64,000 bases of DNA from Candidatus Hydrogenedentota bacterium (lineage in GTDB: Bacteria > Hydrogenedentota > Hydrogenedentia > Hydrogenedentales > SLHB01). A model generated the notes under the pieces. The model was not told where the DNA came from and ran no database searches. It saw only the letters and a list, made by a program, of their open reading frames with translations. Made by a program: the position numbers and the translations under genes. Every line of letters begins with the position of its first letter. Positions within the stretch are counted from its first letter, which is position 1. This document shows, piece by piece, positions 1 through 64,000 of the stretch. The stretch is from assembly GCA_903925285.1 (NCBI GenBank), contig CAIYET010001005.1, positions 9,703 to 73,702 of the forward strand, read 5' to 3'.

Positions 1-1679
1 GCCTGTTCAGGTCCAACATGAAGTCGATTACCGATGTTTCCACGAAATACGGTTACACTCTTCAGCAGGGCATGGCCACCGTCACCCAAGCGGCGCGGGG
101 CGGCGCGGGTGCCGGGAAGACCGGCGATGCCTATGGAGCCGATGTAAAGACCGTCGCCGAAAAGGTCATGCAAGCTTCGGTCGCGGTTGGGCTCGCAACG
201 CCGTCTTCTCAGTTTTTGGAGCTTGCCACGCTCGGGTCAAGGTTTGGACAGAACAACGCCCTCGGTGTCTCCCTCGGCAACGCGAACAACACCGTAGGAT
301 CTCCACGAGCGCAAGAAACGGCGTCAGCCCTCGCTACGATGTTCGAGGACGTAATGAATCAAGGGGTTTCCGCGAACTTCAAAGAGCTTGGGGCTACCCA
401 GACATGGATGTCGCGGGTGTTTGGGGAAAGAGCGGCCGGAAGCGGTGGGGCGCAAATGTTCGGGGGGCTGTCCAGCGCGGTCCGTGCTTCAACCAGCCTG
501 TCAAACGAAACCGATATCCTGAAGTACCGCGCCGCTATGAATCTGCCCGGCGTGTCCAATCCCATGGGCGGGCTGATGAAGCTCGAAGAGGGCTTTTCTC
601 CTGACCTGTTCAACGAATTTCAGAAAATAATATCGGGCGCTTCGGATTGGGACAAGACTTTCCTGACCTCGAAGGCCTTCGCTGTGAACCTGACAACCGC
701 CTCCCGGATGAACAAGAGTCCGGGGCTCGCAAAGGAATACTATGAAGACTCGATAGCCGGCAAGGGCGACAAGATGAAGGAAACCCACGAGAACGAATTG
801 AAGACCTATCAGGAAAAGGTTCTTCAGGCTCTTCGTGAAGCGGGGACGGGGGCCTTCGACATAAAGACGGAAATCATAAAAGGGACCTCGAACATAGTCG
901 AAGCCATTATTCACCCCGAGAAGACAATCAATGCAACGCCCGTCTTGCCGTCAACCCCCGCCGCAAGCGCGGCCGCGACTACCAGTGTGGAGTCGGGAAA
1001 GATATTCGCTTCGCTACTCAAGGGAGGAAGCGGAATAGCGGGGTATGGTGGGGACGTTCTTGATTCTCGGGATTATATCGCCAGCCGGTATGTCGCCAAA
1101 GAACTGGACAAGGGCCTTGCCACGCTCTACTACGTTACGAACGCACTCCATGACGACGCTTTCATAGCGAATCAGTCTCCCGATACCATCACGGCATGGG
1201 GGATGCTGAACAGTAAGGAGCCCGGGACTGATTGGAGTAGTATGGAGCTTGAATCCCTGAAGGCCGCCATTTCCTCTCTTTATGGCACGGGGAAACAGCC
1301 GACCCCCGCTAAACCTCTGTCCGGCACTACCACGCCGCCCCAGAGCCCCCCAGCGAGTCCTCCCGTGGACATTTCGAGCGTATTCGGAGTGTTTGAGCCA
1401 GCCAAGAGGGCGACAATCGTAGGCGCGGATTCAAGTTCGGGCGGGAATCTGGCAAAAGAACTTGATGGCCTTATAGCGAAGACCCGAGATAAGTTTTCCA
1501 AGTTGTCTCCGACGGAACGAGAAGAGGCCTTGAGTGTGGCTATGAGCGACAAAGCCCCGGGGGCCAACACCGAAGAGCAAAGGGAAATGATCCGAATACT
1601 CAAGCTTATTGCCGCTTATACCAAGGATATGGGAACATTCGATGTAGTGCTGGGTGAAGGATTCAGGCCTAAGAAATAA
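1..1679 (+). CDS. tail-associated structural protein, 5'-truncated by the window edge (possibly C-terminal part of a tape measure)
   Basis: The frame is open from nt 3 to the first ATG at 18, so the ORF probably starts upstream. Gly/Ala/Ser-rich with no enzymatic motif. Lies directly upstream of the baseplate genes. Function is positional inference only. Confidence 0.4.
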   Translation, partial: LFRSNMKSITDVSTKYGYTLQQGMATVTQAARGGAGAGKTGDAYGADVKTVAEKVMQASVAVGLATPSSQFLELATLGSRFGQNNALGVSLGNANNTVGSPRAQETASALATMFEDVMNQGVSANFKELGATQTWMSRVFGERAAGSGGAQMFGGLSSAVRASTSLSNETDILKYRAAMNLPGVSNPMGGLMKLEEGFSPDLFNEFQKIISGASDWDKTFLTSKAFAVNLTTASRMNKSPGLAKEYYEDSIAGKGDKMKETHENELKTYQEKVLQALREAGTGAFDIKTEIIKGTSNIVEAIIHPEKTINATPVLPSTPAASAAATTSVESGKIFASLLKGGSGIAGYGGDVLDSRDYIASRYVAKELDKGLATLYYVTNALHDDAFIANQSPDTITAWGMLNSKEPGTDWSSMELESLKAAISSLYGTGKQPTPAKPLSGTTTPPQSPPASPPVDISSVFGVFEPAKRATIVGADSSSGGNLAKELDGLIAKTRDKFSKLSPTEREEALSVAMSDKAPGANTEEQREMIRILKLIAAYTKDMGTFDVVLGEGFRPKK

Positions 1680-1690
1680 GGAGCGGATAG

Positions 1691-3166
1691 GTGGATTACG
1701 AGCATCGAATACCGAAATTCAAGGTGTCCATTGTAAGGCCGAAATACTCTTCGGCTGTCTACTTGGAAGATGCTATAGCCGCCTTCGAGGGGAACGATGA
1801 AAACAAGGCCTTGCTCGCGTACAACTATGAAATGAGCCTGTCGTCCTTTGAAAGCCCCTTCAGCCTTCTATTCGCCCCTGTATTGCTGAACAAGTCCGGC
1901 GATACCGTCATGGACCTTATCAGGCCAATGGATGTCGTGAAAATCGAGGAGCATGGGGAACTCAAGTACGTCGGGATCGTGGAGTCGACAAGGTATTCCG
2001 CAAGGATGACGGACGCCGGACCGGACAGGACAATCGCGGTGCAGGGGTACGGGATCGGAGGGGTCCTAGACCGCTTTGCGATGCTCTTGGATCAAGTAGT
2101 GCTGTCGGACGCCACAACCTCGATAGAAGCCATAAAAATAAAAACTCAAGCCCTGTTGCAGGACCTTTCCGCGAAGTACGGCGAGAACACCACCATGAGT
2201 ACGGTCCTGAACAACATCAAGAAATCCTTCAAGGAAACCATGGAAAAGGTAGGTGGATACACCCCGGGTACGGGTGTGTTCAACCTCATGGAACAGTATT
2301 TGAGCATTACCGAACAGACGGCGACGAAGACGAAGTACCCGATGGCCTTGTCGATATTCTCCTATGGGGGGATCACGCTTGGGCAAGCCTTCCACGAAGT
2401 AGTGGTCCCGCCGTTCTACGAGATATTCTCGCGCTGGGAGAAGGAATCAGGGAAGTGGATACTGAATATCCGCCCGACCCCCTATTCCCCGAAGTCGTGG
2501 ATGGCGCTTCGGAAAACGGTAATAAACCCCCTCCATGTTACCGCGTTTGACTGCGGGTTTTCTTCAACCGACGTGAAGACCTTCTTCTTCGCCTTCCTTT
2601 CCGGCGGGGTGAATTCCTACGAACAGTCGCGCGCCATGTATCAGGCCACGGCCATAAAGAAGGACAAGGAAAAGTGGGCGCTATACGGATATCGGCCCCT
2701 TGAGGCCTCTTTCCGTTATGTGTGGCTTGATAAGCTCGAAACCAATGGAAGGAAAATAAGCCTGATGTCCAAGCGGGACGGAGATCCCAATGCGAGCCCG
2801 GCCGAAACAATCAGCGACGAAAAGCTGATGGACGAGTATGCTTCGATGCTCCAAAAGTGGTTTGGGCGCGCCGACGAGCTTCTATCCGGAAGTCTCGACA
2901 TGATGACGATGAAGGACGGCCCGAGGATAGGCGAGATAGTAAGTTTTAACGATACCGAATTCTATGTTGAATCGCTTTCGGGGACATGGAGTTATGGCGA
3001 GAAGATGGTAACGGTGTTGAAGCTAACTCGCGGAGGGAAGTACAACCCCAGCTTTATTACCGGGACGGGCGTTAATGGAGAAGACGCCGAAACGCAAGGG
3101 AATTGGTGGTTCAAGAGGGGCGAAAAGCTGGGGAACCGGCTTGAATTGCAGAAGGTGACATTGTGA
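1691..3166 (+). CDS. tail/baseplate hub-region protein, family not recognised
   Basis: GTG start 11 nt after the upstream stop, preceded by AAGGAGCGG. 491 aa. Lies between the tail protein and the V-like spike gene. Confidence 0.4.
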   Translation: MDYEHRIPKFKVSIVRPKYSSAVYLEDAIAAFEGNDENKALLAYNYEMSLSSFESPFSLLFAPVLLNKSGDTVMDLIRPMDVVKIEEHGELKYVGIVESTRYSARMTDAGPDRTIAVQGYGIGGVLDRFAMLLDQVVLSDATTSIEAIKIKTQALLQDLSAKYGENTTMSTVLNNIKKSFKETMEKVGGYTPGTGVFNLMEQYLSITEQTATKTKYPMALSIFSYGGITLGQAFHEVVVPPFYEIFSRWEKESGKWILNIRPTPYSPKSWMALRKTVINPLHVTAFDCGFSSTDVKTFFFAFLSGGVNSYEQSRAMYQATAIKKDKEKWALYGYRPLEASFRYVWLDKLETNGRKISLMSKRDGDPNASPAETISDEKLMDEYASMLQKWFGRADELLSGSLDMMTMKDGPRIGEIVSFNDTEFYVESLSGTWSYGEKMVTVLKLTRGGKYNPSFITGTGVNGEDAETQGNWWFKRGEKLGNRLELQKVTL

Positions 3167-3792
3167 GAAGAATACGAATACTGACCCCTCCGGAAGAGGT
3201 TCGTCAGTCCTCGATGAGCCCTCGCCTGTTTTCCCCGATTATCTCGGGGGCCTTCGGGTATGTGAAAGAACATTTCATAGGGCAAGCGGCCGTGTCCGTG
3301 CAGTTAATGACCGGCATCATGCTCCACTCTGTCGCGGTGCCTTCCCGCGAATGGGTTTGCGATGTAGATAGCAGTACGAGTACGGGCGGGCTCGATATTC
3401 CTCCTATCGGCTCGCTTGTATTCGTACTGTTTCCTTATGGTATCTCGAACACGGCCGGGGCGATGATCCTTGGATCGTTCTTCGACTACCGAAATGATAA
3501 GCATAAAAAGTTCCTGAACGCCGGCGACGAGGGGAAGGTAATCAAGGTCTTCCCCGGGAATCTGAAGACGACCTACGATCGTGACGAACAAGTCTTCACG
3601 GTAGAGGACGTGGATGATGCGAAGCTATTGATCCAGTTGGACAAGAAGAACAAGAAGCTTCTCGTAACGGACTGGAACGACAACAAGATCACGCTGGACT
3701 CAAGCGGGGTGAAGTTGGAAGGGAAGAGCAACACCGTGAAGCTTGAAACGGGCAAGGTGACGATCAACGGTAATTTAGAGGTCCTACAATGA
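3163..3792 (+). CDS. baseplate spike/assembly protein V-like (Mu gp45 / P2 gpV type)
   Basis: GTGA overlap with the upstream stop. IPPIGSLVFVLFPYGISNTAGAMILGSFF resembles the PxxGxxVxVxFxxGxxxxgxvlG core of gpV/gp45 proteins. Context is baseplate genes. Confidence 0.5.
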   Translation: MRRIRILTPPEEVRQSSMSPRLFSPIISGAFGYVKEHFIGQAAVSVQLMTGIMLHSVAVPSREWVCDVDSSTSTGGLDIPPIGSLVFVLFPYGISNTAGAMILGSFFDYRNDKHKKFLNAGDEGKVIKVFPGNLKTTYDRDEQVFTVEDVDDAKLLIQLDKKNKKLLVTDWNDNKITLDSSGVKLEGKSNTVKLETGKVTINGNLEVLQ

Positions 3793-4172
3793 AGCTGATA
3801 GCTGTCAACGGCTTCACCTGTGCCATATCGAATCCGCTGGTTCAGGCAACCGTGGCGCTCACGGGGACCCCCTCGGCGAAGTGCAAGGCCGGCGGCGCGG
3901 GGATGTGCAAGCATGGCTTCTCGCTTTCCGTTTCGGCCATTACCGCTCCATCATCCGGGGCGACAATTCCGGACCCCGGCCCCTATTCGGCGAGCATCAG
4001 TTCGTCGGCGTCCAAGGTGAAGGCTGACGGGTCCTTGGTCCTGCTTGAGGGGGACAAGACGGCGACAATTACGGCAACCCCCCAAATACCCGGTAGCCCT
4101 CCGGTCCCCTTCCCTGTATCATTCGATATATCAATATCTGTGGCTGGCCAGACAAAGGCGAAGGCGAATTGA
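3789..4172 (+). CDS. small spike-associated protein (possible PAAR/DUF4280-like tip)
   Basis: ATGA overlap with the V-like gene. 127 aa, Gly/Ser/Ala/Pro-rich with a few Cys. KVKADGSLVLLEGDKT resembles the GD strand motif of spike-tip proteins. Weak call. Confidence 0.3.
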   Translation: MKLIAVNGFTCAISNPLVQATVALTGTPSAKCKAGGAGMCKHGFSLSVSAITAPSSGATIPDPGPYSASISSSASKVKADGSLVLLEGDKTATITATPQIPGSPPVPFPVSFDISISVAGQTKAKAN

Positions 4173-4173
4173 T

Positions 4174-5853
4174 ATGGCAGGAAACTATTCGTACTATCAA
4201 AAACTCTGGCAGAAGTCGTTATTGCTTGAAATCATCGACACTGAAAGCCATGAACTGAAGCAGAGCTTCGCCTTCTCCCTTCCCCCTGAAAGCATCCGTA
4301 TTCAGGTCCCCCAGCGGGTCGCGACAACGAAGACATTCGGAGGGCTTTTCGTCGACGACTACGGCGTCGATTCGGCCCATATAAGCATTGCCGGAAGCAC
4401 GGGGAACACCATGCTGAAGGAAGTGTACTTGAACGGGCAGACGGTGAACATGACGGGGAAAAACGAAGCCTATTTCATCCTCGAAGAAATCATGCACTAC
4501 AAGAAAGGGAAGCAGTACGAAAAGTTTGAACTCAGGTTGTATGACCTTTCGTCTGTCCCCAACAACGCATCGCTGTTTGGACAAGCCGACTTGGCGTCTC
4601 TCAACATCGACGGGTGGATAGTTGTCTTGAAAGACGGGCAAATAGAACGATCAAAAGACAAGCCGCTATTTTTCAATTATTCGCTTGAATTCATCGGCGT
4701 AGAACCGCTCGGGACAAAGAAGTATTCGATAGTAATGACGGCGATAGATAAGTCGATACCGTTCCAGAAAATGACGGTTTCCTTGGAAACAACCAAGACC
4801 AAGCTCGCGACGATGAAAAAGAAGCTGTCGGGCTATGAAACCGTGATTGCCGCGATTACAAACGCGGAACAGGCGACCAACGATCTTGAAGCCAAGATGC
4901 GGTCCTATTACAGGGTTGTTCAAGGATGGGTCGATACGGCCATGGGAGCGGTGAATAGCATCTACGAGATAGCCAGCTTCCCCTATGACCTCCTGAACGA
5001 CCTAGTACAGGCGGCGAACGGTCTTCGGGATTCAATTTTTGATGATGCCGTAGCGATCATGGAGGGGTTCGATGACCTTAGCACGAAGTATCTCAAAGAT
5101 ATCCCTGAACTATGGAATTCGCTTTTCGACGTTGAAGAACAGGTTGCCAACGTCAAAGCCGTTGCCGAATCAATAGGACTCCTTCCTGCCGCCATGATTG
5201 TCCCTGCTGGCTCTTCGGGCGCTATGAGGGCTTTGGGCCTGAATTCGCCGGAAACAGAATTGGATGTCGGGGTCCTCCTGACATACGGTTCCTACACCAT
5301 AACGGCAACCTCCGAAACAAGGCTCGATTCCTTGTCCATGAGCGCCTATGGGACCCCGGATTATGCGGACACGCTCGCTACCTTCAACGGCATCGTCGGG
5401 GATTCAGCGACAACCCCGGGCATGCAGATAAAGATACCCTACCTGTCCTACTCTCAAGCCCAGCAATTCACCGAAGTCTATTCCCATACCGATAGCGTTC
5501 TCGGGACAGACATAGCCCTCACCGATGGGGACGACCTTTCCTTGGGAGAGTTCAACGACTATCAAGAAGTCTCGGGACTTGATAACATTTCCCAAGCGAT
5601 CAACTTGCGGCTCGCTGAAAAGAACGGGGCTCGGCTTCGCCTTGAATTCTATGGGATCAACATGGCGGAAGGGGGATACGATTCTTTCTCCTTGGCGATA
5701 ATGCTGACAAGCATACGCGAGACGTTGCTGAAGGACCCAAGGATAACCGGCGTAAACGATTTTTCGGCAAGGGTGAACGGGGACTCCTTGATGCTTAATT
5801 TTGCCGTCGAACTAGAGGCTGGCGGCAATGCGAACTTCACAATTATTGTGTAA
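4174..5853 (+). CDS. baseplate protein with LysM-like and gp25/W-like (DUF2634-type) domains
   Basis: Internal ATG (MAGNYSYYQ) 2 nt after the upstream stop, in frame with track ORF 4045..5853. LysM-like YTITATSETRLDSLSMSAYGTPDYADTLATFNGIVGDSATTPGMQIKIPY. C-terminal NISQAINLRLAEKNGARLRLEFYG...LLKDPRITGVNDF resembles gp25/XkdS wedge proteins. Confidence 0.6.
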   Translation: MAGNYSYYQKLWQKSLLLEIIDTESHELKQSFAFSLPPESIRIQVPQRVATTKTFGGLFVDDYGVDSAHISIAGSTGNTMLKEVYLNGQTVNMTGKNEAYFILEEIMHYKKGKQYEKFELRLYDLSSVPNNASLFGQADLASLNIDGWIVVLKDGQIERSKDKPLFFNYSLEFIGVEPLGTKKYSIVMTAIDKSIPFQKMTVSLETTKTKLATMKKKLSGYETVIAAITNAEQATNDLEAKMRSYYRVVQGWVDTAMGAVNSIYEIASFPYDLLNDLVQAANGLRDSIFDDAVAIMEGFDDLSTKYLKDIPELWNSLFDVEEQVANVKAVAESIGLLPAAMIVPAGSSGAMRALGLNSPETELDVGVLLTYGSYTITATSETRLDSLSMSAYGTPDYADTLATFNGIVGDSATTPGMQIKIPYLSYSQAQQFTEVYSHTDSVLGTDIALTDGDDLSLGEFNDYQEVSGLDNISQAINLRLAEKNGARLRLEFYGINMAEGGYDSFSLAIMLTSIRETLLKDPRITGVNDFSARVNGDSLMLNFAVELEAGGNANFTIIV

Positions 5854-5865
5854 AGGAGATGTGCC

Positions 5866-6957
5866 GTGGCCAGCTTTAACCTGAAACAGTACCGCGATAT
5901 CTACAATTCCATAAAGTTGTGGATCATCGCTCACCAGTCAAGAATATCGGACTTCAACGAAGGCTCCGTGATAGCCTCCCAGATTGAAGCCTTCGCCCGC
6001 GAACTGGCGATGACGTATTCACAGGCCCGGGCCGGATTTTCCGATGTCCTGACCAAAATGCCATATACCATCTTCGGGATATCTCGACACGCCGCCCAAT
6101 ACGCTATCGGGACCGTGACCTTCGAGAGGGTCCTGACCACCGAAGTGGTAACAATCAGCATCGGGACTCAGGTGGCAACTTCCGGCGGGATCATCTACGA
6201 AACCACGGAACTGAAGTCGATGGCCGCCGGCGTCGATCATGTCGACGTTGCTGTGCGGGCCTTGGAAGCTGGAAGCAACGGGAATGTCCCTGCCGGAACA
6301 ATCACCGTGCCCGTATCAAGCGTCGACGGTGTGGACACCATCACCAACTACGGCTCTGTGGGCGGCGGCGTGAATGAAGAAACCGACGCCGAATATCTCG
6401 CGCGGTTCAGGGCCTACCTTCTGGGCCTTGCCAAGAGCAATACTTGGGGGCTGGTATCTGGCGCTCTCCTGAACCCCGCCCTTCGGTCGGCGTCCATCAT
6501 CGAACACTTCCCCCCGCGCTCTGGGCTCTACAACCTGACGCTTTACCTTGACGACGGAGCCGGGACGGTTTCGGCGACGACGATCGCGGCCGTCAAGAAT
6601 GTCGTGGACGGGGACGGCACGGCGGAAAACCCGGGGTATCGGGCCGCCGGGATCAACGTCGACTATCTTGCGCCCTCGATCGTGACGGTCGATGTTACCG
6701 CTGAAGTGTACTTTTCCTACGATGTCTCTTCCGACGAAGCAAAGTCCCTTATTGACGCGGCCGTACTCGAATTCCTGAACGCGCACATTATCGGGGAGGA
6801 CGTAATCCGCGCGCAGTTGCAGAAGGTAATCCTGAACTTCCCATGGGTGCTTGACCTCGATGTGTCGGACCCTACCGGGAATACGGCGATAGGCTCGGGA
6901 CAGATTGCCCGGGCGGGCACGATCGCCATAACCTATACTCAGGTAGCGGGGATCTAG
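5866..6957 (+). CDS. baseplate J-like protein
   Basis: GTG start after AAGGAG. N-terminal FNEGSVIASQIEAFARELAMTYSQ and overall size and layout are typical of the Baseplate_J family (P2 gpJ / Mu gp47 / XkdT). Follows the gp25-like gene. Confidence 0.75.
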   Translation: MASFNLKQYRDIYNSIKLWIIAHQSRISDFNEGSVIASQIEAFARELAMTYSQARAGFSDVLTKMPYTIFGISRHAAQYAIGTVTFERVLTTEVVTISIGTQVATSGGIIYETTELKSMAAGVDHVDVAVRALEAGSNGNVPAGTITVPVSSVDGVDTITNYGSVGGGVNEETDAEYLARFRAYLLGLAKSNTWGLVSGALLNPALRSASIIEHFPPRSGLYNLTLYLDDGAGTVSATTIAAVKNVVDGDGTAENPGYRAAGINVDYLAPSIVTVDVTAEVYFSYDVSSDEAKSLIDAAVLEFLNAHIIGEDVIRAQLQKVILNFPWVLDLDVSDPTGNTAIGSGQIARAGTIAITYTQVAGI

Positions 6958-6958
6958 C

Positions 6959-8125
6959 ATGACGACTACAGAGAGGTTTCTAAGAAACCAGCCGGCCCTC
7001 AATAGGGCTGGAACCCAAGAACTCACGAGGGCAATATGGGGCGGTGTCGCGGTTGAGTATGACGCCCTTCAGGCTGAAATCGACAAAATAACCTCTCTTG
7101 CCGTCAACGTGAACAACCTCTCTGGCGATGAACTGGACGAAGTGATCCTTCGATATGTGGGCATAGATCGAAGGCAGAACGAATCCGATGCGATTCGGCT
7201 CAGTCTTCTCCACGCGCTGTATCTCCGAGAAAATATTCCCTCGTGGGCTACGGTCCATTCGATCCGCAAGGTGTTCCGGGCATGGTTTCCCGATTCCCTT
7301 ATTTTCATCAAGGAAAACGAGATTGAATCCGCCGATGAATTGATTGTTGATGGCGGGTTTGAATCGGAAACAGTGGGGGTCAAGACCAGCCCGTTTGGTG
7401 AGTGGACTCCGGCGGGGACTGAAGTAGCCATAGAGGATACCGATACCTTTGAAGGGTCCCGGGTGCTTCATGGGAGCGGGACAGGGACCGTCTCCTGCAC
7501 GAAAGCCGTGGAAGCCGGGACCTATATGCTTTCCGCCGCCTTCAAGGGCTACTGCCAGATACAGGTACAGCGGGACTCGGACAGCAAGTATTGGAACTTT
7601 GAAACAATGGCATGGACGGCCGACGAAGTTGAATCAGGCAACCAGAGCATAGACGCCTATTCCATCCTTGAGCTTCCCTTGATTGTCGACGGTTCGTATA
7701 ACGTTACCATAACGCTCGGGCTCGGGTACGATGATTTCGTGGACGGGGGAAGCCCTGCGGCCACCAGGCCAGCCGTGCTTGACGGCGGAGATCCAACATC
7801 CACCTACACCGTATTCGCTGACGGCGGCGCGCCCTACATGGAGAATTTCTGGTTCGACCTCGTATCCTTCGGGCTAAAGCCGGGGAATCCATACATTCAT
7901 GTCATGGTTTCAACATTCTCGGCGGGCGGCTCCTTCCTGAACAACTGGCCGGCCGGGGCTGATCCATTAAGCGGGGGAGAAGACTACGCGAATTCGACCT
8001 TCCTCGGCTTGGACTTCATCGGCGGCGAGGGTACGGGCACCCCGACAGAGTATTACGCAACCATCTTGAGTTATATAAAACCCGCCGGCGTGAAGTCAGC
8101 GTTCTCTTTCGTAGGGAGGGTCTAA
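6959..8125 (+). CDS. tail protein I / XkdU-like with a carbohydrate-binding-like jelly-roll insert
   Basis: Starts 2 nt after the J-like stop. The N-terminal layout resembles DUF2313/gpI proteins. LIVDGGFESETVG...WTPAGTEVAIEDTDTFEGSRVLHGSGTG resembles a CBM4/9-type opening strand. Confidence 0.45.
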   Translation: MTTTERFLRNQPALNRAGTQELTRAIWGGVAVEYDALQAEIDKITSLAVNVNNLSGDELDEVILRYVGIDRRQNESDAIRLSLLHALYLRENIPSWATVHSIRKVFRAWFPDSLIFIKENEIESADELIVDGGFESETVGVKTSPFGEWTPAGTEVAIEDTDTFEGSRVLHGSGTGTVSCTKAVEAGTYMLSAAFKGYCQIQVQRDSDSKYWNFETMAWTADEVESGNQSIDAYSILELPLIVDGSYNVTITLGLGYDDFVDGGSPAATRPAVLDGGDPTSTYTVFADGGAPYMENFWFDLVSFGLKPGNPYIHVMVSTFSAGGSFLNNWPAGADPLSGGEDYANSTFLGLDFIGGEGTGTPTEYYATILSYIKPAGVKSAFSFVGRV

Positions 8126-9538
8126 ATGATTGATCTGGTAATTTCCAAATACCACGACACTGAAATATCGAAGGTCGACGACTTCAACCTCACCGCCGAA
8201 ACTCCCGTAAGTATTCTGGCGGCGCTCGTGGACGGGGCGTTCACTGACGTAATCCATTCATTCGTATTCTCGGGGATGTCGGTATCGCAACTGGCTTCCC
8301 CCTCCATGAACGCGCAACTGAATCCCGGGGTTGCCTTCAGCCGATCGGAAGACAAGATACTGCACGTCGGGGCGGCGCTTTCCGTCGCTGTCACGGCCGC
8401 CCATCCTTCCCAAGACCGGATCGACACCGTGGAAATGCGATATGCAACGCTGGACTTCAGTTCAGAAACAAGGGCGTTCAAGTCGCCGACCACGGGGGCG
8501 ATAAGCTATTCAGTGGTCAACACGAAGACGAAAATATTCATCGAGCTTCGCTGTCTCGCGGGGACCCCGGGGGCGGGTGTTGCTCCTGCGGTTGAAACGG
8601 GCTGGGTGAAGCTCGCCGAAGTATTGGTCCCTGCTGGGACAACACAGATAATTGATGCTTCGATTCGGAACATCACCGCACAGGAAGACGGGTCCGAAAA
8701 TACGGCATGGACCGCCGACAAGACCGCATCGTTCATGCTGGGCTCGATCGAGTCCATAAAGAACACCCTCATCGCGCATATCACGAACACCATCACGGCA
8801 TCGAACTCTGTCCATGGAATCAGGCAGGGAACCGGGAACGGGCTCGACGCCGACCTGTTGGACGGCCAGCACGGGGCCTTCTATCGGGACGCCAGCAACC
8901 TCGACGCCGGCGAAATCCCCCTTGCCCGGATTCCGACCACGCTGTCCGGAAAGATCGCCGACATGGTGGACGGCTACCATGCCGGCAACGAGAGCGGAAA
9001 GGTCCCTGTCTCGAACGGGCTCCTGAATATCGACCTGAACGCCGACAGGCTGGACGGTGAACATGGCTCCTTCTACCGTGACGCCGGGAACCTGAATACA
9101 GGCCTGATTCCCCTCGATCGAATTCCGTCGACCCTCACCGGCAAGATCGTGGACATGGTGGACGGCTACCACGCGGGCAATGAGAGCGGGAAAATACCCG
9201 TATCGAATACGGTCGTGAACGTCAACCTGAACGCGGACCTTTTGGATGGCCAGCACGGGGCATATTATCGAGACGCGGGCAACATGAACGCCGGCGAGCT
9301 TCCCCTTGCAAGAATCCCGGCAACCCTCACGGGCAAGGATGCAGACACCCTTGACGGCCAGCACGGGGCATATTACCGGGACGCCGGGAATATGAACGCA
9401 GGGACCCTCCCCTTGGACAGAATCCCCACGGAACTCACCGGGAAGAACTCCCCAACGGCGACGTTGGCGACAACCGCATTGAGGATAAGAATCGGCCGCC
9501 CGAGCCCGCTTGTGCCCGGCGATATCTGGATGGAGTGA
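8126..9538 (+). CDS. tail fibre protein 1
   Basis: Starts directly after the upstream TAA. Carries five LDGQHGxxYRDAGNxNxGxxPLxRIP repeats alternating with VDGYHAGNESGKxPVSN units. The N-terminal ~175 aa are paralogous to CDS 10243..11370. Confidence 0.75.
   Translation: MIDLVISKYHDTEISKVDDFNLTAETPVSILAALVDGAFTDVIHSFVFSGMSVSQLASPSMNAQLNPGVAFSRSEDKILHVGAALSVAVTAAHPSQDRIDTVEMRYATLDFSSETRAFKSPTTGAISYSVVNTKTKIFIELRCLAGTPGAGVAPAVETGWVKLAEVLVPAGTTQIIDASIRNITAQEDGSENTAWTADKTASFMLGSIESIKNTLIAHITNTITASNSVHGIRQGTGNGLDADLLDGQHGAFYRDASNLDAGEIPLARIPTTLSGKIADMVDGYHAGNESGKVPVSNGLLNIDLNADRLDGEHGSFYRDAGNLNTGLIPLDRIPSTLTGKIVDMVDGYHAGNESGKIPVSNTVVNVNLNADLLDGQHGAYYRDAGNMNAGELPLARIPATLTGKDADTLDGQHGAYYRDAGNMNAGTLPLDRIPTELTGKNSPTATLATTALRIRIGRPSPLVPGDIWME
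8843..9445 (+). repeat. in-frame tandem repeats inside tail fibre 1 (~190-nt units plus two shorter units)
   Basis: Direct reading shows LDADLLDGQHGAFYRDASNLDAGEIPLARIPTTLSGKIADMVDGYHAGNESGKVPVSN. A near-copy follows: LDGEHGSFYRDAGNLNTGLIPLDRIPSTLTGKIVDMVDGYHAGNESGKIPVSN. Two shorter LDGQHGAYYRDAGNMNAG units come after that. Confidence 0.7.
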
Positions 9539-9545
9539 GGTTGTT

Positions 9546-10250
9546 ATGGATGTAGCAGTATGTGATCCCGACGGCATTGCAAGGGTCATCCCCGCTTTCC
9601 CATATCCAACCGATCCCGCGATAGGGTGGACTCCCCCTCCTGAAACCTATTGGACGTATGATGCGCTAATGGGGAAAAGCGACGGTGGCGATGACGGTGA
9701 TAGTGGTGGCGATGGTAGTGGTAGTGGTCTGGCATATCACGATCTAATTTGTATGGAAGACGCTTCAAACCCTGCTAATTGGAGAACCGACGCCCATCCC
9801 TTGTTTTCATATAAAGGGGGTGTGGTGTATCGGAACTTAAATGCCGGGATTAGGTCGGGGGTTTTTCATCCATACGACGATTCGCATACTGAGTTACATT
9901 ATTATACTTCTTTCCCGCTGGATGTAATCGTGCCCTGCGACAGAGCTTCATATTGGGTATCAACTCCTCCAATCGAAAAAAGCAATATACATTTTGATGC
10001 GAATTTTACGGTTCTTATTTTTAATATAATAACTGTTGATGTTTATATAGATTGGACGACGAACGATGGAATAGCTGGACAAATACACTATCAAGATAGT
10101 GTTGGGTGGCCGGGGGCAATAAATTATGACCATGTTTTCAATCGCGTACAAGCTAGAAACAATGCGGTGCGGGTGAGGGTTATGGTTTCGGGAAGATATG
10201 GTGATTCTTATTTTAGACTTACTAATTTCACTGGGGGGCCTGATGCGTGA
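9546..10250 (+). CDS. hypothetical protein between the two fibre genes (fibre accessory or receptor-binding candidate)
   Basis: ATG at 9546 (MDVAVCDPDG) after GGAGTGAGG, in frame with track ORF 9510..10250. Acidic Gly/Ser/Asp linker GDDGDSGGDGSGSG. The 3' two-thirds are visibly AT-rich compared with the flanks. Confidence 0.5.
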   Translation: MDVAVCDPDGIARVIPAFPYPTDPAIGWTPPPETYWTYDALMGKSDGGDDGDSGGDGSGSGLAYHDLICMEDASNPANWRTDAHPLFSYKGGVVYRNLNAGIRSGVFHPYDDSHTELHYYTSFPLDVIVPCDRASYWVSTPPIEKSNIHFDANFTVLIFNIITVDVYIDWTTNDGIAGQIHYQDSVGWPGAINYDHVFNRVQARNNAVRVRVMVSGRYGDSYFRLTNFTGGPDA

Positions 10251-11370
10251 AATAATAAAAACAAAATACTCCGACGAAGAGATATCGAAGGCCGCCGATT
10301 TTGGGCATACGGCGGACTCCCCCGTGGAGATCCTTCAGGCGCTTTTCGATGCCGCATTTTACGACGTTGTGGGCTCCTTCGTTTTGTCGGGTCTTGCGGT
10401 TTCCCAGCTTTCAACCCCTTCGATGAATGTCCAGATAGGTCCCGGGCTGGCGTTCGATCGTGCTTCCGCGAAATTCCTTCATCTTGCGGCCGCATTGAGT
10501 ACGGCCGTCGCGGCCGCCGATGCTTCCTTTGCTCGATACGACACGGTGGAAATGCAGTACCTTGAAACCGATTTCGACGCAGAATCGAGGGCCTTCAAGG
10601 ACCCGTCAAGCGGCACCGTTTCATACTCAAGCGTCAACACGAAAACGAAAGTGGGAGTACAGATAAAATGCCTTACCGGGACGCCCGGGGCCGGCGTAGC
10701 GCCAGCGGTAGAGTCCGGCTGGGTGAAGCTCGGGGAGGTCCTTGTAGGGGCTGGGGCAACCGCTATTTTCGACGCCGATGTCTTGGGGATCACCGCCATA
10801 CAGGACGGCGAAGCCAATGCTTCATGGACGGCCGAAGACCAAGTAACCTTCAGCCTTGAATCGGTTTCGACGATCAAGAAAAGGTATCTCGCGCACATGG
10901 TCGAACTGATAACCGAGGCCGCTTCGGTCCACGGGATACGACAGGGCGTTGGCGGAGGATTCAACGCGGACATGCTCGACGGGCACCATGGGGACTACTA
11001 CAGGGACGCGGCCGCCTTCGATGGCCGGGCGTCGGCAGACTTCGCCACCGCCGCGCAGGGGGCAAAGGCCGACGCCGCCCTGCCGGCAAGCAGTTATACC
11101 GCGAACGACATCATGGAAAAGATAGCGCAAACGGTCGGGGGGTGGAGCAACCGTATTCTTGCCGGCGCTGAAACCTATGTCATCCCCACGGGAATTTACA
11201 TGATGATTACGAACAATGTCGCCGTGAAGCTCGAACTTCTGAATTCAAGCTCGATTTGGGATAGGTCGGCGGAGGCTGTTTCTGGTATGATTATTTCCGA
11301 CGGGGTGAATTTCAGGTTCATCAACACCGGATTGGAAAACTATGTTGTCAGCTACCGGAAGCTGGCCTAA
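10243..11370 (+). CDS. tail fibre protein 2 (paralogue of fibre 1 with a different C-terminal domain)
   Basis: Internal ATG (MREIIKTKYSDEEISKAADF) overlaps the upstream stop. The N terminus aligns with fibre 1 (SQLSTPSMNVQIGPGLAF / SQLASPSMNAQLNPGVAF; GTPGAGVAPAVESGWVKLGEVLV / GTPGAGVAPAVETGWVKLAEVLV). It has a single LDGHHGDYYRD motif. Confidence 0.7.
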   Translation: MREIIKTKYSDEEISKAADFGHTADSPVEILQALFDAAFYDVVGSFVLSGLAVSQLSTPSMNVQIGPGLAFDRASAKFLHLAAALSTAVAAADASFARYDTVEMQYLETDFDAESRAFKDPSSGTVSYSSVNTKTKVGVQIKCLTGTPGAGVAPAVESGWVKLGEVLVGAGATAIFDADVLGITAIQDGEANASWTAEDQVTFSLESVSTIKKRYLAHMVELITEAASVHGIRQGVGGGFNADMLDGHHGDYYRDAAAFDGRASADFATAAQGAKADAALPASSYTANDIMEKIAQTVGGWSNRILAGAETYVIPTGIYMMITNNVAVKLELLNSSSIWDRSAEAVSGMIISDGVNFRFINTGLENYVVSYRKLA

Positions 11371-11376
11371 AGGAGG

Positions 11377-11670
11377 ATGGCCATGACCACGATGTATTTA
11401 ATCATAGCCGCCGCGCTCTTGGCCCGGGCGGGGCTATATGCGTATTTCTGGGTGACATACCACCTCCGCAAGCAGGATTGGGTAATGAGCATCATGTTTG
11501 TATTGTTCGCACTCAGCTTCGCCCTTTACGGGCTGGAACGCGAATGGGCAAAGGCTGTTCTGGTCGAAAGGGTGCTGGATATTGCGATTTGTTTTTTCGT
11601 GGTATATACCTTTATTGATTCAGCGATGGCCGAAATCAGGCGCATAAAATCAAACAAGGTCGAAAAGTAA
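11377..11670 (+). CDS. small multi-pass membrane protein (holin-like candidate)
   Basis: 97 aa with about three hydrophobic helices (LIIAAALLARAGLYAYFWV, IMFVLFALSFALYGL, VLDIAICFFVVYTFI) and a charged C terminus. AGGAGG precedes the start. Confidence 0.45.
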   Translation: MAMTTMYLIIAAALLARAGLYAYFWVTYHLRKQDWVMSIMFVLFALSFALYGLEREWAKAVLVERVLDIAICFFVVYTFIDSAMAEIRRIKSNKVEK

Positions 11671-11683
11671 CCTGCGGGGGTTT

Positions 11684-12448
11684 ATGATGGATGCTTGGCT
11701 ATTGGTGCCGCTGGCCCAAAAGATAGGTGACGTTCTTCTTGCATGCTGTTTCATCGTCTTCGTCCTTTTCTCTTTATGGGCTTTCATCCGGCTTACCAAT
11801 CCCAAGAAGCTGTCTTTCGGGAAGGGTTCGGCCGACTTTTCAAAGTCCGATGATGAAGAGAGCGAGCCCGAGCCGGAAGGAGAACAAGAAGAACCCCCGT
11901 CCCTGAAACAGCACCGATACTTCAAGTTGCTCGAAGCCGCCAAGAGTCCCGCGTTTTTCATTCCGCTAACCGGGGAATTCTCGCCGAAGGACTCTGTGAA
12001 CATTGCTTTCCTTCAATGCAAGTTCCGGGTGTTTCAGGAAGGAATAGGGGAGTTCGTTGAATACCTAGAGCGGACCGATGGGGACGGGGTTGGAAGCTTC
12101 CCCTCGAAGATCAATTACCTTGTAGAAAAGTGCGAAGTAATGTCCCACAAGCTCGTGATAGAGCTTCCCGACGGGACAACGATAGTCGGCGTTCCTTCCT
12201 GCTACCTGAACAAGTTCAATATCTGGAACTCTCCCCATGAAAAGCTCTGTATGGACGGGGTAAGCAATGTCTTGGCCGATCGGCTCTATCCGGACTGGTG
12301 GACGAGGACGGCGGCCGCGCTGGAATACCTTTACATGGCCTTCGAGCTTACCCGGGAAGACGCCCTGCATACGCTGTCGCATCTGAACGGATGCCTAGAA
12401 GCTGAAGTTCGGGAGAAGATAGCGTTCGCGCAGGGGGCCGGGAAATGA
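11684..12448 (+). CDS. hypothetical N-terminally membrane-anchored protein
   Basis: N-terminal hydrophobic segment (LLACCFIVFVLFSLWAFI) followed by an acidic linker. No recognisable catalytic motif. Confidence 0.45.
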   Translation: MMDAWLLVPLAQKIGDVLLACCFIVFVLFSLWAFIRLTNPKKLSFGKGSADFSKSDDEESEPEPEGEQEEPPSLKQHRYFKLLEAAKSPAFFIPLTGEFSPKDSVNIAFLQCKFRVFQEGIGEFVEYLERTDGDGVGSFPSKINYLVEKCEVMSHKLVIELPDGTTIVGVPSCYLNKFNIWNSPHEKLCMDGVSNVLADRLYPDWWTRTAAALEYLYMAFELTREDALHTLSHLNGCLEAEVREKIAFAQGAGK

Positions 12449-13089
12449 TCGTCGACGTTTCGGCCGGAAAGCAGAACTATTCCCAGAGGAACAACCAGAT
12501 AAGTCCCATGGGCGCGTGTGCGACAACCTCCATAGCCATGGCCATAGACTACGCGGGGATACCCTTTCCTGCTTCTAAGTGGCCCCAGCCCGAAGACGGC
12601 ATAATAGACTTCATCCGGACCAATCCCGAGGTCCAGCTATACTATCAAAAAAACTATCCCGGGCTGTTCGGGGCGAAGACTCCCGCGAACGAGATTCATG
12701 CCGTCAACGTCTTCGGGGTGAACCTCTATTTCCAGAAAAAGATCATCGACTTCTCGATGAAGATCACTGTTCCCGAGATCCTGTTCCGGACCGTGGCGAA
12801 CCGCGCCGTACCCGTCTCGGGGATATGGGCGGGCCTCCATCACGTCGTCTGCGTCGTGGGCTTCGAGACGGGGCAAGAGAATGTCTATTTTTGCGCCGAT
12901 CCCGATGATATCATCCTTGGACAGGTGGACACGGTGCTGATAGATGATCCTTACGGCGACTATCGGACGGGTTACAAGGTCCAGACAGGGAACAACATTC
13001 GGGTCCCCTACAAAGACTTCGTGGCCAACGTCAATTCACCGGGAAGCCTTTTTGAAAAATGGGCGTACATGCTTACGCTCGGGAGGTAG
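12445..13089 (+). CDS. papain-like (C39-like) cysteine peptidase, endolysin candidate
   Basis: ATGA overlap with the upstream gene. Putative catalytic Cys in SPMGACATTSIAMAIDY and His in GLHHVVCVVGFE. The endolysin role is inferred from its position among holin and spanin genes. Confidence 0.5.
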   Translation: MIVDVSAGKQNYSQRNNQISPMGACATTSIAMAIDYAGIPFPASKWPQPEDGIIDFIRTNPEVQLYYQKNYPGLFGAKTPANEIHAVNVFGVNLYFQKKIIDFSMKITVPEILFRTVANRAVPVSGIWAGLHHVVCVVGFETGQENVYFCADPDDIILGQVDTVLIDDPYGDYRTGYKVQTGNNIRVPYKDFVANVNSPGSLFEKWAYMLTLGR

Positions 13090-13092
13090 AAG

Positions 13093-13395
13093 ATGGCGGA
13101 CACGAAAGACGCGGTTGCGGCTCCGGCCAAGACGACCGACGCCAAGAATCTGAGCAAGTGGGGACAGGTGGTCGCGGCGCTCTGGATCGCGCTTATCTGT
13201 ATCTGGAAGTTCTACAAGATGGACCCGTCGGCCATCGAGGTACAGGACGTTCTCATGTCGGGGCTGGCGATCGGTGGCTGTTTCTCGCCGACCTTCGTTT
13301 CCATCTGGCTGGACAAGATCGTGGATATCACAAAGTCACGATATGCCCCGGACGCGGGCGGTGGGCCGGCCCCTGCGGTGCGTGAAGAAAAATGA
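13093..13395 (+). CDS. holin candidate (two TM helices)
   Basis: GGAGG RBS. 100 aa with helices WGQVVAALWIALICIWKFY and LMSGLAIGGCFSPTFVSIWL. Lies immediately upstream of the spanin pair. Confidence 0.45.
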   Translation: MADTKDAVAAPAKTTDAKNLSKWGQVVAALWIALICIWKFYKMDPSAIEVQDVLMSGLAIGGCFSPTFVSIWLDKIVDITKSRYAPDAGGGPAPAVREEK

Positions 13396-13697
13396 CTACA
13401 TACATCATCCTCGCGCTGATCGCGGTGATTGCAAGCTTGGCCATGGTGGTATCCCTCCTGTCCTCAAGGAACAAAACCATGCGGGAAGAACGAAATCGGG
13501 CCATAGGCGAACGCGACGGGCTGAAGAGGTCCGTGGATGCCCTGAACCAGCGTATAAACGACCTGAAGGCCATAGGGGCCTACCAGAAACAAGAAGAAGG
13601 CAAGATAGATGAAGCGAAAACCGATGAAGACGTTCATAATGTTGTTGACGGTATTCTTGCTGGCAACAATGCTCGGGTGCCAGACAGTCCCAAGTAA
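13392..13697 (+). CDS. i-spanin (Rz-like)
   Basis: ATGA overlap. N-terminal TM helix (YIILALIAVIASLAMVVSLL) followed by a charged coiled-coil-like segment. A lipoprotein gene starts inside its 3' end. Confidence 0.6.
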   Translation: MTTYIILALIAVIASLAMVVSLLSSRNKTMREERNRAIGERDGLKRSVDALNQRINDLKAIGAYQKQEEGKIDEAKTDEDVHNVVDGILAGNNARVPDSPK

Positions 13698-13881
13698 TCC
13701 GGCGGCCTATGTCCTGCCGGCGAAGCCCGAGCGGAAGCCACAGGCGAGCCCCCAGACGGTTGCGGACTCTGCGCGCATCATTTTATACTATGAACTTCTG
13801 GTACAAGATTGGGAGTCGTGGGCAAGCACGGTGGAAAACATCATTCCCGTCGCTCCCACTATTCCCACTGTTCCGAAGTGA
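13609..13881 (+). CDS. o-spanin (Rz1-like outer-membrane lipoprotein), overlapped architecture
   Basis: Signal peptide plus lipobox (FIMLLTVFLLATMLGC). Pro-rich mature part. Starts in another frame within the last ~90 nt of the i-spanin gene and extends beyond it. Confidence 0.65.
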   Translation: MKRKPMKTFIMLLTVFLLATMLGCQTVPSNPAAYVLPAKPERKPQASPQTVADSARIILYYELLVQDWESWASTVENIIPVAPTIPTVPK

Positions 13882-13921
13882 CGGGGATCAACCCCGCCCA
13901 AAACCTTTAAGGAGGTATGGC

Positions 13922-14107
13922 ATGACGGAGAGAAAGAAGAAGGGGCTGGCTTTCATGGTGACGGGGGTAGTGACCGCCGCCGTCGGCGTAATCCTGTATT
14001 TCGTCCCGGCCACCCCGGTATGGGTCCCGACCGTGCTGTCCCTGATAACCGCCGTATGCGGCGTTCTCGGGATCGCCTTCGTCGCCCCGGACCCCACCGT
14101 TCCCTGA
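13922..14107 (+). CDS. small two-TM membrane protein
   Basis: ATG (MTERKKKGLAF) after GGAGG, in frame with track ORF 13709..14107. Two hydrophobic helices. Last gene before the terminator. Confidence 0.45.
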   Translation: MTERKKKGLAFMVTGVVTAAVGVILYFVPATPVWVPTVLSLITAVCGVLGIAFVAPDPTVP

Positions 14108-14130
14108 TCCACTGTCATCTAAAAAAGTGC

Positions 14131-14156
14131 GGGCCGGAGAAATCCGGCCCTTTTTT
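14131..14156 (+). terminator. rho-independent terminator, potentially bidirectional
   Basis: Perfect 8-bp stem GGGCCGGA / TCCGGCCC with a GAAA loop, followed by TTTTTT and preceded by AAAAAA. Confidence 0.8.
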
Positions 14157-14191
14157 GTCTCAGAATGTAGCTATAAAATAGATATTATATG

Positions 14192-14219
14192 TTGACATTA
14201 TATAGATTGGGCGCATAAT
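14192..14219 (+). promoter_or_regulatory. sigma70-type promoter P1 (TTGACA-16-CATAAT)
   Basis: Consensus -35 and a near-consensus -10 in an AT-rich gap, with an A/T-rich upstream element and small palindromes (CTATAAAATAG, ATATTATAT). Lies upstream of the AbrB-like gene. Confidence 0.6.
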
Positions 14220-14252
14220 GGAGGGGTGTTCAGCCCAAATGCAGGAGGTAAT

Positions 14253-14435
14253 ATGCCCGAGTTGATCGGAGAAAGGAAGGTGTATGGGGGGTCAAGCTCC
14301 CTGTTTATCACCATTCCGGCCTCCTACGCCAAGAGCGTAGGGGTTAAGGCGGGGACGGTGCTGGATGTCTTCCGCGAAGGGGACTCCCTTATCGTGAAGC
14401 CCAAAAAGGAGGAGGAAGTACGGCAAAGCGTGTAG
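14253..14435 (+). CDS. AbrB/SpoVT-family DNA-binding protein
   Basis: ATG (MPELIGERKVY) after GGAGG, in frame with track ORF 14226..14435. GGSSSLFITIPASYAKSVGVKAGTVLDVFREGDSLIVKP matches the swapped-hairpin AbrB/MazE domain pattern. Confidence 0.65.
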   Translation: MPELIGERKVYGGSSSLFITIPASYAKSVGVKAGTVLDVFREGDSLIVKPKKEEEVRQSV

Positions 14436-14458
14436 GACCGCAAGGGCGATCGGTGTCG

Positions 14459-14617
14459 ATGTACCTGAGCATAGATGCAATCGACGTACTTGAAAAAGTT
14501 GCAACTGCTTTCAATATAAGCCGTTCCGATGTTCTTGACGGTTTGATTATCGCGAACAAGGAACAGCTATTAGAAGCAGTAGAACAGAAGTCTAATAGTC
14601 TATTAGAAAGAATCTAA
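14459..14617 (+). CDS. possible small ribbon-helix-helix-like protein (52 aa, below the ORF-track cutoff)
   Basis: Hand-translated as MYLSIDAIDVLEKVATAFNISRSDVLDGLIIANKEQLLEAVEQKSNSLLERI. It has a strand-helix-helix-like pattern and fills the gap before the exonuclease gene. Weak. Confidence 0.3.
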   Translation: MYLSIDAIDVLEKVATAFNISRSDVLDGLIIANKEQLLEAVEQKSNSLLERI

Positions 14618-14633
14618 TAGAAAAGGAAGTCCT

Positions 14634-15632
14634 ATGGTTGAAGAAATGATCCTTGAAAACAGCCCGGCCTGTGAGATAATCAGGCGGTCGGAGCCGAAGA
14701 CCGAAGACGAGTTCCGCGAAGCGCGGACCGTCGGCCTCGGGGGCTCGGACGCGGGCGCAATCCTCGGGCTCTCGACGTACAAGTCGCCGTTCATGGTGGC
14801 TTGTGAGAAAATGAAGCTGGTCCGCCGGTCGGAAGACACCGACGCAACCCGGCGCGGCAAGAAGCGGGAGCCGTGGCTTCGCGGGCTCCTTGCCGACTGG
14901 TTTTTCGCGGAAACCGGGAAGCAGGTCAAGGTATACAGCGCCCCTGGGCAGTACCGCTCGAAGCGGAATCCAATCATCATTGCCCAGATGGACGGCTTCG
15001 TGGACATCGAGGGCCTTGGCCTCGGGGTCCTCGAAATCAAGACCGCCATCGACTTCATGATGCCGTATTGGGAGAACGACCAGATTCCCGATTCCTACTA
15101 CGCGCAGGGACAGCACTACGCCCTCGGCACCGACCTCCCCTATACCCTCTTCTTCGCCGAAGTCGGCGACACCTTCCTATACCGGATATCTCCGCGAAAC
15201 CAAGAATTCATCGACAAGATGGAAGCGCAGGAAGTCCAGTTCTGGAACACCTATATCGTCCCAAAGATTCTCCCCGACCCGGCGGGCATCGAGAAGGAAG
15301 AGCCCTACCTTCTGCAACTGTACGGCAAGTCCGACAGCGAACAGTTCATCGCACTCCCCGACTTGGCCGAAAAGGCCGCCCGGTACATCGCCCTCGGCGA
15401 AGCCATAAAGCCCCTCGAAGCCGAAAAGGACGCCATCAACGCCCTCTTCAAGGGAAGGATCGGGAACGCGAAGGGCGCGGCCGCCGGGGCCTACAGGGCG
15501 ACGTGGAGCCGGTTCAAGAAGGAAAGCCTCGACACCGCGAAGCTGAAGGTCGAAGAGCCGAAGATATGGCAGAAGTACCGCAAGGAGTCCGACACGGGGC
15601 GGCTGACGATAACCCTGCCGGTGGCCAAATGA
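14634..15632 (+). CDS. YqaJ-like / lambda-Exo-type recombination exonuclease
   Basis: N-terminal EFREARTVGLGGSDAGAILGLSTYKSPF and the PD-(D/E)XK-like MDGFVDIEGLGLGVLEIKTA are typical of YqaJ viral recombinases. A RecT gene lies downstream. Confidence 0.8.
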   Translation: MVEEMILENSPACEIIRRSEPKTEDEFREARTVGLGGSDAGAILGLSTYKSPFMVACEKMKLVRRSEDTDATRRGKKREPWLRGLLADWFFAETGKQVKVYSAPGQYRSKRNPIIIAQMDGFVDIEGLGLGVLEIKTAIDFMMPYWENDQIPDSYYAQGQHYALGTDLPYTLFFAEVGDTFLYRISPRNQEFIDKMEAQEVQFWNTYIVPKILPDPAGIEKEEPYLLQLYGKSDSEQFIALPDLAEKAARYIALGEAIKPLEAEKDAINALFKGRIGNAKGAAAGAYRATWSRFKKESLDTAKLKVEEPKIWQKYRKESDTGRLTITLPVAK

Positions 15633-15781
15633 AGTTACTCATAGAGCCCAGCGACCTTTTCGCTGTTTTCCTGATAATGGGAACAGCTACCGCAATAGGG
15701 GTTCTTTTGGGTGTTGTCGCCGGCCTATCGTTGTGGAAACTGTCCGCATGGATCAAAAAGGTTTTCAGGAGGAAACGATGA
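15629..15781 (+). CDS. small single-TM protein (50 aa)
   Basis: ATGA overlaps at both ends (exonuclease stop and ATPase start). MKLLIEPSDLFAVFLIMGTATAIGVLLGVVAGLSLWKLSAWIKKVFRRKR. In frame with the tail of track ORF 14873..15781. Confidence 0.4.
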   Translation: MKLLIEPSDLFAVFLIMGTATAIGVLLGVVAGLSLWKLSAWIKKVFRRKR

Positions 15782-17022
15782 AGCTAATCACTCTTTCAAT
15801 CAAGAACGTCCGAAGCATCCGCGCGGCGGAATTCAACTTCGAGGACAAGACCCTCGTGGAGATCCGGGGGAAGAACGGGGCGGGGAAGTCGACCGTCATC
15901 GACTCCATCCTGTTCCTGCTCAAGGGCTCCCGGGACATTCCCGCCGGCGTCGTCACGAACGGCGAAGAGCGGGGCGTCATCGTTGGCATCGTCGGGGAGT
16001 ACACCATCCGCCGGGTGATAAGCGCCGACGGGGCTTCGACGCTCGCCATAGAGGGTCCGACCGGCAAGGTGCCCAGCCCGCAAGCCTTCCTCGACCAGCT
16101 TGCCGGGAAGTTTCTGGACCCCGAATACTTCAAGTTCCTCCCGAGCGATCAGAAGCGGGCGCTCCTGCTCCGCTATGCGGGCATCGACTTCACCGCCATC
16201 GACAGCGACATCATGGTCGCGGAACAGAACCGGCTTGTGCTGGGCCGGCTCCTGAAGACGCTGGGCACCGTCGGGCCGGAACCTGAAAAGGTAGCGTCCG
16301 TATCGGTGGCCGAACTCCTGAAGCAGAGGAACGAAATCGAAACCTTCAACCGGGAACAGGCCGCCCAGAAGGAAGCGAACACCTCCCGCGTGGAGACGGT
16401 CAAGAACAGGATCATTGAACGGCTTCGGGCGGGCTCGTTCGCTACCTTCGTGGAGCTTGCTTCCGTCCTCGAATCCACCATAAACCAGTACAACGAGTCC
16501 GTGAAGGCGATCAAGGATTGGGTGGATGTCCTCCCCGCGAAGCCCCTCGACGAAATCGACGCGGCGCTTTCGGGCACCGAGGAAAACAACAGGCAGGCCG
16601 ACGCCCACAAGGAATGGGTCACCCGGCGCGACAACATCGCGGCGAAGCAAGCCGAATACGATGCGGCCGACAAGGCCGTGGCCGACCTCCGTGAGAAGAA
16701 GCACAATACGGTTGCCGGCGCGAAAATGCCGATCAAGGATCTCGAAATCACGGACACGGGCCTTGCGTTCCGGGGAGTTTCCGACCAGAATTGGTCCGAC
16801 AGCGAGGCCTTGAAGATCGCCCTAAACATCGCCATCGCGTATTCGGGCGACCTGAAGGCCATCTACATCAAGCGTGGGGAAGCCCTCGACAGCGCGAGCC
16901 TCGAAAAGATTCGCGCCTATGCCGAGAAGAAGGACTTCCAGATCATCGTCGAGATTGTGGACGATTCCTATGCCAAGCAGGGCGACGGGGTTATCTACAT
17001 CGAAGACGGCGCAGTCCGGTAA
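15778..17022 (+). CDS. SMC/RecF/SbcC-like AAA ATPase (recombination-associated)
   Basis: Internal ATG (MKLITLSIKNVRSIRAAEFNF). Walker A GKNGAGKST, central coiled-coil-like region, and a C-terminal Walker B/D-loop-like KAIYIKRGEALDSASLEKI. Confidence 0.7.
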   Translation: MKLITLSIKNVRSIRAAEFNFEDKTLVEIRGKNGAGKSTVIDSILFLLKGSRDIPAGVVTNGEERGVIVGIVGEYTIRRVISADGASTLAIEGPTGKVPSPQAFLDQLAGKFLDPEYFKFLPSDQKRALLLRYAGIDFTAIDSDIMVAEQNRLVLGRLLKTLGTVGPEPEKVASVSVAELLKQRNEIETFNREQAAQKEANTSRVETVKNRIIERLRAGSFATFVELASVLESTINQYNESVKAIKDWVDVLPAKPLDEIDAALSGTEENNRQADAHKEWVTRRDNIAAKQAEYDAADKAVADLREKKHNTVAGAKMPIKDLEITDTGLAFRGVSDQNWSDSEALKIALNIAIAYSGDLKAIYIKRGEALDSASLEKIRAYAEKKDFQIIVEIVDDSYAKQGDGVIYIEDGAVR

Positions 17023-17060
17023 AGAGTATGCCCTGGTGGACCCGGGGCAAAGGAAGAAAC

Positions 17061-18185
17061 ATGAAAGCAGATGGAAGCGATCAGGCAGGAAAGGGGACGG
17101 CGGCCGAAACCGGGAAAGAACTGGTAAAGGCCCCGCTGAACCTCTACAAGATGCTCGAAAACCCGAACGTGCAGAAGCGGTTCGAGAAGACCCTTGGGGA
17201 CAAGTACCCGGCCTTCCTGTCGTCGGTCTTGAGCGTGGTCAAGAAAAACCCGCTCCTCGAACGGTGCGATCCGGCCGGGGTGCTGGGGGCCGCCGCAACG
17301 GCCGCCGAACTCGACCTCGCGATAGAGCCCAGCCTTGGGCTTTCCGCGATCATTCCCTACCAAGACAGCCAGACAAGGGTGTACCACGCGCAGTTCCAGA
17401 TAATGACGAAGGGGATAACCCAACTCGCCCTCCGGTCCGCGCAGTACGAAACGATCTACGTCGGCCCGGTCTATTCCGATGAGTTCATGGGAATAGACAT
17501 CGTGACCGGCGAGCCCATCATCGAGCCCGTATCGGACGGCCTCCGCTCGAAGGACCTCGAAGGCCGCGCCGAAGAAGAAGACGGCGTGTGCGGCTGGATC
17601 GGATACTTCAAGCTCCTGTCCGGCTTCGTCCACAAGGAGTATTGGTCGGTCAAGAAGATTCTCGCCCACGGCCGCCGGTACTCCAAGAGCTTCAAGAAGG
17701 GCGGCGGGCTTTGGGCAACGAACCGCCCGGCCATGTTCAAGAAGACCGTCATGAAGAACATGCTGTCGCACAGCGGGGCCATGTCAACGCAACTTCTCAG
17801 CGCGATCCGCGCCGATCAGAGCGAAATCAAGGTGGCCAACTACGATAGCGAGACGGGCGATGTCGACAAGACCTTCACCTATGTGGACAACCCGGACTCG
17901 GGAACGAGAAGCGAGGGTTCGGATATGGAGGACGGCCCGGCCATGGAGGGACAGGAGGACTCCCGCCCGCTCCCCGACGAAGCCGTGACGACCGCGAAGG
18001 AAGCCGCCAAGCCGGAAGAAAAGCCCGCCAAGGCCTCCGCGAAGGGTTCGGCATCAAAGACTGCGGCCGAGCCCTCGTTGGAGCAGGGGCGGCCCGGGGC
18101 GGTGCCCGGACAGACCGTTCGAGCGGTCCCGGCATCCGCGTCCCAGCCGGCGGCGAACCCCGCCGATGACCTCGATATATTTTAA
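17061..18185 (+). CDS. recT: RecT-family single-strand annealing protein
   Basis: Internal ATG (MKADGSDQAG) in frame with track ORF 16791..18185. NPNVQKRFEKTLGDKYPAFLSSVLSVVKKNPLLERCDPAGVLGAAATAAELDL and LSAIIPY resemble RecT. Disordered acidic/Pro-rich C-terminal tail. Confidence 0.8.
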   Translation: MKADGSDQAGKGTAAETGKELVKAPLNLYKMLENPNVQKRFEKTLGDKYPAFLSSVLSVVKKNPLLERCDPAGVLGAAATAAELDLAIEPSLGLSAIIPYQDSQTRVYHAQFQIMTKGITQLALRSAQYETIYVGPVYSDEFMGIDIVTGEPIIEPVSDGLRSKDLEGRAEEEDGVCGWIGYFKLLSGFVHKEYWSVKKILAHGRRYSKSFKKGGGLWATNRPAMFKKTVMKNMLSHSGAMSTQLLSAIRADQSEIKVANYDSETGDVDKTFTYVDNPDSGTRSEGSDMEDGPAMEGQEDSRPLPDEAVTTAKEAAKPEEKPAKASAKGSASKTAAEPSLEQGRPGAVPGQTVRAVPASASQPAANPADDLDIF

Positions 18186-18188
18186 CCG

Positions 18189-18971
18189 ATGAAGGTAACA
18201 GGAACAGCCGCCGCCCGGTATCACCCTGACCGCCGGGCGGTGATTCTCTTCCTCAACGAAGAGGACAACCTTTTGGCCGAAAAGCTGTTTGTCCATAAAC
18301 AGCGTAAGGACGAAAAGGAAGGCGGGGACTCCTATATCACCTACGAGCTTGAGGTAGCGGCCCGAGAGCGCACCTACAAGCAGATAAACACCGTCTGGGC
18401 GCTTATCACGATCATCTTTATCTCAATGAACGGCCGGAAGCCGCACAAGGATGAAGCCTACGAGCTTTACCTTGACGTTCTGGCGCTCTATGCCAACAAG
18501 GTCCCCAACCGCTTCACGGGCGAGCTTCGCCCTGTCCACCTGTCAGAATCCGATATAGAGGACGCGGCAAGCCTGATAAGCCATTGCATGAACGTAATCG
18601 TCGAATACTGTGATCTTGCTCTTGACCTTCAGGCGGATGTGCGTAAGCTGTTCAATACATGGCAGGGATGGCGTGGTGAAATGGCGGTGGACCCGCTCGA
18701 TTACGATGCTGACGGAAACCCACTCACTTATGCGGAATGGCGCAAGAACCACCTTGTATCCGACGCCTCGGGCGCGGGCGGGTATCTTGAACGTTCCCAT
18801 ATCGTTTCCGGGGGGGCCGACAAGGCCGACTACGAAGAGCCGTGGAACTGGCTGATGCTCACCGCCTTGGAGCATCGAGACTGGCACAATATCGGGTGGC
18901 AAGCGTGGAGCGACAAGTATCCCCACCTGAAATCAAGAATACTTCGAGCAAGACAACTGGCAGGAGCATAA
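18189..18971 (+). CDS. hypothetical protein with a C-terminal HNH-like motif
   Basis: ERSHIVSGGADKADYEEPWNWLMLTALEHRDWH has an H...N...H spacing. The rest of the protein is not recognised. Weak call. Confidence 0.35.
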   Translation: MKVTGTAAARYHPDRRAVILFLNEEDNLLAEKLFVHKQRKDEKEGGDSYITYELEVAARERTYKQINTVWALITIIFISMNGRKPHKDEAYELYLDVLALYANKVPNRFTGELRPVHLSESDIEDAASLISHCMNVIVEYCDLALDLQADVRKLFNTWQGWRGEMAVDPLDYDADGNPLTYAEWRKNHLVSDASGAGGYLERSHIVSGGADKADYEEPWNWLMLTALEHRDWHNIGWQAWSDKYPHLKSRILRARQLAGA

Positions 18972-18980
18972 GGAGGTTCT

Positions 18981-19562
18981 ATGTTCACAAAGGAAATGAC
19001 GGGGGCGCAAGTATTGAAGATGGCAAGGGACGCCCGGGCGAAGGCCGGCCCCGGGGTGAACGAGTCCATAGCCGGGACACCGCGCGTCCCCTTCAAGATG
19101 GGGAAGACCCAAGTGCGGCGCGACGGGGAGATAGCGAAGGAACTGATCTACTTCGCCGATGTCGTCCACGATCCCGAGCGGCTTCTAGGGGTGTTCTATA
19201 CCTACAGGAACCGCCTCTCCGACCAGCGGTATTGGGAATTTCTCAAGCTGGCGTGGATCATGGCCGGAACCATGGAAACCCTGCCCATATTCCGCGAACT
19301 CTTCGCTTCCAAGCGCCCCTTCAAGAACTGGATCATGTCGCCGGAAGAAGAGGCCAAGCTGAAGGCCCTGCCGGACGAGTTCCTTGTCTGGCGCGCGCCC
19401 CGGAAGGGCGGGGACGCTGGGATATCATGGTCCGTCCGGCTGATCTTCGTCGCCGCCTATGCGGAAGCGAACGGCCGGGAAGTGATCGAGAAGTCCGTCA
19501 AGAAGTCTGAAGTGGTCGCATACTTCGACCGCGCCGGCGAGGAAGAAATAATCCTTCTATGA
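18981..19562 (+). CDS. hypothetical protein
   Basis: AAGGAGG RBS, 193 aa, no recognisable motif. Confidence 0.5.
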   Translation: MFTKEMTGAQVLKMARDARAKAGPGVNESIAGTPRVPFKMGKTQVRRDGEIAKELIYFADVVHDPERLLGVFYTYRNRLSDQRYWEFLKLAWIMAGTMETLPIFRELFASKRPFKNWIMSPEEEAKLKALPDEFLVWRAPRKGGDAGISWSVRLIFVAAYAEANGREVIEKSVKKSEVVAYFDRAGEEEIILL

Positions 19563-19780
19563 AGGTATTCCGAGTCGTAGCCAAGATCCCATTACTCGTC
19601 ACCTTCCGCGATGACACGCCGACGGACAAGTCCGCCGAATATGTCGTCAGGAACATGGCCCTGCGGTCCATCCTTAAGGAAGGGATATCAAAGATAGGGT
19701 GGTTCTCCGTGGAGGGTGATGATTCGGGGATCGTTATTGAGTCCATAGAACCAAGACTGGTCGAACCAAAGAAGTATTAG
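19559..19780 (+). CDS. hypothetical protein
   Basis: ATGA overlap with the upstream gene, 73 aa. Confidence 0.45.
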   Translation: MKVFRVVAKIPLLVTFRDDTPTDKSAEYVVRNMALRSILKEGISKIGWFSVEGDDSGIVIESIEPRLVEPKKY

Positions 19781-19794
19781 AACTCGGAGGAATT

Positions 19795-20634
19795 ATGTCT
19801 TCAGACGTGAAGTGGATCAAGCTTGCCGTGGATATGTTCGAGGATGAAAAGATAGACTTTATCAGTTCCCTGCCCGACGCCGACAGTATCCTTGTGGTAT
19901 GGGTAAGGATATTAACCATGGCCGGCAAGTGCAACGCCGGCGGATTCATCATGCTCACTGAAAACATTCCCTATACCGATGACATGCTCGCCCATAAGTT
20001 CCATAAGCCGATCAACCTAGTGCGCCTCGCCCTGCAAACGTTTGTGCGGCTGGGGATGATCGTGGAGGATGACGGAAAGATCGGGTTGGTGAATTGGGAG
20101 AAGCACCAGAACGCCGACGGACTTGAAAAGATACGCGAACAAACCAGAATCCGGGGGTCTAATTTCCGCGAAAGACAAAGAGTAAAGGCTGTATTGTCGG
20201 CCCCGCCAGCGCCTACTCCCGCTCCCGCCCTACCGGCTCCCGATCCAAGTAGTAACGTTACGCAAACGGTTGAAAATAACGTTAGTATAACGCAACCCTC
20301 TATATCTAGTTCTATATCTCCTTCTTCCTCTTCTCCTCCTCAAGAGAAAGTGAAGAAGACAAGAGAAGAAAGACATATATGCGGATCGCAAAAAAACGTT
20401 TTACTGAGCGATAGTCAACGCTCAAGGCTTGAAGAAGAGTTTGGGGTAGAGTTCATCGCTGGGCTGATAGAGTTCTATTCTTCCTACAAGGCTGAAAAGG
20501 ACTACAAGTCGAAGGATGACAACCTGTCAATTCGCCGATGGGTTGTGGATGCGTATAGGCGACGGTCGATCGAGGGGGGAGGGAAGCTGAGAATCCATTC
20601 CCAGAATACATGCCTTGATATGCAGGAGGGGTGA
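19795..20634 (+). CDS. phage replisome organizer (N-terminal rep_org domain, DnaD-like C-terminal part)
   Basis: VKWIKLAVDMFEDEKIDFISSLPDADSILVVWVRILTMAGKCNAGGFIML...LVNWEKHQN matches the phage_rep_org_N pattern. Low-complexity Pro/Ser linker. A loader gene follows. Confidence 0.75.
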   Translation: MSSDVKWIKLAVDMFEDEKIDFISSLPDADSILVVWVRILTMAGKCNAGGFIMLTENIPYTDDMLAHKFHKPINLVRLALQTFVRLGMIVEDDGKIGLVNWEKHQNADGLEKIREQTRIRGSNFRERQRVKAVLSAPPAPTPAPALPAPDPSSNVTQTVENNVSITQPSISSSISPSSSSPPQEKVKKTREERHICGSQKNVLLSDSQRSRLEEEFGVEFIAGLIEFYSSYKAEKDYKSKDDNLSIRRWVVDAYRRRSIEGGGKLRIHSQNTCLDMQEG

Positions 20635-20635
20635 T

Positions 20636-21385
20636 ATGGCGCTGGTAAGGTGCGAGAAGCATGGGATCGAATATGATAATGAGCGGAAACTTGCTGACGG
20701 TTTTGTGTTGGGGCACAATCGTTGCCCTGAATGTGATAAGGAGTGGGAAGAAACGCTAGAAAAAGACAGGTCCGAAGAGCAGGAAAGGATTGAAGCGGAT
20801 AGGCGAAAGTGGTTTCTTGAGAATTCAAACATCGAACCCGAATACCAGTCCGCGTCCTTCGAGAACTTTATCGCCGAATCGGAAGACCTCAAGAAGGCCG
20901 TGGAAACCGTCAAGAAGCTTCTCTCCGGCGAGATCCAGAAGATCGTAATGATCGGGGCGAACGGAACCGGGAAGACGCACTTGGCATGCGCGGCCCTGAA
21001 TCAGCTTCAGAAGGGCAAGATTATGTCGATGTATGAGATATCGGCAACCATTCGCGGGACCTATACGAACAACTCCACTGTCACGGAACTTCAGGTCGTG
21101 GACGGGCTCGCCCGGACGCAACTCTTGGTGATCGACGAAATGGGGCGGACGAAGGGCTCGGATTCGGAAATGAACTGGCTGTCCTATATCATCGACAAGC
21201 GGCATGTCCGGACCCTGCCGACGATCTTCATAAGCAACAAGCATACCCGGAAAATGTGCCCAAAGCATGGGTGCCCGGACTGCCTTGAGAACTTCATCGG
21301 GGAAGACATCATGAGCCGGATCAACGAGGGCGGAAGGATCGTGAAGATGGGCGGGGAAGACTTCCGGAAGAAAAAATCCCGGTAG
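20636..21385 (+). CDS. DnaC/IstB-like helicase-loader ATPase with an N-terminal zinc ribbon
   Basis: Internal ATG (MALVRCEKHG) 2 nt after the upstream stop. Zinc-ribbon-like Cys/His ligands (CEKH...CPEC). Walker A GANGTGKTHLA and Walker B LLVIDEMG. Confidence 0.75.
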   Translation: MALVRCEKHGIEYDNERKLADGFVLGHNRCPECDKEWEETLEKDRSEEQERIEADRRKWFLENSNIEPEYQSASFENFIAESEDLKKAVETVKKLLSGEIQKIVMIGANGTGKTHLACAALNQLQKGKIMSMYEISATIRGTYTNNSTVTELQVVDGLARTQLLVIDEMGRTKGSDSEMNWLSYIIDKRHVRTLPTIFISNKHTRKMCPKHGCPDCLENFIGEDIMSRINEGGRIVKMGGEDFRKKKSR

Positions 21386-21460
21386 GCATGGCTTTACCGG
21401 GTGGAAGTCTCGTGCTACACTTTGTTCCGAAGCAGTAATATAGGCCTTTCAGGGGAATAT

Positions 21461-21976
21461 ATGAAAATCAAGTTCAAGAAATTATACGAAGATTCAAAAA
21501 TGCCGATCTTTGCGAACAGCGACAAGCAGAACGCGGGCATGGACCTGTTCGCATATATATCCCTTAACCCATCGAGCAATTCCGTTCTTACGTTGGAACC
21601 CGGGCAATCTGTTAGAATCGGAACTGGCGTAGCGTGGGAGCCCGGGGTGGCGGAGTATACAAGAAAGATCGGCGATGACTGTATTGAGCGGATAACAATG
21701 GGTGGCTGGAAGCCCGCGCTCATCATAAAGGGCCGCTCTGGTCTTGCTTATGCAAACGGCATCGAGGTGTCAAACGCTGGCGTTATTGATGCCGGGTATA
21801 GGGGAGAGATAAACGTGCTGTTACGGAATAATAGCACCCGGTCTTATCTTGTTTTTCATGGAGAAAGGATCGCGCAGGGGGTTGTCGTCCTCTTGCCCGA
21901 TATCGAGATAGAAGAAGCCGCAGAGCTTTCTTCGACGGCGCGGGGCGATGGTGGCTTTGGGTCTACTGGCCGATAA
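21461..21976 (+). CDS. dut: dUTP diphosphatase
   Basis: Internal ATG (MKIKFKKLYEDSKMP). dUTPase motifs AGMDLFA, GRSGLA, GVIDAGYRGEI and GDGGFGSTG. It has an extra ~30-aa insert (EPGVAEYTRKIGDDCIERITMGGWKP). Lower GC than the flanks. Confidence 0.85.
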   Translation: MKIKFKKLYEDSKMPIFANSDKQNAGMDLFAYISLNPSSNSVLTLEPGQSVRIGTGVAWEPGVAEYTRKIGDDCIERITMGGWKPALIIKGRSGLAYANGIEVSNAGVIDAGYRGEINVLLRNNSTRSYLVFHGERIAQGVVVLLPDIEIEEAAELSSTARGDGGFGSTGR

Positions 21977-21978
21977 CC

Positions 21979-22509
21979 GTGGACCACGCCCTTGAACCGA
22001 GCGACAAGGACAATCCGGCCCCGGATTGGTTGACGGTAAGCATACGGTCGTCGTCATTGGCGGTATGGGAGGTTGGAGAGGATTATGATAAGTGCAAGCC
22101 CGACGACCTCCGCAAGGAATTCGACCTTCCGTGGTCTACGATCTGGGCTTGCATGCAACTCGCGGGGATCGTCAAGGCTCGATTCTATGATTTTTCGGAA
22201 GTCGAAGCGGCCGTGTCCAAGTACGGACCGCCCCCGGGTTCCGTCTTCTTCCATGACTTCATTGCCATCGCCGGGATCAGCGAAGAGTCCCTTAACATCG
22301 GGGTCCGCGAAGGGGCAATATCTCCATGCTATCGTATCGGGAAGGACACCTACTACTACGAAGAAGACTCCGATCGGCTGGTTGTCTGGCTCTACAGGCG
22401 CAGGGAACAAAGGATTCAGGCCCGGCGGGAGATTCGGATTGCCGCGTCGAAAAAAAGAAAGGAAAAACGCGCGGCGCGCTCTTCAACTCGGGGGAAAGTG
22501 TATGTATAA
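21979..22509 (+). CDS. putative HTH DNA-binding protein (excisionase/MerR-like HTH) with a basic tail
   Basis: GTG start. FHDFIAIAGISEESLNIGVREGAISPCYRIGKDTYYYEE resembles the HTH_17/excisionase-type motif. Arg/Lys-rich C terminus. Confidence 0.4.
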   Translation: MDHALEPSDKDNPAPDWLTVSIRSSSLAVWEVGEDYDKCKPDDLRKEFDLPWSTIWACMQLAGIVKARFYDFSEVEAAVSKYGPPPGSVFFHDFIAIAGISEESLNIGVREGAISPCYRIGKDTYYYEEDSDRLVVWLYRRREQRIQARREIRIAASKKRKEKRAARSSTRGKVYV

Positions 22510-22520
22510 TCGAGAGATAT

Positions 22521-22844
22521 ATGGCGAGTGAAGAAAACCCTGTCGTAAAGGCCGCGCTCGATCTGCTTCCGCTCTACGGGGTGGAGGTTTGGCGCAACCA
22601 GTCCCATCCGGTGCCCGGACGGCGGTTCACCGGCCGCAAGGGTGTCTCGGATGTTCTGGGGTTCACCCGGTCCGCGAAGTTCGTCGCCGTGGAACTGAAG
22701 AAGCCCGGCGGGAAGCTGTCCGAAGAGCAAGTAGAATTCCTGAAGCTGGTGAAGGCCGCCGGCGGGGTGGCCATCGCGGCGTACTCCATCGACGACTTCC
22801 AGAAGCAACTCGAATCATACCGCCTCGGGGGGATGCTGTGCTGA
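22521..22844 (+). CDS. VRR-NUC domain nuclease
   Basis: Internal ATG (MASEENPVVKAALDLL). GVSDVLGFTRSAKFVAVELKKPGGKLSEEQVEFL fits the D...ExK VRR-NUC core. Confidence 0.75.
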   Translation: MASEENPVVKAALDLLPLYGVEVWRNQSHPVPGRRFTGRKGVSDVLGFTRSAKFVAVELKKPGGKLSEEQVEFLKLVKAAGGVAIAAYSIDDFQKQLESYRLGGMLC

Positions 22845-23182
22845 ACAAGGACGGCGCGGGGATTTGTCGCTATCTCAGCATGCAAGCCGATACGGCCCTT
22901 ATCTATGTCTCCTATGGGTTCCCTGTACGCGAGGCCATCGCCCTGACGATACAGGAAGCCCTTGTAGACCAAGCCAAGCTCTGCGACCTCGCGGTAAAGG
23001 ACGCCCTGTCCGGAAACCCCGAAGCCCTGCGCGCATACCTTGAGAAAGCATCCGACCGGGTGCTGTTCTTAATGCCAGCCACGGGGGTAGACTTGGAGAT
23101 ACCGATGCCGCCTCAAGAACTTGTAAACAGGGTCCGGGCGGCCAAGCCGGGCACATGGCCCCAAGGAGTGAATCATGGTTGA
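22838..23182 (+). CDS. hypothetical protein (start uncertain)
   Basis: GTG at 22838 overlaps the VRR-NUC stop and is in frame with the 3' part of track ORF 22589..23182. An ATG (MQADTALIYV) lies further in. Confidence 0.3.
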   Translation: MLNKDGAGICRYLSMQADTALIYVSYGFPVREAIALTIQEALVDQAKLCDLAVKDALSGNPEALRAYLEKASDRVLFLMPATGVDLEIPMPPQELVNRVRAAKPGTWPQGVNHG

Positions 23183-23714
23183 AGTTCTGGACTATCTGGG
23201 CAAGCTGATGAAGGTTCGCGGCGACAAGGGCTCGGGGCTAGGGATCATATCCCATGGCCACCGCAAGGTTCACGACGGGAAGGTATGGGTCCACCCCTAC
23301 AACTTCTCAGGGCTCGGGGCGGCCGCTTCGGTCGATGTCATCGTCACCCCCGCGTCGGCGGACAAGAAGATTCACGTCGAGGTCTTGAGGTCCGCAAGCA
23401 ACGCCGGCGCGATCTATCTCTACAAGAACCCAACGGCCTCGGGCGGAACCGGCGTCGGGGGTAGCAACCTTGACCTATCCAATGCGGCCGCAAGCCCGGC
23501 CACGGTGGTCCATACCTCCACGATCGCGGCAGACGGTACGCTCATCGACGGCGTGTCCTTCTCCTCCGGGCAGGGCAACTCCGGCGGCGGGGCGGGCGAT
23601 GTTCCGATCGAATTCCTTCTCACGGGGACGAACAAGCTCTTGATCCGCTTCACCGCCGTAAACACGGGGACCTCGGGCTTCATCAAGATCGTCGTCACGG
23701 AAGAGGACTTCTGA
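23175..23714 (+). CDS. hypothetical protein, probably beta-rich
   Basis: AAGGAG RBS. 179 aa, Gly/Ser/Ala/Thr-rich with alternating hydrophobic pattern. No motif recognised. Confidence 0.5.
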   Translation: MVEVLDYLGKLMKVRGDKGSGLGIISHGHRKVHDGKVWVHPYNFSGLGAAASVDVIVTPASADKKIHVEVLRSASNAGAIYLYKNPTASGGTGVGGSNLDLSNAAASPATVVHTSTIAADGTLIDGVSFSSGQGNSGGGAGDVPIEFLLTGTNKLLIRFTAVNTGTSGFIKIVVTEEDF

Positions 23715-23717
23715 TCC

Positions 23718-23918
23718 ATGGGCATGCTCACCTACTGCCCGCATTGCAAGGGGCAGATAGAATTTGTCCCTGATATCCACGGCAGGACCGTCGTGGTGGA
23801 TGTCGATGTCAGGGACGCCGTTATTGACTACCCTTCGGGGTTCGTGAAGGTGATTAAGGCGCGGCTGATTCACAAGTGTGAACATACAGGAGAGCTAGGG
23901 CATGTCGTCACCGGATAA
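23718..23918 (+). CDS. small zinc-ribbon-like protein
   Basis: 66 aa. CPHC near the N terminus and a KCEH pair near the C terminus. Confidence 0.4.
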   Translation: MGMLTYCPHCKGQIEFVPDIHGRTVVVDVDVRDAVIDYPSGFVKVIKARLIHKCEHTGELGHVVTG

Positions 23919-24186
23919 GGAACGGGATATCACGAACGTGCAGGACTACATCGAACACCTCTCGGGCATCCGATTCAACGGAACCCTGCTTGTCGTGTTC
24001 GATCAGGGCTCCCCGAAATACGTCTCGCGCAAGGAAGAACTGTCACCCGAGCTTTTGGACCGCTTCCTTCATCGCCCCTTGATTGTCCGGACAAAGAAAC
24101 CCGGGGAGATTCCCGCAGTAGAGCCCGTTGAAAGCATCGAGAAAACAGACGAAAAAACAACCCCGGCGGACCCGGGCAAGTTTTGA
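23902..24186 (+). CDS. hypothetical protein
   Basis: Track ORF, 94 aa, overlaps the upstream gene by 17 nt. Confidence 0.4.
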   Translation: MSSPDKERDITNVQDYIEHLSGIRFNGTLLVVFDQGSPKYVSRKEELSPELLDRFLHRPLIVRTKKPGEIPAVEPVESIEKTDEKTTPADPGKF

Positions 24187-24995
24187 AGGATTCCAAAGTT
24201 ATGGCGAAAAAGGCCGTTGAAAAGCGGAAACCCCGAAAGAAGCCTGTAACTGTAGGCAAGAAGCCTGTTAGTGTTGACAATAACCCCGCTACGGCCGGAA
24301 AAATGTCTGCAAAAACAAAGAGAAGGACTGTTAAAACAAAGCCGGCAACGAAAGAAGTTGCTGTTATTCAGGACAAGAAGACCCACAAGCTCACCCCGGC
24401 GGCCATTCAAACCATTATCGACCTTACCGTAGGCGGGTACTCGATCGAAGCCATCATTGACTACATCAAGGAAAACTTCGGCATAACGGTCGCGGAAGGA
24501 GTTGTGTTCTATCATCGCCGAAAGAACTCTGGGAAGCTCCTGATTGAAGTAGAGGAAGAGATAGCGGCCGCCCGGGCTATGTGTCCCGATTCCATGTTCC
24601 TGTCTGGCAGGATGCGGACCATCGACGCCCTGACGAAGAAGGAAATGAAGCGCCGGCGGCCGTCCCTCATGGGCATGGCCTCAATACTAGGAGCCGCGAA
24701 TCAAGCCGTCCATCAGGCCGAAATGCTCAGGCTCCGGTACAAGGAATTCGACAAGCGATACCCGAAGGGGAAGGCCGACGACTTCGAGAGGATATCGAGG
24801 GAATTGGAGCGCCGCTCTCACTTCGCGAAGAACGTTACCGACAACATCGCCGAAATGGAGCGGATCGCCGGCGGCGACTTCGCGACCGAACCGGAAGCCA
24901 GCGGCGTGATACGGGCTGAAGTGGTGCAGGAGCCCGAGCCCAAGCAACTGCCGGCCCCCCAAGAGGAACCCGATGAAAACACCCTCACAAGGTAG
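24183..24995 (+). CDS. basic HTH protein, possible small terminase subunit
   Basis: TTG start overlaps the upstream stop (alternative ATG at 24201 after AAGGA). Lys-rich N terminus, then LTPAAIQTIIDLTVGGYSIEAIIDYIKENFGITVAEG (HTH-like). Lies two genes upstream of TerL. Function is positional inference. Confidence 0.35.
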   Translation: MKDSKVMAKKAVEKRKPRKKPVTVGKKPVSVDNNPATAGKMSAKTKRRTVKTKPATKEVAVIQDKKTHKLTPAAIQTIIDLTVGGYSIEAIIDYIKENFGITVAEGVVFYHRRKNSGKLLIEVEEEIAAARAMCPDSMFLSGRMRTIDALTKKEMKRRRPSLMGMASILGAANQAVHQAEMLRLRYKEFDKRYPKGKADDFERISRELERRSHFAKNVTDNIAEMERIAGGDFATEPEASGVIRAEVVQEPEPKQLPAPQEEPDENTLTR

Positions 24996-25005
24996 GATCA
25001 CAGGA

Positions 25006-25500
25006 ATGGGCTCGCATGAAAGCCATACTATGCTTACCGACGAATGGCTGACCCCTCCTGAGATAATCAAGGCCCTCGGGCCGTTCGACCTCGATCCATG
25101 CTCCCCGATCACTCGCCCGTGGGATACCGCGCTGAAGCACTATTCAATCTTGGATATGGGACTACTTCAACCTTGGGAAGGTCGCGTATGGATGAATCCG
25201 CCCTACGGGCAAGAAACCGGGCGTTGGATGGAGCGCCTAGCCGCTCACAGCAACGGCATCGCCCTTATCTTTGCACGTACCGAAACCGAAATGTTCCGCA
25301 GATTCGTATGGGAAAAAGCCGATGCAGTTTTCTTTTTCTATGGCCGCCTGTCTTTTTACCGCGTGGACGGAACTCAAGGGAAAACAAATTCCGGGGCACC
25401 TTCCTGTCTTGTCGCGTATGGCGAAGACAACATAAAGGCTATTGAAGCCTCGGGGCTCAAGGGCTACCTTGTGCGGCTCCAAAGGGCTCCCCATGAATAA
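25006..25500 (+). CDS. phage Dam-family DNA N6-adenine methyltransferase
   Basis: Internal ATG after AGGA. DEWLTPPEIIKALGPFDLDPCS, LQPWEGRVWMNPPYG (NPPY motif), ALIFARTETEMF and GRLSFY follow the layout of the phage N6A Dam family. Confidence 0.85.
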   Translation: MGSHESHTMLTDEWLTPPEIIKALGPFDLDPCSPITRPWDTALKHYSILDMGLLQPWEGRVWMNPPYGQETGRWMERLAAHSNGIALIFARTETEMFRRFVWEKADAVFFFYGRLSFYRVDGTQGKTNSGAPSCLVAYGEDNIKAIEASGLKGYLVRLQRAPHE

Positions 25501-27031
25501 CGATCAAGTATTCGAGTACACTCCGAAAGTCGGCGCGGATCGAGTCCTATGGGCGATGCAACTCCTCTCCTACCATGACGACACCCAATTCAACCCCGAC
25601 TGGTGGCAAGGGCACTACCTGAAGTCCGACAGCCGGTTCCTCATCACGAACAAGAGCCGCCGTATCGGGTGGAGCTACATCACGGCCGTGCGCGGGCTCA
25701 TAACCGCGCTGGACCCGGCGCTGTCGGGGTACACCAAGCAGTTCGTTTCCTATTCCCTCGAAGACGCCGTGGAGAAGATCCGCATCGCGACAGAGTTCTA
25801 CGACTCCATCGTGGAAGTGAAGCGGCCGAAAAAGATCGTATCGAGGACGCGGACCCATATCGAGTTCCTTGACCGGAACAGCCGGTCAATATCGCGTCTT
25901 ATTTCCCTCCCCTGCAAACAGCCCCGAGGCAAGGGCGGGGATATCAGCCTTGACGAGTTCGCTTTCCATCAAAAGGACGACGAGATATACACGGCCGCCC
26001 TGCCGATCATTTCGCGCGGGGGCAACCTTGAGATTGGATCGACGCCGTTCGGCAACAAGGGCAAGTTCTACGAGATAGTCACCGACAAGGCCCGCTATGG
26101 GAAGTACAAACGTTACGACATTCCATGGTTCATGGCCCCGGCCCTCTGCCGGGACTACAAGGCCGCCATAGCTGATAAGAACCTGACGACGGAGCAACGG
26201 GTAGAGAAGTACGGCACCGAAATCATTCAGGACATCATCCGGTCCATGCCGATCGAGGACTTCCAGCAGGAATACGAGTGTTCCTACCGGGACGAACTGG
26301 CCGCGTTCATCACGCTGGACATGATCCACGCATGTACGCCGATCGGGGATGACGAGTTCCTACCCTACAAGACGCTCGATGACTTCATTGTCGCCTACAA
26401 CCCGGCGATACACGGGTCCCTGTACGCGGGCTTCGACGTGGGCCGGACCAACGACAAGAGCGAATTGACCATCCTAGGGAACTATCCCGACGACCATACC
26501 CGGGCGGTATGGTGCTGTGTGTCCATGAAGGGCGCGAAGTTCGCGGATCAAGAAGCCCTGCTGGCGCGCGCGCTGTCTCAGCTTCCCATTCACCGCATGG
26601 CCATCGACGCAACGGGCATAGGCATGGACCTCGCCGAACGGATGACGACGAAGTTTAATAAGAAGGTGGAGGCTTGCACCTTTACCACCGAATTCAAGGA
26701 AGCCATAGCCGACGCGCTGTGGTTGATCTTCGACGCCGTGGGGATCATCCTGCCGGCGGACCGGGAGCTTCAGGAACAGATTCACTCCATCAAGAAGACC
26801 GTCACCATCGGGAAGCACTCCCGCTTCGACTGCGACAAGAATCAGAAACACCATGCGGACCGATTCTGGTCGCTGGCGCTCTCGAACTACGCCGTTGAAT
26901 CCGCGCCGGCCCAGACGCGGGGACAGTTCTACGCTCAATGGGAGAAGAGGAAGCTGGAAGGCACGGTGAAGATATCGAACCCGAACACGGTCCTGAACAG
27001 GATCGCGGCGGCCTACCGCAATAGGATATAA
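25493..27031 (+). CDS. terL: terminase large subunit
   Basis: Internal ATG (MNNDQVFEYTP) overlaps the MTase 3' end. Walker B-like GGDISLDEFAFH. Nuclease-half acidic motifs YAGFDVGRTNDKSEL and MAIDATGIG. Size is about 512 aa. Confidence 0.8.
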   Translation: MNNDQVFEYTPKVGADRVLWAMQLLSYHDDTQFNPDWWQGHYLKSDSRFLITNKSRRIGWSYITAVRGLITALDPALSGYTKQFVSYSLEDAVEKIRIATEFYDSIVEVKRPKKIVSRTRTHIEFLDRNSRSISRLISLPCKQPRGKGGDISLDEFAFHQKDDEIYTAALPIISRGGNLEIGSTPFGNKGKFYEIVTDKARYGKYKRYDIPWFMAPALCRDYKAAIADKNLTTEQRVEKYGTEIIQDIIRSMPIEDFQQEYECSYRDELAAFITLDMIHACTPIGDDEFLPYKTLDDFIVAYNPAIHGSLYAGFDVGRTNDKSELTILGNYPDDHTRAVWCCVSMKGAKFADQEALLARALSQLPIHRMAIDATGIGMDLAERMTTKFNKKVEACTFTTEFKEAIADALWLIFDAVGIILPADRELQEQIHSIKKTVTIGKHSRFDCDKNQKHHADRFWSLALSNYAVESAPAQTRGQFYAQWEKRKLEGTVKISNPNTVLNRIAAAYRNRI

Positions 27032-27049
27032 AAATGTTGATATGGCCTA

Positions 27050-27078
27050 TTGACGGATTTTCCGATCGGGCTTACTAT
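27050..27078 (+). promoter_or_regulatory. sigma70-type promoter P2 (TTGACG-17-TACTAT)
   Basis: Lies in the gap after terL, preceded by an A-rich tract and followed by the first Zn-finger gene. Confidence 0.55.
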
Positions 27079-27107
27079 TCGAGTAGGAAGGGGAGGAACC
27101 CCGACCG

Positions 27108-27599
27108 ATGGAGAACCAAATGAAGTTCAAGTACGAATCCCAACCTTGCGGCCGGTGCGGCGGGACAGGGCACTACTCTTTCAATCAAGTCTCGGGCACA
27201 ACCTGTTTCAAGTGCAACGGTTCGGGCAAGCAGTTAACGCGCGCTGGGGGCGCGGCGAGCAAGAAAGTGACCGCCATGCTGGACGAACTCTGGAACACTA
27301 CCGTTGCGACCATCCTGCCCGGCGACATGGTGTGGTTTAATGTTTCGCAACAATTCCTTGGAACCCGCATGCGCTGGGCCAAGGTTGCCCGGGTGGAACC
27401 GAGCGGGGCCGTCGTCTCCTATGTCGAGAACGGCGTAGAGGTCAAGGTCGACTATCTCAACATCATCGTCACCTACAAGGGCAAGGAATCAGGCGCGGGT
27501 TACGGTCCTAGCATGACCATCCGCCGCTGGAAGGAAGTTCCCGCAGAAACCCTGAACAAGATTCGCAAGATGAAAGGCGTCATCGTGGAGGCGGAATGA
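27108..27599 (+). CDS. DnaJ-type (CxxCxGxG) zinc-finger protein, paralogue A
   Basis: CGRCGGTGHYSFNQVSGTTCFKCNGSGK. The C-terminal part shares IRRWKEVP...GVIV with CDS 28064..28534. Confidence 0.55.
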   Translation: MENQMKFKYESQPCGRCGGTGHYSFNQVSGTTCFKCNGSGKQLTRAGGAASKKVTAMLDELWNTTVATILPGDMVWFNVSQQFLGTRMRWAKVARVEPSGAVVSYVENGVEVKVDYLNIIVTYKGKESGAGYGPSMTIRRWKEVPAETLNKIRKMKGVIVEAE

Positions 27600-27862
27600 A
27601 CCACATACGGATTGTCTGGAAGCATAAGAACTTCGTATTGCACGGCCGAAAATATACCGGACCCATTGTAAAGAATGAAACCATGTGCGGCGCTCCCGTG
27701 ACTGATCGCGACGTAAGCGTGAAGAGCGCCCGATCGAGCCGCGAGAAGGGCAACCTCCAAGAATGGATGGACTGCCCTGAGTGTGCAAAGCTTCTTGAAT
27801 CCTACAAGTATTCAAGCAATATCGTCCTGCCCTCAAGCGGGATTCCCCTACAGGAGGAATGA
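27596..27862 (+). CDS. hypothetical protein
   Basis: ATGA overlap, 88 aa, contains a CPEC pair. Confidence 0.4.
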   Translation: MNHIRIVWKHKNFVLHGRKYTGPIVKNETMCGAPVTDRDVSVKSARSSREKGNLQEWMDCPECAKLLESYKYSSNIVLPSSGIPLQEE

Positions 27863-28062
27863 ACATGCCCAAGGTAATCGTGGTCGAGGAAACATGGAAC
27901 GCCTACGGCAAGGGTTCCGCCCGGATCGCGGAAATCGAGCAGGACAAGGCTGTCGCCTACGAGCGGGCGGACAACCTCGATATCTACCGGACCATCTGCC
28001 CGAGCATGGTCAAGGCCCGCGAAGCCTTGCGCGTTGCTCAAGCGGCAATAGAGGAAGTGTGA
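27859..28062 (+). CDS. hypothetical protein
   Basis: ATGA overlap, 67 aa. Confidence 0.4.
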   Translation: MNMPKVIVVEETWNAYGKGSARIAEIEQDKAVAYERADNLDIYRTICPSMVKAREALRVAQAAIEEV

Positions 28063-28063
28063 C

Positions 28064-28534
28064 ATGATCCAGTACGAAACGATCCCATGCCGGAAGTGCA
28101 ACGGCGTCGGGTACATCGAACAGCGCAAGTTCAAGGACGGATGGGTGCAATGCGGGCGGTGCAAGGGCTCAGGGAAGCTCTCGACGGCGGCCGCTCGCCG
28201 CGCGCATGTGGAAGTTGAAAAGCTTCTCGATCTGGCATGGTCCATCACTATCCACGAAGTGAAGCCCGGCAACCGAATCTGGACCGCATGGCAGGGGGAA
28301 TCGCCGGCATGGTGGAAGGTCCTCGATTCGTATTCCATCCCGGTCGGGAAGCTCTGGAAGCTGGTGTGCAAAGAGGACACCCGGCCCGACAAGATACTAA
28401 CCCTGACATACCACGAAAACCGCGCCATACGGCGATGGTGCAAGATTCCCGAAGACATAATGGCGAAGATCGCGGCAACGCCCGGGGTATTGGTCGTCGA
28501 CGACGATCCAAAGAAGGGAAAGGGAAATGCGTGA
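28064..28534 (+). CDS. DnaJ-type (CxxCxGxG) zinc-finger protein, paralogue B
   Basis: CRKCNGVGYIEQRKFKDGWVQCGRCKGSGK. The C-terminal part has IRRWCKIP...GVLVV. Confidence 0.55.
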   Translation: MIQYETIPCRKCNGVGYIEQRKFKDGWVQCGRCKGSGKLSTAAARRAHVEVEKLLDLAWSITIHEVKPGNRIWTAWQGESPAWWKVLDSYSIPVGKLWKLVCKEDTRPDKILTLTYHENRAIRRWCKIPEDIMAKIAATPGVLVVDDDPKKGKGNA

Positions 28535-28727
28535 GTCTGACGGGTCGCTCCCGGCTTTCCCGGCCCCGCCCTGTAGCGCCGTAGCCAAAGGCCCTGTAGG
28601 TTGTGACTGCGATTGCGAGCATTGCCCCGTTAAACCAGAGTGCAGTTCGTTTGTGCTGAATGGTGTCAGATTCACGTTCACCGTGAACCCCGGCGGGCCT
28701 AGCGGATGGGGCGAAGTGCTGTTGTAG
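28527..28727 (+). CDS. small Cys-rich protein
   Basis: 66 aa, GCDCDCEHCPVKPEC cluster, overlaps the upstream gene by 8 nt. Confidence 0.35.
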   Translation: MRESDGSLPAFPAPPCSAVAKGPVGCDCDCEHCPVKPECSSFVLNGVRFTFTVNPGGPSGWGEVLL

Positions 28728-28755
28728 GGCTCTCAATAAAAAAAGCAAGATAGGT

Positions 28756-28784
28756 ATTGACGGGTCCAAGATCATACCTTACGA
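28756..28784 (+). promoter_or_regulatory. sigma70-type promoter P3 (TTGACG-17-TACGAT)
   Basis: Preceded by AATAAAAAAAGCAAGATAGGTA (A-rich). Lies upstream of CDS 28825. Confidence 0.55.
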
Positions 28785-28824
28785 TGGGGTAAGGAAGGGA
28801 AGGAATCCCAACCGGGGAGAGAAC

Positions 28825-29265
28825 ATGGAATACACGGTCAAGAACGTCAAGACTTTCAAGGGCACCGACGGCCCGGGCTTCAGCGCCACCCTCTACCGCG
28901 ACGAAATCAAGATCGCTTCGGTCCTCGATGAGGGCGACGGCGGCGATATGTCCTTCATGTGGGACAGGCCGGCGGAAGCGGGGCTCTTCAAAGAATACTG
29001 CGAAACCCAGCCCCCGATGCCCATGGAGGGGCACGACCCGCTTCCCATGACCACGGATATCATGGTCGGCCGGCTGGTGGACAACTACACGGCCTTGGCC
29101 GAACAGCGCCGATGGTGCAAGGGCAAGATCGTCTTCAGGCTCAAGGGCGACAAGGAAGGCCAGTGGAGAACGCTCAAGGGCGTCTACAGCAAGCCCGTGG
29201 ACAACATCCTGAAGGACAAGTTCGGGGACACCCTTGAGGAGATCCTAAACAAGAGGTTCGTATGA
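28825..29265 (+). CDS. hypothetical protein
   Basis: GGGGAGAG RBS, 146 aa, no motif recognised. Confidence 0.5.
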   Translation: MEYTVKNVKTFKGTDGPGFSATLYRDEIKIASVLDEGDGGDMSFMWDRPAEAGLFKEYCETQPPMPMEGHDPLPMTTDIMVGRLVDNYTALAEQRRWCKGKIVFRLKGDKEGQWRTLKGVYSKPVDNILKDKFGDTLEEILNKRFV

Positions 29266-29489
29266 AAGAGCGATTTCGAGACTTCTTCAACTCGCACGAC
29301 GAAGACAACGTGCGGGTCGGTCGGGACTGGATGCGGTATCGGGAATTCATGAATCTCGGGAAGATCGACCCGTCCTCGGCGATGCCGTGCGTTAATGGGA
29401 AGACTTGCCCGCACCGGGGCGACAAGTACCCGTGTCGGGACTGCGAGCGGGACGTATTCAAAGCGATCGAAGGGGGAAACCATGGCTAG
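29262..29489 (+). CDS. hypothetical protein
   Basis: ATGA overlap, 75 aa, several Cys (CVNGKTCPHRGDKYPCRDC). Confidence 0.4.
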   Translation: MKERFRDFFNSHDEDNVRVGRDWMRYREFMNLGKIDPSSAMPCVNGKTCPHRGDKYPCRDCERDVFKAIEGGNHG

Positions 29490-29703
29490 GAAGCTTCTCT
29501 TCACGAAGAGGATCAAGGCCATCATGGGCGAGGGCATTGACGCCCGGCTCGTGGAAGCGGTCCTTCTCAAGGAACACGAGGCCCCCGAGGGCCTTTCGCC
29601 CATAGCGTTCGTGCATGAGGTCCGCGAAGCCGCCGACATGGTGCGGGGACACCCGGTCATCGCAAAGGCCTACGCCGAGCTTTACGACTTGGAGAAGCCA
29701 TGA
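29482..29703 (+). CDS. hypothetical protein
   Basis: Internal ATG (MARKLLFTKR) after GGGGGAA, in frame with track ORF 29395..29703. Confidence 0.4.
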   Translation: MARKLLFTKRIKAIMGEGIDARLVEAVLLKEHEAPEGLSPIAFVHEVREAADMVRGHPVIAKAYAELYDLEKP

Positions 29704-29951
29704 TCGTTACCGTCGTCATCAACACTTGCCGCGACTGCCGGTATCTGGGAAGCTCGGGCGGATTCACCCCGGGCGGCCCGTTGCCGGTATGTGAACACGT
29801 CTATGCCTACAAGTACATCGGGCTCTACGGCAAAGAAGAGGGCCGCGATATCCTTTCCGGCAATCACTGGATTCACCGGGTCCCCTTCGCTGACTGGAAC
29901 AAGCCCAAACTGCCCGAGTGGTGCCCGCTCGCCCATGGCTCGAAATACTAA
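29700..29951 (+). CDS. hypothetical Cys-rich protein
   Basis: ATGA overlap, 83 aa, CRDC...C...C pattern. Confidence 0.4.
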   Translation: MIVTVVINTCRDCRYLGSSGGFTPGGPLPVCEHVYAYKYIGLYGKEEGRDILSGNHWIHRVPFADWNKPKLPEWCPLAHGSKY

Positions 29952-29961
29952 GGGGGATGGT

Positions 29962-30531
29962 GTGTCGAAAGAACTGCGGATTGAAGTCAAGATAAAGAAC
30001 TCGATCCTCTATAACCTGATTATGGGGGCCTACCCTACCGTAAATGATTTTTGTAAACAAAATAGTTTCAAGAGTAACGAGGTCTATGCTCTCATCAACC
30101 TGAGACAGGGGCCATGGAAGGCGAATGGAAAATGGAGGCCGCTGGCAACAGAGATTGCCGGGGTGTTTTCTATGTCTGAAGAAGAAGTTTTCCCTGCCAA
30201 GATATATTCGATCGAAAAAGTAAGTGGGGTCGCAGAAGTTTCTTATGATTCTTTTGCGGGAATGGCTATAAACAAAAACGATAATCCGGAAAGATTCGCT
30301 ATCGAATCGACCATGCACGATGCCATTAACGATGTTCTATCAGGTTTCGATGAAAGACAACAGATAGTAATTAAAAGGCGCTTTTGGGAAAACAAAACTC
30401 TTTTAGAGTGCGCGGAAGAATTGGGAGTCGGCAAAGAGCGTGTTCGGCAGATTGAAGCAAGGGTATTGCATGATATTCGCAGGAGCAAGAAAGGACAGGC
30501 CTTGGGTGTCTTTCTGGACATGCAAGAATGA
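29962..30531 (+). CDS. sigma-70 region-4-like HTH protein (atypical sigma factor or sigma-mimic)
   Basis: GTG after AAGGGGGA, in frame with track ORF 29791..30531. LSGFDERQQIVIKRRFWENKTLLECAEELGVGKERVRQIEARVLHDIRR is a near-textbook sigma region 4.2. No clear region 2 was seen. Lies in an AT-rich island. Confidence 0.65.
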   Translation: MSKELRIEVKIKNSILYNLIMGAYPTVNDFCKQNSFKSNEVYALINLRQGPWKANGKWRPLATEIAGVFSMSEEEVFPAKIYSIEKVSGVAEVSYDSFAGMAINKNDNPERFAIESTMHDAINDVLSGFDERQQIVIKRRFWENKTLLECAEELGVGKERVRQIEARVLHDIRRSKKGQALGVFLDMQE

Positions 30532-30725
30532 TCGACCCCTATTCCTTTGGCGAAGACGCCCGGTGCTATGGCAAGGGATGTCCCCGGGTGGCTGAGTGCG
30601 CGCGGTACGACAGGAAGAAAAGCCCGAAACATTTCCTGTGGACGGCATGGAATAAAGACCGGAAGGACTGCAAGGCTTTCAAAAACAAAATAGCCCCTTT
30701 ACATATTCCGAAAACAAGTCGATAA
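30528..30725 (+). CDS. hypothetical small basic protein
   Basis: ATGA overlap, 65 aa. Confidence 0.4.
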   Translation: MIDPYSFGEDARCYGKGCPRVAECARYDRKKSPKHFLWTAWNKDRKDCKAFKNKIAPLHIPKTSR

Positions 30726-30769
30726 TAAAGGCATGAAGAGGCGATGGACTCGCTTCTAGGAGACAACCG

Positions 30770-30910
30770 ATGCCAACTTGGGAAACGATAAAGAATTCAA
30801 TTCACGAATTCCCTGACAATCACCCGATCATTTTCACGATCCTTTGTGCCCCGCCGCTCGCCGTCTTCATGTACTTCTTCTACATCCTCATGTGGGCGGC
30901 CTTCGCATGA
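30770..30910 (+). CDS. possible 46-aa membrane microprotein (below the ORF-track cutoff)
   Basis: Hand-translated as MPTWETIKNSIHEFPDNHPIIFTILCAPPLAVFMYFFYILMWAAFA. Its stop overlaps (ATGA) the start of the next CDS. Confidence 0.3.
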   Translation: MPTWETIKNSIHEFPDNHPIIFTILCAPPLAVFMYFFYILMWAAFA

Positions 30911-31200
30911 CGGCCCCGGAATCAATCTCCGCCGCGCTGGCGACGGTAGGGATCTCGTTCGAGTCCGAAGGGGTGACATGCCGGGAAGAGGGCGAGGCCA
31001 ACCAGTATTCCATACTTTCCGAAAAGAAGTGGATCGCCTTGATCCTGCAAAACGGCGAATTCGGCGTGACGAGGCAACGGGCGAATATGGCCTTGTTCAT
31101 GGCCGCGCCGGCTCTCCGCGACGAAGTGATAGCCTTGCGCGCGGAAGTAGTTCGGTTGAAGGCTTTTTTGAAGACGGTCGGATGGGAAATGCCGGCATAG
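30907..31200 (+). CDS. hypothetical protein
   Basis: Internal ATG (MTAPESISAAL) in frame with track ORF 30844..31200. C-terminal coiled-coil-like segment. Confidence 0.45.
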   Translation: MTAPESISAALATVGISFESEGVTCREEGEANQYSILSEKKWIALILQNGEFGVTRQRANMALFMAAPALRDEVIALRAEVVRLKAFLKTVGWEMPA

Positions 31201-31214
31201 GTTGTAAATTCAGT

Positions 31215-31535
31215 CCGGTAAGGCGTGGCCCGGCCCGGAATGGTGGGGTGTGGTTTGATACGGAAAGGCAGGGCCCGGTATGGTGAGGTGTGGCTGGAAT
31301 GGCGTCGCTAGGTTGGGTTCGGATGGGCATGGCGCGGTACGACTCGGTCTGGTTGGGTTCGGCTGGTTTGGTGAGGTAGGGTACGGCATAGAAAGGCGTG
31401 GTTCGGTCCGGATCGGAATGGCTGGAATGGTATGGTTAGGTGCGGATCGGTAGGGATCGGCTCGGTTTGGTAAGGCTGGAATGGGATAGCGAGGTACGGT
31501 TAGGTACGGCCCGGTGCGGTATGGCGGGGTCAGGT
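31215..31535 (+). repeat. noncoding G+T-rich degenerate repeat array (iteron-like)
   Basis: GGAATGG occurs 5 times (31237, 31296, 31415, 31424, 31478) and GGCTGGAATGG 3 times. GGTTGGGTTCGG occurs twice, 40 nt apart (31311, 31351). Many GGTAAGG/GGTATGG/GGTTAGG variants. No plausible + strand ORF. Confidence 0.6.
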
Positions 31536-31555
31536 TTAATAAAAGGAGTAGGGCG

Positions 31556-32041
31556 ATGGAAAATGTATTTGAACTGTCGGTAGGCACAAGGACAAGGCGC
31601 GGGACATTCCAGCCCGCTTTCAGGAAGGTGGTAAGGACGAACCTTGACCGCTACAAGCTGGCCGACCTAATGATCAAGCAGTACGGCCCGATGGAAGTCG
31701 TCGTCGCGGAAGTGTCGCTTGTCGAGGAAGTCACCGCGCCGATTCCCGATCCCCTGTTGCCGACGCCGCCGAAGGAGCCCGAGCAGAAAAGGATATACTC
31801 GATGCACTTTTCCCGGAAATTGACCACAGAGGAGCAGAACGCAAGGTTCCGGCTGGTCGAAGCTTGCAATAAAGCAAACAACGAGTACAAATTCTTCGAG
31901 TACAAGATCCGCGACAGGTTCGCGGCTGAATATGCTTTTGTGAGCTATATCGAAAACTTCAAGACAGGAGAATGGTCGGCAGAGGGCGACTATAAGTTCA
32001 ACAACCCTATCGACATTTTCAAAGAAGGAGACACCAAATGA
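31556..32041 (+). CDS. hypothetical protein
   Basis: Internal ATG (MENVFELSVG) after AAAAGGAG, in frame with track ORF 31514..32041. Confidence 0.5.
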   Translation: MENVFELSVGTRTRRGTFQPAFRKVVRTNLDRYKLADLMIKQYGPMEVVVAEVSLVEEVTAPIPDPLLPTPPKEPEQKRIYSMHFSRKLTTEEQNARFRLVEACNKANNEYKFFEYKIRDRFAAEYAFVSYIENFKTGEWSAEGDYKFNNPIDIFKEGDTK

Positions 32042-32301
32042 AGGGCGATGCAATGCTGGGCGGAACACAGGCTTCGGTCGTCAAGGTCATGCAGGACTTG
32101 AACTGGTGGATCATCGCGGATGTCTACAGGAACGAGCCCACGCTGGGAAGCCTGAAGACCGCCGCGTCGGCCATGGCGCGCCTCGCGGCCCGGGGCTACC
32201 TTGAGAGCCGCGTCGACGCCGGGCACCACCCCCTCCGGTCCCAATACCGGCTGACGGAAGCGGGGATCGACGCCGGCATACGGCTGGGCGTTATCTCTTG
32301 A
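32038..32301 (+). CDS. winged-helix DNA-binding protein candidate
   Basis: ATGA overlap, 87 aa. ...LKTAASAMARLAARGYLESRVDAGHHPLRSQYRLTEAG resembles a MarR/PadR-type recognition helix plus wing. Confidence 0.45.
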   Translation: MKGDAMLGGTQASVVKVMQDLNWWIIADVYRNEPTLGSLKTAASAMARLAARGYLESRVDAGHHPLRSQYRLTEAGIDAGIRLGVIS

Positions 32302-32326
32302 CGGCTCACTGAATCGGGTTTATTCT
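32298..32326 (+). promoter_or_regulatory. possible sigma70-type promoter P6 (TTGACG-17-TATTCT)
   Basis: The -35 overlaps the stop of CDS 32038..32301. Followed by a 40-nt leader and AAGGAG before CDS 32367. Confidence 0.4.
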
Positions 32327-32366
32327 TTGCTCTGAAGAAGGCAGAACCTTTTTCAAAGGAGTTACC

Positions 32367-32690
32367 ATGAAATGCTTGGTTGTAGGCGGACTCAAGAACG
32401 GCGCGATGATTCGGGTCGATACCCAAAAGCGCGCGATCGAAATGGACGGGACCGTGTGCGCGATCGTGGATCACGCTTTCGACGAATGGTTCGTCTACTA
32501 CGAAATGGACGGGGATGCCGGCGAAGATCATGGGGTTGAATCCTTCTCCACGAAAGATGAGGCCGTGGAATTCATCAACTTTCACATGCGGGGATACCAT
32601 ACCGAAATCGACGACTACAGGCTTATCCACGGGGAAGAACTGGTACTCAAGCCCGTCTCGATCGTCACCGGCGTAATGGTGGACGAATGA
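32367..32690 (+). CDS. hypothetical protein
   Basis: AAAGGAG RBS, 107 aa. Confidence 0.5.
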   Translation: MKCLVVGGLKNGAMIRVDTQKRAIEMDGTVCAIVDHAFDEWFVYYEMDGDAGEDHGVESFSTKDEAVEFINFHMRGYHTEIDDYRLIHGEELVLKPVSIVTGVMVDE

Positions 32691-32832
32691 GGTATGGCCC
32701 CGGGGACATGGTGGAGGGTCCGCTCGAACCCCCAGAAGAGAAACCAGACAACACGGAAAGGGACGCCCGCCGCGTGGAGGCGTACCTTGACCGCTTGAAG
32801 GACGAAGGCGATAGCGCATAGGCGCAAAGGAG

Positions 32833-33411
32833 TTGACGATGGGAGACGTAGTGAAGATGAAGAAAAGCGGCGGGCCGGCGGTGCCCCTGTCCATCGTCCT
32901 GATGACGATGCTGTTCGACAACACGGAGGTCGGGAAGGCCCTGAACGTCGCCGAGTACAATCGGTGCCGCGATGCGGTCGATGCGGTGCTGGACGAGTGC
33001 GCCCGCCGGACGAAGAACGACATCGTGGCGTGGATGAAGAACTCGCCCGAACTGACGAACATCATACAGGATGACTTCCGCGAGAAGACCCAGAAGGCCG
33101 CCCTGCGGGCGATAGCGTGGATTCTCGGGCTGAAGCGCCGGGAACTGTGGGCGTGGAAGGGCAAGAAGGGCCGGGCCAAGCTGTCGCCGATGCTCATGGC
33201 GATCATCATGGAAGGAACCGAACTGCCACCAGCCGCCCCTGTGGCCAAGGCCGCCGAAGCCGTCCCGGGCGACGATGAGGTCATAACCATGGACGCCGCC
33301 CCGGTGGAAGGCGAGATCCTTCCCTCTCTGGCGGAAGAGAAGAGCCCCGAAGAGCCGACGGAAGGCTCCATGCCGGCCCTCAAGACCGTCATGGTAGAGG
33401 AGAAGCAGTAA
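32833..33411 (+). CDS. hypothetical protein
   Basis: Track ORF (non-ATG start; in-frame ATG two codons in). 192 aa with an acidic/Pro-rich C terminus. Confidence 0.5.
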   Translation: MTMGDVVKMKKSGGPAVPLSIVLMTMLFDNTEVGKALNVAEYNRCRDAVDAVLDECARRTKNDIVAWMKNSPELTNIIQDDFREKTQKAALRAIAWILGLKRRELWAWKGKKGRAKLSPMLMAIIMEGTELPPAAPVAKAAEAVPGDDEVITMDAAPVEGEILPSLAEEKSPEEPTEGSMPALKTVMVEEKQ

Positions 33412-33563
33412 TGGCAGGAGAAGTGCTGAAACTCATGTACCGGATTCCCCGGTGGTACTCCGACGTTGGAATAGCGGAATCCGAACTACAGTGTGCAAAG
33501 GACGACCTCAAGAAAGCCAGCCAGCTTTCCAAGCCCGAGTGCGCCAAAGGACCGACGGCATGA
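33411..33563 (+). CDS. possible 50-aa protein (below the ORF-track cutoff)
   Basis: Hand-translated as MAGEVLKLMYRIPRWYSDVGIAESELQCAKDDLKKASQLSKPECAKGPTA. TAATG overlap upstream and ATGA overlap downstream. Confidence 0.3.
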   Translation: MAGEVLKLMYRIPRWYSDVGIAESELQCAKDDLKKASQLSKPECAKGPTA

Positions 33564-33973
33564 ACCGGGGACAGGTCGAGCATGCGGAACGCCGCGCGCT
33601 GTCCCTGTTCGACGACTGGAACGATGTTACCGGCGTCTTCCTTCCCGGGATCAGCTACTACAACGAAGTGACCGGGTGCATTGAAGACGCCGTGCATGTC
33701 GGCATCCAAATGGCGCTGTACGGCAAGGTGAACATCAAGGACGGGAACGTGGTTCGCGGCGATTCAAGCTACGAGCCCGAGGCCCACGAGGTCCACGATG
33801 AGATTCCGCACCTGAAGGCGGTGCAAAGCTACCTGAAGAAGCTGGAAAGCGTCCTCGGGGATTCCATCGCGAAGAAAAACGATGTTGCCGCAAATGCAAC
33901 CATCGCGGCGGCCTACAACATCGTCTGCGATGCTTTGGAAGAGATAGCCGCGCTGGGGGTGAGCGATGCTTAA
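33560..33973 (+). CDS. hypothetical protein
   Basis: Internal ATG (MNRGQVEHAE) in frame with track ORF 33452..33973. Confidence 0.45.
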   Translation: MNRGQVEHAERRALSLFDDWNDVTGVFLPGISYYNEVTGCIEDAVHVGIQMALYGKVNIKDGNVVRGDSSYEPEAHEVHDEIPHLKAVQSYLKKLESVLGDSIAKKNDVAANATIAAAYNIVCDALEEIAALGVSDA

Positions 33974-34628
33974 TGTCTCGAAAGGGGATATGTACCCGTG
34001 GATCACGCACACTTGGAACACCATCAAGGGCGAGTGCCCCCACGGGTGTTCCTATTGCTACATGCACCGATTCGGCAAACAGCGGCCGGTTCGGTTCGAC
34101 CAGAAGGAAATGAAGACCATTCTCGGGCACGGCAATTTCATCTTCGTGGGGTCCTCGTGCGACATGTGGGCAAAGGACATTCCCGACGCATGGATAAGCG
34201 AAACGCTGGGCGAGTGCTGTCGCTGGTGCCTGAACGCCTACCTATTCCAGTCCAAAAACCCCGAGCGGTTCCGCGACTGGCAAGAAGCCATGCCGCCCGG
34301 GTCCACCCTCTGCACGACGATCGAGACGAACCGCTGGTATCCTGACAGGATGGTCAAAGCGCCCTTCCCGTGGGTCCGGGCTGACGCCATGGCCAGCCTT
34401 CAGGCGTTCAAACGTTACGTCACGATCGAGCCCATCATGGACTTCGACCTCTTGGAAATGGTGGAACTGATCGAGCGGTGCGAGCCCGAACAGGTCAACA
34501 TCGGGGCGGACACGGGGAACAATTCCCTGCCCGAGCCCCCGGCGGACAAGATCCTCGAACTCGTTGAAAGGCTGAAGACCTTTACCACGATCGCCCAGAA
34601 AAGAAACCTCGGGAGGCTATTGAAGTGA
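33966..34628 (+). CDS. Gp37/Gp68-family (DUF5131-like) protein with a CX3CX2C radical-SAM-type cluster motif
   Basis: THTWNTIKGECPHGCSYCYM (Cx3Cx2C), then IFVGSSCDMWAKDIP and LFQSKNPERF. This parallels the WNPxxGC...CxxCYA / FVxSMSDLF / ILTKRPERM layout of phage Gp37/Gp68 proteins. Confidence 0.55.
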   Translation: MLNVSKGDMYPWITHTWNTIKGECPHGCSYCYMHRFGKQRPVRFDQKEMKTILGHGNFIFVGSSCDMWAKDIPDAWISETLGECCRWCLNAYLFQSKNPERFRDWQEAMPPGSTLCTTIETNRWYPDRMVKAPFPWVRADAMASLQAFKRYVTIEPIMDFDLLEMVELIERCEPEQVNIGADTGNNSLPEPPADKILELVERLKTFTTIAQKRNLGRLLK

Positions 34629-34801
34629 CGGAAGACGAATTGAACGAAGCTCTTGAGCAAGCGAAGAAAATAGCCTCGGGGCAAGTGACCGATGGCATGG
34701 TGATCCGCCGGACCGTCCGGCTCCTGCTTGTGGCCATAGCCGACCTGAAGAAGCCGGCGAAGGTTCGCATCGTGGACGTAATGGACGGCGGCGGCCCCTG
34801 A
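34625..34801 (+). CDS. possible 58-aa protein (below the ORF-track cutoff)
   Basis: GTGA overlap with the upstream stop. Hand-translated as VTEDELNEALEQAKKIASGQVTDGMVIRRTVRLLLVAIADLKKPAKVRIVDVMDGGGP. Confidence 0.3.
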   Translation: MTEDELNEALEQAKKIASGQVTDGMVIRRTVRLLLVAIADLKKPAKVRIVDVMDGGGP

Positions 34802-34876
34802 CGGGGTAGGTGCAGGGCGCGACTAGGGGGATATTGTAAGCCAATTCCCCCCGTGGTATCCTTGCAAAGGACGAAC

Positions 34877-35332
34877 ATGAACGAAGAAACGGTGAAGGGG
34901 TCGAGCATGAGCATGATAGATATCATCGGTATCACCGAATTTGAAATACAGGATAAGGTCTACACTGACATGGACCTTGAGCGCATGACGATCGACGAGT
35001 TGGAAGACCTGAAGATCAAGGTTGACGCCGCCACGGTCGATCTGGGGACGAGGGTGGAAGCCCGGGAACAAGTCTCCCCGGAACAAATGGAGCGGGGCGA
35101 GATTCCCGAAGAGCCTTTCAAGGTGTGGCACTCGCGCTCCAAGGGCATCCTCGCGCAGTACCGCCGATTCGTCCCCTACCTATCCAGCCTGATACGCCGC
35201 CGCCGGCGCGCCGCCAAGTCCATCGAATCCTATTTCATGGACGTTGCCCGGGACACGATGGAGACGGAAGACTTCGGATTCATCCTGCTTGAGGCCAAGG
35301 CCCGGCAGGAAAAAGAAAAAAATATCGGTTGA
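34877..35332 (+). CDS. hypothetical protein
   Basis: ATG (MNEETVKGSS) in frame with track ORF 34853..35332. Acidic, coiled-coil-like, with an RRRRRAAK patch. Confidence 0.45.
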   Translation: MNEETVKGSSMSMIDIIGITEFEIQDKVYTDMDLERMTIDELEDLKIKVDAATVDLGTRVEAREQVSPEQMERGEIPEEPFKVWHSRSKGILAQYRRFVPYLSSLIRRRRRAAKSIESYFMDVARDTMETEDFGFILLEAKARQEKEKNIG

Positions 35333-35357
35333 CAGCGTTCCGTAGGGGGCGTACTAT
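35329..35357 (+). promoter_or_regulatory. sigma70-type promoter P4 (TTGACA-17-TACTAT)
   Basis: Preceded by GAAAAAGAAAAAAATATCGG (A-tract). Lies upstream of CDS 35398 (AAGGAG RBS). Confidence 0.55.
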
Positions 35358-35397
35358 TTCAACAGGGTTGTGAGGAACACTACCCGAAGGAGATTCA

Positions 35398-35799
35398 ATG
35401 TCGGATTACAAGGAAATCACGCTGGAAGGCCTGAACAATGGCCAACTCGGCGCGCTCTTCGACAGGGAGTTGGCAAAGGTCCTCGAAAACATCGCGGACC
35501 AGAACACTTCCGCAACCGCAACGCGAACAATCGTTCTCACGGTCAAGATGCGGCCGGAAGACGAGTCGCGCGAAGCCGTGAAGATCGAGGTAACAGGGGC
35601 TTCCAAGCTCGCCCCCGTGTCCCCCTCTCGGGCCTATGCGGTGCTTTCTTTCGACGGGGAAAGGGTCCGCGCCTACCAGAATGATCCGAAACAGGCCCTT
35701 CTCGAAGAGATTGCCGTAGCCGAGGCCAGAGCCAACGGCGGCGAGGTCAAGAACGTGGATTTTACGGGCAAGAAGCCCGTAATAGCAGGAGGGAGGTAG
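35398..35799 (+). CDS. hypothetical protein
   Basis: Strong RBS, 133 aa, no motif recognised. Confidence 0.5.
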   Translation: MSDYKEITLEGLNNGQLGALFDRELAKVLENIADQNTSATATRTIVLTVKMRPEDESREAVKIEVTGASKLAPVSPSRAYAVLSFDGERVRAYQNDPKQALLEEIAVAEARANGGEVKNVDFTGKKPVIAGGR

Positions 35800-35800
35800 C

Positions 35801-36547
35801 ATGGGACAGGGTGCAGGGTATGTCAAGGAAATGGAGCGGCTTGCCAATCAGGGCGTAGTGCTGGACGTGGACGGGAAGAAGTTTTCTTCCCTGTCCATGA
35901 AGCCCGTCTTCTACGAGCCCCGGCCCACACCGTTTCAGGTAAGGACGCTCTCGGCGCTCACCAAGTACCTGAAGAGCGCCGTAGATGATGGTGCAACACC
36001 TATCGGTGGCATGATAGTACAGGTTGTCTCCCCGGAAACGGTGACGGTATATTCTCCCCTTTACGGTGAAGACCGGGGGCGCGACAACTTCATCGTGGCC
36101 AAGACCGACGACGCCCGGTTCCCCTTTGGGAAGTGGCTTCCCATGGAGGGGTTCATCATCGCCGTCAATTCCCTCTTCGTGCAGACGACCGCGCGCGACG
36201 AACTCCTGCGCTACGTCGCCAGCATCAAGATGGAGAAGGAAAAGAAGATCGAGGACAACGGCGTAAGCCAGACGGCGAGCGTCCGCGTGGGCATGCGCGG
36301 CGGGCTCACGGAAGACAAGGTAGCCCCGGCGAAGTCCACCCTCAAGCCCTTCAGGACCTTCATCGAGGTCGACCAGCCGGCAAGCGAATTCGTCTTCAGG
36401 ATGCGCATGGAAGACGACGAGGTTGAACTTTCCCTCCACGAAGCCGACGGCGGCGTGTGGAAGCGCGATGCCATGGTGAACGTGGGCAAGTGGATCGAGG
36501 ACCAGTTTGATCCCAAAGTCGAAGGCTGTCCGCTGGTACTCTACTGA
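35801..36547 (+). CDS. hypothetical protein
   Basis: GGAGGGAGG RBS, 248 aa, no motif recognised. Confidence 0.5.
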   Translation: MGQGAGYVKEMERLANQGVVLDVDGKKFSSLSMKPVFYEPRPTPFQVRTLSALTKYLKSAVDDGATPIGGMIVQVVSPETVTVYSPLYGEDRGRDNFIVAKTDDARFPFGKWLPMEGFIIAVNSLFVQTTARDELLRYVASIKMEKEKKIEDNGVSQTASVRVGMRGGLTEDKVAPAKSTLKPFRTFIEVDQPASEFVFRMRMEDDEVELSLHEADGGVWKRDAMVNVGKWIEDQFDPKVEGCPLVLY

Positions 36548-36652
36548 TGGAAACTATGTCGCCCCGTTCTGTTCGGTCCTCTCCGGCGCGGGGCGGCATA
36601 CGGCCGTCGTTGACGGCGGTTCAATACACTTCTTCGAGGAGGTATCTGCATC

Positions 36653-37000
36653 ATGAAACTCACCTTTGTCTTTCTCCTGCTGATTCTCGGTATGGTCTTC
36701 GCCATGCCGGTAATCGCCTCCCCGCCCGGCGAACCGATCGCCGTCGCGATGGAGCAAACGCTTTACGTTTCGCCCCTGTCGGCGGTCTTCACCACTTCAC
36801 CACAAGTCGCCTTCCCGGGCTCGCCGACGGCCTTCGACTTCGTGTATACGAAGGCCTCCACCGAAGTTCTATCCTTCGCCGCGCTGGCTGTGCTGGCCGG
36901 CCTCTCAGCCATGGCGGGTCTTCCCACAAACGTCAGTACCCTACTGAAACGCAAACGAGGGCACGGCCGCGCTCGCGATCAGCCTGTGTTGCTCTGCTGA
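36653..37000 (+). CDS. secreted or membrane-anchored protein
   Basis: GAGGAGG RBS. Signal peptide MKLTFVFLLLILGMVFAMPVIASP. C-terminal hydrophobic helix (VLSFAALAVLAGLSAMAGL) followed by a basic tail KRKRGHGRAR. Confidence 0.5.
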   Translation: MKLTFVFLLLILGMVFAMPVIASPPGEPIAVAMEQTLYVSPLSAVFTTSPQVAFPGSPTAFDFVYTKASTEVLSFAALAVLAGLSAMAGLPTNVSTLLKRKRGHGRARDQPVLLC

Positions 37001-37025
37001 ACGAAGCAAGTGTTCGATCCTCTTC

Positions 37026-37058
37026 GCGGCCCCGGGGATGCTCTGGGGCCGCTTTGTT
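37026..37058 (+). terminator. rho-independent terminator candidate
   Basis: Stem GCGGCCCC / GGGGCCGC with an 11-nt loop, followed by TTTGTT. Lies 26 nt after the stop of CDS 36653..37000. Confidence 0.6.
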
Positions 37059-37301
37059 CCTTGACAAGGCGTGGCTCGGCATAGCCACACCCACCTTCAG
37101 TGGGACCATGGAAATAGGGACGCCGAATATCATGGGTTGCGGGTCCGACTCCCGCCCTTGTTGTACCGGCCCGTATGGGGCTGGGGTATTCTTCAGGAAG
37201 GGAATTCCAGTAAAGGCGAAACATCAGGCAGTCGAAAGACAAGCCACGGTCTTTTAATTCTGAATCGCACGGTTGCGGTGCATACCACCCCGCGACCGCA
37301 T

Positions 37302-37372
37302 TGACCGTTCGGCAAGCGGTAAGCCAGCGGGTTTTGGTCCCGCTATCAGGGGTTCGATTCCCTTACGGTCAA
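37302..37372 (+). tRNA. tRNA-Gln (anticodon UUG)
   Basis: Hand-folded cloverleaf. Acceptor TGACCGT/ACGGTCA, U8, D-arm GGC(A)-AGCGGTA-(A)GCC with G18G19. Anticodon stem GCGGG/CCCGC with loop TT-TTG-GT. 4-nt variable loop. T-arm AGGGG-TTCGATT-CCCTT. No encoded CCA. Confidence 0.85.
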
Positions 37373-37383
37373 TAGGGGGCTGT

Positions 37384-37506
37384 ATGAAAAATAGCTTCTG
37401 GTATTGGGCGGCCGATAACTTCCCGGCAATCGCGCTGGGGTTTGTCGCCATTGTAGGGTTCTTTCAGTATCGCCGGGACAGGAAGTCTCGCCGAAGGTTT
37501 CACTAA
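37384..37506 (+). CDS. possible 40-aa membrane microprotein
   Basis: ATG in frame with the tail of track ORF 37273..37506. MKNSFWYWAADNFPAIALGFVAIVGFFQYRRDRKSRRRFH has one TM helix and a basic tail. Confidence 0.3.
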   Translation: MKNSFWYWAADNFPAIALGFVAIVGFFQYRRDRKSRRRFH

Positions 37507-37515
37507 GGAGTCCGT

Positions 37516-37953
37516 ATGGGTTTTTTCGCAAAGGCAAAGGCCGTGAAGGAAGATCCTGAGCATGATATTATTCGCTTGTGCCGTGAAGCAGACCCCCAGC
37601 TAGAGCTTTTCCCGATGATAAAGGTATCCACCAAAGGCCGGACCCATGCCGAGGCCGCCTTGGCCTTCGACGCGGCCAACCCCCATGTATACCGCAACCT
37701 GAGAAAGCTGGCGCTCATAGTCATCCACTCCGGAAGGAAGAAGATCGGCATAAGCTACCTCTGGGAACGGCTCTGCTGGGACTATTACGTGAAGACTGAT
37801 CACCCCGAGAGCAAGTTCAAGCTGAATCATAATTACCGTGCTACCTATGCCCGGCTTCTGGCCGCCGGGGAGCCTGAATTGGAAAATGCTTTCTTTTTCA
37901 GGGAAATGAAGAGCATCGACGGTGGGCGGCGCATTATCGTCCAGATAAGGTAG
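37516..37953 (+). CDS. hypothetical protein
   Basis: AAGGAG RBS, 145 aa. Confidence 0.5.
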   Translation: MGFFAKAKAVKEDPEHDIIRLCREADPQLELFPMIKVSTKGRTHAEAALAFDAANPHVYRNLRKLALIVIHSGRKKIGISYLWERLCWDYYVKTDHPESKFKLNHNYRATYARLLAAGEPELENAFFFREMKSIDGGRRIIVQIR

Positions 37954-37961
37954 GGGGAACC

Positions 37962-38540
37962 ATGCAATCACGTCGCCTGAGAACCATACTTAACACCGCG
38001 CGGACCGTTGCCGATTTTGGAGAATACATAGCGGTCGGGTCTTACTTATGCCACGATCTTCTGAAGGTCAATAAAAAGACCCTGCGGCTGTCCTATGCTC
38101 TTGATGCCTTTCGCGAGGGAAGGAAGAGCATAACAAGCGAAGAAGTCGGGCGGATATGGGACAATCTCGCGGACTTGGCCAATTCCGGGGTATTGCAGGA
38201 AATAATCGCCGGGGTCGATGACATTCCCCCGGGCGAGCGTATTCCTGTCTTCTATCGTGACGATGAATCCTTTTCGATCAAGGAGTCCTATACCGATGCC
38301 CTTGGGTGGCCGAATACGACGTTCGACGGCCGGCTCATGTACGGAAATATGTACTTCAGGACAAGAGCCCTCGCTGTCGATGACGCCATAAAGGATATGG
38401 TGCTTCGGGTGCAGTACAGGACAGAGAGAATGGAGGAATTGGAGAAAGCAATGTCTGATATAAAGGCAGAACTCCAATCTACAAGAGATTTTCTATCTAG
38501 GCTATATCAAGAGCGCGGCGATGAAGGAGGAGCAAGGTGA
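37962..38540 (+). CDS. hypothetical protein
   Basis: AGGGGGAA RBS, 192 aa, lower GC than neighbours. Confidence 0.5.
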   Translation: MQSRRLRTILNTARTVADFGEYIAVGSYLCHDLLKVNKKTLRLSYALDAFREGRKSITSEEVGRIWDNLADLANSGVLQEIIAGVDDIPPGERIPVFYRDDESFSIKESYTDALGWPNTTFDGRLMYGNMYFRTRALAVDDAIKDMVLRVQYRTERMEELEKAMSDIKAELQSTRDFLSRLYQERGDEGGAR

Positions 38541-39019
38541 AGGACATCAACGTAGTGGTTCTGGTAGGACGGCTCACCCGGGACAGCGAATTGAAGTACA
38601 CGAACTCGGGCATGGCCATCGCCCGGTTCTCGATCGCGGTCAATCGGTCGGTCAAGCGCGGCGAAGAGTGGGAGGACGAGGCTTCGTTCTTCGACGTGGA
38701 CCTGTGGGGGAAACAGGCGGAGGGCGTAAACCGCTACCTCTTGAAGGGGCAACAGATCGCCCTCGATGGGGAACTCAGGCAGGACCGATGGGAACAGGAC
38801 GGCCAGAATCGGAGCAAGGTCGTCATCACGGCCTCCAATGTCCGGCTCATGGGCTCGAAGCCGGCGGAAGGCGGCCAAGCCCCCGCCCCGCGACAGGAAG
38901 CCCCGGCGGCCGGCCATAGCGCCCAGCCCCCGCTCGCGGCCGCCCCCAGAGCGACGGCACCGGCCCAGCCGCCCATAACCGCAGGTGACACCTTCGAGGA
39001 TGACATCCCTTTTAATTAA
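38537..39019 (+). CDS. ssb: single-stranded DNA-binding protein
   Basis: GTG after AAGGAGG. OB-fold signature NVVVLVGRLTRDSELKYTNSGMAIARFSIAVNR...FFDVDLWGKQAE. Pro/Ala-rich linker and an acidic tip FEDDIPF. Confidence 0.9.
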   Translation: MKDINVVVLVGRLTRDSELKYTNSGMAIARFSIAVNRSVKRGEEWEDEASFFDVDLWGKQAEGVNRYLLKGQQIALDGELRQDRWEQDGQNRSKVVITASNVRLMGSKPAEGGQAPAPRQEAPAAGHSAQPPLAAAPRATAPAQPPITAGDTFEDDIPFN

Positions 39020-39070
39020 GGCCCCGATGCTATAGAATAGTGTCGGGGCCAATGCCCTAAAGGGTAGAAA

Positions 39071-39490
39071 ATGGAAAAGAAGTGTTTTAAGTGTGGTTTG
39101 ATTCTTCCGATTGAAGAATTTTATGCCCATCCTGAAATGAAGGATGGGCATCTTAATAAATGTAAAGAATGTACTAGACAGGATGTACGGGTCCGCAGGA
39201 TAGGGAACCCCGGAAAGTTAAGGGATTATGAAGTTGGTAGAAGCAGTAACCCAGATAGAAAAGCATATCAGAAAGACCGCTGTAAAAGGATACGAGAGAA
39301 TAGACCGGATAGATATAGGGCTCAAACCGCCGTGAACAACGCTGTTCGCGATGGTAGAATAATAAAGCCAAATATATGTGAAATATGTAATTGTATATGC
39401 AAGCCATTGGCACATCATGACGATTATTCAAAGCCCTTGAAGGTTTTGTGGGTATGTCCGAAATGCCATAGAGATATCCATCATGGATAG
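39071..39490 (+). CDS. HNH endonuclease
   Basis: Zn-ribbon CFKCG...CKEC near the N terminus. C-terminal CEICN...LAHHDDYSKPLKVLWVCPKCHRDIH is a typical phage HNH core. The gene is markedly AT-rich. Confidence 0.8.
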   Translation: MEKKCFKCGLILPIEEFYAHPEMKDGHLNKCKECTRQDVRVRRIGNPGKLRDYEVGRSSNPDRKAYQKDRCKRIRENRPDRYRAQTAVNNAVRDGRIIKPNICEICNCICKPLAHHDDYSKPLKVLWVCPKCHRDIHHG

Positions 39491-39509
39491 GTCTTGGATT
39501 ATCCCCCCT

Positions 39510-39537
39510 TTGCAATTCAACTTCCCTGACTTATAAT
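39510..39537 (+). promoter_or_regulatory. sigma70-type promoter P5 (TTGCAA-16-TATAAT)
   Basis: Perfect -10 and a good -35 in the AT-rich gap upstream of the portal gene. Confidence 0.55.
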
Positions 39538-39585
39538 CTGGTCGGGGAAGTTTTATTTTTATCTAATTCCTTTTATGGAGGGGCT

Positions 39586-41301
39586 ATGCCCAGAACTTCT
39601 TTCGGGAAGGATGAACTTCTCGGATATCTTCAGAAAGCCAGAATAGTCAAACCCGCCCCCGCCGCCATGATCCCCAATCTCCCCGAGGGATATGATGAAG
39701 GGCGCATAGCCGAAGCCCCTGCCGGCGTCCAGCCCATGCGATCCGTGGTTCTGAACCCCGCAAGCCGCCTTTGGGGGTGGCGTGGAAAGCAAACGATACA
39801 GCCGAACCGCCATATCGAATACGCGGTCCTGCGGAAGATCGCCGAAAAGGCTTGGCTCATCAACACCATCATCACGCACCAGCAGAACAAGATTCGCCCA
39901 TTCCTGAAGCCGACTACCGATGAAAACACGCGAGGGTTCCAGCTACGCGCGAAAGACCCCGACGTGGTGCCCAACGATGCCCAAAAGAAGAGAATGAAGG
40001 ATCTCCAAAACTTCATCCTCAAGACCGGCTGGGGACCGGACCCCGAGCGGCGCGACGATTTCGTCCACTTCGGCATGAAGTTCGTTCGAGACTACCTTTC
40101 CATCGACCAGATAGCGACAGAGCTTCAGTACACCGTCGGGAAGAGGATTTTCGCCTATTGGGCCGTGGACCCGGCGACGATCATCCGGTGTACCGAAAAG
40201 GGCTACGAGGGCATGGATGCCGTCCGGTACGTCCAAGAAATCGACATGATCCCGACGGCCTACTACACTGACGACGACCTTGTATTCGACTTTGGCAACC
40301 CCCGGAGCGATATCGACCATGCCGGATACGGCTATTCCCTGACGGAACAGGCCATCGACCTGATTCTGGCGCAGATCAACTCATTCTGGTACAACGCTTC
40401 GGCGCTCACGGAAGACAACCTTCCGCGCGGCATGCTCCTGATGAACGGCGATTCCGACCTTGAAACCGTCGAGGCCATCGAGGAGTACCTCGTCGACCTC
40501 ATGTCCAGCGGCCCCGGGGCGAAGTGGAAGATACCCATAATCCCCTCGGGCATGGTCGGCGGCGGAGAGAACAGCAAGAAAGCGATGGAGTGGGTCCCCT
40601 TCAGGCAGAACAACAAAGACATGGAATTCGTCGAGTGGATCGACCATCTATGGTCCTCCGTCGGGGCTCTGTTCGGCGTGGACCTTGAAGAGCTTGGAAT
40701 CCGGTCGAAGAAGACCGGACCCGTAATGAACGATAACGTTACGCCGCGCATCGAGGAATCCAAGAGCCGGGGCCTGTCCTCGATCCTGTCCGTCCTCGAA
40801 TCCCACATGCAGAAGATCATCGACAAGACGGGCGATGATTGGATCGACTTTGAATTCTTGGGGTATGAGCGCGACGACCCCAAGGCGAAGGGCGATCAAC
40901 TCACAATGGAGCTTTCGACCTACCGCACTATCGACGAAATTAGAAGGGAAAAGGACCTGCCGGCGTTTAACGAGGATTGGTCGAAGATTCCGATGAACGC
41001 TTCTGTGGTTCAAATGAAGATGGCTGAAATGCAGAACGCGGCCATGGCCGGCGGCGGGATGCCCGGGCAAGGCCCCGAGGGCGATCAAGGCTACAAGGAT
41101 ATGGCGTTCGGCGGGGAAGAGGGCGGCCCCGAGGGCGCGCAGGGCGGTGGCGACGGCTGGGACGATCAAGGCGCGGGTGCAGAGAGCGCAAAGGGCGCGC
41201 AGGGCGGTTGGGGCGACCCGGGCGCGAAGAACGCATGGGAAGGCGAAGGCGAGAAGGTTGAAAAGTCCCTGCACGGTGACATTGTTGAAATAATCATATA
41301 A
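39586..41301 (+). CDS. portal protein
   Basis: GGAGGGG RBS, 571 aa. The central and C-terminal layout resembles HK97-type portals (DHLWSSVGALFGVDLEELG is like the RxFGVPxxLLG segment). Gly/acidic-rich tail. Followed by the MuF-like gene. Confidence 0.7.
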   Translation: MPRTSFGKDELLGYLQKARIVKPAPAAMIPNLPEGYDEGRIAEAPAGVQPMRSVVLNPASRLWGWRGKQTIQPNRHIEYAVLRKIAEKAWLINTIITHQQNKIRPFLKPTTDENTRGFQLRAKDPDVVPNDAQKKRMKDLQNFILKTGWGPDPERRDDFVHFGMKFVRDYLSIDQIATELQYTVGKRIFAYWAVDPATIIRCTEKGYEGMDAVRYVQEIDMIPTAYYTDDDLVFDFGNPRSDIDHAGYGYSLTEQAIDLILAQINSFWYNASALTEDNLPRGMLLMNGDSDLETVEAIEEYLVDLMSSGPGAKWKIPIIPSGMVGGGENSKKAMEWVPFRQNNKDMEFVEWIDHLWSSVGALFGVDLEELGIRSKKTGPVMNDNVTPRIEESKSRGLSSILSVLESHMQKIIDKTGDDWIDFEFLGYERDDPKAKGDQLTMELSTYRTIDEIRREKDLPAFNEDWSKIPMNASVVQMKMAEMQNAAMAGGGMPGQGPEGDQGYKDMAFGGEEGGPEGAQGGGDGWDDQGAGAESAKGAQGGWGDPGAKNAWEGEGEKVEKSLHGDIVEIII

Positions 41302-41432
41302 AGGGGCGGCCATGTTGCTTTATCTGGCGGTGCGCCGGCCGCCTATGCGGCATGGATGGATATTTTAGATGAAGTTATAGAGCGTTCCGGGGAGTTCCCA
41401 TGGGAAGCTCACGAAGAAGGGGAGGTCCGATA

Positions 41433-43706
41433 ATGACAAAGATCATTCCGATCGTAGCAGTATCCCGGGGGCTCATGGATCGCTTCCTGAAGGCGCGCTC
41501 CGGCCTTATCCAGCGGCAAACATGGGTCAAGCAGGGGTCCGGCCGCAAGGGCCACTACCGCATGCAATGGATCGACCCTTTTACGGGGTTGCCGGCGGAG
41601 AAAGAGCCCGAGAAGCAGTTCGACCTTTTCTCCGGTCCCGGTCCCGACGGGGCTCCCGACAGCGAGAAGGATCGCCGACAGGCTGAAGAGATGGACGCGG
41701 CCGACCAGCCGGCGGGGGGTGGCAAGGGCGGGCCGCTTATAGACACCATCCAGGTATCGAAGGTGCTGAAGAACCAGATTGAGTTCAAGTACGGGAAAGA
41801 AACCTACGCGCTGGGCTCCCGGCGCGACAACGCTATCGCGCTCAAGACGAAACAGCCCGACGGTAAGTCGTGGTACAACTTCGGCGGAAGCATGAATACC
41901 TACGAGAGCTATGGGGATGTCTGCCGGCTTGCGGAAGACCTTAGCAAGAAGTACGGGAAATACAATGGCGACACGGAGCGTTGGGAATTCAGCGACCCGG
42001 ACAAGCCCGCGAAGACCGGCCAGAAGAAGGATGACGGGAAGTACCAGATTTATCATAGTTCCCTGACCGGGGCTATCGACGAAGTGATAGCGCACCTTGA
42101 GAAGCAGGGCCTATTCATGGACGAAGAGGACATTTTCACCTACATATCGACGGGCGACCGCAAGCCCGGCGAAGGCAAGACCAACCGCTACATGCTCCCC
42201 CTCTTCGATGAGAACGGCACCCCTGCAAAGAAGGCGGTGCAGTTCCAAGTCTACGGCATGGGAAACGGCCGGTACGAGTTGAATATGTATACCACCCCCG
42301 CGAAGGAAACCATCTACAACAAGAATAAGGGCCAGATTCTCGGCACGAAAGACGCCGGCATGGCCGAAGCGATTGATTGGGCCTTCGACAACGGGTACGT
42401 CGACACCGACGGGGTAGTGCCCGGGGAAGTTCGCGGACTCGTAGAAAAGCTGAAAAGCTCCGGGGCTCTGTCCGAAGCTGACGAGAAGGACATGATCGCG
42501 AAGGAAAAGGCCATTGTGGCCAAGGATTCGGACCGGGGGGACAAGAGCCAGTCCGAATCCTCATGGCTTGTCACCGCCATGCAGGAAGGGCTGTATCACA
42601 TGGGCGGCTACGACGTTTCCACGAGAACCGCCGAAAACAGGGAGATAGCGCGCCTCGCGGCCGCCGCGCTCAACAGGTATATCGAAAAGGCCAAGAAACC
42701 GGAAGATGCTCCGGCAAAATCAGACAATAGGGTTATGGAAGAAGAATTAGCAAAATACAACATGGAAAATAGGGAAAAGGTTATTGCAGAAGTAGAGCGT
42801 GTATCTGGCAAGAAATTCGGGGATTTGTCAATGAAAGATCGGATTCGCTTTATGGACGAGGCTCAGGCTACTATTACTAAGAAAGCGAACGAGAAGAAGA
42901 CCCTTGAGGCTATGACTTCAGGGCTCAAGCGCGGCGATGGTATCAAGGTCGTCAAGGACAATGGTACAGAGGTATTCGGAAAGTACAACGGCGTTGAAAA
43001 GAACAACGATGCTTCGTGGCTTCGGATGACTCTCGACAACGGCAATGTCCAAGTGATTCGTTCCGATAGGATATCTTCCGTGGATGCCGGGAAGCCCTCG
43101 GGGGAAGAAGGCAAAAAGCCCTTCAAAACAGGGAAGGTCTCTGAATTGGCAGGTGCCATGCAGACGATCGGGGCAATAAAATCCCCCTATCTTATGCACT
43201 TCCCGAGCGATACATGGGGATTCGTTGGGTCCGTCCCCGGGGAACTTTCCTTGGAACACAAGGATGGAACACTCCTGACAGATGAAGAATATAGTAAAGT
43301 TGCACTCGGGGGGGTGGGACTATACAGGTCGACAATCCAGACAAAGGTATGGAAGACCCCTGAAGAGGCGATGAACGCGGCAAGGGCTTTAGGATATGAT
43401 GCTGACGATCTTGAGTCGGCACAACGGGAAGGGCTAAAGTCGTCCAAAATGAGCGGCGGGGTCGATTCCGTGTCCCTGCGCGATATGTGGGAAGTCCTCG
43501 ACCCGGGGCCGTACTCCGACAACATAGCCGCCTATGAAGACGCGGCGAAGAAGATCAAGGAAAGCGCCGCATCGTGGGCGAGGGAAAACAAGAAGACCGG
43601 CGATGGCATGGCGCTTATCAAGGAATACATGGCGACAAAGGGCATGAAGAAGTCCTTCATGGGCTCCTTCCGCTTGGGACTGGCCAAAGCTCTCGGGAAG
43701 AGGTAG
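41433..43706 (+). CDS. large head-module protein carrying the recurrent N-terminal module (putative virion/ejected protein)
   Basis: ATG (MTKIIPIVAV) after GGGGAGG, in frame with track ORF 41400..43706. N-terminal module SRGLMDRFLKARSGLIQRQTWVKQGSGRKGHYRMQWIDP. The remaining domains are not recognised. Confidence 0.5.
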   Translation: MTKIIPIVAVSRGLMDRFLKARSGLIQRQTWVKQGSGRKGHYRMQWIDPFTGLPAEKEPEKQFDLFSGPGPDGAPDSEKDRRQAEEMDAADQPAGGGKGGPLIDTIQVSKVLKNQIEFKYGKETYALGSRRDNAIALKTKQPDGKSWYNFGGSMNTYESYGDVCRLAEDLSKKYGKYNGDTERWEFSDPDKPAKTGQKKDDGKYQIYHSSLTGAIDEVIAHLEKQGLFMDEEDIFTYISTGDRKPGEGKTNRYMLPLFDENGTPAKKAVQFQVYGMGNGRYELNMYTTPAKETIYNKNKGQILGTKDAGMAEAIDWAFDNGYVDTDGVVPGEVRGLVEKLKSSGALSEADEKDMIAKEKAIVAKDSDRGDKSQSESSWLVTAMQEGLYHMGGYDVSTRTAENREIARLAAAALNRYIEKAKKPEDAPAKSDNRVMEEELAKYNMENREKVIAEVERVSGKKFGDLSMKDRIRFMDEAQATITKKANEKKTLEAMTSGLKRGDGIKVVKDNGTEVFGKYNGVEKNNDASWLRMTLDNGNVQVIRSDRISSVDAGKPSGEEGKKPFKTGKVSELAGAMQTIGAIKSPYLMHFPSDTWGFVGSVPGELSLEHKDGTLLTDEEYSKVALGGVGLYRSTIQTKVWKTPEEAMNAARALGYDADDLESAQREGLKSSKMSGGVDSVSLRDMWEVLDPGPYSDNIAAYEDAAKKIKESAASWARENKKTGDGMALIKEYMATKGMKKSFMGSFRLGLAKALGKR

Positions 43707-43708
43707 CC

Positions 43709-44887
43709 ATGTCGGAAGTCCGTATCAGGGTCCTCGATGTCAACGACGCTAACCGCCGCCTGAAGTTCTCTCGGGCGGTGGAAGGCCTTGCCAAGGCGAT
43801 GCAGATACCCATTACCGTGCGGCCGCGCGACAAGGAAAACGCTGAAAAGTTCGTCTACGCCGCCGAAGAAGAACTGGTAGCGGCATGGAGAAAAGACTTT
43901 GCCAGCGTCCTAGATACGATCTACTTCACCGTCTGTGACGTTCTGGACCTTCCCCGGGTGACGACCTTCTCCAAGGCCATAAGGGAACAGGACCCCGAAC
44001 AGAAGCGCCCGATATCCGAAGCCATATTTTATCACCACAGGGTAATATTCAACCCGGAAACGGGGCTCCCGATCTACCGCGAAGACTTCGAGAAGATCAT
44101 CCACGCGATAGAGCGGTTTCTGAACAAGCGGCTGGACCCGTCGGCGAAGAAGATCGTCCTGCACTCCGTTGCCCTCGGGCGCGTCATGGCGCGGCGGCTT
44201 CTTGCGTTGAACGCGGCCGAAATACGCAAGCTGAAGCTTGAGGAAGTCGTCCACGAGGGCAAGCCGATCGAATGGATGGCAGAGTCCCTTGAAAGGCAGA
44301 ACCGCGCCATGGGGCCGTTGCGCCCTGAAGAGCGGGACCGGCTGTCGGAACACTACAAGCATATTTCGCGCATGGTCGACGTGGCCGAACAGTCCATGGG
44401 GGACCATATCACGCAGATGGAAGAGGACACCGTGCATGCGGTACGGCGCTCGATCATCGACGGGGTAAAGGGCCGATCATCCAAGACAGAGATAGCGCAG
44501 GACCTTTTCAACCGATTCGGGGATCTCAATCGCGATTGGGGGCGCATCGCGGAAACGGAAACGGTGGAATCCTTCAACAATGCTTTCCTGAAGGAAACCG
44601 CCGCCATGGCCGAGCCCGGGGAGAAAGTGTACTTCCGCCGCGTTGAAATGCGCGACGACTATGTATGCTCTTTCTGCGAGAAAATCCGGGGGGAAGTTGC
44701 CCTATATGTAAACTCTCCGCTGTCCGATGACAAGATCGAGGACCCGGTGGCCAAGGTTGCTATCTGGGAGGGCAAGAACAACATCGGCCGCAAGGCCAAG
44801 AACTACTGGATGCCGGCCGGAACGGTCCACCCATGGTGTCGCGGTTCATGGGAAAGATTCTTCCCCGACATGGAGGTAATAGTGTGA
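43709..44887 (+). CDS. MuF / SPP1 gp7-like minor head (head morphogenesis) protein
   Basis: Internal ATG (MSEVRIRVLD) 3 nt after the upstream stop. C-terminal DYVCSFCEKIRGE...PAGTVHPWCRGSWE resembles the conserved HPxCRC end of the Phage_Mu_F domain. Confidence 0.65.
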   Translation: MSEVRIRVLDVNDANRRLKFSRAVEGLAKAMQIPITVRPRDKENAEKFVYAAEEELVAAWRKDFASVLDTIYFTVCDVLDLPRVTTFSKAIREQDPEQKRPISEAIFYHHRVIFNPETGLPIYREDFEKIIHAIERFLNKRLDPSAKKIVLHSVALGRVMARRLLALNAAEIRKLKLEEVVHEGKPIEWMAESLERQNRAMGPLRPEERDRLSEHYKHISRMVDVAEQSMGDHITQMEEDTVHAVRRSIIDGVKGRSSKTEIAQDLFNRFGDLNRDWGRIAETETVESFNNAFLKETAAMAEPGEKVYFRRVEMRDDYVCSFCEKIRGEVALYVNSPLSDDKIEDPVAKVAIWEGKNNIGRKAKNYWMPAGTVHPWCRGSWERFFPDMEVIV

Positions 44888-45870
44888 CTGAAGTAATCCT
44901 TGTCCTGTCGAAGGCGATCCGCCCGGGCCTTGTGGCCAAGTACGTCCCGGTCCAGCGGCGCGGGGACAAAATGTATCTCGGGAAGGTATGGACCCGCCCC
45001 GAGCCCCCCAAGACCGAAAAGCCGGGCTGGGCCGCAACGCATTACGGCGAGTGTCCGTACTGCGGGAACCGGCAAATGCTTCCCGGTGGAGTGCTGGCTG
45101 ACCATGGCTACAATCTTCATTTCGGATTCAGGAACGGGACATGCCCGGGCTCGCGCGAGAAGCCGTTCGAGATATCGAAAACCTTCACCGAAAAGAAAGT
45201 AGAGGAAGTTCGGGCCTCGATAGAGCGGCACAAGGAAAAGATTGCGGCCGGGGATTTGGTTGTTCACGAAAGCGGAATAGACTCAAAGGGGAAGGTTGTA
45301 AACCGAGAGATAAGTAGGGCGAAAATAATCGAGAACATGAGAGGGTTTATAGCCTTCCAGCGGGAACGCTTGGAGGGATGGGAGCCCCGGGAATTGACCC
45401 CCATTCGCGGCAGGACTGTTATTGACGAAAAGACGAGGCTACGAGAACTGAGCGAGGCCGAAAAAAAGGTTATGATTCAGGCCCAAGAGCAAGGTGAAGT
45501 GAAGGAGACGGGGAGATTGTGGAGGCGAAATGGGTGTGTTGCCTATGACAGGATTTCCCGGCTCGTAAACGATGGGTTTCTTGAAATAATTGAAAGACGT
45601 AATGGCAAGTACATGGAAGAACAGGTTATCCGTGCGAAGATAGCCCCCGGAGCCGCCGCCGCCTTCCCTGCGCTGGAAAAGCCCATCCGGGGCGGGAAGA
45701 TGGTTCAAGCCATGTGGGGAAAGCTGAAAGCGGAGGGCGAATTGAAAACGAAAGCCGGAAGCTCTCAAGCCTACTTCACGGCTGAAGAGCTTGCCCAAAG
45801 AAACCCGGACCGCGTGATATTGGTGGACAAGGATTACGATGCAATGTTCGTCGTCTTACGCAAGAAATAG
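44884..45870 (+). CDS. hypothetical head-module protein with the recurrent N-terminal module
   Basis: GTGA overlap with the MuF stop, GGAGG upstream, in frame with track ORF 44833..45870. VTEVILVLSKAIRPGLVAKYVPVQRRGDKMYLGKVWTRPEP. Also has a CPYC...C Zn-like cluster. Confidence 0.5.
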   Translation: MTEVILVLSKAIRPGLVAKYVPVQRRGDKMYLGKVWTRPEPPKTEKPGWAATHYGECPYCGNRQMLPGGVLADHGYNLHFGFRNGTCPGSREKPFEISKTFTEKKVEEVRASIERHKEKIAAGDLVVHESGIDSKGKVVNREISRAKIIENMRGFIAFQRERLEGWEPRELTPIRGRTVIDEKTRLRELSEAEKKVMIQAQEQGEVKETGRLWRRNGCVAYDRISRLVNDGFLEIIERRNGKYMEEQVIRAKIAPGAAAAFPALEKPIRGGKMVQAMWGKLKAEGELKTKAGSSQAYFTAEELAQRNPDRVILVDKDYDAMFVVLRKK

Positions 45871-45879
45871 GGGGATGGA

Positions 45880-48800
45880 ATGATCCGCTTGATGATACCC
45901 ATGGAGAACCTTGATACGCTTGAAAAAGCGCGCGCCGGGCTTGTCTACCGAACCGACCTCCCCTATCACCTTTCCAATGGAGCCTTGGCCTTCCGGCGGG
46001 GCTGGGTCCGTCCTGAAGACGTGAAGGCCCTGAATCAGGCGAAGAAACAGGGCGATGCGGCGAGCGTGGTTGGCAAGTATGAATACGAAGCCGATATGTT
46101 CGACGAGGCCGAAGGGGAGCCGTGGGACAGCCCGAAGGCGGAAGCAAAGCCCGAAGATCCGGAAGCCATTGCCGGAAAAGAGAAATGGAACATTTCCGGA
46201 ATGGGCTCCGCAAAGGTTTCGGAATTTGTTGTAGCGGCTCCCGAAGTGAAGACGCCGGAATGGCAAGTATCTGCGGAGCCCGAGAAGTCTAAGGGACATA
46301 TCGCGTTCTTCGGGTCCGGGGAACGGCAAAAAGAGCTTTACCAACTTGATAACGGTGATATCTTCACCGCGTATCTGGGCGAAGTCATAGACATGGACAC
46401 AAAGAACAGGATCGGGCGATGGGAAGGCCCGGGCTGGCAAAAAGACACCATTATGAAAAACCTCGGCATTGTCCAAGAGACAGCCCCCGAGGCGAAGGAA
46501 GAGCCGAAAGAAGCGCCGGCCCTCGATATCCCGGGAGACATCGTTCCGGACGAAATGATCGCCCGGATTGTTCTTTCAGAGCGCCCGGAGGAAGCCCCCG
46601 AGGGATGGATTATTTTCAACGCACCCCGGCCGCTGGTGGGCACGAAGTTCTGGCAGGGCCCTTTCGTGTCCGGGCTTTACTACGCGGCGGTGGACCCTTC
46701 CGACCCGGTAGCCAAAGACTTCATAAGGTCGAACTATCGAGACGGGGCAAGCGTCCTCATGTACCAAACGGAAGAGGCCTATGCCGCCGGCAAGCGGAAG
46801 GAACTCGCGGCCGAATACGAAGACGAATTCAAGAAACATCCGGACCTGAAAGAGTCGTTCGACAAGTACACCGTGGAACAAATCCTCAGTATGGAGCCCC
46901 CCGCTACCACCAAAAAGCTCAAGGATTATCGTAGAGCGATCGAATCGACCTCCGGGGTCAAAACGGACGGGGTAAAGGCCCCGGACGCAGGGGCCAAGCA
47001 GGACGCCCCGGCGGCGGGCAAAACAGAGCCATCGACTATCGCGGAAAGGATATCCAAGCCCGAAATGCCGGACGGTGAAGAAGCGAAGACCGGCGACGTT
47101 CGATCCGACTTGGAACAGGCCATCGCGAAGATGAAGTTCGCGGACTATGGTTCGTGGTCGGCCTCGGGCAAGCACGTCGCGCCGGCGAAGCGCATGGAGT
47201 TGAATCAGCAAATCGCGGAACTCCTCCTCCTGCCCTCGAACGACCTGACGCCGCAAGAGCTTCAGGCCATCCGACAGTATTCAGGGTTCGGCGGCGTCAA
47301 GGCCGACGATGAACGCGGGGTCCTGTACGACTACTTCACGTCGCCCCCGGTGGCGCGCATGGTGTGGAAGCTGGCGAACAAGATCGTGCCCCTGAAGTCC
47401 GGTGCCCGGGCGCTCGAACCTTCCTGCGGGGCCGGCGTGTTCTTCGAGGTAGCGCCGCAAGGTGTCGACCTGACCGGCGTAGAGTTCGACAGCCGCACGT
47501 CGGCCGTGGCGGGGCTCCTGCAACCCCAAGCCCGCATCTACCATTCGTCCTTCGAGCAATTCAACCTCCACCAGAAAGAGAAGTTCGACGCCGTGATAGG
47601 CAACGCGCCCTTCGGCGACCGCTCTGTGGCGACCTCCTTCCTTGATGATCCCGACGAGAAGAGCCTTGACCGATACTTCGTCAGTCGATCGCTCGACAAC
47701 CTGAAGGGCGGCGGGACCATGGCGCTGATTGTCGCGCCCGGGGTGATGGACAATGTGTCCAACTCCGCATGGCGCTCGAAGATGCTCCGGAAGGGGCAAT
47801 TCATCGGCGCGATGCGACTGCCCAACCAGTCCTTCAAGCACACCAATACCGGCGTCTCCCCCGATATCGTCATGTTCCGGGCGTACCCTGAAGACATCAA
47901 GGCAAGGCTCGCGGTCATGTCGGATCAGGAAATGAAGGCCGCCGGCTTCTACGATGACGCATGGGTGGACGGGACCTACTACGACGAGTGCCCGGGGCAC
48001 CGCCTCGGGAGGGTGGAGCGCGGACAATTCGATTCCGAAATCACCGTGGGCAAGCTCGAACCGGCCGACATGGATCGAGCCCTTGAAGTGTTCGAGCCCC
48101 GAGAGCTTCATAGCGCGGAAGACTTCGGGAAGATACGGAACCTGACGCAAGGGACCCTGCCCGAGGCCCCTGATGAAAGCGAGAAGCTTTCCGAGCCCGA
48201 GGCTGAAGCTGTCGCGGCGAAGACCCTGCGCGTGGGGATGACGAAGAGCGAAAACGGGAAGATATACCGCCTGAACGAAAACCACCGATGGGAGCTTGTT
48301 CAAGCAGGAAGCGCGGTGGCGGCAAAGCTCGATCGGGTGAAGGAGATATCGGAAACCGTCCGCAAGATCCGCGAATCCATGCGCGCCGACGAGCCCGTGG
48401 ACGACCTTCAGCGTCAAGCCCGTAGCCTCGTGGAAGCCTATGAAAAGGACTTCGGGGTAAAGCACTCCGAAGACAAGGATATCCAGAAGTTCATCAAGGC
48501 CAACCCGGCGATCGCGAATGTCTACGAAGCCCTGACCATCGCTATAGATTCGGAACTTCTCACGAAGCAGAACGTCTACGACAAGGAAGTGGAAATCGTC
48601 GACGGGCACCGCCCCGCGATTCGCGCGCTCATGGAGCTTCAGCGGGACATGATGGACGCGACGAATGAATCCATCAAGGCCCGGTATCCGAATGGAGCCG
48701 AGGGGCTCATCGAGGCCATGTGGAGCGATCCCGACGTTTTCACTGACGACGCCGGGGTATTCAGGCTCCGCGAAGACTTCATTTCGGGCAACGCATGGGA

Positions 48801-51800
48801 GAAGATAGACGCCCTCGAAAAGGCCGTCGCCGATCACCCCGGGGACGAATGGGTGCGGAACCGCGAAAAGTGGCAAGCCGGCGCGGACGCCATGCGCGAT
48901 GCCGTGGGCTGGATTCCCGTAGAGGACGCCGACGTATTCCCGCAGGGCTCTTGGATTCCCGAAGACCTCATAAACCTCTGGGCTGGAAACGGCATGGGCC
49001 GTCCGGCGCGCAAGGGGTATCGGTACGCCAAGAATGAAGAGGGGAAATGGGGCCTTGCCGCGCTCAAGGGAGATTCCAAGTGGGACTGGAAGACAAGAGA
49101 ATATATCGAGACTAAAGAGGGGGACTGGCAGGAAGAGAACGATGAATTCATATACTTCCTGAACAACCAGAAACAGCGGTCAAAGTATACCGACACCGAA
49201 ACCTACAACAAAAACGCCGTCGGGAACTTCAAGGCATGGCTGGCTACCAATGAAGAGGCGCGCAAGGAAGTAGAGAACCTTTTCAACCGGAACTTCAATA
49301 CCGAACTTGGAGTCCCGACGAAGACCTACGCCGTCCACCTTGACGGATGGAACGATGAAGTGGTCCTTCAGCCGTGGCAATGGCAGACGATCCACCACCT
49401 GTACCGGCAGGGTAAGGGCCTGTCCGCGCTGGGCACGGGGTTCGGAAAGACGCTCGCGGCCGTGGGACTCTACGCGCTCCTGCGGCAGGAAGGAAAGACG
49501 CGGCGCGCTTTCTTCCAAGTGCCGAACAATAAGGTCAAGGATTGGGTGAAGACCTTCGCGAAGGCCATGCCGGGCCTGAAGGTCGGATCGGTGGACCCCG
49601 AGACGAAGGGTTACAACGACCAGACGAAGCGGTTTTCGTGGTATCAGGAACTTGCATCGGGCGATTACGACGTAATTATCCTCCCTGAGTCGTCTTCGAG
49701 CGAGATTCAACTGAATTCCGAGAATGACGACATGATCGTAGCCGACATTTCCTCCCAGATGACGACCACGGAAGGGAAGACCCAGCGGAAGAAGGAACAG
49801 GCCTTGGCCACGGCTGAAGGCAAGCTGTCCGGCGGAAAAAAGAACGTTACGATAACGTTTGAAGAACTAGGGTGCGATACGATTTTCTGCGATGAAATGC
49901 ACCGTATGAAGAATCTGTTCACGTCCAGCCTGTCCCGGGAAACGGGAATGAACGACGGCCGCCGATCGGACCGCGCGCTATCTTTCTTCAAGAAGTGCGA
50001 GTACATGCGCCGGGGCCACGAGGGCAAGGGCGTCTTCGGGCTCACGGCAACCCCGCTCACGAATTCGCCGCTCGAATACTACAACATGTTTTATCACATA
50101 GCCCCGGAAATGCTTTCAAGCATGGGGATCGCGAATATCGACGCTTTCATCAACAACTTCGCCAACATCGAAATGGGTCAAAAGATTGATTCATTCACCG
50201 GGCAAGTGAAGGACGGGAAGGTCCTCAAGGGGTTCAAGAATCTCAGGGCTCTTCAGGATATGTTCTTCAAGTACACCGACCTTCAGAACGATCCCACGAA
50301 GATCGGCCTGAAGAAGCCGACGCCCACGAACCGCCCGAACATCATCCCTATTCAGGAAACGCAGACGGCGGAGATCCGGGCCATAGCGGATGAAGTGAAA
50401 AAGTACCGGGAAATGTCGAAGGAAAAGCGCGCGGACATGCACGAAAACTTCCTGACGTACTATACCCGAATGAGAACCGCGTCCCTCGACCTCGAACTGT
50501 ACGACCCGGTGCGGTTCAAGGGGTGGAAGAATCCGAAGATCGAGAAGATGGTGGACTCGGCCATGGAAACGCTCAATGCGCGCGGCGGCGGGCAAGTAGT
50601 ATTCTGCGATCGCGTTGTTTCCAGCGATGGGACAATAAACATGCACGAGAAGATCAAGGCCGCCCTCGTCGCGAAGGGGTTTGCGGAAAATGAGATTGTC
50701 GTAGTGAATGGGCTCACGAAGTCGGGCACGAAAGCATCAGAACAGTCCCTTGAAAAGGAAGTGTCGTCCGCCATCGACGGGTTTAACTCGGGAAAGTACA
50801 AGATCATCATAGGCACCACGCAGACTATCGGGGAGGGCGTCAACCTTCAAAAGAACTCTTCCGCGCTTCACCACATGGACATCCCCTTCCGTCCCTCAGA
50901 CTTTATCCAGAGGAACGGCCGCATTGACAGGCAGGGGAACAAGCAGTCCACCGTCGAGCTTCATACCTACGCGACAGCCGGGACGATCGACAACTACAGC
51001 ATGGCCCTCGTCGCCGGCAAGGAAAACTGGATTAACCAACTCCTGAAGACGAAATCGAATGTCTTCACGAATCCGAACGGCGAGGGAATGGACATGGACG
51101 AAATCCTGCTGTCCCTCACGCAGGAATGGGGCGACCTGAAGGGCGCTGAAGAGCAGAAGGCGGCTCTAGCATCGAAGAAGGCGGCCGCAATCCAAGCGGA
51201 CAACCAGAAGAAGGCGCATGAATTCTTGCGGCAACTGTCGCTCATGCGCGGGTCCCTGATCGGCTACAAGGGCGACAAGGGGTCCCGGGACTACCAGAAT
51301 CGGTTGCGCAAGATAGACAACCTCGAAGCCGGCCTTCAGACAAACCCCGAATTCCGTCACCCCGAGATATTGGGGCAGGACACGGGACCATTCATGTACG
51401 ACGAGGGCCGCAAGCTCGTGATAAAGAAGGGGGACCTCGTAATATCCAGCGGCGGCGTGTACCGAGTCGCCGACTTTGACTACAAGGAACGGAAATACTT
51501 CTTGCTGTCGGCTATCGACGGGAAGTCGGGGGCCTACGAGAACGCCTATACAAGCGCGACCCAGCGATCGTACTATTCCGGCAACAGCGAGGACAATTTC
51601 ATCTTCGTGCCGAATCCTTCACAACCACAGGTGGATCGGTACATTTCCCTGATCGACCCGGAAGGGTTCTACAAGCAACCGAAAGCCTTCAAGGCGGATA
51701 ACTACGAAGAGTTCGTGAAGATAAACGCCCGTGGGCACAGTATCAAAGAGAAGTATTTCGCCATCAACAAGAAGGGCGAAATTTCAGGGAAGTTGGGAAG

Positions 51801-52287
51801 CCTCTATGAAGGGGAAACCGTGTTCAACCCGTTCACAGACAAGGGGCGCAAGAAGATAAGAGCCCTTGTTTCCGCCGGAAAGGTATCGCCCTCTCAATAT
51901 GAGCGATGGGAGGAGTCTTTCGGGGATCTCGGCGCGCGCGATATTCTCCACGAATCGGCGATTAAGGTATTCGATGCCCAGCCCCTTGCAAAGCCGGTCA
52001 TGGCCGCTTTCGACAAGGCCCCAAAGCTTTCCGACAGTTACTATAGGCACAATGATTGGGTCAACGTTGCGGACTTGGCAACGGAAATAGGGGAAGCCGA
52101 CGTTGACAACGTGGAGGAAGTTCTTAAAAAGCACCCCGACATAGAGACATCCTATCAGCTTGTCGGAGCTGGTCGCCGCTATGATCTTTATGCCCGCCGC
52201 AAGGGGGGGGTGCAAAAAGCATTGGGACACAGTAAAATAGTCGTAAAGGGGGAGCAAGTCTATGTACTACACGAACGAAGAAGTTGA
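45880..52287 (+). CDS. DarB-like polyvalent protein: N6-adenine DNA methyltransferase + SNF2/DExH helicase (2135 aa)
   Basis: MTase motif I LEPSCGAGVF (about nt 47413) and motif IV GNAPFG (about nt 47599). Helicase motifs GTGFGKT (about 49430), DEMH (49891), TATPLTNS, and QRNGRIDRQG (about 50908). N-terminal recurrent module. Confidence 0.8.
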   Translation: MIRLMIPMENLDTLEKARAGLVYRTDLPYHLSNGALAFRRGWVRPEDVKALNQAKKQGDAASVVGKYEYEADMFDEAEGEPWDSPKAEAKPEDPEAIAGKEKWNISGMGSAKVSEFVVAAPEVKTPEWQVSAEPEKSKGHIAFFGSGERQKELYQLDNGDIFTAYLGEVIDMDTKNRIGRWEGPGWQKDTIMKNLGIVQETAPEAKEEPKEAPALDIPGDIVPDEMIARIVLSERPEEAPEGWIIFNAPRPLVGTKFWQGPFVSGLYYAAVDPSDPVAKDFIRSNYRDGASVLMYQTEEAYAAGKRKELAAEYEDEFKKHPDLKESFDKYTVEQILSMEPPATTKKLKDYRRAIESTSGVKTDGVKAPDAGAKQDAPAAGKTEPSTIAERISKPEMPDGEEAKTGDVRSDLEQAIAKMKFADYGSWSASGKHVAPAKRMELNQQIAELLLLPSNDLTPQELQAIRQYSGFGGVKADDERGVLYDYFTSPPVARMVWKLANKIVPLKSGARALEPSCGAGVFFEVAPQGVDLTGVEFDSRTSAVAGLLQPQARIYHSSFEQFNLHQKEKFDAVIGNAPFGDRSVATSFLDDPDEKSLDRYFVSRSLDNLKGGGTMALIVAPGVMDNVSNSAWRSKMLRKGQFIGAMRLPNQSFKHTNTGVSPDIVMFRAYPEDIKARLAVMSDQEMKAAGFYDDAWVDGTYYDECPGHRLGRVERGQFDSEITVGKLEPADMDRALEVFEPRELHSAEDFGKIRNLTQGTLPEAPDESEKLSEPEAEAVAAKTLRVGMTKSENGKIYRLNENHRWELVQAGSAVAAKLDRVKEISETVRKIRESMRADEPVDDLQRQARSLVEAYEKDFGVKHSEDKDIQKFIKANPAIANVYEALTIAIDSELLTKQNVYDKEVEIVDGHRPAIRALMELQRDMMDATNESIKARYPNGAEGLIEAMWSDPDVFTDDAGVFRLREDFISGNAWEKIDALEKAVADHPGDEWVRNREKWQAGADAMRDAVGWIPVEDADVFPQGSWIPEDLINLWAGNGMGRPARKGYRYAKNEEGKWGLAALKGDSKWDWKTREYIETKEGDWQEENDEFIYFLNNQKQRSKYTDTETYNKNAVGNFKAWLATNEEARKEVENLFNRNFNTELGVPTKTYAVHLDGWNDEVVLQPWQWQTIHHLYRQGKGLSALGTGFGKTLAAVGLYALLRQEGKTRRAFFQVPNNKVKDWVKTFAKAMPGLKVGSVDPETKGYNDQTKRFSWYQELASGDYDVIILPESSSSEIQLNSENDDMIVADISSQMTTTEGKTQRKKEQALATAEGKLSGGKKNVTITFEELGCDTIFCDEMHRMKNLFTSSLSRETGMNDGRRSDRALSFFKKCEYMRRGHEGKGVFGLTATPLTNSPLEYYNMFYHIAPEMLSSMGIANIDAFINNFANIEMGQKIDSFTGQVKDGKVLKGFKNLRALQDMFFKYTDLQNDPTKIGLKKPTPTNRPNIIPIQETQTAEIRAIADEVKKYREMSKEKRADMHENFLTYYTRMRTASLDLELYDPVRFKGWKNPKIEKMVDSAMETLNARGGGQVVFCDRVVSSDGTINMHEKIKAALVAKGFAENEIVVVNGLTKSGTKASEQSLEKEVSSAIDGFNSGKYKIIIGTTQTIGEGVNLQKNSSALHHMDIPFRPSDFIQRNGRIDRQGNKQSTVELHTYATAGTIDNYSMALVAGKENWINQLLKTKSNVFTNPNGEGMDMDEILLSLTQEWGDLKGAEEQKAALASKKAAAIQADNQKKAHEFLRQLSLMRGSLIGYKGDKGSRDYQNRLRKIDNLEAGLQTNPEFRHPEILGQDTGPFMYDEGRKLVIKKGDLVISSGGVYRVADFDYKERKYFLLSAIDGKSGAYENAYTSATQRSYYSGNSEDNFIFVPNPSQPQVDRYISLIDPEGFYKQPKAFKADNYEEFVKINARGHSIKEKYFAINKKGEISGKLGSLYEGETVFNPFTDKGRKKIRALVSAGKVSPSQYERWEESFGDLGARDILHESAIKVFDAQPLAKPVMAAFDKAPKLSDSYYRHNDWVNVADLATEIGEADVDNVEEVLKKHPDIETSYQLVGAGRRYDLYARRKGGVQKALGHSKIVVKGEQVYVLHERRS

Positions 52288-52642
52288 CTCCTTCGAGAAA
52301 AAAGTGCAAATCCGGACCGGGGAATCCTACGTCCGGAAGATCGCCCTCGGGGTCGCCTCGATGCTTGAGGCTCAGCCATCCCTTTACAAGACCTTCGGCG
52401 TTTACTGGTGGGCAATCAAGGCCGCGCTCAAGAAATACTACCCCGGCAAGGCGTGGTTCATGGGGGGATATTTCGATCAACTCATGTACGAGCGGGCATG
52501 GCATGGATCGCTTTTCCGCACCGTACTGGCGGCAACTATCTACCATGGCAATCATCGGCTCATAACTTCAGGGCACGAATACATCGGGAAGGATGAAGAG
52601 GAGTATACCTATACGCTCTTCGATGAAGACGCAGGGTTTTAG
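52262..52642 (+). CDS. hypothetical protein
   Basis: GGGGGAG RBS. 126 aa. Overlaps the last 26 nt of the 2135-aa gene. Trp/Tyr-rich. Lacks the recurrent module. Confidence 0.45.
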   Translation: MYYTNEEVDSFEKKVQIRTGESYVRKIALGVASMLEAQPSLYKTFGVYWWAIKAALKKYYPGKAWFMGGYFDQLMYERAWHGSLFRTVLAATIYHGNHRLITSGHEYIGKDEEEYTYTLFDEDAGF

Positions 52643-52652
52643 GCGGGGGGAT

Positions 52653-53939
52653 ATGCGAATAATCTTAGTGGTTCCAGTATCGCGGGAAAGGATGCTGAAG
52701 GCTCTCAATACATCCCGCCTCGTCAAGAAAGAAGTCACCGTTCGGCGCGGCGGGAAGACATTCCAGCAAATGCGCTGGCTTCGCCCTGACCAAGTGGCCC
52801 CCGGGAGGAAGCCGTCCGCCCCTGTGGAACAGAAGCCGGCGCGGGAAAGCAAGCCCGTCGACAACTCCCACCCCCGGATAAAAAAAGACGATCCTGTATT
52901 GTTCAACTATCAGGGGAAGCAGATTCAGGCGAAAGTCATCGACGATACCCATAAAGAGGGCGTTGTCGCTCAGAGCGAGTCCGGGGAAAAGTTCAACGTC
53001 CGCTGGCAGGACATGGCGAAGAAGGCCGCCCCCGAGGCCGCCGCACTGCCAGAGGACAACGTACAGGCTCAGGTTGCGTGGATGATCGACCCCAGCCGGA
53101 CCGACAATTCCAAGAAGATCGACAAGAAACTCCTCGTCCAGCCGTCCGGGGATCTCGATGAACTCTACAAGCTGGCAGAGGAAGCCCGCGCCGGTTTCAG
53201 GCAGTTCATGGAGAAGGCCAAGAGCGATCTAGGGGCAAAGGCGCTTCTTTCCCGGCCTGTCCTGAAGAGCAAAGAGCGTATCCTTGAGAAGATGAAAGAG
53301 GACGGGGTTACGGATGCAAGCCAGATTTACGACATTGACGGCCATACCCTTGTGTTCGACGGCCTAGACGGGGTAGCGAAGGGGCTGAAGTATTTCATGG
53401 CGCAGGGCGCGGCAATCAGGATCAAGAACAACTATGCCAACCCTTCACCCGCCGGATACCGGGACGTGAATGTCAACATCAAGCTTCCTAACGGGATGAT
53501 ATCAGAGATCCAGATAAACACTGAAGCGATGATGGAGGCAAAGGAAGGGGTGGGGCATATCTTCTACGAGGTCATGCGCGAGGCTCTTGGAGCCCTGCCG
53601 CCCCCGCCGCCCCCGGCACCGTATGCTGATATACTGGAAGCACAAAAGGCTTTCTATAATTTCGCGTGGGAAACGTCACAGAAGGGTCAGGAAGACGCCA
53701 ACCTCAAGGCCTCGCTCTTGTCGATCGCGCGGCCTTTCTGGAACAAGTCGGCGAACAACTTGGGGGAGCGGGATTCAAGCTGGTTGTCGGACAAAACGCG
53801 GAAGAGGTTCATGGACTTCGGTTCCCAAGCGAATGGAACATCGTCCTTCTCGAAGAACTCAAGTCCCTCGGTCGTCAAGTCTATCTTGGGCATCTTGTTC
53901 CCTCCACGCTCAAAGTATAGACGCGGTTTCCGGGCATGA
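52653..53939 (+). CDS. RelA/SpoT-homologue (small alarmone synthetase-like nucleotidyl pyrophosphokinase) domain protein with the recurrent N-terminal module
   Basis: Internal ATG (MRIILVVPVS) in frame with track ORF 52593..53939. Synthetase-domain pattern LKSKERILEKM...IYDIDGHTLVF...NPSPAGYRDVNVNIKLPNGMISEIQINTEAMMEAKEGVGHIFYE, to be compared with RelA_SpoT KSxxSIxxK / DxxGxR / GYRSxH / EIQIRT...H..Y. Confidence 0.7.
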   Translation: MRIILVVPVSRERMLKALNTSRLVKKEVTVRRGGKTFQQMRWLRPDQVAPGRKPSAPVEQKPARESKPVDNSHPRIKKDDPVLFNYQGKQIQAKVIDDTHKEGVVAQSESGEKFNVRWQDMAKKAAPEAAALPEDNVQAQVAWMIDPSRTDNSKKIDKKLLVQPSGDLDELYKLAEEARAGFRQFMEKAKSDLGAKALLSRPVLKSKERILEKMKEDGVTDASQIYDIDGHTLVFDGLDGVAKGLKYFMAQGAAIRIKNNYANPSPAGYRDVNVNIKLPNGMISEIQINTEAMMEAKEGVGHIFYEVMREALGALPPPPPPAPYADILEAQKAFYNFAWETSQKGQEDANLKASLLSIARPFWNKSANNLGERDSSWLSDKTRKRFMDFGSQANGTSSFSKNSSPSVVKSILGILFPPRSKYRRGFRA

Positions 53940-56900
53940 CAAGTAAGGCGGCAACTTTTATGGAAAAGGCTCTCGACCGCTCGAAACTCATAAAGACGCC
54001 GACGATCATGCACGTCGACGGCAAAGCCTTCCCGACATACCGCTGGAAGGCGCGGCCCGAAGCAGAGCCCGCAGAGCCACCCCGGGCGGAAGCCCCGCCC
54101 GCCGGCTATGTCCCTACGAAGACCGTAACGTCCTACAAGCTCTTCCGGGTAAGCAAGGATCATCCCGGGGAAATCTTCCCGCTGTTCGTTGACGCCAACA
54201 CCCCCATACCCTTCGGCGAATGGGTGGCGGCCAAGCCCGGCGACAGGGACCCCAAGGTAACGGACCATGTGAAATCCAAGCTGGGACCCCTAGCCTATCG
54301 CCCCGGCTTCCATGCCGGCAGAATCCCCGTCGCTACCCATATCGGGCTGAAGGTGAAGAAAAACGACAAGGCCCCATCCTTCCGCAACCCTGATTATGTA
54401 TGGGCTGAAGTAACCTTCGCCGATGACGTTGACTGGCAGTCCGAAGCCGCTCGCCGGGCTGTCCGGGGGAAGGATGGACAGGTCATAGCGCGGACCGCCC
54501 ATATCACCGATCAAGTTCCGTATGGGGGGTACTACTCTTACAAGACGAACTCGAATATGACGGGCGAGTGGATGATATCGGGGACCATGAAGGTAAACCG
54601 CATCCTGACCGACGCCGAAGTGGCCGAAATCAACGAAAAGACGAAGTTTTCGGACCTCCCAAGGGTTGAACCGCTTGATATCTCCGTGTATGGGTTCGGC
54701 AAAGACGGCCGGCCGGCAAAGTCTGTCCAACTACTTCCGGATAGGGACTTCTACGACTATCAAGACTCGCACATGGAGAAGACCCATAAGCGCCTTTTCT
54801 ACATTGACGACTTGGACAACCAATACGCTGAATGGATCGAGAACGCTGGCGACATAGGCCGGGAACTTGCCTCGCATCAAGAAACAGCCGACCCCTTGTA
54901 CATTGGGGAAAAGCTCCGGAAGTTGTCGAAGGTCTTTATATTCGCCGAGTCCTCCCGGGCCGATCTGGGCTTTGTTGATACCAGCTTTTCTTTCCCGAAG
55001 ACCGATAGGGCGATAATCAAGGAATATGTCCGGCAATACGATGAATATAAGGGAAATCTAGGGGTGCTGGGGCAAGCATCGAAGTCGCTTTCTTATGCGT
55101 TATTGTCGAGGAATGGCCCCATGTTCCTTGAGGCTTTTATAGATTTTGTCGCGAAATACAACGTCCTGAAACAATCGCAGGGGTTCGAGAAGACAAAGCT
55201 TCCCGATAGCCTATCCCGCCTCGTCGACGACAGGATGCAGAAATATGGGGCTCCTTCCCCGGTAGCGCCCAAAGAGGATGACAGCGAATTCAAGCGGGCC
55301 GGAAAGACCGTCGACGGCCTTGAAGTGCTGGACGATATCCCGAACACATCGTCGATAGGCTCTTCCTTGAACGAATATGAATCCCTCCCGGGGATTCGTG
55401 AAGTTCCCATGAGCGTGTTCAGTGATCCAGATCCGTATAAAAATTACTATGCGGCCGACGATATCGACCGGACATACCGGCTGGCTGAAGAAATAAAACA
55501 ATCCGGACAGATTAAGCCGCTGATTGTCGTGATGGACAAGAAGGGTCCCTATATCCTAGAGGGCGGGCACCGCTGGTCGGCGCTGGGGGTTCTCGGGAAG
55601 AAGTCTTTCCCAGCTCTTGTGGTGATGGACACGGAAGACACCGGCGTTGAAAAGGCCCTCGATTATTCAAAGCTCTCCAAGGTGCCCGTCGTCGCGCATG
55701 CCAAGGTGGGGGACTATCAAACCTCCCGATGGAAGAAGAGGGAAGAGCCGGCGGCCGCCCCTAACCCGGCTCCCGTGCAGAGTGTGGCGGACTTCATTTC
55801 GTTCATGTACCAGCTTCCCCGAAACGCCGTGAATCAAGTGAACATTGAAAAGATCGACGATATAGACCCCGCGCTTGCGGAGGAACTTCGCAACAACAAG
55901 GAAGTGTTCAAGAAAAAGCTCTGTTACAACAACTCTTGGCAAGCGGCGTCGATGGCCGATGGCATTGGGAAAAAAGTGAACTATGTGGAGGGTTTTGTCG
56001 CCCTTGGTGTCGGCGGTTGCATGATCCCAATAGACCACGCTTGGAACTCGATAGAGGTGAACGGAGAAACAAAGTATTTCGACGTTACCAACGATATCGT
56101 ATGGGGCGGCGATATGTCGGTTCAAAAAAACGGATACGTCCCCCTATATGCAACGGACGACCTTCTCACCATAGGAAAATATATAGGGCGAAGCCCGGTG
56201 ACAAAGGCTTTCGAGGCCATGCGCAAGATTCGGGCCGCCGCCCGGGATTCCGACATGCCGCCCTCTTTCGCGTCCGTTCTTTCCACCCTGAAGGATAAGG
56301 TGGGCGAGGTCAAGAAGTCCCTGACCTACGGCGGGCACCCCCTTGAGGACCGCTACAAGGTTCACGGCATGGATATCTCGATCGAGACAAAGAAGGGCTC
56401 CACGCGGCGCGGGACCGACAAGGACGGGCACGAGTGGGCGACGAAAATGAACGCCGACTACGGGTATATCCGGGGCACCGTGGGCAAGGATAAAGACCAT
56501 CTTGATTGCTATGTCGGCCCGAATCCTGAATCCACGAAGGTTTTCATAGTCCATCAAAACGATCCGACGACAGGGAAGTATGACGAAGACAAGGTTATGC
56601 TCGGGTTCGAGTCGGCCGCCGAGGCCAAGGCGCTCTACATGAAGCAGTACGACCGCCCGGGGTTCTTTGGCTCGATGGATGAAACCGATATCGAGAAGAT
56701 GAAGGAAAGGGCGTTCTCCAAAGAGGCCAAAGGCAGGATTCTTGTGGTCAAGTCCGTCGACGGGGAACTGGAAGAGCGGGCCGGCAAGGGATATTCCCGG
56801 CTGGACAAGCTCATCGAAAGGAAGTATGGGCCGGAAGTAATGATAGGAGTAGAAGTGGAGTTGGAGCATACTGGAAGCCGCGAAGAGGCCAAGAGGATCG

Positions 56901-58690
56901 CGCTCGATCACCTTCATCAAGACTATCACTATTACTCGAAGCTCATTGCGGCCGGGCTTGTCGATGAGCCAAGGGCTCTGGCGATAGCGAAAGAGGAAGG
57001 TGTCGATATGAAGAAGTCGCTACGGCTTATGGTCCCGATTCTCGACAAGGCCATGAAGTCCTCGAAGCTGATCCTTCAAACGAAGATGGTCACGCGCGAG
57101 GGCACGACCTTCCCGATGAAGGTGTGGGTCCTGCCCGGGGAAGCGAGCCATGCCGCGCAGTTCGATATGTTCGAGGCGGCCGAAGTGGACGACACGGTGA
57201 AGAAGATCGCCCCCCGGGAGCCCGAGCGAGATCCCGTGAAGATCGAGGCGGCTATCCAGTCGGCAACCCCCGAAACCCGCAACGAGGTCCAAGCGGTCCT
57301 GTTTGGAGCGAAGGAGGAGGAGCCCGAGGCCGCCGAGCCCCCGTATGAGTTCACCCCGGGACGCCGCACGGTTTCGGCCTACAATGGGCATGGCTACACG
57401 AGTCAGGAGGAGCTAGAAGACTATACTGGCGTATTCCCTAAGAGAATGAAGCTGATTCGGCAAGCCAAGGCCCTCAACGATCCGCGCCCTTCATGGATAC
57501 CGGCGGCCGACGAGGGAGCTTTCTCTGGGTGGAAATGGGAGCGCCGATTCCCGTATGCGAGGATCGCCCCTAACGAATATGTTGTTCAGGTCACGAAGGA
57601 AAAGATGGTGATTATGAGCGCGGACGTGCTGATAGCCACCACGAACTACTACAAGGCGAGGGAAAAAGAGCGCCGGAGGATTGAAGCAGACAAGTGGAAT
57701 CAGGACAAGAGGGAACGTGCAAGAATATGGCTGGAAGAACACAAGAACGACGACGACGATAAGAACCGGGAATTTAGATATAAATCCAATATCAAATACT
57801 ATCGCGAAGTAGTAGATGGAAAGAGGTTTCAGAAACCCAAGGCTGTCGTTGCCATGGGTTCAAACAAAATGTGCCATGACCAATCGTGTATCATCAAGAA
57901 ATACTCCGAAGACGATGACTATTCCATGTGGACCCATCTTCACGATGCCATGGAAGAGCTTGACCAGAAAGCGATCGACATGCAACTTCAGGCCGAAGAC
58001 GATGGTAACACCTACTCGAAGGGGGAAAAGACCTCCTACGGGAACATGGGTACGAAGGACACCCTGCTTGAGAAGTACGGCGTCAAGGTCAAGCGGCAGA
58101 ACGGGAAAGAGATTACCGATACCGAAACCGAAGAGATAAAGGCCGCCTTGGACCACATATTTTCCATTTTCGGCGACAGGTCTTCCATGGCGCGCACGTT
58201 CGGGCTGAAGATATCCCATGCGGCCGAAACCGCCATGCACGCTCGAAAGGCAATCGGAATCTTCTTCCCCTCCCATCGGGCTATCGGCGTGTCGGCCGGC
58301 GGCGGGGCGAAGCAGTTCGGGTTCACCCTTTCCCACGAGTGGGCGCACTTCATGGACAACTACCTTGGGGGGGACAAGTACCACTATTCCTCGGACGACT
58401 TCAAGTCCATTTCCCACGCGATAGCGAATACCTTCAAGTCGAATATGGCGAAGAAACAGAAGAGCGACTACCAGAACCGGACATGCGAGTGCTTCGCCCG
58501 GGCCTTCGAGCAATACTTTGCCATGAAGACCGGGGATGGCGACGAATACCAGCGGATGATGTCTGACGCCGGGAACCACCCCTCGAACGATGTTTTCCTG
58601 AAAGAAGTGTCCCCGCTGATAGATAGATTTTTTTCCGAGCGCGGCGATATGCTGAAGGCCATGAAGATTACTTTGTGGTCAATAAGATAG
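53936..58690 (+). CDS. 1584-aa polyvalent protein with ParB/Srx-like, transglutaminase-like Cys peptidase, PPase-like and HExxH zincin domains
   Basis: ATGA overlap. ParB-like KPLIVVMDKKGPYILEGGHRWSAL (about nt 55530). Cys/His/Asp triad candidates CYNNSWQAA ... IDHAWNSIEVNGETKYFDVT (about 55920-56090). YGYIRGTVGKDKDHLDCYVGP (PPase-like, about 56460). LSHEWAHFMD plus CECFARAFEQYF (about 58330-58510). Three copies of the recurrent module. Confidence 0.75.
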   Translation: MTSKAATFMEKALDRSKLIKTPTIMHVDGKAFPTYRWKARPEAEPAEPPRAEAPPAGYVPTKTVTSYKLFRVSKDHPGEIFPLFVDANTPIPFGEWVAAKPGDRDPKVTDHVKSKLGPLAYRPGFHAGRIPVATHIGLKVKKNDKAPSFRNPDYVWAEVTFADDVDWQSEAARRAVRGKDGQVIARTAHITDQVPYGGYYSYKTNSNMTGEWMISGTMKVNRILTDAEVAEINEKTKFSDLPRVEPLDISVYGFGKDGRPAKSVQLLPDRDFYDYQDSHMEKTHKRLFYIDDLDNQYAEWIENAGDIGRELASHQETADPLYIGEKLRKLSKVFIFAESSRADLGFVDTSFSFPKTDRAIIKEYVRQYDEYKGNLGVLGQASKSLSYALLSRNGPMFLEAFIDFVAKYNVLKQSQGFEKTKLPDSLSRLVDDRMQKYGAPSPVAPKEDDSEFKRAGKTVDGLEVLDDIPNTSSIGSSLNEYESLPGIREVPMSVFSDPDPYKNYYAADDIDRTYRLAEEIKQSGQIKPLIVVMDKKGPYILEGGHRWSALGVLGKKSFPALVVMDTEDTGVEKALDYSKLSKVPVVAHAKVGDYQTSRWKKREEPAAAPNPAPVQSVADFISFMYQLPRNAVNQVNIEKIDDIDPALAEELRNNKEVFKKKLCYNNSWQAASMADGIGKKVNYVEGFVALGVGGCMIPIDHAWNSIEVNGETKYFDVTNDIVWGGDMSVQKNGYVPLYATDDLLTIGKYIGRSPVTKAFEAMRKIRAAARDSDMPPSFASVLSTLKDKVGEVKKSLTYGGHPLEDRYKVHGMDISIETKKGSTRRGTDKDGHEWATKMNADYGYIRGTVGKDKDHLDCYVGPNPESTKVFIVHQNDPTTGKYDEDKVMLGFESAAEAKALYMKQYDRPGFFGSMDETDIEKMKERAFSKEAKGRILVVKSVDGELEERAGKGYSRLDKLIERKYGPEVMIGVEVELEHTGSREEAKRIALDHLHQDYHYYSKLIAAGLVDEPRALAIAKEEGVDMKKSLRLMVPILDKAMKSSKLILQTKMVTREGTTFPMKVWVLPGEASHAAQFDMFEAAEVDDTVKKIAPREPERDPVKIEAAIQSATPETRNEVQAVLFGAKEEEPEAAEPPYEFTPGRRTVSAYNGHGYTSQEELEDYTGVFPKRMKLIRQAKALNDPRPSWIPAADEGAFSGWKWERRFPYARIAPNEYVVQVTKEKMVIMSADVLIATTNYYKAREKERRRIEADKWNQDKRERARIWLEEHKNDDDDKNREFRYKSNIKYYREVVDGKRFQKPKAVVAMGSNKMCHDQSCIIKKYSEDDDYSMWTHLHDAMEELDQKAIDMQLQAEDDGNTYSKGEKTSYGNMGTKDTLLEKYGVKVKRQNGKEITDTETEEIKAALDHIFSIFGDRSSMARTFGLKISHAAETAMHARKAIGIFFPSHRAIGVSAGGGAKQFGFTLSHEWAHFMDNYLGGDKYHYSSDDFKSISHAIANTFKSNMAKKQKSDYQNRTCECFARAFEQYFAMKTGDGDEYQRMMSDAGNHPSNDVFLKEVSPLIDRFFSERGDMLKAMKITLWSIR

Positions 58691-58700
58691 GAGGAAGAGT

Positions 58701-61700
58701 ATGGCAACCAAGATACAAGTCAGGCGCGGAACGGCCGCCGAATGGACAAGCGCAAACCCTACCCTCGCGGAAGGCGAGCCCGGTCTTGAAACCGATACCG
58801 GGTTGGAGAAGCGTGGCGACGGCGCTACGGCATGGACCGCTCTGGCCTACCACCTCCCCAAGCAGATTCACGGTGTCGCCGGCAAGACCACGCCGGTTGA
58901 CGCCGACGAGTTCGGCATCATCGACACGGCGGCATCGAACGCGCTGAAGAAGCTCACCTTCGCCAACCTCTTGGCTACGATATGGACCCGGCTCGGGGCG
59001 CTCATAGCGGGGGGAACGGACAAGGCCACGCCGGCCGACGCCGACACGCTGGGGCTCGCCGACAGCGCGGCGTCCAGCGCGACGAAGAAGCTGACCTTCG
59101 CAAACCTGTGGATATGGGTGAAGGCCAAGGTAACGGCCCTTACCGCGAAGGCAACCCCCGTGGACGCCGATAGCGTCCTCATAAACGACAGCGAAGCGTC
59201 CGGGGTGCCCAAGCAGACGACCCTGACCAATTTCAAGGCCTTCCTGAAGACCTACTTTGATGGCATCTACGGCGCGCTGGCCAATACACCGGATCTCGCG
59301 GGCAAGGGCGCGGCCGATGACATCGGGGACGCCTCGGGCGCTTCGACGGCGGCGAAGATACTTGCGCTCGTGGAATCCGTCGGGGGGGCAGGCTCGGGGC
59401 TCGATGCGGACCTGCTGGACGGGCAACACGCCTCTTTCTTCACCAACCTCGACAATCTTAGCGGGGGAGCCACCTACGCGCGCACCACGATCGTTGGCGC
59501 GGCCGCCGCGAATGATATCGGCGGGTCCACCGGCGTCCTTATCAAGGACAAGCTGATAACCGCCATAGCGGCCTCGGCCGCCGGTACTTCCATGCTCCGG
59601 GCGACAGACGCCGCCGCGCAAAGGGCCTTGCTTTCCGTGGAGGAGAACGCGGATGTAACCGATGCCGCGAATGTGGGCGCGGCGATCCATGGGGCGGCCG
59701 CGAAGACGACGCCGATCGACGCCGACACGCTGGCGGGGATCAATTCCGCAAGCTCGAACGTCCTGACCAAGTTCACCTTCGCAAATCTCTGGGTATGGGT
59801 ACAAGCCAAGATCGCGGCCGCTTCGAGCAAGACCACGCCCGTCGACGCGGACTCCATCCTTGGGGTGGACAGCGAAGCCTCAAGCGTCTCGAAGCGGTTC
59901 ACCTTCGCAAACCTCGGGACATGGATATGGACGAAGCTGGGCGCACTCATCGCGGGTGGAACCTCGAAAGTGACTCCGCTTGACGCCGACACTCTCCCCC
60001 TTTCCAGCGCGGCGGATACCAATGCAACCAGAAAGCTTCTGTGGTCGAACCTGAAAGCCACCATGGCGGCCGCGCTGATCCACGGTGGAAGCAACGAAAT
60101 ATCGACCGCTACACCGGCGGAGAACGCCATACCAAAGGCAACAGCCGGGTCCAAGCTGGACGGATGGATAAGCGATGCCACGGCGCTGGTGAAGGGCTTG
60201 ATGCTTCTCGGGGCTGTCGGCGGGGCCGTAAAAGACACGAAAATGCCGGACGGGGCGACTGCGGTTTCAGGGGGATCGCAGGACGCTTGGGCAACGGTTG
60301 ACGGGTGGTCAAACAATTATGGAACACTATCGGTAGCCGCCGAATCCGGATGGCTTCGTGTTACAGCGTCGTCGACCAATGCTGATATGCTGAAAGATAT
60401 TAGTGGCATTGCTGGTAAAACACTGGCCGTAAGGATAAAAGCCAGTAAGTCAGTCAACCTTTCTGTCATTGCAGTAAGCACCCTTACTGTGTTGCAGACT
60501 ATTGCGGTTGGTGTATCTGTGTCGGTGTATCTTATTCAGTTGCCCGCAAACGCAACCAGAGTGAGATTTTTGATGGACCCCTGTTCCGCAAATGACTGGT
60601 TTGCGATGGATTGGTTTTGGGTTGGGGATTATTCCTACCTCGCCGCCTCCCTTTCTGAGGAAGCGGCACGAATAGTGAACCAGATCGGCGATTCTGCCGG
60701 GCTTCCGGTGGCCGCCTCCGCTACCATTACGAGCAATACGACCAACGTAAACGTACAGGCCACCGGCATATTTACTACCGATGCAAGCCTCCCTGTGGCC
60801 GGGGCAACGTTCAGCGTGAACGGGACCCTCTACACTTGGGTAACAGGGAAAACTCCGAACACGGAAGGCGAAGTTCTGATCGGCGCGACCGTGGCCGACT
60901 GCCTGACCAATGCGAAGAACGCCGTCAACGGGGACGCAGGGACCAAGGGAACCACGCACTTCTGCACGGCCAATGCCTATGCAACGGCGGCGGCCGACGC
61001 CACGAAGATAACGGTAACAGCCATTCTGCGGGGAACGGTCGGAAACGCCTATACGCTCGCCGTGTCTGGAACCGCTTGCCATCTGACCATAAGTGCGGGG
61101 ACGATGGGCTCGGGGGCTGGGGCGACGGCCGGCGTCGATGACACCGTTACTGTTGCCGGGAAGGCCTACAAGTTCGTCGGCCAAACTCCCGCGAACGAAG
61201 GCGAAGTAAAGGTCGGGTCTGGCGCGGCGGTTTCTCTGGCCAACCTTGCGGATGCACTCAACCGAAGAGCGGCCAGTGTTTTGGACGGGTCCTCCTATAA
61301 GGTTGCGGCCCGGCATCCGCTGGTGTACTCGACCTACCTCGGCGCTGGCTATGTAATGAGCCTATTTGCCGGCGTTGCCTTGGACACGAACCCCAGCACC
61401 TTCGTACCCAACCCCGGGGAACTCGGCAACCAGATTACCTTGGCCAAGTCGGCAACCACCCTCACCCTGTCCGGAGCAACCTTCAACGGCGGCGTGAGCG
61501 ATGCGTCCGCGAAGATCAAGGCGCTGGTCGAACAGAACAGCAACTTCGATATCCCGCTCACGACCGAAACGGCGCTCCTGACCACCCTGCTTGGGACCAC
61601 GGGGGCGAACCTCGCGGCCAAGCTCGCGGCGGCAACGGCGGCGGCAACCACTTCCGAACAGGGCGTCGTCGAATTCGCGACGGCGGCTGAGATTGTCGCG

Positions 61701-64000
61701 GCGTCCGATGATACCCGGGCCGTGAACGTGAAACAGCTTCGGGACGCGATGGACCTCGCTGGAATGTTCATCATGAAGCGGACGAAGATGCCTGACGGGG
61801 GAACTGCCCTGTATTCTCAGGACGCTTGGTCGACCACGGACACATGGGGGAGCGATGGTTCTCCTTCTCCTTCGGTGGCTGGTGGAGTAATCACATTCAA
61901 GTATAACTTGTATAAAACCATTGCCAGCATCTATGGTAAGACAATAATTCTAAGGATACGATGTACTTCGGGGAATACGACATTATATGTCAAAGCCCCT
62001 GCCGCTGAAACCTATCTTCTGGCTACGGTAGCATTAACGCAGAACCAGTGGACCAATGTTTCGGCGACAATACCTGCGGCCATGAGCGGATCACAGGTAT
62101 TGCTTAAAGGTGGAGCCTCGGACGTATTCGAGATAGATTGGGTATGGGTCGGAGATCCCGACGCCACAACGAAACAGTTCTACCTTGCCGGTTCGCTATC
62201 CGAAGAGGCCACCCGAATCATAGACAGAATTGGAGACTCGCAGGGTACTGGTGTTGCGGCAAGCGGGACTATCTCGGCAGGGACAGGAAACTTCGCTGTA
62301 GATGATACGGTCACAATCGGTGGTAAAGCGTTTACCGCAAAAGATACGACCGCCAACTTGACCGCAGAGGGCCATTTCCTTATTAGTGATACGCTGGGAC
62401 ACTCGATAGAGAATCTTAATCGCGCGATAAACAGAACAACTCCCGCAACCTACGACAAGTCCGTAAGCGGTTCTGATCCCCGATACTATTGCACGGTGGC
62501 CCATACGCTTGTTTCTTCCGCGATGCCCGGAGCAACCATAAATCTTTCAGCCCTCCTCGTAGGAGAGACCGGGAACTATATCACCCTTGCTACAAGTGTT
62601 TCTGCGAAAGCAGTTCTTTCCGGCGCAACACTAACAGGGGGAATATCCGACGCCGGCGCGAAGCTGTCATGGTTGGTTTCCCGGTCCTCTCAACTTCTTG
62701 CCGCGAAGACAACCTTGACGACGGCTGACTATATCACCCTTCTCGACGCGGCCGATGGCTTGTTAAAGAAGAAAATCACCGTTGCCAATCTCTTGACGAC
62801 CCTTGCGGCGACGACTGATGCCGCCGGATTCGCGGAACAACTTCTTGCCGCCGAAATACTCGCGGGCTCGGATACAACCAGATTCATGGGTGCAAAGGGG
62901 TTGCTTGATTCCCTCGCCCTTGACGGGATGTGGATTCCCCGAAGGGTTAAATTCCCTGACGGGGCGACGGGCGCAGAGTACAACAAGACATCATTCGGAA
63001 CTACGGATACATGGTCGGTCGGTGATGCAAACTCTTCGCTTTCGGCTGTTTCAGGAAAGCTCGCCCTAGCCATAACCGGGGGAGCATCGGCCTACCGTCT
63101 GATTAGAACCAGCACCCTTGCGGTGGGGTCTGGATTTATCGGGATTGAAATTAACACAAACTCCAATGTAACAAAAGTGGAGTATTACAACGGAACGGGA
63201 TGGGTGGAACTTACAACCAAAAACATTGGGGCAACGTTCTCCCGGTATTATGCCCATACCGCCATTGCGGTAGGATATGCCTTTTTGCAGTTCCGGTTCA
63301 CCGTGTCGGGCAACACGACGATCAATACTACCGGAATTTATTATGGTATTCCCTCCTACTTGTTTGGGTCCATATCCGAAGAAGGGGAAAGGATTGCCAC
63401 GCAAGTTGCCGATGCCACGGGGGTCGGTAAGGCCGCCGGGGCCACGATTCTGTCGAACCATACCAATGTAACGGATGGTGACACGGTAACGATCGCTGGA
63501 AAGACCTATATCTTCAAAACGACACTAAGTACAGGACCAACGGTTGAAGGAGAGGTCTTGAAGGGGGCCATCTTTGCCAACACCCTCGACAGGCTGGCGG
63601 CCGCGATCAACCATACGGGAACCCCCGGAACAGACTATACGGCGGCGGCCGCTCATCCTCTGGTTTGGGCTCAGGCAACCCTTGGGCCAAACTACGATAT
63701 GGTCTGGCTCTATGCGAGAACCGCCGGCGCGCTCGGGAATCAACTAACCCTCGCAAAGTCAGCCGTTACCATCACGCTTTCCGGGTCCACCTTCTCGGGG
63801 GGATACTCCGATGCGGCGCGGAAAATACAGACAATATCGGCCAATGCCAATGGCGATATTGCTCTTGCGGCTACTGATATCGGGTTTATTCAGATAGTAG
63901 ACGCGGCCATCGGGGCAACGACGGTCCCCGGAGCGGCAGGAACGTGGTGGCTATGGGAAATCCCCGGCTCCTACGGGGCTACGATAGGATCGGCCAAGCG
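58701..64000 (+). CDS. giant tail-fibre / receptor-binding-like protein, 3'-truncated by the window edge (>1766 codons; not in the ORF track)
   Basis: ATG at 58701 after GGAGGAAG. I hand-translated the whole frame to nt 64000 and found no stop. The N terminus MATKIQVRRGTAAEWTSANPTLAEGEPGLETDTGLEKRGDGATAW matches the conserved fibre/hyaluronidase (HylP) / Mtd_N-type opening. Contains LDADLLDGQHASFF and repeated modules. Confidence 0.8.
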   Translation, partial: MATKIQVRRGTAAEWTSANPTLAEGEPGLETDTGLEKRGDGATAWTALAYHLPKQIHGVAGKTTPVDADEFGIIDTAASNALKKLTFANLLATIWTRLGALIAGGTDKATPADADTLGLADSAASSATKKLTFANLWIWVKAKVTALTAKATPVDADSVLINDSEASGVPKQTTLTNFKAFLKTYFDGIYGALANTPDLAGKGAADDIGDASGASTAAKILALVESVGGAGSGLDADLLDGQHASFFTNLDNLSGGATYARTTIVGAAAANDIGGSTGVLIKDKLITAIAASAAGTSMLRATDAAAQRALLSVEENADVTDAANVGAAIHGAAAKTTPIDADTLAGINSASSNVLTKFTFANLWVWVQAKIAAASSKTTPVDADSILGVDSEASSVSKRFTFANLGTWIWTKLGALIAGGTSKVTPLDADTLPLSSAADTNATRKLLWSNLKATMAAALIHGGSNEISTATPAENAIPKATAGSKLDGWISDATALVKGLMLLGAVGGAVKDTKMPDGATAVSGGSQDAWATVDGWSNNYGTLSVAAESGWLRVTASSTNADMLKDISGIAGKTLAVRIKASKSVNLSVIAVSTLTVLQTIAVGVSVSVYLIQLPANATRVRFLMDPCSANDWFAMDWFWVGDYSYLAASLSEEAARIVNQIGDSAGLPVAASATITSNTTNVNVQATGIFTTDASLPVAGATFSVNGTLYTWVTGKTPNTEGEVLIGATVADCLTNAKNAVNGDAGTKGTTHFCTANAYATAAADATKITVTAILRGTVGNAYTLAVSGTACHLTISAGTMGSGAGATAGVDDTVTVAGKAYKFVGQTPANEGEVKVGSGAAVSLANLADALNRRAASVLDGSSYKVAARHPLVYSTYLGAGYVMSLFAGVALDTNPSTFVPNPGELGNQITLAKSATTLTLSGATFNGGVSDASAKIKALVEQNSNFDIPLTTETALLTTLLGTTGANLAAKLAAATAAATTSEQGVVEFATAAEIVAASDDTRAVNVKQLRDAMDLAGMFIMKRTKMPDGGTALYSQDAWSTTDTWGSDGSPSPSVAGGVITFKYNLYKTIASIYGKTIILRIRCTSGNTTLYVKAPAAETYLLATVALTQNQWTNVSATIPAAMSGSQVLLKGGASDVFEIDWVWVGDPDATTKQFYLAGSLSEEATRIIDRIGDSQGTGVAASGTISAGTGNFAVDDTVTIGGKAFTAKDTTANLTAEGHFLISDTLGHSIENLNRAINRTTPATYDKSVSGSDPRYYCTVAHTLVSSAMPGATINLSALLVGETGNYITLATSVSAKAVLSGATLTGGISDAGAKLSWLVSRSSQLLAAKTTLTTADYITLLDAADGLLKKKITVANLLTTLAATTDAAGFAEQLLAAEILAGSDTTRFMGAKGLLDSLALDGMWIPRRVKFPDGATGAEYNKTSFGTTDTWSVGDANSSLSAVSGKLALAITGGASAYRLIRTSTLAVGSGFIGIEINTNSNVTKVEYYNGTGWVELTTKNIGATFSRYYAHTAIAVGYAFLQFRFTVSGNTTINTTGIYYGIPSYLFGSISEEGERIATQVADATGVGKAAGATILSNHTNVTDGDTVTIAGKTYIFKTTLSTGPTVEGEVLKGAIFANTLDRLAAAINHTGTPGTDYTAAAAHPLVWAQATLGPNYDMVWLYARTAGALGNQLTLAKSAVTITLSGSTFSGGYSDAARKIQTISANANGDIALAATDIGFIQIVDAAIGATTVPGAAGTWWLWEIPGSYGATIGSAK

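Follow-up and report, generated by a model that had tools for sequence, protein, structure and literature searches.

Several giant proteins encoded next to the portal gene in the window (the whole 64,000-nucleotide stretch of DNA analysed) begin with similar residues, which recur inside one of them, and this raises the question of whether a genuine domain is present and what it might do among phage head genes. An earlier sequence-only reading of the locus had proposed a shared module that marks cargo for the phage head.

Copies of the module in the window

The copies and the genes around them are located as follows.

39586..41301, plus strand: portal protein, matching PHROG portal families
41433..41579, plus strand: copy 1, N-terminus of a 757-aa protein whose gene lies between the portal and MuF-like genes (MTKIIPIVAVSRGLMDRFLKARSGLIQRQTWVKQGSGRKGHYRMQWIDP)
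43709..44887, plus strand: MuF-like head-morphogenesis gene, with weak PHROG head-morphogenesis matches; no module
44884..45000, plus strand: copy 2, N-terminus (GTG start) of a 328-aa protein (VTEVILVLSKAIRPGLVAKYVPVQRRGDKMYLGKVWTRP)
45880..46014, plus strand: copy 3, with a divergent hairpin, N-terminus of a 2135-aa DarB-like methylase-helicase
48190..48290, plus strand: "weak copy" of the sequence-only reading, inside the 2135-aa protein; not a module
52262..52642, plus strand: Ulx-like gene (126-aa ORF), phrog_1629 match at E = 5e-15; no module
52653..52787, plus strand: copy 4, N-terminus of a 428-aa RelA/SpoT-domain protein; top-scoring copy
53936..54058, plus strand: copy 5, N-terminus of a 1584-aa polyvalent protein, with the core from Met9 at 53960
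55619..55750, plus strand: copy 6, internal, residues 562-605 of the 1584-aa protein, directly after ParB_N
57008..57136, plus strand: copy 7, internal, residues 1025-1067 of the 1584-aa protein

The seven strong copies were all found at the positions given by the sequence-only reading, and the absence of the module from the MuF-like gene and the small ORF at 52262 was confirmed. The weak eighth copy suggested near 48205 was rejected, as it scored -1.4 bits with a profile built outside the window (see below) and is missing from every HMM scan, and the statement that five of the six genes after the portal carry the module had to be corrected to five of seven.

Copy 1, which has orthologous versions in L006 and L012, starts 7 nt downstream of a GGGGAGG ribosome-binding site, and a GGAGG site lies upstream of copy 2. 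Since Shine-Dalgarno-like sequences precede 41433, 44884, 45880 and 52653, the Met or Val of the module is probably the true start, as opposed to the longer ORF starts at 41400, 44833 and 52593. The gene caller's product for the 1584-aa protein (P0001) begins at Met9 of copy 5. The start of copy 6, which follows the ParB_N domain (residues 514-569), is given as 55619 or 55646, and copy 7 sits between DUF5661 and a C-terminal phrog_22901/LPD1 domain. An internal translation start at 57008 was considered and appears doubtful, the Met not being kept in homologous internal copies. The sequence GAGGAAGG was found 8 nt upstream of the copy 7 ATG and may simply code for Glu-Glu-Gly.

Copy 3 matches at its two edges only (LEKA--RAGLV and GWVRPEDVK, at 9.3 and 8.9 bits), in the correct order. 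The L006 and L012 orthologues of this protein likewise match at two edges only, again in the correct order, and the L017 orthologue has a canonical module (47.7 bits). The N-terminus at 45880 is counted here as a divergent seventh member. Identity among the seven paralogous copies of the window is just 20-40%, which appears loose for elements that would all fit one receptor. No DNA-level repeat common to the copies and no recombination hot spots between them were found in the window.

A conserved domain with a predicted basic hairpin

The module was found to span ~45 residues, in which an optional short hydrophobic stretch is followed by L-E-K-A and, about five residues later, by L-V-x-K-x-V-x-V-x-R-x-G-K-T-F/Y-x4-W-V-x-P-[EGD]-[ED], with the P-[EGD]-[ED] conserved after the module Trp. 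Across 142 instances K16, L23 and W42 are invariant or near-invariant.

The sequence-only reading had claimed a module shared by the portal-proximal giant proteins and had named shuffled controls as a test of its alignment. A non-window profile was made from 122 members outside the window, none of which reaches 50% identity with a window copy. It picks up six of the seven strong copies (copy 4 at 67.6, copy 7 at 48.9, copy 2 at 30.0, copy 1 at 26.9, copy 5 at 25.4 and copy 6 at 19.2 bits), against window noise of 4.7 bits and a best score of 10.1 bits among 1000 shuffled versions of five module proteins. With the family profile, copies 1 and 6 reach 37.3 and 28.6 bits. An HMM of the seven window copies finds its own members only in the six-frame window (next best 6.8 bits) and, in the related contig L006, picks out five independent copies that score 29-58 bits where noise is 5.7 bits. 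An exhaustive profile search over 1.84 billion proteins (1.84e9 representatives), seeded by a nine-copy alignment, returned 208 carriers at E<=0.001, of which 15 reach E<=1e-10. A word-indexed protein database search with the 7-copy alignment gave no match, 5-mer seeding being unsuited to so short and divergent a module, and the 142-sequence alignment is too degenerate for use in pattern scans. Leave-one-out tests inside the window alone are weak for three copies, as would be expected if the similarity were due to chance or to the compositional bias of N-termini, but the independent profiles, the shuffles and the whole-library search all reject that explanation, which can be regarded as refuted. 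The module is a genuine, conserved domain.

An AlphaFold2 model of copy 4 (mean pLDDT 81.8) has a helix at residues 11-15 and a hairpin at 24-32/35-43, so that the predicted fold is a short helix and a long basic beta-hairpin, followed by a flexible linker. The mean net charge of the module is +4.6 over 34 residues, which are rich in K, R, T and V. It is a small autonomous protein domain of ~45 residues. A signal peptide was considered and rejected, as the hydrophobic stretch is only 6-7 residues long and optional, and copies also occur internally.

Pfam (E<0.1) gave no match that covers the module in any of the window proteins, and over the 142 instances any one Pfam family was matched by at most two, all of them unrelated families. 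The comparison with Pfam LPD families that had been suggested for the module showed it to be none of the Pfam LPD, MuF or PBECR families. Searches with the module gave no NCBIfam match, and the profile had no match among PDB sequences at E<=10. Foldseek returned no significant structural match (best PDB E = 0.88), the best of its non-significant matches being to the RNA-binding hairpin of ribosomal protein S7, while the best BFVD match (E = 0.11) was to uncharacterised Herelleviridae proteins. Literature searches found no description of the module.

Partner domains, cassettes and head-gene context

The N-terminal placement claimed for the module was borne out, with the first copy ending by residue 60 in 86 of the 147 proteins, where 37 would be expected; this bias, together with the two to three copies that large proteins each hold, makes for a tag-like position. 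Its partner domains include Zeta_toxin, RelA_SpoT, ART-PolyVal, ADPrib_exo_Tox, PARP, InPase, ParB_N and Topoisom_I (TopoIB), along with NUDIX, 2H, HipA_2, MuF_C, LPD1 and a DarB-type methylase plus helicase. This set matches the repertoire of injected polyvalent effectors (Iyer et al., 2017, PMC5512222). The module, first noticed on giant proteins, is thus found on many unrelated effector domains of a kind thought to be packaged and injected. The 1584-aa protein alone combines ParB_N, InPase, DUF5661 and LPD1. A further 118 InPase-containing polyvalent proteins are without the module, which is therefore no general requirement for such cargo.

The cassette formed by copy 7 and its adjoining domain is free-standing and N-terminal in four proteins (P0247, P0176, P0223 and P0211) and internal in the 1584-aa protein, which directly supports the earlier proposal that cargo genes once separate and now fused are marked by internal copies. 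Cassettes thus occur shuffled, some on their own and some as parts of fusions. The RelA/SpoT protein of the window and a Zeta-toxin protein of L012 occupy the same syntenic slot and have residues 1-122 in common (58% identity), a pattern of a constant head with a variable payload, in which RelA/SpoT is swapped for Zeta toxin behind one N-terminus.

The module adjoins a portal or terminase gene in the window, L006, L012, L013, L014, L015, L017, CP-51 and Goe8. All contexts examined are rows of phage head genes, as a rule including a MuF-like and a P1-Ulx-like gene, and one portal family is common to all the module-bearing phages examined; no conjugative-element context was seen among them. The association with the portal may merely reflect shared ancestry of the phages. 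Homologues of the MuF-like gene adjoin cargo genes in L006, L012, L013, L014 and L017, but none was detected beside the tagged genes of CP-51 (gp27, gp28 and gp30), so that MuF cannot be a universal receptor. The Ulx-like ORF matches P1 Ulx (phmmer E = 6e-7) and has homologues in L012, L013, L017 and Lalka27b, the last of which bears a canonical module on a DarB-like protein. No protease or scaffold gene was found in the window region examined. A search of IMG/VR with the RelA/SpoT protein gave no relative and one with the portal gave distant ones only, and a portal search of species-representative genomes returned nothing.

The window portal has an acidic, Gly-rich tail made up of its last ~87 residues (nt 41038-41298), with EKSLHGDIVEIII at its end, and the C-terminal motif is conserved. 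All seven portals examined have tails with a net charge of -5 to -19. The possibility that the portal tail is itself half a module was rejected on negative profile scores.

Among Herelleviridae, phrog_1917 and related module-bearing proteins are annotated as virion proteins (a core protein family in which the copy is degenerate), and the copy in phage 812 Gp87 scores 12.6 bits. In phage fRuSau02 the gene for the 266-aa RS_088 comes straight after that for the large terminase, and LC-MS/MS of purified virions detected the protein, in a proteome of 78 listed proteins that likely includes contaminants (PMC5618024). Identical length and gene position are the basis for taking RS_088 as the probable orthologue of Gp87. 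These Herelleviridae data come nearest to direct evidence for a place in the virion, though they are indirect.

Candidate roles and comparison with known systems

The module is considered, with moderate confidence, to be most likely a portable tag for loading cargo into the phage head, or for its ejection, and thereby for injection. As the head is assembled, it would attach every effector cassette to some part of the head interior that this portal lineage conserves, and the docked enzymes would be encapsidated and would then exit with the DNA at infection. The portal vertex is the preferred candidate receptor, with packaged DNA as the alternative; the long acidic C-terminal tails of the portal would complement the basic hairpin, and this charge complementarity (-5 to -19 against about +4.6) is counted in favour of a tag. 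The MuF-like and Ulx-like proteins possibly help docking, and internal copies would be the heads of once-separate cassettes that became fused into polyvalent proteins. We infer encapsidation, receptor and co-ejection alike.

A different destination is suggested by a short motif, QxD[LM]F, found downstream of some copies.

41616..41630, plus strand: QFDLF, 13 residues after copy 1
46087..46101, plus strand: EADMF, a variant of QxD[LM]F, after copy 3
57158..57172, plus strand: QFDMF, 8 residues after copy 7

The motif follows 24 of 177 module copies (~14%), against 0.11 expected, sometimes in tandem, and was seen as QFDLF, QLDLF, QADLF and QFDMF. A DNA repeat (D7) with 89% identity between 46092-46118 and 57163-57189 encodes DMFDEAEG and DMFEAAEV at two of these sites. 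The bacterial beta-clamp-binding consensus is QL[SD]LF, and Pol III alpha carries QADMF; the motif fits both and, like clamp-binding motifs, sits in a flexible linker. The module and motif together might then form a host-directed address, with no packaging role, that recruits injected effectors to the sliding clamp and replisome or to some other host hub. Its excess over expectation is in keeping with this, but the likeness is a match of pattern in a pentapeptide and a disordered or flexible linker, and it concerns the downstream motif, not the module. The motif moreover tracks two payloads, the protein of the gene between portal and MuF and the phrog_22901/LPD1 domain, and is thus a feature of those cassettes. 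Such an address would also leave the head-gene context and the N-terminal bias unexplained, and it is judged distinctly improbable.

A lone basic hairpin might just as well bind nucleic acid, in the style of basic ribbon arms, and would then tether effectors to phage DNA in the capsid, or to incoming or host DNA after injection, instead of docking on a head protein. The strong positive charge, the S7 hairpin among the non-significant Foldseek matches and the many partners that act on DNA (DarB-type methylase-helicase, ParB, TopoIB and ligase) all point in this direction, as does the P1 DarA-Hdf complex, which touches both DNA and capsid (PMC12810830). Zeta toxin, RelA/SpoT, the ARTs and InPase, however, have no DNA-related role, there is no significant similarity to known DNA-binding folds, and DNA binding alone explains neither the strict N-terminal or junction position nor the occurrence in phage head-gene rows rather than also in conjugative polyvalent proteins. 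This explanation is unlikely, and it overlaps with that of a loading tag if DNA serves as the packaging tether. The position exactly at domain junctions and the conserved P-[EGD]-[ED] behind the Trp might instead indicate a proteolytic maturation site, or a mere inter-domain hinge, with polyvalent proteins being cut at or near each copy, and Iyer et al. have made a case for the processing of such proteins (PMC5512222). Most copies, though, are at true N-termini where there is nothing to cut, neither a protease gene nor a known cleavage consensus could be linked to the module, and a conserved, structured domain of 45 residues far exceeds the needs of a cleavage site, which makes this very improbable.

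If the module is a head-loading tag, its scope could be wider still. It might be the universal cargo address of the whole portal lineage, from uncultured myoviruses to Herelleviridae-type and Thermus Lalka phages, docking on the acidic C-terminal tails of the portal dodecamer and coupled in two payload families to the clamp-binding-like QxD[LM]F as a two-part address, for the virion and then the host replisome. This extension appears quite unlikely; were it true, one HMM would be enough to reveal which proteins these phages inject.

Injected head proteins are hard to predict from sequence, and the search for a shared packaging motif in P1 came up empty. With a conserved, portable tag common to many cargo proteins, injected effectors could be listed from sequence, anti-restriction and host-takeover enzymes among them, across a broad group of phages that includes therapeutically relevant Herelleviridae-type phages. 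The tag would also explain how polyvalent proteins are built, by fusion of tagged cassettes, and could be used to bring foreign proteins into phage heads. The hypothesis is open to direct testing in cultured phages (CP-51, Goe8-type and Lalka).

Encapsulin cargo-loading peptides, which are sometimes repeated, are short terminal tags on flexible linkers by which diverse enzymes enter an HK97-fold shell. The resemblance to the module is one of analogy, encapsulins being a different system (a bacterial nanocompartment) with unrelated sequence. The T4 capsid-targeting sequence (CTS) has ~10 residues, attaches to the scaffolding core and is cut off by the prohead protease. Compared by description, the CTS of T4 IPIII (cited in PMC9024508) is likewise an N-terminal address common to several packaged and injected proteins and portable in principle, whereas the module is a structured hairpin of ~45 residues that also occurs internally and has no known cleavage. 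Further close systems are the polyvalent proteins and MuF-effector fusions, which, in the passages of Iyer et al. (2017, PMC5512222) that bear on them, have the same effector repertoire and head-gene context and a constant delivery part with variable payloads; those passages mention no short hairpin module at N-termini or junctions. The 1584-aa and 2135-aa proteins of the window, with portal and MuF-like genes adjoining, are polyvalent proteins; the module-bearing proteins lack a MuF domain.

A precedent is phage P1, in which DarB and Ulx are internal head proteins and DarB's first 30 residues are enough to get a reporter packaged (Gonzales et al., 2022, PMC9024508; PMC12810830); the authors found no motif in common among the Dar N-termini (PMC9024508). 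The sequence-only reading had likened the module to the P1 Dar system in role but not in sequence. The second part stands, as residues 1-150 of P1 DarB score -2.1 bits with the family profile (no similarity) and a scan of the P1 darB-ulx locus found no module. The link through cargo exceeds analogy. The 2135-aa protein, a methylase and SF2 helicase with N6_Mtase, Eco57I, ResIII and Helicase_C matches and DarB-like PHROGs, matches P1 darB by tblastn, and the Ulx-like gene comes next, so that the cargo is homologous. In both systems the signal lies at the extreme N-terminus of a DarB-type methylase-helicase with an Ulx gene following, and its proposed role in both is to bring an internal head protein inside the capsid; in the window, unlike in P1, one module is present in five proteins and recurs internally.

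The putative cargo row and its copies of the module

The module, an element of about 45 residues, lies in a row of plus-strand genes which begins with the portal gene and is preceded by the large terminase, baseplate and tail genes and recombination genes. No close phage relative was found in GenBank, the window portal being less than 30% identical to any there.

Genes of the cargo row and the upstream terminase (window coordinates)
25442-27031: large terminase, upstream of the row
39586-41301, +: portal gene
From 41433, +: 757-aa protein
43709-44887, +: MuF-like head-morphogenesis gene
From 44884 (GTG start), +: 328-aa protein
45880-52287, +: DarB-like 2135-aa protein, N6-methylase and SF2-helicase
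52262-52642, +: 126-aa homologue of P1 Ulx
From 52653, +: 428-aa RelA/SpoT-domain protein
53936-58690, +: 1584-aa polyvalent protein (p1584) with ParB_N, InPase, DUF5661 and LPD1
From 58701, beyond the window end (64000): giant ORF, N-terminus of tail-fibre or Mtd type

The 328-aa protein matches phrog_17208 (function not assigned in PHROG), and after its module a Cys-rich stretch, CPYCGNRQ...GTCPG (45030-45200), resembles a small zinc ribbon. The Ulx-like ORF is directly 3' of the DarB-like gene, as in P1 and Lalka phages.

The seven strong copies described by the sequence-only reading are present (starts 41433, 44884, 45880, 52653, 53936, 55619 and 57008); an eighth, claimed near 48205 inside the 2135-aa protein, was rejected at -1.4 bits with a non-window profile. 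A profile of the seven matches only its own members in the six-frame window. Leave-one-out analysis inside the window was weak for three copies, and evidence was therefore sought outside it. Among 5.8 billion clustered proteins the only close relative of p1584 is P0002, whose contig (L006) is syntenic with the window and has five independent copies of 29-58 bits (noise 5.7 bits). An exhaustive search of 1.84 billion representatives with a nine-copy profile returned 208 proteins at E<=0.001, 15 of them at E<=1e-10. An independent profile was built from 122 instances of this search, all sharing less than 50% identity with every window copy. It detects six of the window copies, at 19-68 bits over a window noise of 4.7 bits, and with it 1000 shuffles of the five proteins that bear the copies reached at most 10.1 bits.

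At the DarB-like N-terminus (45880) only the two module edges match, in the correct order, and the orthologues in the syntenic loci L006 and L012 are alike. Canonical copies are found on the DarB-like orthologue in a further locus, L017, and on the DarB-like protein of Thermus phage Lalka27b; the window copy is treated as a divergent member. No DNA-level repeat common to the copies was found; they are ancient paralogues whose conservation is in the protein sequence. Ribosome-binding sites indicate that the first residue of the module is probably the true start of four proteins. Upstream of the ATG of the internal module at 57008, GAGGAAGG is found at Shine-Dalgarno distance (56990-57010), and an internal translation start is possible there; homologous internal copies do not keep this Met.

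Anatomy of the module and search for a known domain

The consensus, drawn from 142 instances, opens with an optional hydrophobic stretch, followed by a first conserved block, L(64%)-E-K(97%)-A(82%). Five residues on is a second, L(100%)-V(76%)-x-K-x-V-x-V(86%)-x-R-x-G(85%)-K-T-[FY](83%), and the module ends in x4-W(93%)-V(80%)-x-P(83%)-[EGD]-[ED]. With this alignment AlphaFold2 predicts a short helix and a long beta-hairpin (mean pLDDT 81.8).

In the window proteins no Pfam model covers the module at E<0.1; across the 142 instances, no single family is matched by more than two, and these families are unrelated. No NCBIfam model matches it, nor does any PDB sequence at E<=10. Foldseek gave nothing significant against PDB (best E = 0.88, a ribosomal S7 hairpin) or BFVD (best E = 0.11), where the best matches are uncharacterised Herelleviridae proteins and a Staphylococcus phage JD007 "virion component". 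The module is embedded in eight PHROGs (26588, 25452, 23829, 1917, 27103, 27686, 26037 and 4162), of which one bears the label ParB-like nuclease and another virion structural protein; named members of the module-protein clusters are all "hypothetical protein". The searched passages of the polyvalent-protein survey of Iyer et al., which defines globular LPD domains, make no mention of a junction hairpin of this kind (PMC5512222), and no description of the module was found in the literature searched.

Carriers, partner domains and fusions

All contexts which could be read are head-gene rows.

Gene order around module carriers (tagged = module-bearing)
Window and loci L006, L012, L017: (portal), tagged protein, MuF, DarB-like, Ulx-like, tagged effectors
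Locus L013: TerL, portal, MuF, Ulx-like, polyvalent protein (three copies), tagged protein, SNF2 helicase ... major capsid protein
Locus L014: TerS, TerL, portal, tagged protein, MuF, tagged giant protein
Locus L015: TerL, then two tagged proteins
Bacillus phage CP-51: tagged gp27, gp28 and gp30, immediately upstream of portal gp31
Goe8: tagged gp045, adjoining TerL

The CP-51 relatives JL, Shanette and S4-1 likewise bear the module, as do Exiguobacterium phage vB_EalM-132, Lysinibacillus phages, YungSlug and Thermus phage Lalka27b. The gp045 family belongs to the Herelleviridae core genes (526 phage records). Its members beside the large terminase (Goe8 gp045, phage 812 Gp87; L009 8713-9597, L011 6914-7714) have a degenerate module in their first half, which in Gp87 of Staphylococcus phage 812 can still be recognised at 12.6 bits. 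Several phages have the family annotated as a virion protein, and Enterococcus phage iF6 as a putative N-acetyltransferase. For phage fRuSau02, a very inclusive proteome of purified virions contains RS_088, a 266-aa protein whose gene comes straight after that of the large terminase (PMC5618024, Table 1); equal length and a matching gene position, rather than a sequence comparison, lead us to infer that it is the orthologue of Gp87.

The L013 row has no DarB-like gene, and its Ulx-like gene is ahead of the tagged polyvalent protein; in L012 a diversity-generating retroelement (Mtd_N, bAvd, reverse transcriptase; 14287-17868) follows the cargo row. Cargo-row relatives in L017 and some module proteins (P0139 cluster) fall into bins of Spirochaetota MAGs (uncultured Spirochaetes, Rectinema, Treponema), a hint as to the host range of the window's phage lineage.

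Partner domains include Zeta toxin, RelA/SpoT, several ADP-ribosyltransferases, PARP, InPase, ParB_N, topoisomerase IB, NUDIX, 2H phosphoesterase, HipA-like kinase, RadC, SAM lyase, DNA ligase, MuF_C, LPD1, DUF5661, DUF6582, DUF3626 and the DarB methylase-helicase pair; by predicted domain content, this is the repertoire attributed to injected polyvalent effectors. A further 118 InPase-bearing polyvalent proteins are without the module, which thus marks a lineage and not all such cargo.

The C-terminal domain of p1584 (phrog_22901/LPD1) always has the module in front. This cassette is free-standing and N-terminal in P0247, P0176, P0223 and P0211, comes first in P0141 and P0127, and is internal in p1584, P0124, P0201 and P0122; InPase and LPD1 cassettes also follow each other in different orders in different proteins. 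Such arrangements support the proposal of the sequence-only reading that internal copies would be the heads of fused cargo genes. A DUF5661 segment, ..YYxKLxxaGLVDEP.. (56840-57007, p1584 residues ~969-1024), is directly ahead of the internal module, as in many unrelated polyvalent proteins (P0124, P0201, P0140, P0127, P0162, P0149). The RelA/SpoT slot (52653-53939; also in L006) is occupied in L012 by a Zeta-toxin protein (10001-11494). The two are 58% identical over residues 1-122, comprising module, linker and a small conserved segment (~75-121), after which similarity ends, and the swap has the constant-head, variable-payload pattern of polymorphic effector systems.

Proposed role and relation to known systems

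The only partner common to all carriers examined is one portal family, whose members score 108-558 bits with the window portal. Homologues of MuF are present in the window lineage and, as weak matches, in Lalka, with none found in CP-51; those of Ulx are present in the window, L012, L013, L017, Lalka and P1. C-terminal tails are acidic and of low complexity in 7/7 portals (net -5 to -19). That of the window (41038-41298) has ~87 residues, is Gly-rich with a net charge of -12, and terminates in EKSLHGDIVEIII. A terminal KS[LI]...[IV]EI[IVT][IV] motif is conserved in the window lineage (L006, L012, L013 and L014 portals), whereas CP-51, Lalka27b and phage 812 have acidic tails without it. The module core is strongly basic (mean +4.6 over 34 residues); over the next 40 residues the mean net charge is close to zero (-0.17).

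A head-loading tag is modestly favoured, because the module stands at the DarB-like N-terminus and is common to four neighbouring proteins. The portal family would be its receptor, with the acidic tails facing the head interior. The main alternative, that the basic core tethers cargo to DNA, appears rather unlikely. Less likely than either is a purely host-directed address, which we consider improbable. The sequence QxD[LM]F follows the module by five to twenty residues in 24/177 copies (0.11 expected), sometimes as a tandem duplicate.

QxD[LM]F sites in the window, each 5-25 residues after a module
41616-41630: QFDLF
46087-46101: EADMF (variant)
57158-57172: QFDMF

The last two sites are identical at 24/27 nucleotides. 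The motif fits QL[SD]LF, the consensus for binding the bacterial sliding clamp (beta-clamp), and would therefore point to a candidate second, host-side address; it tracks two payload families and not the module as such. A cleavage or hinge role, the boundary function also suggested for the internal copies, is also less likely, and very improbable. Two or three copies occur in 25 proteins; in 86 of 147 representatives the first copy ends within 60 residues (37 expected at random placement), and a further share at 61-120 is consistent with over-long gene calls.

The earlier interpretation of the module as a signal for head cargo is plausible and partly supported: the reading of internal copies as heads of fused cargo genes has support, the eighth copy has none. 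The P1 proteins DarB and Ulx reside inside the head and leave with the DNA, and the first 30 residues of DarB suffice for packaging of a reporter; a motif common to the Dar N-termini was sought by the authors and none was found (PMC9024508; PMC12810830). The window DarB-like protein has the module in exactly the same N-terminal position, but the module has no resemblance to the P1 signal, and the relationship would therefore be functional analogy on homologous cargo, not membership. The module would be an N-terminal capsid-targeting address, and compared with known ones is unusual in being a structured domain, in being common to many cargo proteins across one portal lineage, and in being kept at fusion junctions.

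Follow-up and report, generated by a model that had tools for sequence, protein, structure and literature searches.

A phage gene in the window (the whole 64,000-nucleotide stretch analysed) encodes a 428-aa protein, hereafter the RSH effector, whose RelA/SpoT-homologue (RSH) synthetase domain looks catalytically intact on its conserved residues and resembles the Tas1/Apk enzymes. On balance, we favour the explanation that this protein is packaged in the phage head, is injected together with the DNA and acts as an ATP-consuming Tas1/Apk-type (p)ppApp synthetase effector.

Gene position and start

The RSH effector gene lies at 52653–53939 on the plus strand (as do all features located below, unless stated otherwise), in agreement with its originally predicted location, and its product is identical to the public protein P0001. 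The mechanical ORF start is at 52593, giving an ORF of 448 aa, whilst the ATG at 52653 is also the start in P0001 and follows the stop of the upstream gene (52640–52642) and a G-rich Shine-Dalgarno-like stretch. Residue numbers (K205, D227, etc.) refer to the 428-aa protein; the Pfam span alone is given on the 448-aa ORF. At the 3′ end, the stop TGA (53937–53939) shares bases with the start ATG of the following gene (53936), the two together reading ATGA. A minus-strand ORF (53687–54268) overlapping the 3′ end of the gene was rejected as spurious (best E = 0.25, no support).

RSH identity and catalytic motifs

Pfam, profile searches of the PDB and the predicted fold all agreed with the predicted RelA/SpoT-homologue synthetase domain. 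PF04607 (RelA_SpoT) matched residues 225–322 of the 448-aa ORF (E = 2.7e-8; 34.5 bits against a cut-off of 27), and the homologue in Bordetella phage PHB04 (ATI15652.1), a cultured distant relative, scored 30.6 bits against the same family. Searching the PDB with a family profile retrieved Tas1 (6ox6) at E = 9.7e-15 and RelSeq, RelP and RelA at 1e-7 to 1e-5, with 58 bits for Tas1 versus 33 bits for the next PDB chain. AlphaFold modelling gave an alarmone-synthetase (Pol-beta-like NTase) fold with a pLDDT >90 across the RSH core, and all 50 of the 50 Foldseek matches listed from the PDB were RSH synthetases (probability 1.0). Among the leading single-domain Foldseek matches, Tas1 had the best target-normalised TM-score (0.70, rmsd 3.5 Å).

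The motifs quoted in the original prediction were present and aligned to syn1–syn5. The ATP-phosphate binding motif syn1, KSKERILEK (53265–53291), contributes K205, R209 and K213. In syn2, DIDGHT (53331–53348), D227 corresponds to RelSeq D264 and T232 replaces the canonical Arg (compare Tas1 DLARNT). Similarly, Y269 of syn3, GYRDVN (53454–53471), corresponds to RelSeq Y308, with N273 in place of the canonical His (Tas1 GYSGVN), and E285 of syn4, EIQINT (53505–53522), corresponds to RelSeq E323, with N289 in place of the canonical Arg (Tas1 EIQVNS). No catalytic residue was missing on alignment. K205/R209/K213, D227, G268/Y269, E285/Q287 and H302/Y305 were invariant in 15 family members and present in ~180/186 members of the wider clade, and all catalytic and phosphate-binding residues were invariant in homologues down to 27% identity. 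Because of this conservation in both family and clade, the domain is likely active.

The substitution of Thr for Arg in the DxxGxR strand, already recognised from the sequence, is real (T232). It was presented as a deviation, but it is instead a signature of the whole (p)ppApp-synthetase-like clade, common to Tas1 and Apk2. T232, N273 and N289 are of the same type as Tas1 T311, N349 and N365. Across the 186-member clade, position syn2+5 was T or S and never R, syn3+4 was N, L or M and never H, and syn4+4 was H or N and never R. At E ≤ 1e-30, there were 720 cluster representatives. Apk2 has the motif signatures RYT / GxN / YH, compared with the canonical R / SxH / IR (PMC12226406); judged by alignment, the RSH effector carries the Apk-type residue signature at syn2, syn3 and syn4. 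Position syn2+3 is Arg in Tas1 and in the majority of the clade, whereas it is Gly in 41/186 members, including the subclade of the RSH effector; with Thr at syn2+5, the syn2 strand of this subclade therefore lacks any Arg. Swaps of the syn motifs did not turn Apk2 into a ppGpp synthetase (PMC12226406), and SaEAS, a Tas1-like enzyme, produces (p)ppGpp as well as (p)ppApp, with a preference for guanine acceptors (PMC12691689), so acceptor specificity cannot be read from sequence. From the similarity to Tas1 and Apk2, we infer (p)ppApp as the probable product.

Domain organisation

The protein begins with an N-terminal junction (‘leader’) module (52665–52790, residues ~5–46), predicted to form a helix (11–20) and a beta-hairpin (24–43). 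This is followed by a small SH3-like beta-barrel (52884–53012, residues ~78–120) identified from alignments, the model and RSH_SH3 matches; the beta-rich segment proposed here originally was borne out by four strands at residues 81–117 (pLDDT ~86–91). The barrel is optional, being missing from P0010–P0012, and with the same leader it also occurs on the Zeta-toxin protein P0015, with RSH_SH3 matches in the related loci L002 and L003. The RSH pyrophosphokinase catalytic domain (53130–53687, residues ~160–345), delimited using Pfam, the PDB profile search, Foldseek and clade alignments, includes a poly-Pro loop and an AQKxxY helix. The poly-Pro stretch had been taken for a domain linker, but belongs to the extended catalytic domain as one of its loops, and the helix that follows (EAQKAFYNFAWE, with Q331 and Y335) is kept across the wider clade. 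The original description of an unknown C-terminal region after the poly-Pro thus holds only from residue ~346 onwards, where the sequence becomes subfamily-specific; the helix before this point is part of the catalytic domain.

The subfamily-specific part is a C-terminal helical extension (53688–53852, residues ~346–400) with the pattern NLKASL..ARPFW..SSWLSDKTRKRF.DFGSQA, conserved in P0001–P0013. It is predicted to form two helices (pLDDT 74–88), accompanies the RSH core in fused cassettes (see below) and had no match in Pfam, NCBIfam or the PDB. The protein ends in a disordered Ser-rich tail (53853–53936) terminating in KSILGILFPPRSKY, which is similar to the first part of the junction module (compare the N-terminal RIILVVPVSRERM). 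In P0010 and L009–L013, the reading frame runs on past the tail region into the next junction and domain.

The portal-proximal block and its relatives

The shared leader that had been predicted was recovered by an iterated HMM, with 22 copies across the window and four related loci taken together (consensus VVPV..x..KALNTS+LVKKxVxVxRxGKTFxxxRWVxP). Each protein of the block carries the module N-terminally, and further copies lie between the domains of polyvalent proteins. The block starts with the portal protein (39586–41301; PHROG portal, 1.5e-35), which matched Pfam Phage_portal at 1.2e-8 with 35.0 bits, under the curated cut-off of 39.1. A MuF-like head-morphogenesis protein follows (43574–44887; phrog_758, 8.7e-6), whose counterparts in L004 and L005 match Pfam Phage_Mu_F weakly. 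Then comes a 2135-aa DarB-like N6-methyltransferase and helicase (45880–52287; Pfam N6_Mtase, Eco57I, ResIII and Helicase_C) with collinear BLASTP matches to phage P1 DarB (E = 2e-34, 9e-19 and 3e-15). The 126-aa Ulx-like protein (52262–52642; phrog_1629, 5.1e-15; P1 Ulx, E = 4e-6) is always encoded directly upstream of the effector slot (L002–L005, L007, L009–L013). Downstream of the RSH effector lies a 1584-aa polyvalent protein (53936–58690). It combines three copies of the junction module with ParB_N-like, InPase and DUF5661 domains and ends in a zincin-like peptidase (HEWAH). A comparison of this protein with P1 DdrB by BLASTP was not significant. LPD1/zincin, ParB_N, InPase and DUF5661 domains share one block with the portal, MuF-like and DarB-like genes.

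The gene order portal, MuF-like, DarB-like, Ulx-like, RSH and InPase polyvalent protein was kept in L002–L005 and L009–L013, and the link to portal/packaging genes and the set of polyvalent domains was kept in L001–L005 and L007–L014. At L003, the same slot, behind the same leader, holds a Zeta-toxin kinase in place of the RSH domain. In the sister loci L009–L013, the junction-RSH cassette sits in-frame within polyvalent ORFs of 1255–2068 aa, and it is likewise found in the multi-domain ORFs P0010, P0013, P0056 and P0061. Other relatives combine the RSH cassette with MuF, eCIS, portal, InPase or DUF5661, and the clade relative P0052 is a MuF fusion. The RSH effector itself has a single catalytic domain, and its gene meets the next polyvalent gene at the ATGA overlap. 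The window gene represents this cassette in its stand-alone (‘split’) form, whereas sister phages have it fused inside giant polyvalent proteins.

TerL and portal share no more than 35% and 29% identity, respectively, with any cultured phage. The phage is uncultured and its host is probably Treponema, because two related loci were located on Treponema MAGs. One relative, on a 232-kb Treponema MAG contig, looks like a prophage.

Search for immunity genes

The window ORFs scanned contained no immunity gene of the Tis1/IapK-like or HD-hydrolase type. Neither the HD_4 protein of PHB04 nor the 69-aa protein beside it had a phmmer match in the full set of window ORFs of at least 40 aa, and Pfam searches of another 20 window ORFs gave no match to HD, NUDIX or MazG, ORFs at ~11–25 kb being covered in part. 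The close relatives (L002–L005 and further related loci) also had no accompanying immunity gene. Among the loci fetched, an HD_4 gene occurred near the RSH gene only in PHB04 and L028; in PHB04, a 69-aa ORF separates the two genes. Small downstream ORFs in L004 (77 aa), L008 (75 aa) and PHB04 (69 aa) were considered as a common immunity family and rejected, having no significant mutual similarity, and they were equally rejected as counterparts of the C-terminal extension in the window (no significant similarity). The partial scan of window ORFs also revealed no integrase.

Proposed function and alternative explanations

Packaging and injection are suggested by the homology of the neighbouring genes to P1 DarB and Ulx, taken together with the literature on polyvalent proteins. 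Virion delivery is a reasonable expectation because the leader is common to the neighbouring head-block proteins and polyvalent effectors. The RSH effector would then comprise three parts: a junction/leader tag, an SH3-like barrel and an intact RSH pyrophosphokinase with its helical extension. It would be made late, join the DarB-like, Ulx-like and InPase/peptidase proteins inside the capsid, and enter the (probably Treponema) host along with the phage DNA. There, it would transfer the beta,gamma-pyrophosphate of ATP to the 3′-OH of ATP, ADP or AMP, forming (p)ppApp. This would lower ATP and ADP and block purine synthesis, so that host metabolism and ATP-dependent defences would be briefly stalled while the phage genome establishes itself. 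Some points weigh against this explanation. The 1584-aa neighbour has no significant similarity to P1 DdrB, and no immunity gene was found among the window ORFs scanned that would let the producing cell tolerate such a drain on ATP late in infection. An ATP drain at entry would also harm the phage, unless the activity were brief or local.

A more elaborate version joins these elements into one, and we think it rather unlikely as a whole: a stand-alone (p)ppApp synthetase packaged beside DarB and Ulx as part of an anti-restriction kit, addressed by the junction signal and silent until packaging or cleavage. In this version, a few injected copies may collapse ATP locally or briefly, which may disable type I/III restriction, helicase-nuclease and AAA+ abortive systems. 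The junction module may act as a signal, not named before, for capsid targeting or processing, and may define a new polymorphic family of injected effectors in which RSH and Zeta toxin can take each other's place in a single slot. The C-terminal extension may hold the enzyme inactive up to the point of packaging or cleavage and so stand in for an immunity gene.

Several other explanations have to be weighed against the packaged (p)ppApp synthetase. The packaged enzyme could make (p)ppGpp, either alone or alongside (p)ppApp, and a stringent-like response would then reprogram host RNA polymerase and shut down replication and translation, a role proposed by Iyer et al. (PMC5512222). The fold is indeed common to the ppGpp synthetases SAS1, SAS2 and Rel (Foldseek), Tyr269 (equivalent to RelSeq Tyr308) is conserved, and SaEAS, which is structurally Tas1-like, favours guanine acceptors (PMC12691689). 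However, the positions of the syn2 Arg, syn3 His and syn4 Arg, which set canonical ppGpp synthetases apart from proven (p)ppApp synthetases, are non-canonical in the RSH effector and in the 186 clade members, and Tas1 stands ~25 bits above any ppGpp synthetase in the sequence profile; we regard a guanine product as unlikely. A different acceptor, either the tRNA 3′-CCA end (as for CapRel, FaRel2 and PhRel2), a modification that would halt translation in the host, or, more speculatively, a nucleotide signal of defence with a free 3′-OH, seems distinctly unlikely. toxSAS enzymes of the same fold use tRNA (PMC12691689), CapRel (7ztb) appeared at Foldseek rank 17, and the Arg-less syn2 DIDGHT together with the extra C-terminal helices could reshape the acceptor site. 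Nevertheless, no tRNA-pyrophosphokinase chain appeared in the PDB sequence searches (profile E ≤ 1, single protein E ≤ 10), and the structural match to CapRel was poor (TM 0.33/0.40, rmsd 14 Å). PADLOC defence models, which bear on both a defence-nucleotide acceptor and a CapRel-like defence role, gave only PDC-S33 (E = 0.004), nothing meaningful.

It is also quite unlikely, in our estimate, that the RSH effector is not injected and acts in the producing cell or lysogen, as a prophage-encoded toxin freed by lysis to compete with other bacteria or in superinfection exclusion or an abortive function. Such roles are debated for MuF/Apk2 toxins (PMC10083569), and the prophage-like relative in Treponema would suit them, as would the adjacent HD hydrolase in some relatives (L001, L028), reminiscent of toxin-immunity modules. 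Against this stand the close relatives, which lack an accompanying immunity gene, the failure of the partial window scan to find an integrase and, moreover, the occurrence of the cassette inside polyvalent proteins with DarB, InPase and peptidase domains beside portal and MuF, a context of packaged proteins. Finally, syn2 lacks the canonical Arg, syn3 the His and syn4 the Arg, which might point to an RSH fold that has decayed, no longer catalyses and survives because it serves in structure or packaging. This is scarcely credible: the active enzymes Tas1 and Apk2 carry the same substitutions, and the catalytic and phosphate-binding residues are without exception invariant even at 27% identity.

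Comparison with known systems

The original prediction recognised an intact RSH domain on a head-block protein that shares its leader with its neighbours, and this part of its interpretation stands. It further held that an RSH enzyme in an injected head-protein block was without precedent, which is contradicted by earlier work. Iyer et al. (2017) reported phage polyvalent proteins that contain RelA/SpoT domains, naming spirochaete (pro)phages (PMC5512222). Jamet et al. (2017) listed RelA-like MuF toxins predicted to be loaded into heads (PMC5576092), and biochemical proof that MuF-fused Apk2 enzymes make (p)ppApp came from Ahmad et al. (2023; PMC10083569) and Paulet et al. (2025; PMC12226406). 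A paper on injected anti-restriction proteins (PMC12373910) contains nothing on Dar, polyvalent or alarmone enzymes. The arrangement is thus already in the literature, and the locus adds a good further example to it without being a system of a new kind. It is distinct from the known cases in its stand-alone split cassette, its Dar-like block, its clade-specific C-terminal extension and the fact that no immunity gene was found.

By sequence profile, the closest solved structure is Tas1/Apk1 of the Pseudomonas aeruginosa type VI secretion system (6OX6). Both proteins have syn1 KSxERxxxK, a syn2 ending in T, syn3 GYxxxN and syn4 EIQxN(S/T), and both place a toxin domain on a trafficking module, which is delivered in the case of Tas1 and presumably so in the RSH effector. 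Tas1, however, has a PAAR/Rhs N-terminus for type VI secretion and is followed by the Tis1 immunity gene, whereas the RSH effector has the phage junction module and SH3-like barrel, no PAAR/Rhs match in Pfam, and an InPase polyvalent gene rather than Tis1 behind it. Their syn2 motifs also differ (Gly-His versus Arg-Asn). Apk2 of temperate phages (Bacteroides caccae, S. pneumoniae, M. haemolytica) is likewise an Apk-type RSH domain encoded in a head-morphogenesis region and predicted to be capsid cargo, with T at syn2, N at syn3 and no Arg at syn4. In Apk2, MuF is fused to the enzyme, whereas the RSH effector has no Phage_Mu_F match in Pfam and the MuF-like gene is separate. Apk2 is followed by IapK/Tis1-like and often Aph1 (HD hydrolase) immunity genes, of which none was found in the window or close relatives.

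The polyvalent proteins of Iyer et al. share with the RSH effector and its relatives a portal/terminase-linked block, the host group (spirochaete (pro)phages) and the companion domains InPase, DUF5661, ParB-like, zincin peptidase, DarB-type methylase/helicase, Zeta toxin and ART. In contrast to them, the window cassette is a separate gene with one catalytic domain, and its junction module and C-terminal extension match no Pfam LPD family. The resemblance to the P1 Dar system (DarB, Ulx, DdrB, DarA, Hdf) lies in the DarB and Ulx homologues, which are in the same order and adjoin the portal gene. In P1, DarB and Ulx are internal head proteins injected with the DNA. P1 has no RSH enzyme, and no DarA or Hdf homologue was identified in the window. 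Lastly, the toxSAS enzymes (FaRel, FaRel2, PhRel2, CapRel) are growth-arresting pyrophosphokinases of the same fold deployed in conflicts, and FaRel also makes (p)ppApp. They work, however, in the cytoplasm as parts of toxin-antitoxin or defence modules whose antitoxin is adjacent or fused; the RSH effector has no sequence-level match to CapRel or FaRel2 chains of the PDB, and its context is that of an offensive phage effector block.

Implications

As the concept is not new, the value of this family lies in being a tractable example, not in the discovery of a principle. Whether phage-borne (p)ppApp synthetases are carried in virions and play a role at entry is a question raised explicitly in the Apk2 papers. 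The RSH effector family offers a clean test case, being single-domain and encoded by a stand-alone gene with no adjacent immunity gene found, and it is made tractable by a DarB/Ulx-like block with injected P1 counterparts and by the cultured relative PHB04. The junction module and the slot occupied by either RSH or Zeta could define how such phages address cargo to the capsid.

A Tas1-like synthetase domain

The mechanical ORF of the RelA/SpoT-homologue (RSH) gene spans 52593–53939 (448 aa). The ATG at 52653 lies downstream of the preceding gene's stop (52640–52642) and of a G-rich Shine-Dalgarno-like stretch, and an identical public protein (P0001, 428 aa) starts at the same ATG, which bears out the originally predicted coordinates (52653–53939, + strand). 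Residue numbers refer to the 428-aa protein (add 20 for the 448-aa ORF). The synthetase domain of the original prediction was confirmed by profile and structure searches. The Pfam RelA_SpoT profile matched at E = 2.7e−8 (34.5 bits; curated cut-off 27), and a single-sequence search of the PDB retrieved the T6SS (p)ppApp synthetase toxin Tas1 (Apk1, 6OX6) at E = 8.8e−7. With a family-core profile, Tas1 scored E = 9.7e−15 (58 bits), followed by RelSeq, RelP/SAS2, RelQ and RelA (1e−7 to 1e−5, ≤33 bits). An AlphaFold2 model, for which 21 sequences served as input, had a mean pLDDT of 78 (catalytic core >90). RSH synthetases accounted for 50/50 of the Foldseek matches listed against the PDB. Of the leading single-domain matches, Tas1 had the highest TM-score when normalised to the target (0.70, rmsd 3.5 Å, 23% identity). 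The RSH domain is thus real, far beyond chance.

In the model, a helix and beta-hairpin (residues ~5–46, the predicted 'leader') are followed by a disordered segment (47–75) and a four-stranded SH3-like barrel (~78–120, pLDDT ~86–91), which corresponds to the small beta-rich segment predicted ahead of the RSH domain. This barrel matched no library family and was missing in three homologues (P0010–P0012). The RSH domain occupies residues ~160–345. The poly-Pro stretch (313–320), previously taken for a linker to the next region, is instead a loop and not a domain boundary; the helix beyond it (EAQKAFYNFAWE) bears Q331 and Y335, both invariant in the 15-sequence family alignment, with Y335 still invariant in an 84-sequence clade alignment. 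A two-helix C-terminal extension (~346–400; NLKASL...SSWLSDKTRKRF.DFGSQA) is strongly conserved, private to the close subfamily and without a match in searches of Pfam, NCBIfam and the PDB. The last ~30 residues form a disordered tail whose end, KSILGILFPPRSKY, looks like the start of the leader (N-terminal RIILVVPVSRERM for comparison).

Catalytic motifs carry an Apk-type signature

The family alignment comprised 15 homologues (76% to 29% identity), including a protein of the cultured Bordetella phage PHB04. Invariant residues were K205, R209 and K213 (syn1), D227 (syn2), G268 and Y269 (syn3), E285 and Q287 (syn4), and K297, H302, Y305 and R309 (syn5). HMMER alignment placed D227 and E285 on RelSeq D264 and E323, the two catalytic carboxylates of that enzyme, and Y269 on RelSeq Y308.

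Thr in place of the usual Arg of the syn2 DxxGxR strand had been reported as a deviation. The substitution is real, but Tas1 shares it (DLARNT) and it typifies the clade. Asn likewise replaces His in syn3 (Tas1 GYSGVN, RSH protein GYRDVN) and Arg in syn4 (EIQVNS, EIQINT) of both proteins. These are the same three positions that form the signature of adenosine 3'-pyrophosphokinases versus canonical RSH enzymes (RYT/AVR, GxN/SxH, YH/IR; Paulet et al. 2025, PMC12226406). None of the 186 recovered clade members had R at syn2+5 (T in 104, S in 73), H at syn3+4 (N, L or M instead) or R at syn4+4 (H in 124, N in 50), and the catalytic residues were kept in ~180. Given that R/H/R never occurred at these positions and catalytic residues were retained, Thr at syn2 is, judged from the alignments, a mark of Apk-like clade membership and no symptom of decay. 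Position syn2+3 was Gly in 41/186 members, the subclade of the window's protein, and Arg in Tas1 and most of the clade. With Gly at this position and Thr at +5, the syn2 strand (DIDGHT, 53331–53348) is left without any Arg, for which His231 may stand in.

The gene belongs to a known kind of phage effector

HMMER, run exhaustively against 1.84 billion cluster representatives, returned 12,433 matches at E ≤ 1e−3 and 720 at E ≤ 1e−30. Pfam analysis of 84 top-ranking matches revealed fusions to phage portal proteins (8), baseplate hub/gp5, eCIS core, InPase, ART-PolyVal, PBECR1, Zeta toxin, NUDIX and HD_4, and one 2115-aa homologue (P0052) combined MuF and RSH. BFVD contained phage proteins with an RSH fold named 'RelA/SpoT', 'Tas1', ART-PolyVal-like or DdrB-like. 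RelA/SpoT domains have been described within phage-type polyvalent proteins (Iyer et al. 2017, PMC5512222) and as RelA-like MuF toxins hypothesised to be loaded into heads (Jamet et al. 2017, PMC5576092), and MuF-fused Apk2 domains make (p)ppApp (Ahmad et al. 2023, PMC10083569; Paulet et al. 2025, PMC12226406). In light of these papers, the earlier statement that an RSH enzyme in a polyvalent-effector block is without precedent was wrong. The gene is a solid addition to a kind that is already known, has been described computationally and is in part characterised. What sets it apart is its form as a stand-alone split cassette, its Dar-like neighbourhood, the junction module (the leader), the failure to find an immunity gene, and its place in a DIDGHT/EIQINT subclade whose C-terminal extension is private.

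A polymorphic effector slot in a myovirus-like genome

The phage genome in the window is myovirus-like, with baseplate and tail-fibre genes (1–11 kb), SbcC-like and RecT-like genes (15–18 kb) and TerL (25442–27031), and has no close cultured relative (TerL ≤35%, portal ≤29% identity). It also encodes two small Anti-TRAP/DnaJ-type zinc-finger-like ORFs, a sigma-70 region-4 protein (29791–30531) and a DUF5131/radical-SAM-like protein (27108–28534, 29791–30531 and 33966–34628 overall). The portal gene (39586–41301) is followed by a 768-aa protein without assignment (ORF start 41400), a MuF-like protein (43574–44887), a 345-aa protein without assignment (ORF start 44833), a DarB-like methylase/helicase (45880–52287), an Ulx-like protein (52262–52642), the RSH gene and a 1584-aa polyvalent protein (53936–58690), in which ParB_N-like, InPase and DUF5661 domains are joined by a HEWAH peptidase motif near the C-terminus. 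The motif is zincin-type (residues ~1460–1480), comes with a weak Pfam LPD1 match, and fits the self-processing peptidase proposed for polyvalent proteins.

The DarB-like protein gave collinear matches to phage P1 DarB (E = 2e−34, 9e−19 and 3e−15) and the Ulx-like protein matched P1 Ulx (E = 4e−6) and phrog_1629 (5e−15); P1 shares the darB–ulx order beside the portal gene. BLASTP similarity of the 1584-aa protein to P1 DdrB was not significant. Related loci L002–L005 and L009–L013 keep the arrangement MuF–(DarB)–Ulx–effector–InPase polyvalent. In L003, the protein after the Ulx-like gene (P0015, 10001–11494) shares its leader and SH3 segment with the RSH protein (58% identity across these two modules) but bears a Zeta_toxin/AAA_33 kinase where RSH would be. 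This position behaves as a polymorphic effector slot. Directly downstream of the L003 effector block lies a diversity-generating retroelement (Mtd_N, bAvd, RVT_1; 14287–17868).

The predicted sharing of the leader between the RSH protein and its neighbours held: 22 copies turned up across the window and four related loci when an HMM of the leader was iterated on them. In the window, copies are N-terminal in the 768-aa, 345-aa and RSH proteins, and the 1584-aa protein has three (residues 7–47, 567–606 and 1037–1073). The module (~40 residues, helix-plus-hairpin, consensus VVPV..KALxxS+LVxKxVxVxRxGxxYxxxxWVxP) precedes every effector domain of the block (41400–58690), at protein N-termini and between polyvalent domains, and recurs in L002–L005 and L009–L013. 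It had no Pfam match and could be a capsid-targeting or protease-processing signal.

In the IMG/VR loci L009–L013, junction, RSH core, C-terminal extension and junction follow in-frame within ORFs of 1255–2068 aa, several also with InPase and zincin-peptidase regions; fusions with InPase and DUF5661 also occur in P0010, P0013, P0056 and P0061. Together with the overlap of the RSH stop and the 1584-aa gene start (ATGA, 53936–53939), these fusions indicate that the stand-alone RSH gene is one cassette of a protein that elsewhere is polyvalent and made as a single chain. In more distant IMG/VR relatives (L017, 1990–12540; L020, 1210–12129), an RSH core precedes a DarB-like methyltransferase/helicase in the same reading frame, within ORFs of >3500 aa. 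An intein carrying a LAGLIDADG endonuclease splits the InPase domain of P0061 (1695 aa), and the L013 InPase match (8758–10239) is likewise in two pieces.

Immunity and host

Apk2 enzymes have immunity proteins, Tis1/IapK-like and Aph1, that neutralise them (PMC10083569, PMC12226406). In PHB04 (L001, MF663786; region 14671–17631), the RSH homologue (Pfam RelA_SpoT 4.4e−7) directly follows the portal and precedes a 69-aa ORF, an HD_4 protein (3.3e−21) and a metallophosphatase, an RSH/69-aa/HD_4 arrangement like Apk2–IapK–Aph1. PHB04 annotations call the HD_4 small-alarmone-hydrolase-like protein a bifunctional ppGpp synthetase/hydrolase and the RSH protein 'hypothetical'. An HD protein also lies directly behind the RSH ORF in L028. 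In contrast, the window and its close relatives had no IapK- or HD-type neighbour: the PHB04 HD and 69-aa proteins matched no window ORF of at least 40 aa, Pfam detected no HD or NUDIX domain among 20 additional window ORFs, and the small ORFs after the RSH gene in L004 and L008 showed no kinship to each other. The producing cell might tolerate the enzyme if the C-terminal extension inhibits it in cis, or if proheads rapidly sequester it.

The bacterial genome collection yielded two loci only, both in Treponema MAGs, so the host of the window phage is probably a spirochaete. Some relatives may be prophages: a 232-kb contig carries one of the two loci, within a phage-like region (terminase–InPase–LPD3/ddrB-ParB–RSH–RnlA toxin–tail sheath). 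The RnlA (RNase LS) toxin gene of L008 (11005–12066; Treponema MAG contig CAJUBD010000002.1) sits between the effector genes and the tail sheath gene, inside the phage-like region with the distant RSH homologue.

Proposed activity and alternatives

On balance, we favour a pyrophosphokinase that would be packaged in the capsid and co-injected, would convert ATP to (p)ppApp with ATP, ADP or AMP as acceptor, and would thereby drain adenine nucleotides soon after entry of the phage DNA. Sequence does not settle the product with certainty, since swapping syn motifs in Apk2 did not convert it to a ppGpp synthetase (PMC12226406) and SaEAS, a Tas1-like exported enzyme, makes both alarmones (PMC12691689). 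Synthesis of (p)ppGpp, or of both products, is unlikely here. An enzyme acting without packaging is slightly less probable still, and modification of tRNA or another acceptor marginally less so again. Inactivity of the domain is highly improbable, as its catalytic residues are invariant in the family and nearly so in the clade, and Tas1 has the same substitutions.

Specialists would find little to surprise them in an RSH enzyme in this setting, but the proposed capsid-borne synthetase offers a tractable system for asking if phages inject (p)ppApp synthetases and to what end.

Follow-up and report, generated by a model that had tools for sequence, protein, structure and literature searches.

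Polyvalent proteins of phages, as treated in the pertinent passages of Iyer et al. 2017 (J Bacteriol, PMC5512222), join many unrelated effector domains in one polypeptide encoded beside virion genes. Membership of this class is recognised by 2-15 unrelated domains including enzymatic effectors, in a phage gene located near virion genes. One route of such cargo into the particle is illustrated by P1 DarB, of which the N-terminal 30 residues are sufficient for a reporter to enter the capsid, according to the section concerned in Gonzales et al. 2022 (Viruses, PMC9024508). A large example is the 2811-aa polyvalent protein gp47 of phi24B with LPD5, LPD1, LPD38, and MuF-C domains, which was detected in virions (bioRxiv 10.64898/2026.04.10.717836). 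MuF (SPP1 gp7) fusions combine an N-terminal virion-incorporation module with variable C-terminal effectors. In T4, the capsid-targeting tag comprises about 10 residues and is cut off at a defined site by the prohead protease gp21.

Here we describe an ORF in a 64,000-nt stretch of contig CAIYET010001005.1 from a Candidatus Hydrogenedentota assembly (the window), which, judged from its sequence, is a phage polyvalent protein gene and is punctuated by a short repeated module, the leader.

Results

The ORF occupies 53936-58690 (+) and runs from ATG to stop over 1584 codons, with 11 of the 11 peptide motifs quoted in a preliminary description of this DNA at the expected places (Table 1). A second ATG at 53960 (M9), with AAGG 12-15 nt upstream, is a possible start, and the public gene call of the protein (P0001, 1576 aa) begins there, i.e. 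translation may start at this codon instead of 53936.

Table 1. Features of the 1584-aa ORF and its portal-proximal surroundings (window coordinates; residues of the 1584-aa protein).
Feature	Nucleotides	Residues	Strand	Match or remark
Portal gene	39586-41301		+	precedes cargo cassette
Cargo cassette near portal	41400..53939		+	four upstream genes, each with the same N-terminal leader
Leader gene, 768-aa ORF	starts 41400		+	leader HMM
MuF-like gene	about 43709-44887		+	within cargo cassette
Leader gene, 345-aa ORF	starts 44833		+	leader HMM
Leader gene, 2135-aa DarB-like methylase+SNF2 helicase	starts 45880		+	leader HMM
Leader gene, 448-aa RelA/SpoT protein	starts 52593		+	leader HMM
Leader copy 1	53960..54073	9-46	+	leader HMM i-E 4.8e-19; MEKALDRSKLIKTPTIMHVDGKAFPTYRWKARPE...
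N-domain	54113..54709	60-258	+	phrog_30118, E 4e-63
X1	54728..55246	265-437	+	unannotated; missing in 612-aa orthologue P0121
Probable ParB/sulfiredoxin-type domain	55247..55669	~438-578	+	ParB_N, E 1e-3
Leader copy 2	55634..55759	567-608	+	leader HMM i-E 2e-16; VEKALDYSKLSKVPVVAHAKVGDYQTSRWKKREEP
X2	55760..56308	609-791	+	orphan; Cys663/His701/Asp716 set (LCYNNSW, IDHAWNSIEV, YFDVT)
InPase (family-I inorganic-pyrophosphatase-like)	56273..56707	Pfam match 805-924	+	PF18823, E 7.4e-45
DUF5661 block (EVELEHTG...HYYSKL)	56840..56944	969-1003	+	PF18905, E 1.6e-5 (whole protein)
Leader copy 3	57014..57154	1027-1073	+	leader HMM i-E 3.9e-18; KSLRLMVPILDKAMKSSKLILQTKMVTREGTTFPMKVWVLPGE
C-module	57155..58687	1074-1584	+	phrog_22901, E 3.6e-66; conserved ~510-aa family

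The preliminary description had proposed at least four enzyme-like domains, and this held for the ParB/sulfiredoxin-type, pyrophosphatase-like, and zincin parts, while the N-domain proved conserved but uncharacterised and the Cys-His-Asp region was traced as a motif only. The N-domain (~200 aa) recurs in >120 polyvalent proteins at any position in the chain and with 50-63% identity. Its sequence blocks (YKLFRV...PLFV...RPGFHAG...ATHIG...WAEV...AHITDQ...YKTNSNM) contain many invariant polar residues, the AF2 model reaches a pLDDT of 90.9, and neither a PDB fold neighbour nor a Pfam match at E <= 10 was obtained; we regard it as a real conserved domain of uncharacterised kind. X1 has few homologues (P0167, P0134) and no Pfam or PHROG match. 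The following region (residues ~438-578) is probably a member of the ParB/sulfiredoxin superfamily, in line with the motif noticed earlier: ParB_N (PF02195) scores 19.5 bits, which is below the gathering score of 26.3, but 63 homologues, most of them annotated PF02195, cover residues 440-580, residues 486-575 match a 'ParB family protein' in the PDB (chain 7o0n, named so at deposition; E 2.8e-5), and the conserved GxxR arginine motif is present as GGHRW at 543-547.

Searches with X2 against Pfam, PHROG, PDB sequences (lenient thresholds), IMG/VR, and GenBank phages returned nothing, no homologues were available for profile building, and the previously suggested Transglut_core model (PF01841) had no match even at E <= 10. 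The spacing of C663, H701 (DHAW), and D716 (FDVT) fits the signature of the transglutaminase/papain-like family; since no homologue, profile, or structure matched, this reading is drawn from the motif and X2 is listed as an unverified transglutaminase-like Cys-His-Asp region. The pyrophosphatase-like segment, already suspected from the letters, is in turn a firm domain assignment by profile score (PF18823, 152.5 bits against a gathering score of 26.8; E 7e-45). Twelve PHROG families matched the region, which has an N-terminal extension starting at about residue 780 and also resembles the C-terminal part (residues 631-748) of PDB chain 9b41_L, deposited as 'gp19 Portal' (E 6e-20); the sequence contains DKDHLD and YDEDK, whose acidic residues may be the metal-binding ones. 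The EVELEH block, which had been set apart as a distinct segment, corresponds to DUF5661 by a good profile match (cutoff 27 bits): the isolated segment scores 30.1 bits, and within the full protein the score is 25.6 bits.

The C-module has 91 homologues, many of them standalone with an N-terminal leader, and its AF2 model has a pLDDT of 81. The last ~190 residues form an LF/PPEP/IrrE-like gluzincin, with HEWAH at 1467-1471, CECFARAFEQYF at 1517-1528, and the third-ligand Glu predicted at E1518 in CECFARAF. Foldseek placed anthrax lethal factor (prob 0.99) and the PPEP peptidases (PPEP-1/2/3) on top and also matched IrrE (PPEP-2 TM 0.52, normalised to target), and the family profile matched only LF 2l0r in the PDB (E 0.067) with both HExxH and ExFAxAF aligned. 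Moreover, family members match LPD1, M78 (7e-4), and ATLF (2.8e-3). The E-values are weak singly, but the lines of evidence are concordant and give good support to the zincin that the preliminary description had named. It is not of the MPTase-PolyVal type, a model suggested for searching: PF18818 gave nothing at E <= 10 with residues 1401-1584 or at E <= 0.1 with the whole protein.

An HMM built from the three ORF copies of the leader alone and run on the six-frame window recovered one further copy, located in the 448-aa ORF upstream (E 7.5e-6), which bears out the claim of three module copies. A 7-copy HMM found exactly seven copies in the window, three in the ORF and four at the N-termini of neighbouring genes, and no other match below E 0.1. 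The leader spans ~40 aa and is basic (consensus LEKAxxxxKLVxKxVxVxRxGKTFxxTxWVxPxE, net charge about +7 over 36 residues), and the ORF copies share 47%, 34%, and 21% pairwise identity over 38 residues. A flexible Pro/Glu/Ala-rich linker usually comes next (residues 47-59 after copy 1), and many copies are followed by a QxDLF-type motif, found as QFDMFEAAE (57158-57184) directly after copy 3. AF2 predicts a helix and a beta-hairpin at low confidence (pLDDT 46-62); no Pfam model, LPD families included, and no solved structure in the PDB matched, the sole and non-significant sequence match there being a segment of ribosomal L19e.

Out of 1.84 billion, 262 representative proteins (clusters) carried the leader at E <= 1e-3. 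Within the best 150 of these 262, the first copy lies <=60 residues from the N-terminus in 124 and 2-3 copies are detected in 28; the consensus is also kept in 57 internal copies. Examples of payloads, taken from 60 leader-bearing proteins, are InPase, Zeta toxin, ART-PolyVal, RelA/SpoT, topoisomerase IB, SNF2, NUDIX, RadC, 2H, HipA-like kinase, and SAM lyase. No leader was found in cultured phages in GenBank. More distant C-module relatives, encoded by Leptospira, Treponema, and Bacteroidota, have no detectable leader either, from which it follows that the tag is specific to a lineage or diverges quickly.

The portal gene of the window is followed by five leader-bearing genes, the ORF included, and a MuF-like gene; a terminase (at 25442) as well as baseplate and tail-fibre genes are also present. 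The order of portal and then leader genes is repeated in L001, L005, and L007, the leader cassette of prophage L002/L003 lies between portal and capsid genes, and the neighbourhood of the ORF is syntenic in L001, L002, and L005. Proteins at the orthologous locus measure 612 aa (L005), 836 aa (L007), 1228 aa (L001), and 1584 aa (here), and two of the three extra segments relative to the shortest form begin with a leader. That form, P0121, is devoid of leader 2, X2, and the zincin. Leader and C-module constitute a standalone gene of 546-575 aa in many contigs, and the more distant prophage L002 has a leader+zincin gene and a separate InPase gene. An internal leader equivalent to copy 3 is kept in P0002, P0332, P0264, and others; the C-modules of these and P0353 are only 40-53% identical, and the preceding leader is still full consensus. 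The ORF apparently arose by joining three leader+payload units, which related phages encode as individual genes. Of the originality initially ascribed to the protein, the repeated module does indeed punctuate the chain, and it does so in other proteins as well, whereas the domain combination is less distinctive, as the same cassettes are reshuffled at the locus of relatives.

Discussion

The domain set (InPase, ParB_N, DUF5661, LPD1/zincin, and the N-domain) and the proximity of portal, MuF-like, and terminase genes agree with the initially noted resemblance to polyvalent proteins of phages and conjugative elements. We consider it fairly probable that the ORF encodes a virion-packaged, injected effector built of fused leader+payload cassettes, with the leader as capsid-targeting tag. 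The protein would most likely be taken up by the capsid while the head is assembled and enter the host with the DNA. Its domains, i.e. a ParB/Srx NTPase or nuclease-type, a pyrophosphatase-type, a zincin peptidase, and two uncharacterised ones, might there have early host defences or metabolism as their targets. Of the three tandem units, unit 1 consists of leader, N-domain, X1, and ParB, unit 2 of leader, X2, InPase, and DUF5661, and unit 3 of leader and C-module with zincin. As the N-terminal tag common to all cargo genes after the portal gene, the leader could dock cargo to the assembling procapsid, be it at the portal, the MuF-like protein, the scaffold, or the shell interior. Indirect pointers to capsid targeting are the N-terminal bias, the portal-adjacent cargo genes with a common leader, and the diversity of effector payloads, and the leader is a widespread tag that probably sends proteins into the virus head for host injection. 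Points against this reading are the low-confidence leader model, the lack of a matching solved structure, a positive charge that would suit DNA binding just as well, and the leaderless distant relatives of the C-module. Polyvalent proteins of this lineage might lengthen or shorten as entire leader+payload cassettes are fused in frame or lost.

A possible, though not likely, variant is a polyprotein in which internal leaders mark processing boundaries, releasing three cargo proteins, each with its own leader, cut by the C-terminal LF/PPEP-like zincin itself or by a prohead protease. This would refine rather than exclude the packaged-effector reading. Internal leaders equal the N-terminal ones in conservation, as would be the case if every fragment had to bring a tag along. 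Pro-Pro endopeptidases are among the nearest structures of the zincin, linkers after leaders are Pro-rich (AEPPRAEAPP, EEPEAAEPP), and zincins were proposed to process polyvalent proteins in the relevant part of Iyer et al. (PMC5512222). However, Pro-Pro is missing from the linker after leader 2, unit boundaries have no conserved cleavage site, a standalone leader+zincin gene has nothing to self-process, and the 612-aa orthologue is devoid of any zincin. It is also rather unlikely that the leader serves not as a capsid tag but as a small basic element for nucleic-acid binding or oligomerisation, which would tether effectors to phage DNA or to one another and let them accompany the genome, with extra copies for avidity. 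DNA binding fits the strongly basic consensus equally well, and the helix and hairpin of low predicted stability and the non-significant L19e match are compatible with such an element, yet no DNA-binding family matched, and both the N-terminal bias (124/150 of the best 150 of 262) and the confinement to the stretch that separates portal and capsid genes better suit an assembly signal.

We regard it as unlikely, too, and slightly more so, that recent gene fusions left the internal copies behind as scars without function, the N-terminal one alone being relevant. The M-KKSLRLMVPI stretch before copy 3 does resemble the way in which the products of separate leader genes begin (MRIILVVPV, MIRLMIPM, MTKIIPIV), and the units do occur as separate genes in related phages, but scars are expected to decay, which is at odds with the full-consensus leader before C-modules of such divergence and with several copies in 28/150 representative proteins (best 150 of 262). 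Finally, the contig is metagenomic and a second identical copy of the ORF was searched for without success, which could hint at an assembly chimera or mis-joined gene, a concern raised at the outset that we now consider very improbable. No DNA repeat is common to the three leader copies, which excludes a misassembly driven by repeats, base composition is even along the whole ORF, and syntenic neighbours exist in L001 and L005. Independent assemblies support some junctions: P0134, P0152, and P0168 run from X1 into ParB; P0125, P0140, and P0150 extend beyond the end of ParB, P0150 as far as residue 672; leader and N-domain are continuous in P0121, and InPase, DUF5661, leader, and C-module in P0002. 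The N-domain/X1 and X2/InPase (~residue 791) junctions are spanned by none because X2 is an orphan.

Among known systems, the polyvalent proteins in the passages of Iyer et al. (PMC5512222) parallel this locus also in the methylase+SNF2 and RelA/SpoT neighbours and the varying orthologue architectures. The zincin here, however, does not match their hub MPTase-PolyVal model, the ParB domain matches ParB_N (the matches of the Pfam scan included no DdrB-type ParB model), N-domain and leader are without a match in Pfam, LPD families included, and a repeated short N-terminal or internal module was not found in those passages. The zincin shares with anthrax LF and Pro-Pro endopeptidases (MEROPS M34) and with IrrE/ImmA (M78) the HExxH followed ~50 residues on by the ExFAxAF Glu (Foldseek prob 0.9-0.99), although E-values are weak (0.04-0.07), TM-scores refer to the ~200-aa core only, and ~320 conserved residues before that core have no known counterpart. 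Like phi24B gp47, which is virion-detected and proposed to be ejected, the protein is large and contains LPD1, but the domain set differs and leader repeats are not reported there (bioRxiv 10.64898/2026.04.10.717836).

MuF/SPP1 gp7 proteins offer a parallel for the leader: in other lineages, homologues of the ParB domain often form fusions with MuF (PF04233) and have no leader, which fits the leader as an alternative virion-incorporation module, although it is far smaller, unrelated in sequence, and accompanied by a separate MuF-like gene in the same cassette. The leader might play the part that N-terminal capsid-targeting sequences have in P1 DarB and in the internal proteins of T4. The T4 sequence (IPI-III, Alt) is likewise an N-terminal tag common to several injected proteins, as given in the part of PMC9024508 that deals with it, whereas the leader has about 40 residues, is predicted to fold, and shows no evident cleavage site. 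P1 DarB, in the same source, is a giant methylase-helicase antirestriction protein that is head-loaded via a short N-terminal signal. Here, the 2135-aa DarB-like neighbour and the 1584-aa ORF carry the same N-terminal leader, and the likeness to P1 is proposed for its role; in contrast to DarB, one conserved module is common to five consecutive genes and repeated internally.

A repeated leader module in the ORF and its neighbours

The repeated leader module that the preliminary description had read in the 1584-aa ORF is real: an HMM built from its three copies finds a fourth, which opens the RelA/SpoT gene lying upstream. Neighbouring N-termini show the same leader opening the 768-aa, 345-aa and 2135-aa ORFs, and a seven-copy HMM run on the six-frame translation of the window returns precisely these seven copies. 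The true starts of the four upstream leader genes are likely internal ATG or GTG codons, from which the proteins begin MTKIIPIV, VTEVILVL, MIRLMIPM and MRIILVVPV, and the leader would then lie at the extreme N-terminus.

In a set of 1.84 billion representative proteins, a nine-copy profile identified 262 at E <= 1e-3. Of the best 150 of these 262, 124 have their first copy no more than 60 residues from the N-terminus, and two or three copies were detected in 28. The consensus of 184 copies, LEKAldrsKLVpKkVtVtRkGKTFqrTqWVrPeE, contains near-invariant K, A, L, V, W and P residues and is retained in 57 internal copies. In many of these, a KS[ILV]R[LY]VVP strand lies ahead of the leader, and one or two QxDLF-type motifs and linkers of acidic or proline-rich sequence lie behind it. 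AlphaFold2 renders the leader as a helix plus beta-hairpin at low confidence. No Pfam model and no solved structure matched it, PDB sequences gave just a non-significant match to ribosomal protein L19e, and tblastn of the consensus against GenBank phages found none.

A DMF(D/E)xAE motif stands behind the leader of the 2135-aa protein and behind leader 3 of the ORF. More generally, leaders in three window proteins (DMFDEAEG, DMFEAAEV and QFDLFSG, the last type at residues ~65-75 of the 768-aa ORF) and in many database copies have an acidic Q/x-D-[LM]-F-[DES] motif behind them, which is at times duplicated. Possibly this motif is a second linear signal, used for binding or cleavage.

The payloads of 60 leader-bearing proteins include InPase (10), DUF5661 (6) and Zeta toxin, ART-PolyVal, LPD1 and RelA/SpoT (4 each), besides DUF3626, topoisomerase IB, SNF2, NUDIX, RadC, 2H, PI3/4-kinase-like, DNA ligase, HipA-like and SAM lyase domains. 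Judged by these payloads, the leader is a tag on diverse effector-type proteins.

Features of the locus and domain plans of the proteins compared (positions in nucleotides of the window unless residues are given)
Feature	Position	Strand	Description
Portal gene	39586-41301		directly before the leader-tagged genes
Leader-tagged upstream genes	41400-53939	+	four consecutive genes: 768 aa, 345 aa, 2135 aa, 448 aa
MuF-like gene	about 43709-44887	+	within the leader-tagged gene group
DMF(D/E)xAE-type motif	46092-46118 and 57163-57189		27-nt DNA similarity, family D8
126-aa ORF	52262-52642	+	overlaps end of DarB-like gene
RelA/SpoT cargo protein	52593-53939		six-proline run ALPPPPPPAPY, residues ~341-350
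Window ORF	53936-58690	+	1584 aa: leader - N-domain - X1 - ParB - leader - X2 - InPase - DUF5661 - leader - C-module
N-domain	54113-54709 (residues 60-258)	+	relatives P0003-P0120 from many sources
ParB/Srx	residues about 438-578		ParB_N, E 1e-3, under cutoff
InPase	residues 805-924		Pfam PF18823, E 7.4e-45
DUF5661	residues 969-1003		30.1 bits against a cutoff of 27, scanned alone
Open frame	58701 to beyond 64000	+	> 1766 codons, starts 11 nt after the ORF
L005 relative (P0121)			612 aa: leader - N-domain - ParB - InPase - DUF5661
L007 relative (P0332)			836 aa: leader - InPase - DUF5661 - leader - C-module
L001 relative (P0002)			1228 aa: leader - ART - N-domain - InPase - DUF5661 - leader - C-module

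Domain composition of the ORF

The ORF runs through 1584 codons from ATG to stop and holds, in the order described, every peptide quoted from it before. Its true start may be M9, because the public gene call (P0001, 1576 aa) begins at the second ATG (53960) and an AAGG lies 12-15 nt upstream of that codon. Base composition is even along the ORF, and since no DNA repeat is common to the three leader copies, we rejected a repeat-induced assembly artefact. No GenBank phage was matched by megablast with the ORF, and an exact-sequence look-up of P0001 returned no second contig.

The proposed pyrophosphatase-like segment is confirmed by its PF18823 (InPase) match and also resembles the C-terminal part (residues 631-748) of 9b41_L, a PDB chain deposited as "gp19 Portal" (E 6e-20). 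The suggested ParB/sulfiredoxin-type motif probably holds, with ParB_N itself under its cutoff: the region, which carries GGHRW at residues 543-547, matches the PDB "ParB family protein" 7o0n (E 2.8e-5), and residues 440-580 are spanned by 63 homologues (37-83% identity), most of them annotated PF02195. ParB homologues of other lineages occur without the leader and are often fused to MuF.

The N-domain matches phrog_30118 (E 4e-63) and was present in all 120 matches listed of a homologue search that gave at least 120, at 50-63% identity. It sits N-terminally, centrally or C-terminally in proteins of 870-2700 aa, alongside ART-PolyVal, GNAT, ASCH, strawberry-notch helicase and other domains; in curated collections it occurs in one phage and two plasmids, each time as a "hypothetical protein". 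Strawberry-notch-type proteins with the domain include a Bifidobacterium record, and this helicase type is typical of conjugative elements. No Pfam or NCBIfam model matched, even at E <= 10. An alignment of 25 sequences has about 60 invariant positions, among them three His, Glu, Asp, Lys, Arg and a YKTNxNM motif, and this pattern suggests an enzyme. The AlphaFold2 model (pLDDT 90.9, pTM 0.87) has no Foldseek neighbour in the PDB (best E 0.3, TM <= 0.26), and BFVD returned uncharacterised viral proteins besides a faint rIIB/DUF7666 similarity. The latter (TM about 0.3) was not adopted, and the faint matches to cholix/ExoA-like ADP-ribosyltransferases (TM 0.21-0.26, probability < 0.1) are not evidence for such a fold. 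The domain is a good target for biochemistry, being highly conserved, ~200 residues long and without family or structural neighbour.

For the Cys-His-Asp region X2 (residues 609-791), the motifs behind the proposed transglutaminase/papain-like assignment are present: LCYNNSW is followed 38 residues on by DHAWNSIEV and 15 residues further by FDVT, a set consistent with a transglutaminase-core signature. The assignment itself, however, found no match in Pfam (E <= 10), PHROGs (E <= 1) or PDB sequences (E <= 10). A word-index search of 5.8 billion proteins gave no homologue reaching beyond residue 672, and neither an IMG/VR scan nor tblastn against GenBank phages returned any. By sequence comparison, X2 is thus an orphan region. 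We also considered X2 as a degenerate zincin copy, for which phmmer gave a weak colinear similarity (8 bits); this was rejected on the family HMM score (-2.7) and the hhalign probability (0.3%).

The C-terminal HExxH region had been described as a zincin with MPTase-PolyVal as the model to search; the zincin stands, but that model gave no match. Weak matches were to LPD1, ATLF, DUF6782 and SprT. A profile of the 91 homologues collected with residues 1071-1584 had a single PDB match, anthrax lethal factor (E 0.067), in an alignment that pairs HExxH with HEFGH and CECFARAF with EFFAEAF. When 30 family members were scanned singly, LPD1 matched 19, Peptidase_M78 three and ATLF two. The AlphaFold2 model of residues 1025-1584 averages pLDDT 81 and exceeds 85 in most 10-residue blocks of the C-module (residues 1074-1584), and its best PDB neighbours are lethal factor (probability 0.99), PPEP-1/2/3 (0.9-0.98; PPEP-2 TM 0.52, normalised to target) and IrrE/PprI. 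On the profile alignment, the family scans and the model neighbours, we accept the region as a predicted gluzincin of M34/M78 type, of which LPD1 appears to be the third-ligand helix.

Standalone proteins of leader and C-module (546-575 aa) are common. Most genomes bearing the C-module are Spirochaetota MAGs or belong to Leptospira and Treponema (also Termitinemataceae), with some Bacteroidota, and this concentration suggests that the window phage infects a spirochaete. Among C-module relatives in GTDB genomes (L008-L028), the leader is kept only in the closest, L008, a stretch of a Spirochaetes MAG with three leader-tagged ORFs in a row. Leptospira LE1-like phages were rejected as a cultured model, as they possess the C-module and lack the leader.

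Gene neighbourhood and cassette-wise variation

Among the leader-tagged genes upstream, the 2135-aa product combines a DarB-like N6-methylase with an SNF2 helicase, and the 448-aa product is a RelA/SpoT-domain protein, whose six-proline run lies just behind the nucleotidyltransferase region. This run could matter if the neighbouring PPEP-like zincin cuts Pro-Pro bonds. The MuF-like gene opens with a loosely leader-like strand-helix-strand (VRIRVLDV...AVEGLAKAM..IPITVRPRD); on its orthologues in L001 and L002 the leader profile scores E about 0.2-0.6, under threshold. The 126-aa ORF carries neither a leader nor a family match in the window; it recurs at the equivalent position in L001, L005 and L007, with a similar N-terminus (MYYT[ND]E[ED]VD) in the L001 copy. 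The frame downstream of the ORF is missing from the ORF list because it runs off the window. Its N-terminus, MATKIQVRRGTAAEWTSANPTLAEGEPG, matches tail-fibre and hyaluronidase-N PHROGs, the frame contains many KKLTFANLW-type repeats, and the syntenic 1500-aa gene of L005 is annotated Mtd_N. We found no evidence of stop-codon recoding after 58690; the stretch is one open frame leaving the window.

The order of leader-tagged methylase/helicase, 126-aa ORF, leader-tagged RelA/SpoT and polyvalent protein is common to four contigs, and the polyvalent proteins differ in their domain plans (see table). Compared with P0121, the window protein is 71-83% identical in the common parts, which include the final 30 residues, and has three insertions: residues 265-437 (X1), 579-791 and 1054-1554, the latter two each opening with a leader. 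In the prophage L002/L003, which lies on contigs of 0.35-4.8 Mb, leader plus C-module (575 aa) and InPase (389 aa) occupy two adjoining genes, located between those for portal and capsid. The DarB-like orthologue of L007 (1-8323) reaches 3164 aa and has weak or faint precomputed matches to intein and homing-endonuclease signatures (Hint, LAGLIDADG and Intein_splicing).

A putative capsid-loading tag and its relation to known systems

Polyvalent proteins are thought to be a main route by which phages and plasmids deliver anti-defence enzymes with their DNA, and it is only in a few model phages, to our knowledge, that the recognition of these large and variable proteins for packaging is understood. 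The occurrence of the leader on all cargo genes, its strong N-terminal bias, the position of these genes between portal and capsid genes and the presence of MuF in its place elsewhere are consistent with a tag for assembly or targeting. The internal copies are conserved, which argues for a function of these too, either because each released unit needs its own tag or because several tags anchor one long protein. Cleavage of proline-rich linkers by the lethal factor/PPEP-like zincin is an attractive idea by which the units would be separated.

Taken jointly, these points allow a reading that we consider rather unlikely as a whole. The ~40-residue leader and the QxDLF-type motif would form an undescribed portable signal for capsid loading and ejection, and cassettes of leader plus payload would be the evolutionary unit of an injected arsenal in a large, mostly uncultured phage group, with polyvalent proteins arising by in-frame concatenation. 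After loading or injection, the co-packaged zincin would cut the proline-rich linkers into separately tagged effectors, while the N-domain would represent a new enzyme fold widely used by phages and conjugative elements. Among sequenced genomes, relatives come mainly from Spirochaetota.

If true, the tag would explain how effectors are recruited to the virion, by gaining it or by fusion behind a tagged gene, and it would serve as a sequence handle for injected effectors in metagenomes, where it already marks Zeta-toxin, ART, RelA/SpoT, topoisomerase IB and SAM-lyase proteins, and as a candidate tool to load foreign proteins into capsids. The finding offers a concrete, testable handle on effector recruitment to virions, its central functional claim being inferential.

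Searches of Pfam, PHROG annotations, the PDB and the searchable literature turned up neither the leader family with its role of punctuating proteins internally, nor the cassette-wise build at one orthologous locus, nor the conserved N-domain without structural neighbour. The polyvalent class is already known, several of the domains are catalogued, and the window protein belongs to the class that Iyer et al. (PMC5512222) defined. In their paper, InPase and RelA/SpoT are listed among the domains restricted to the phage type, and packaging and injection of polyvalent proteins are argued for. For phi24B, the polyvalent protein gp47 was detected in virions (bioRxiv 10.64898/2026.04.10.717836), and by analogy the leader-bearing proteins of the present family would be packaged as well. 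Precedents for the leader are the N-terminal 30 residues of P1 DarB (PMC9024508) and the capsid-targeting sequence of T4.
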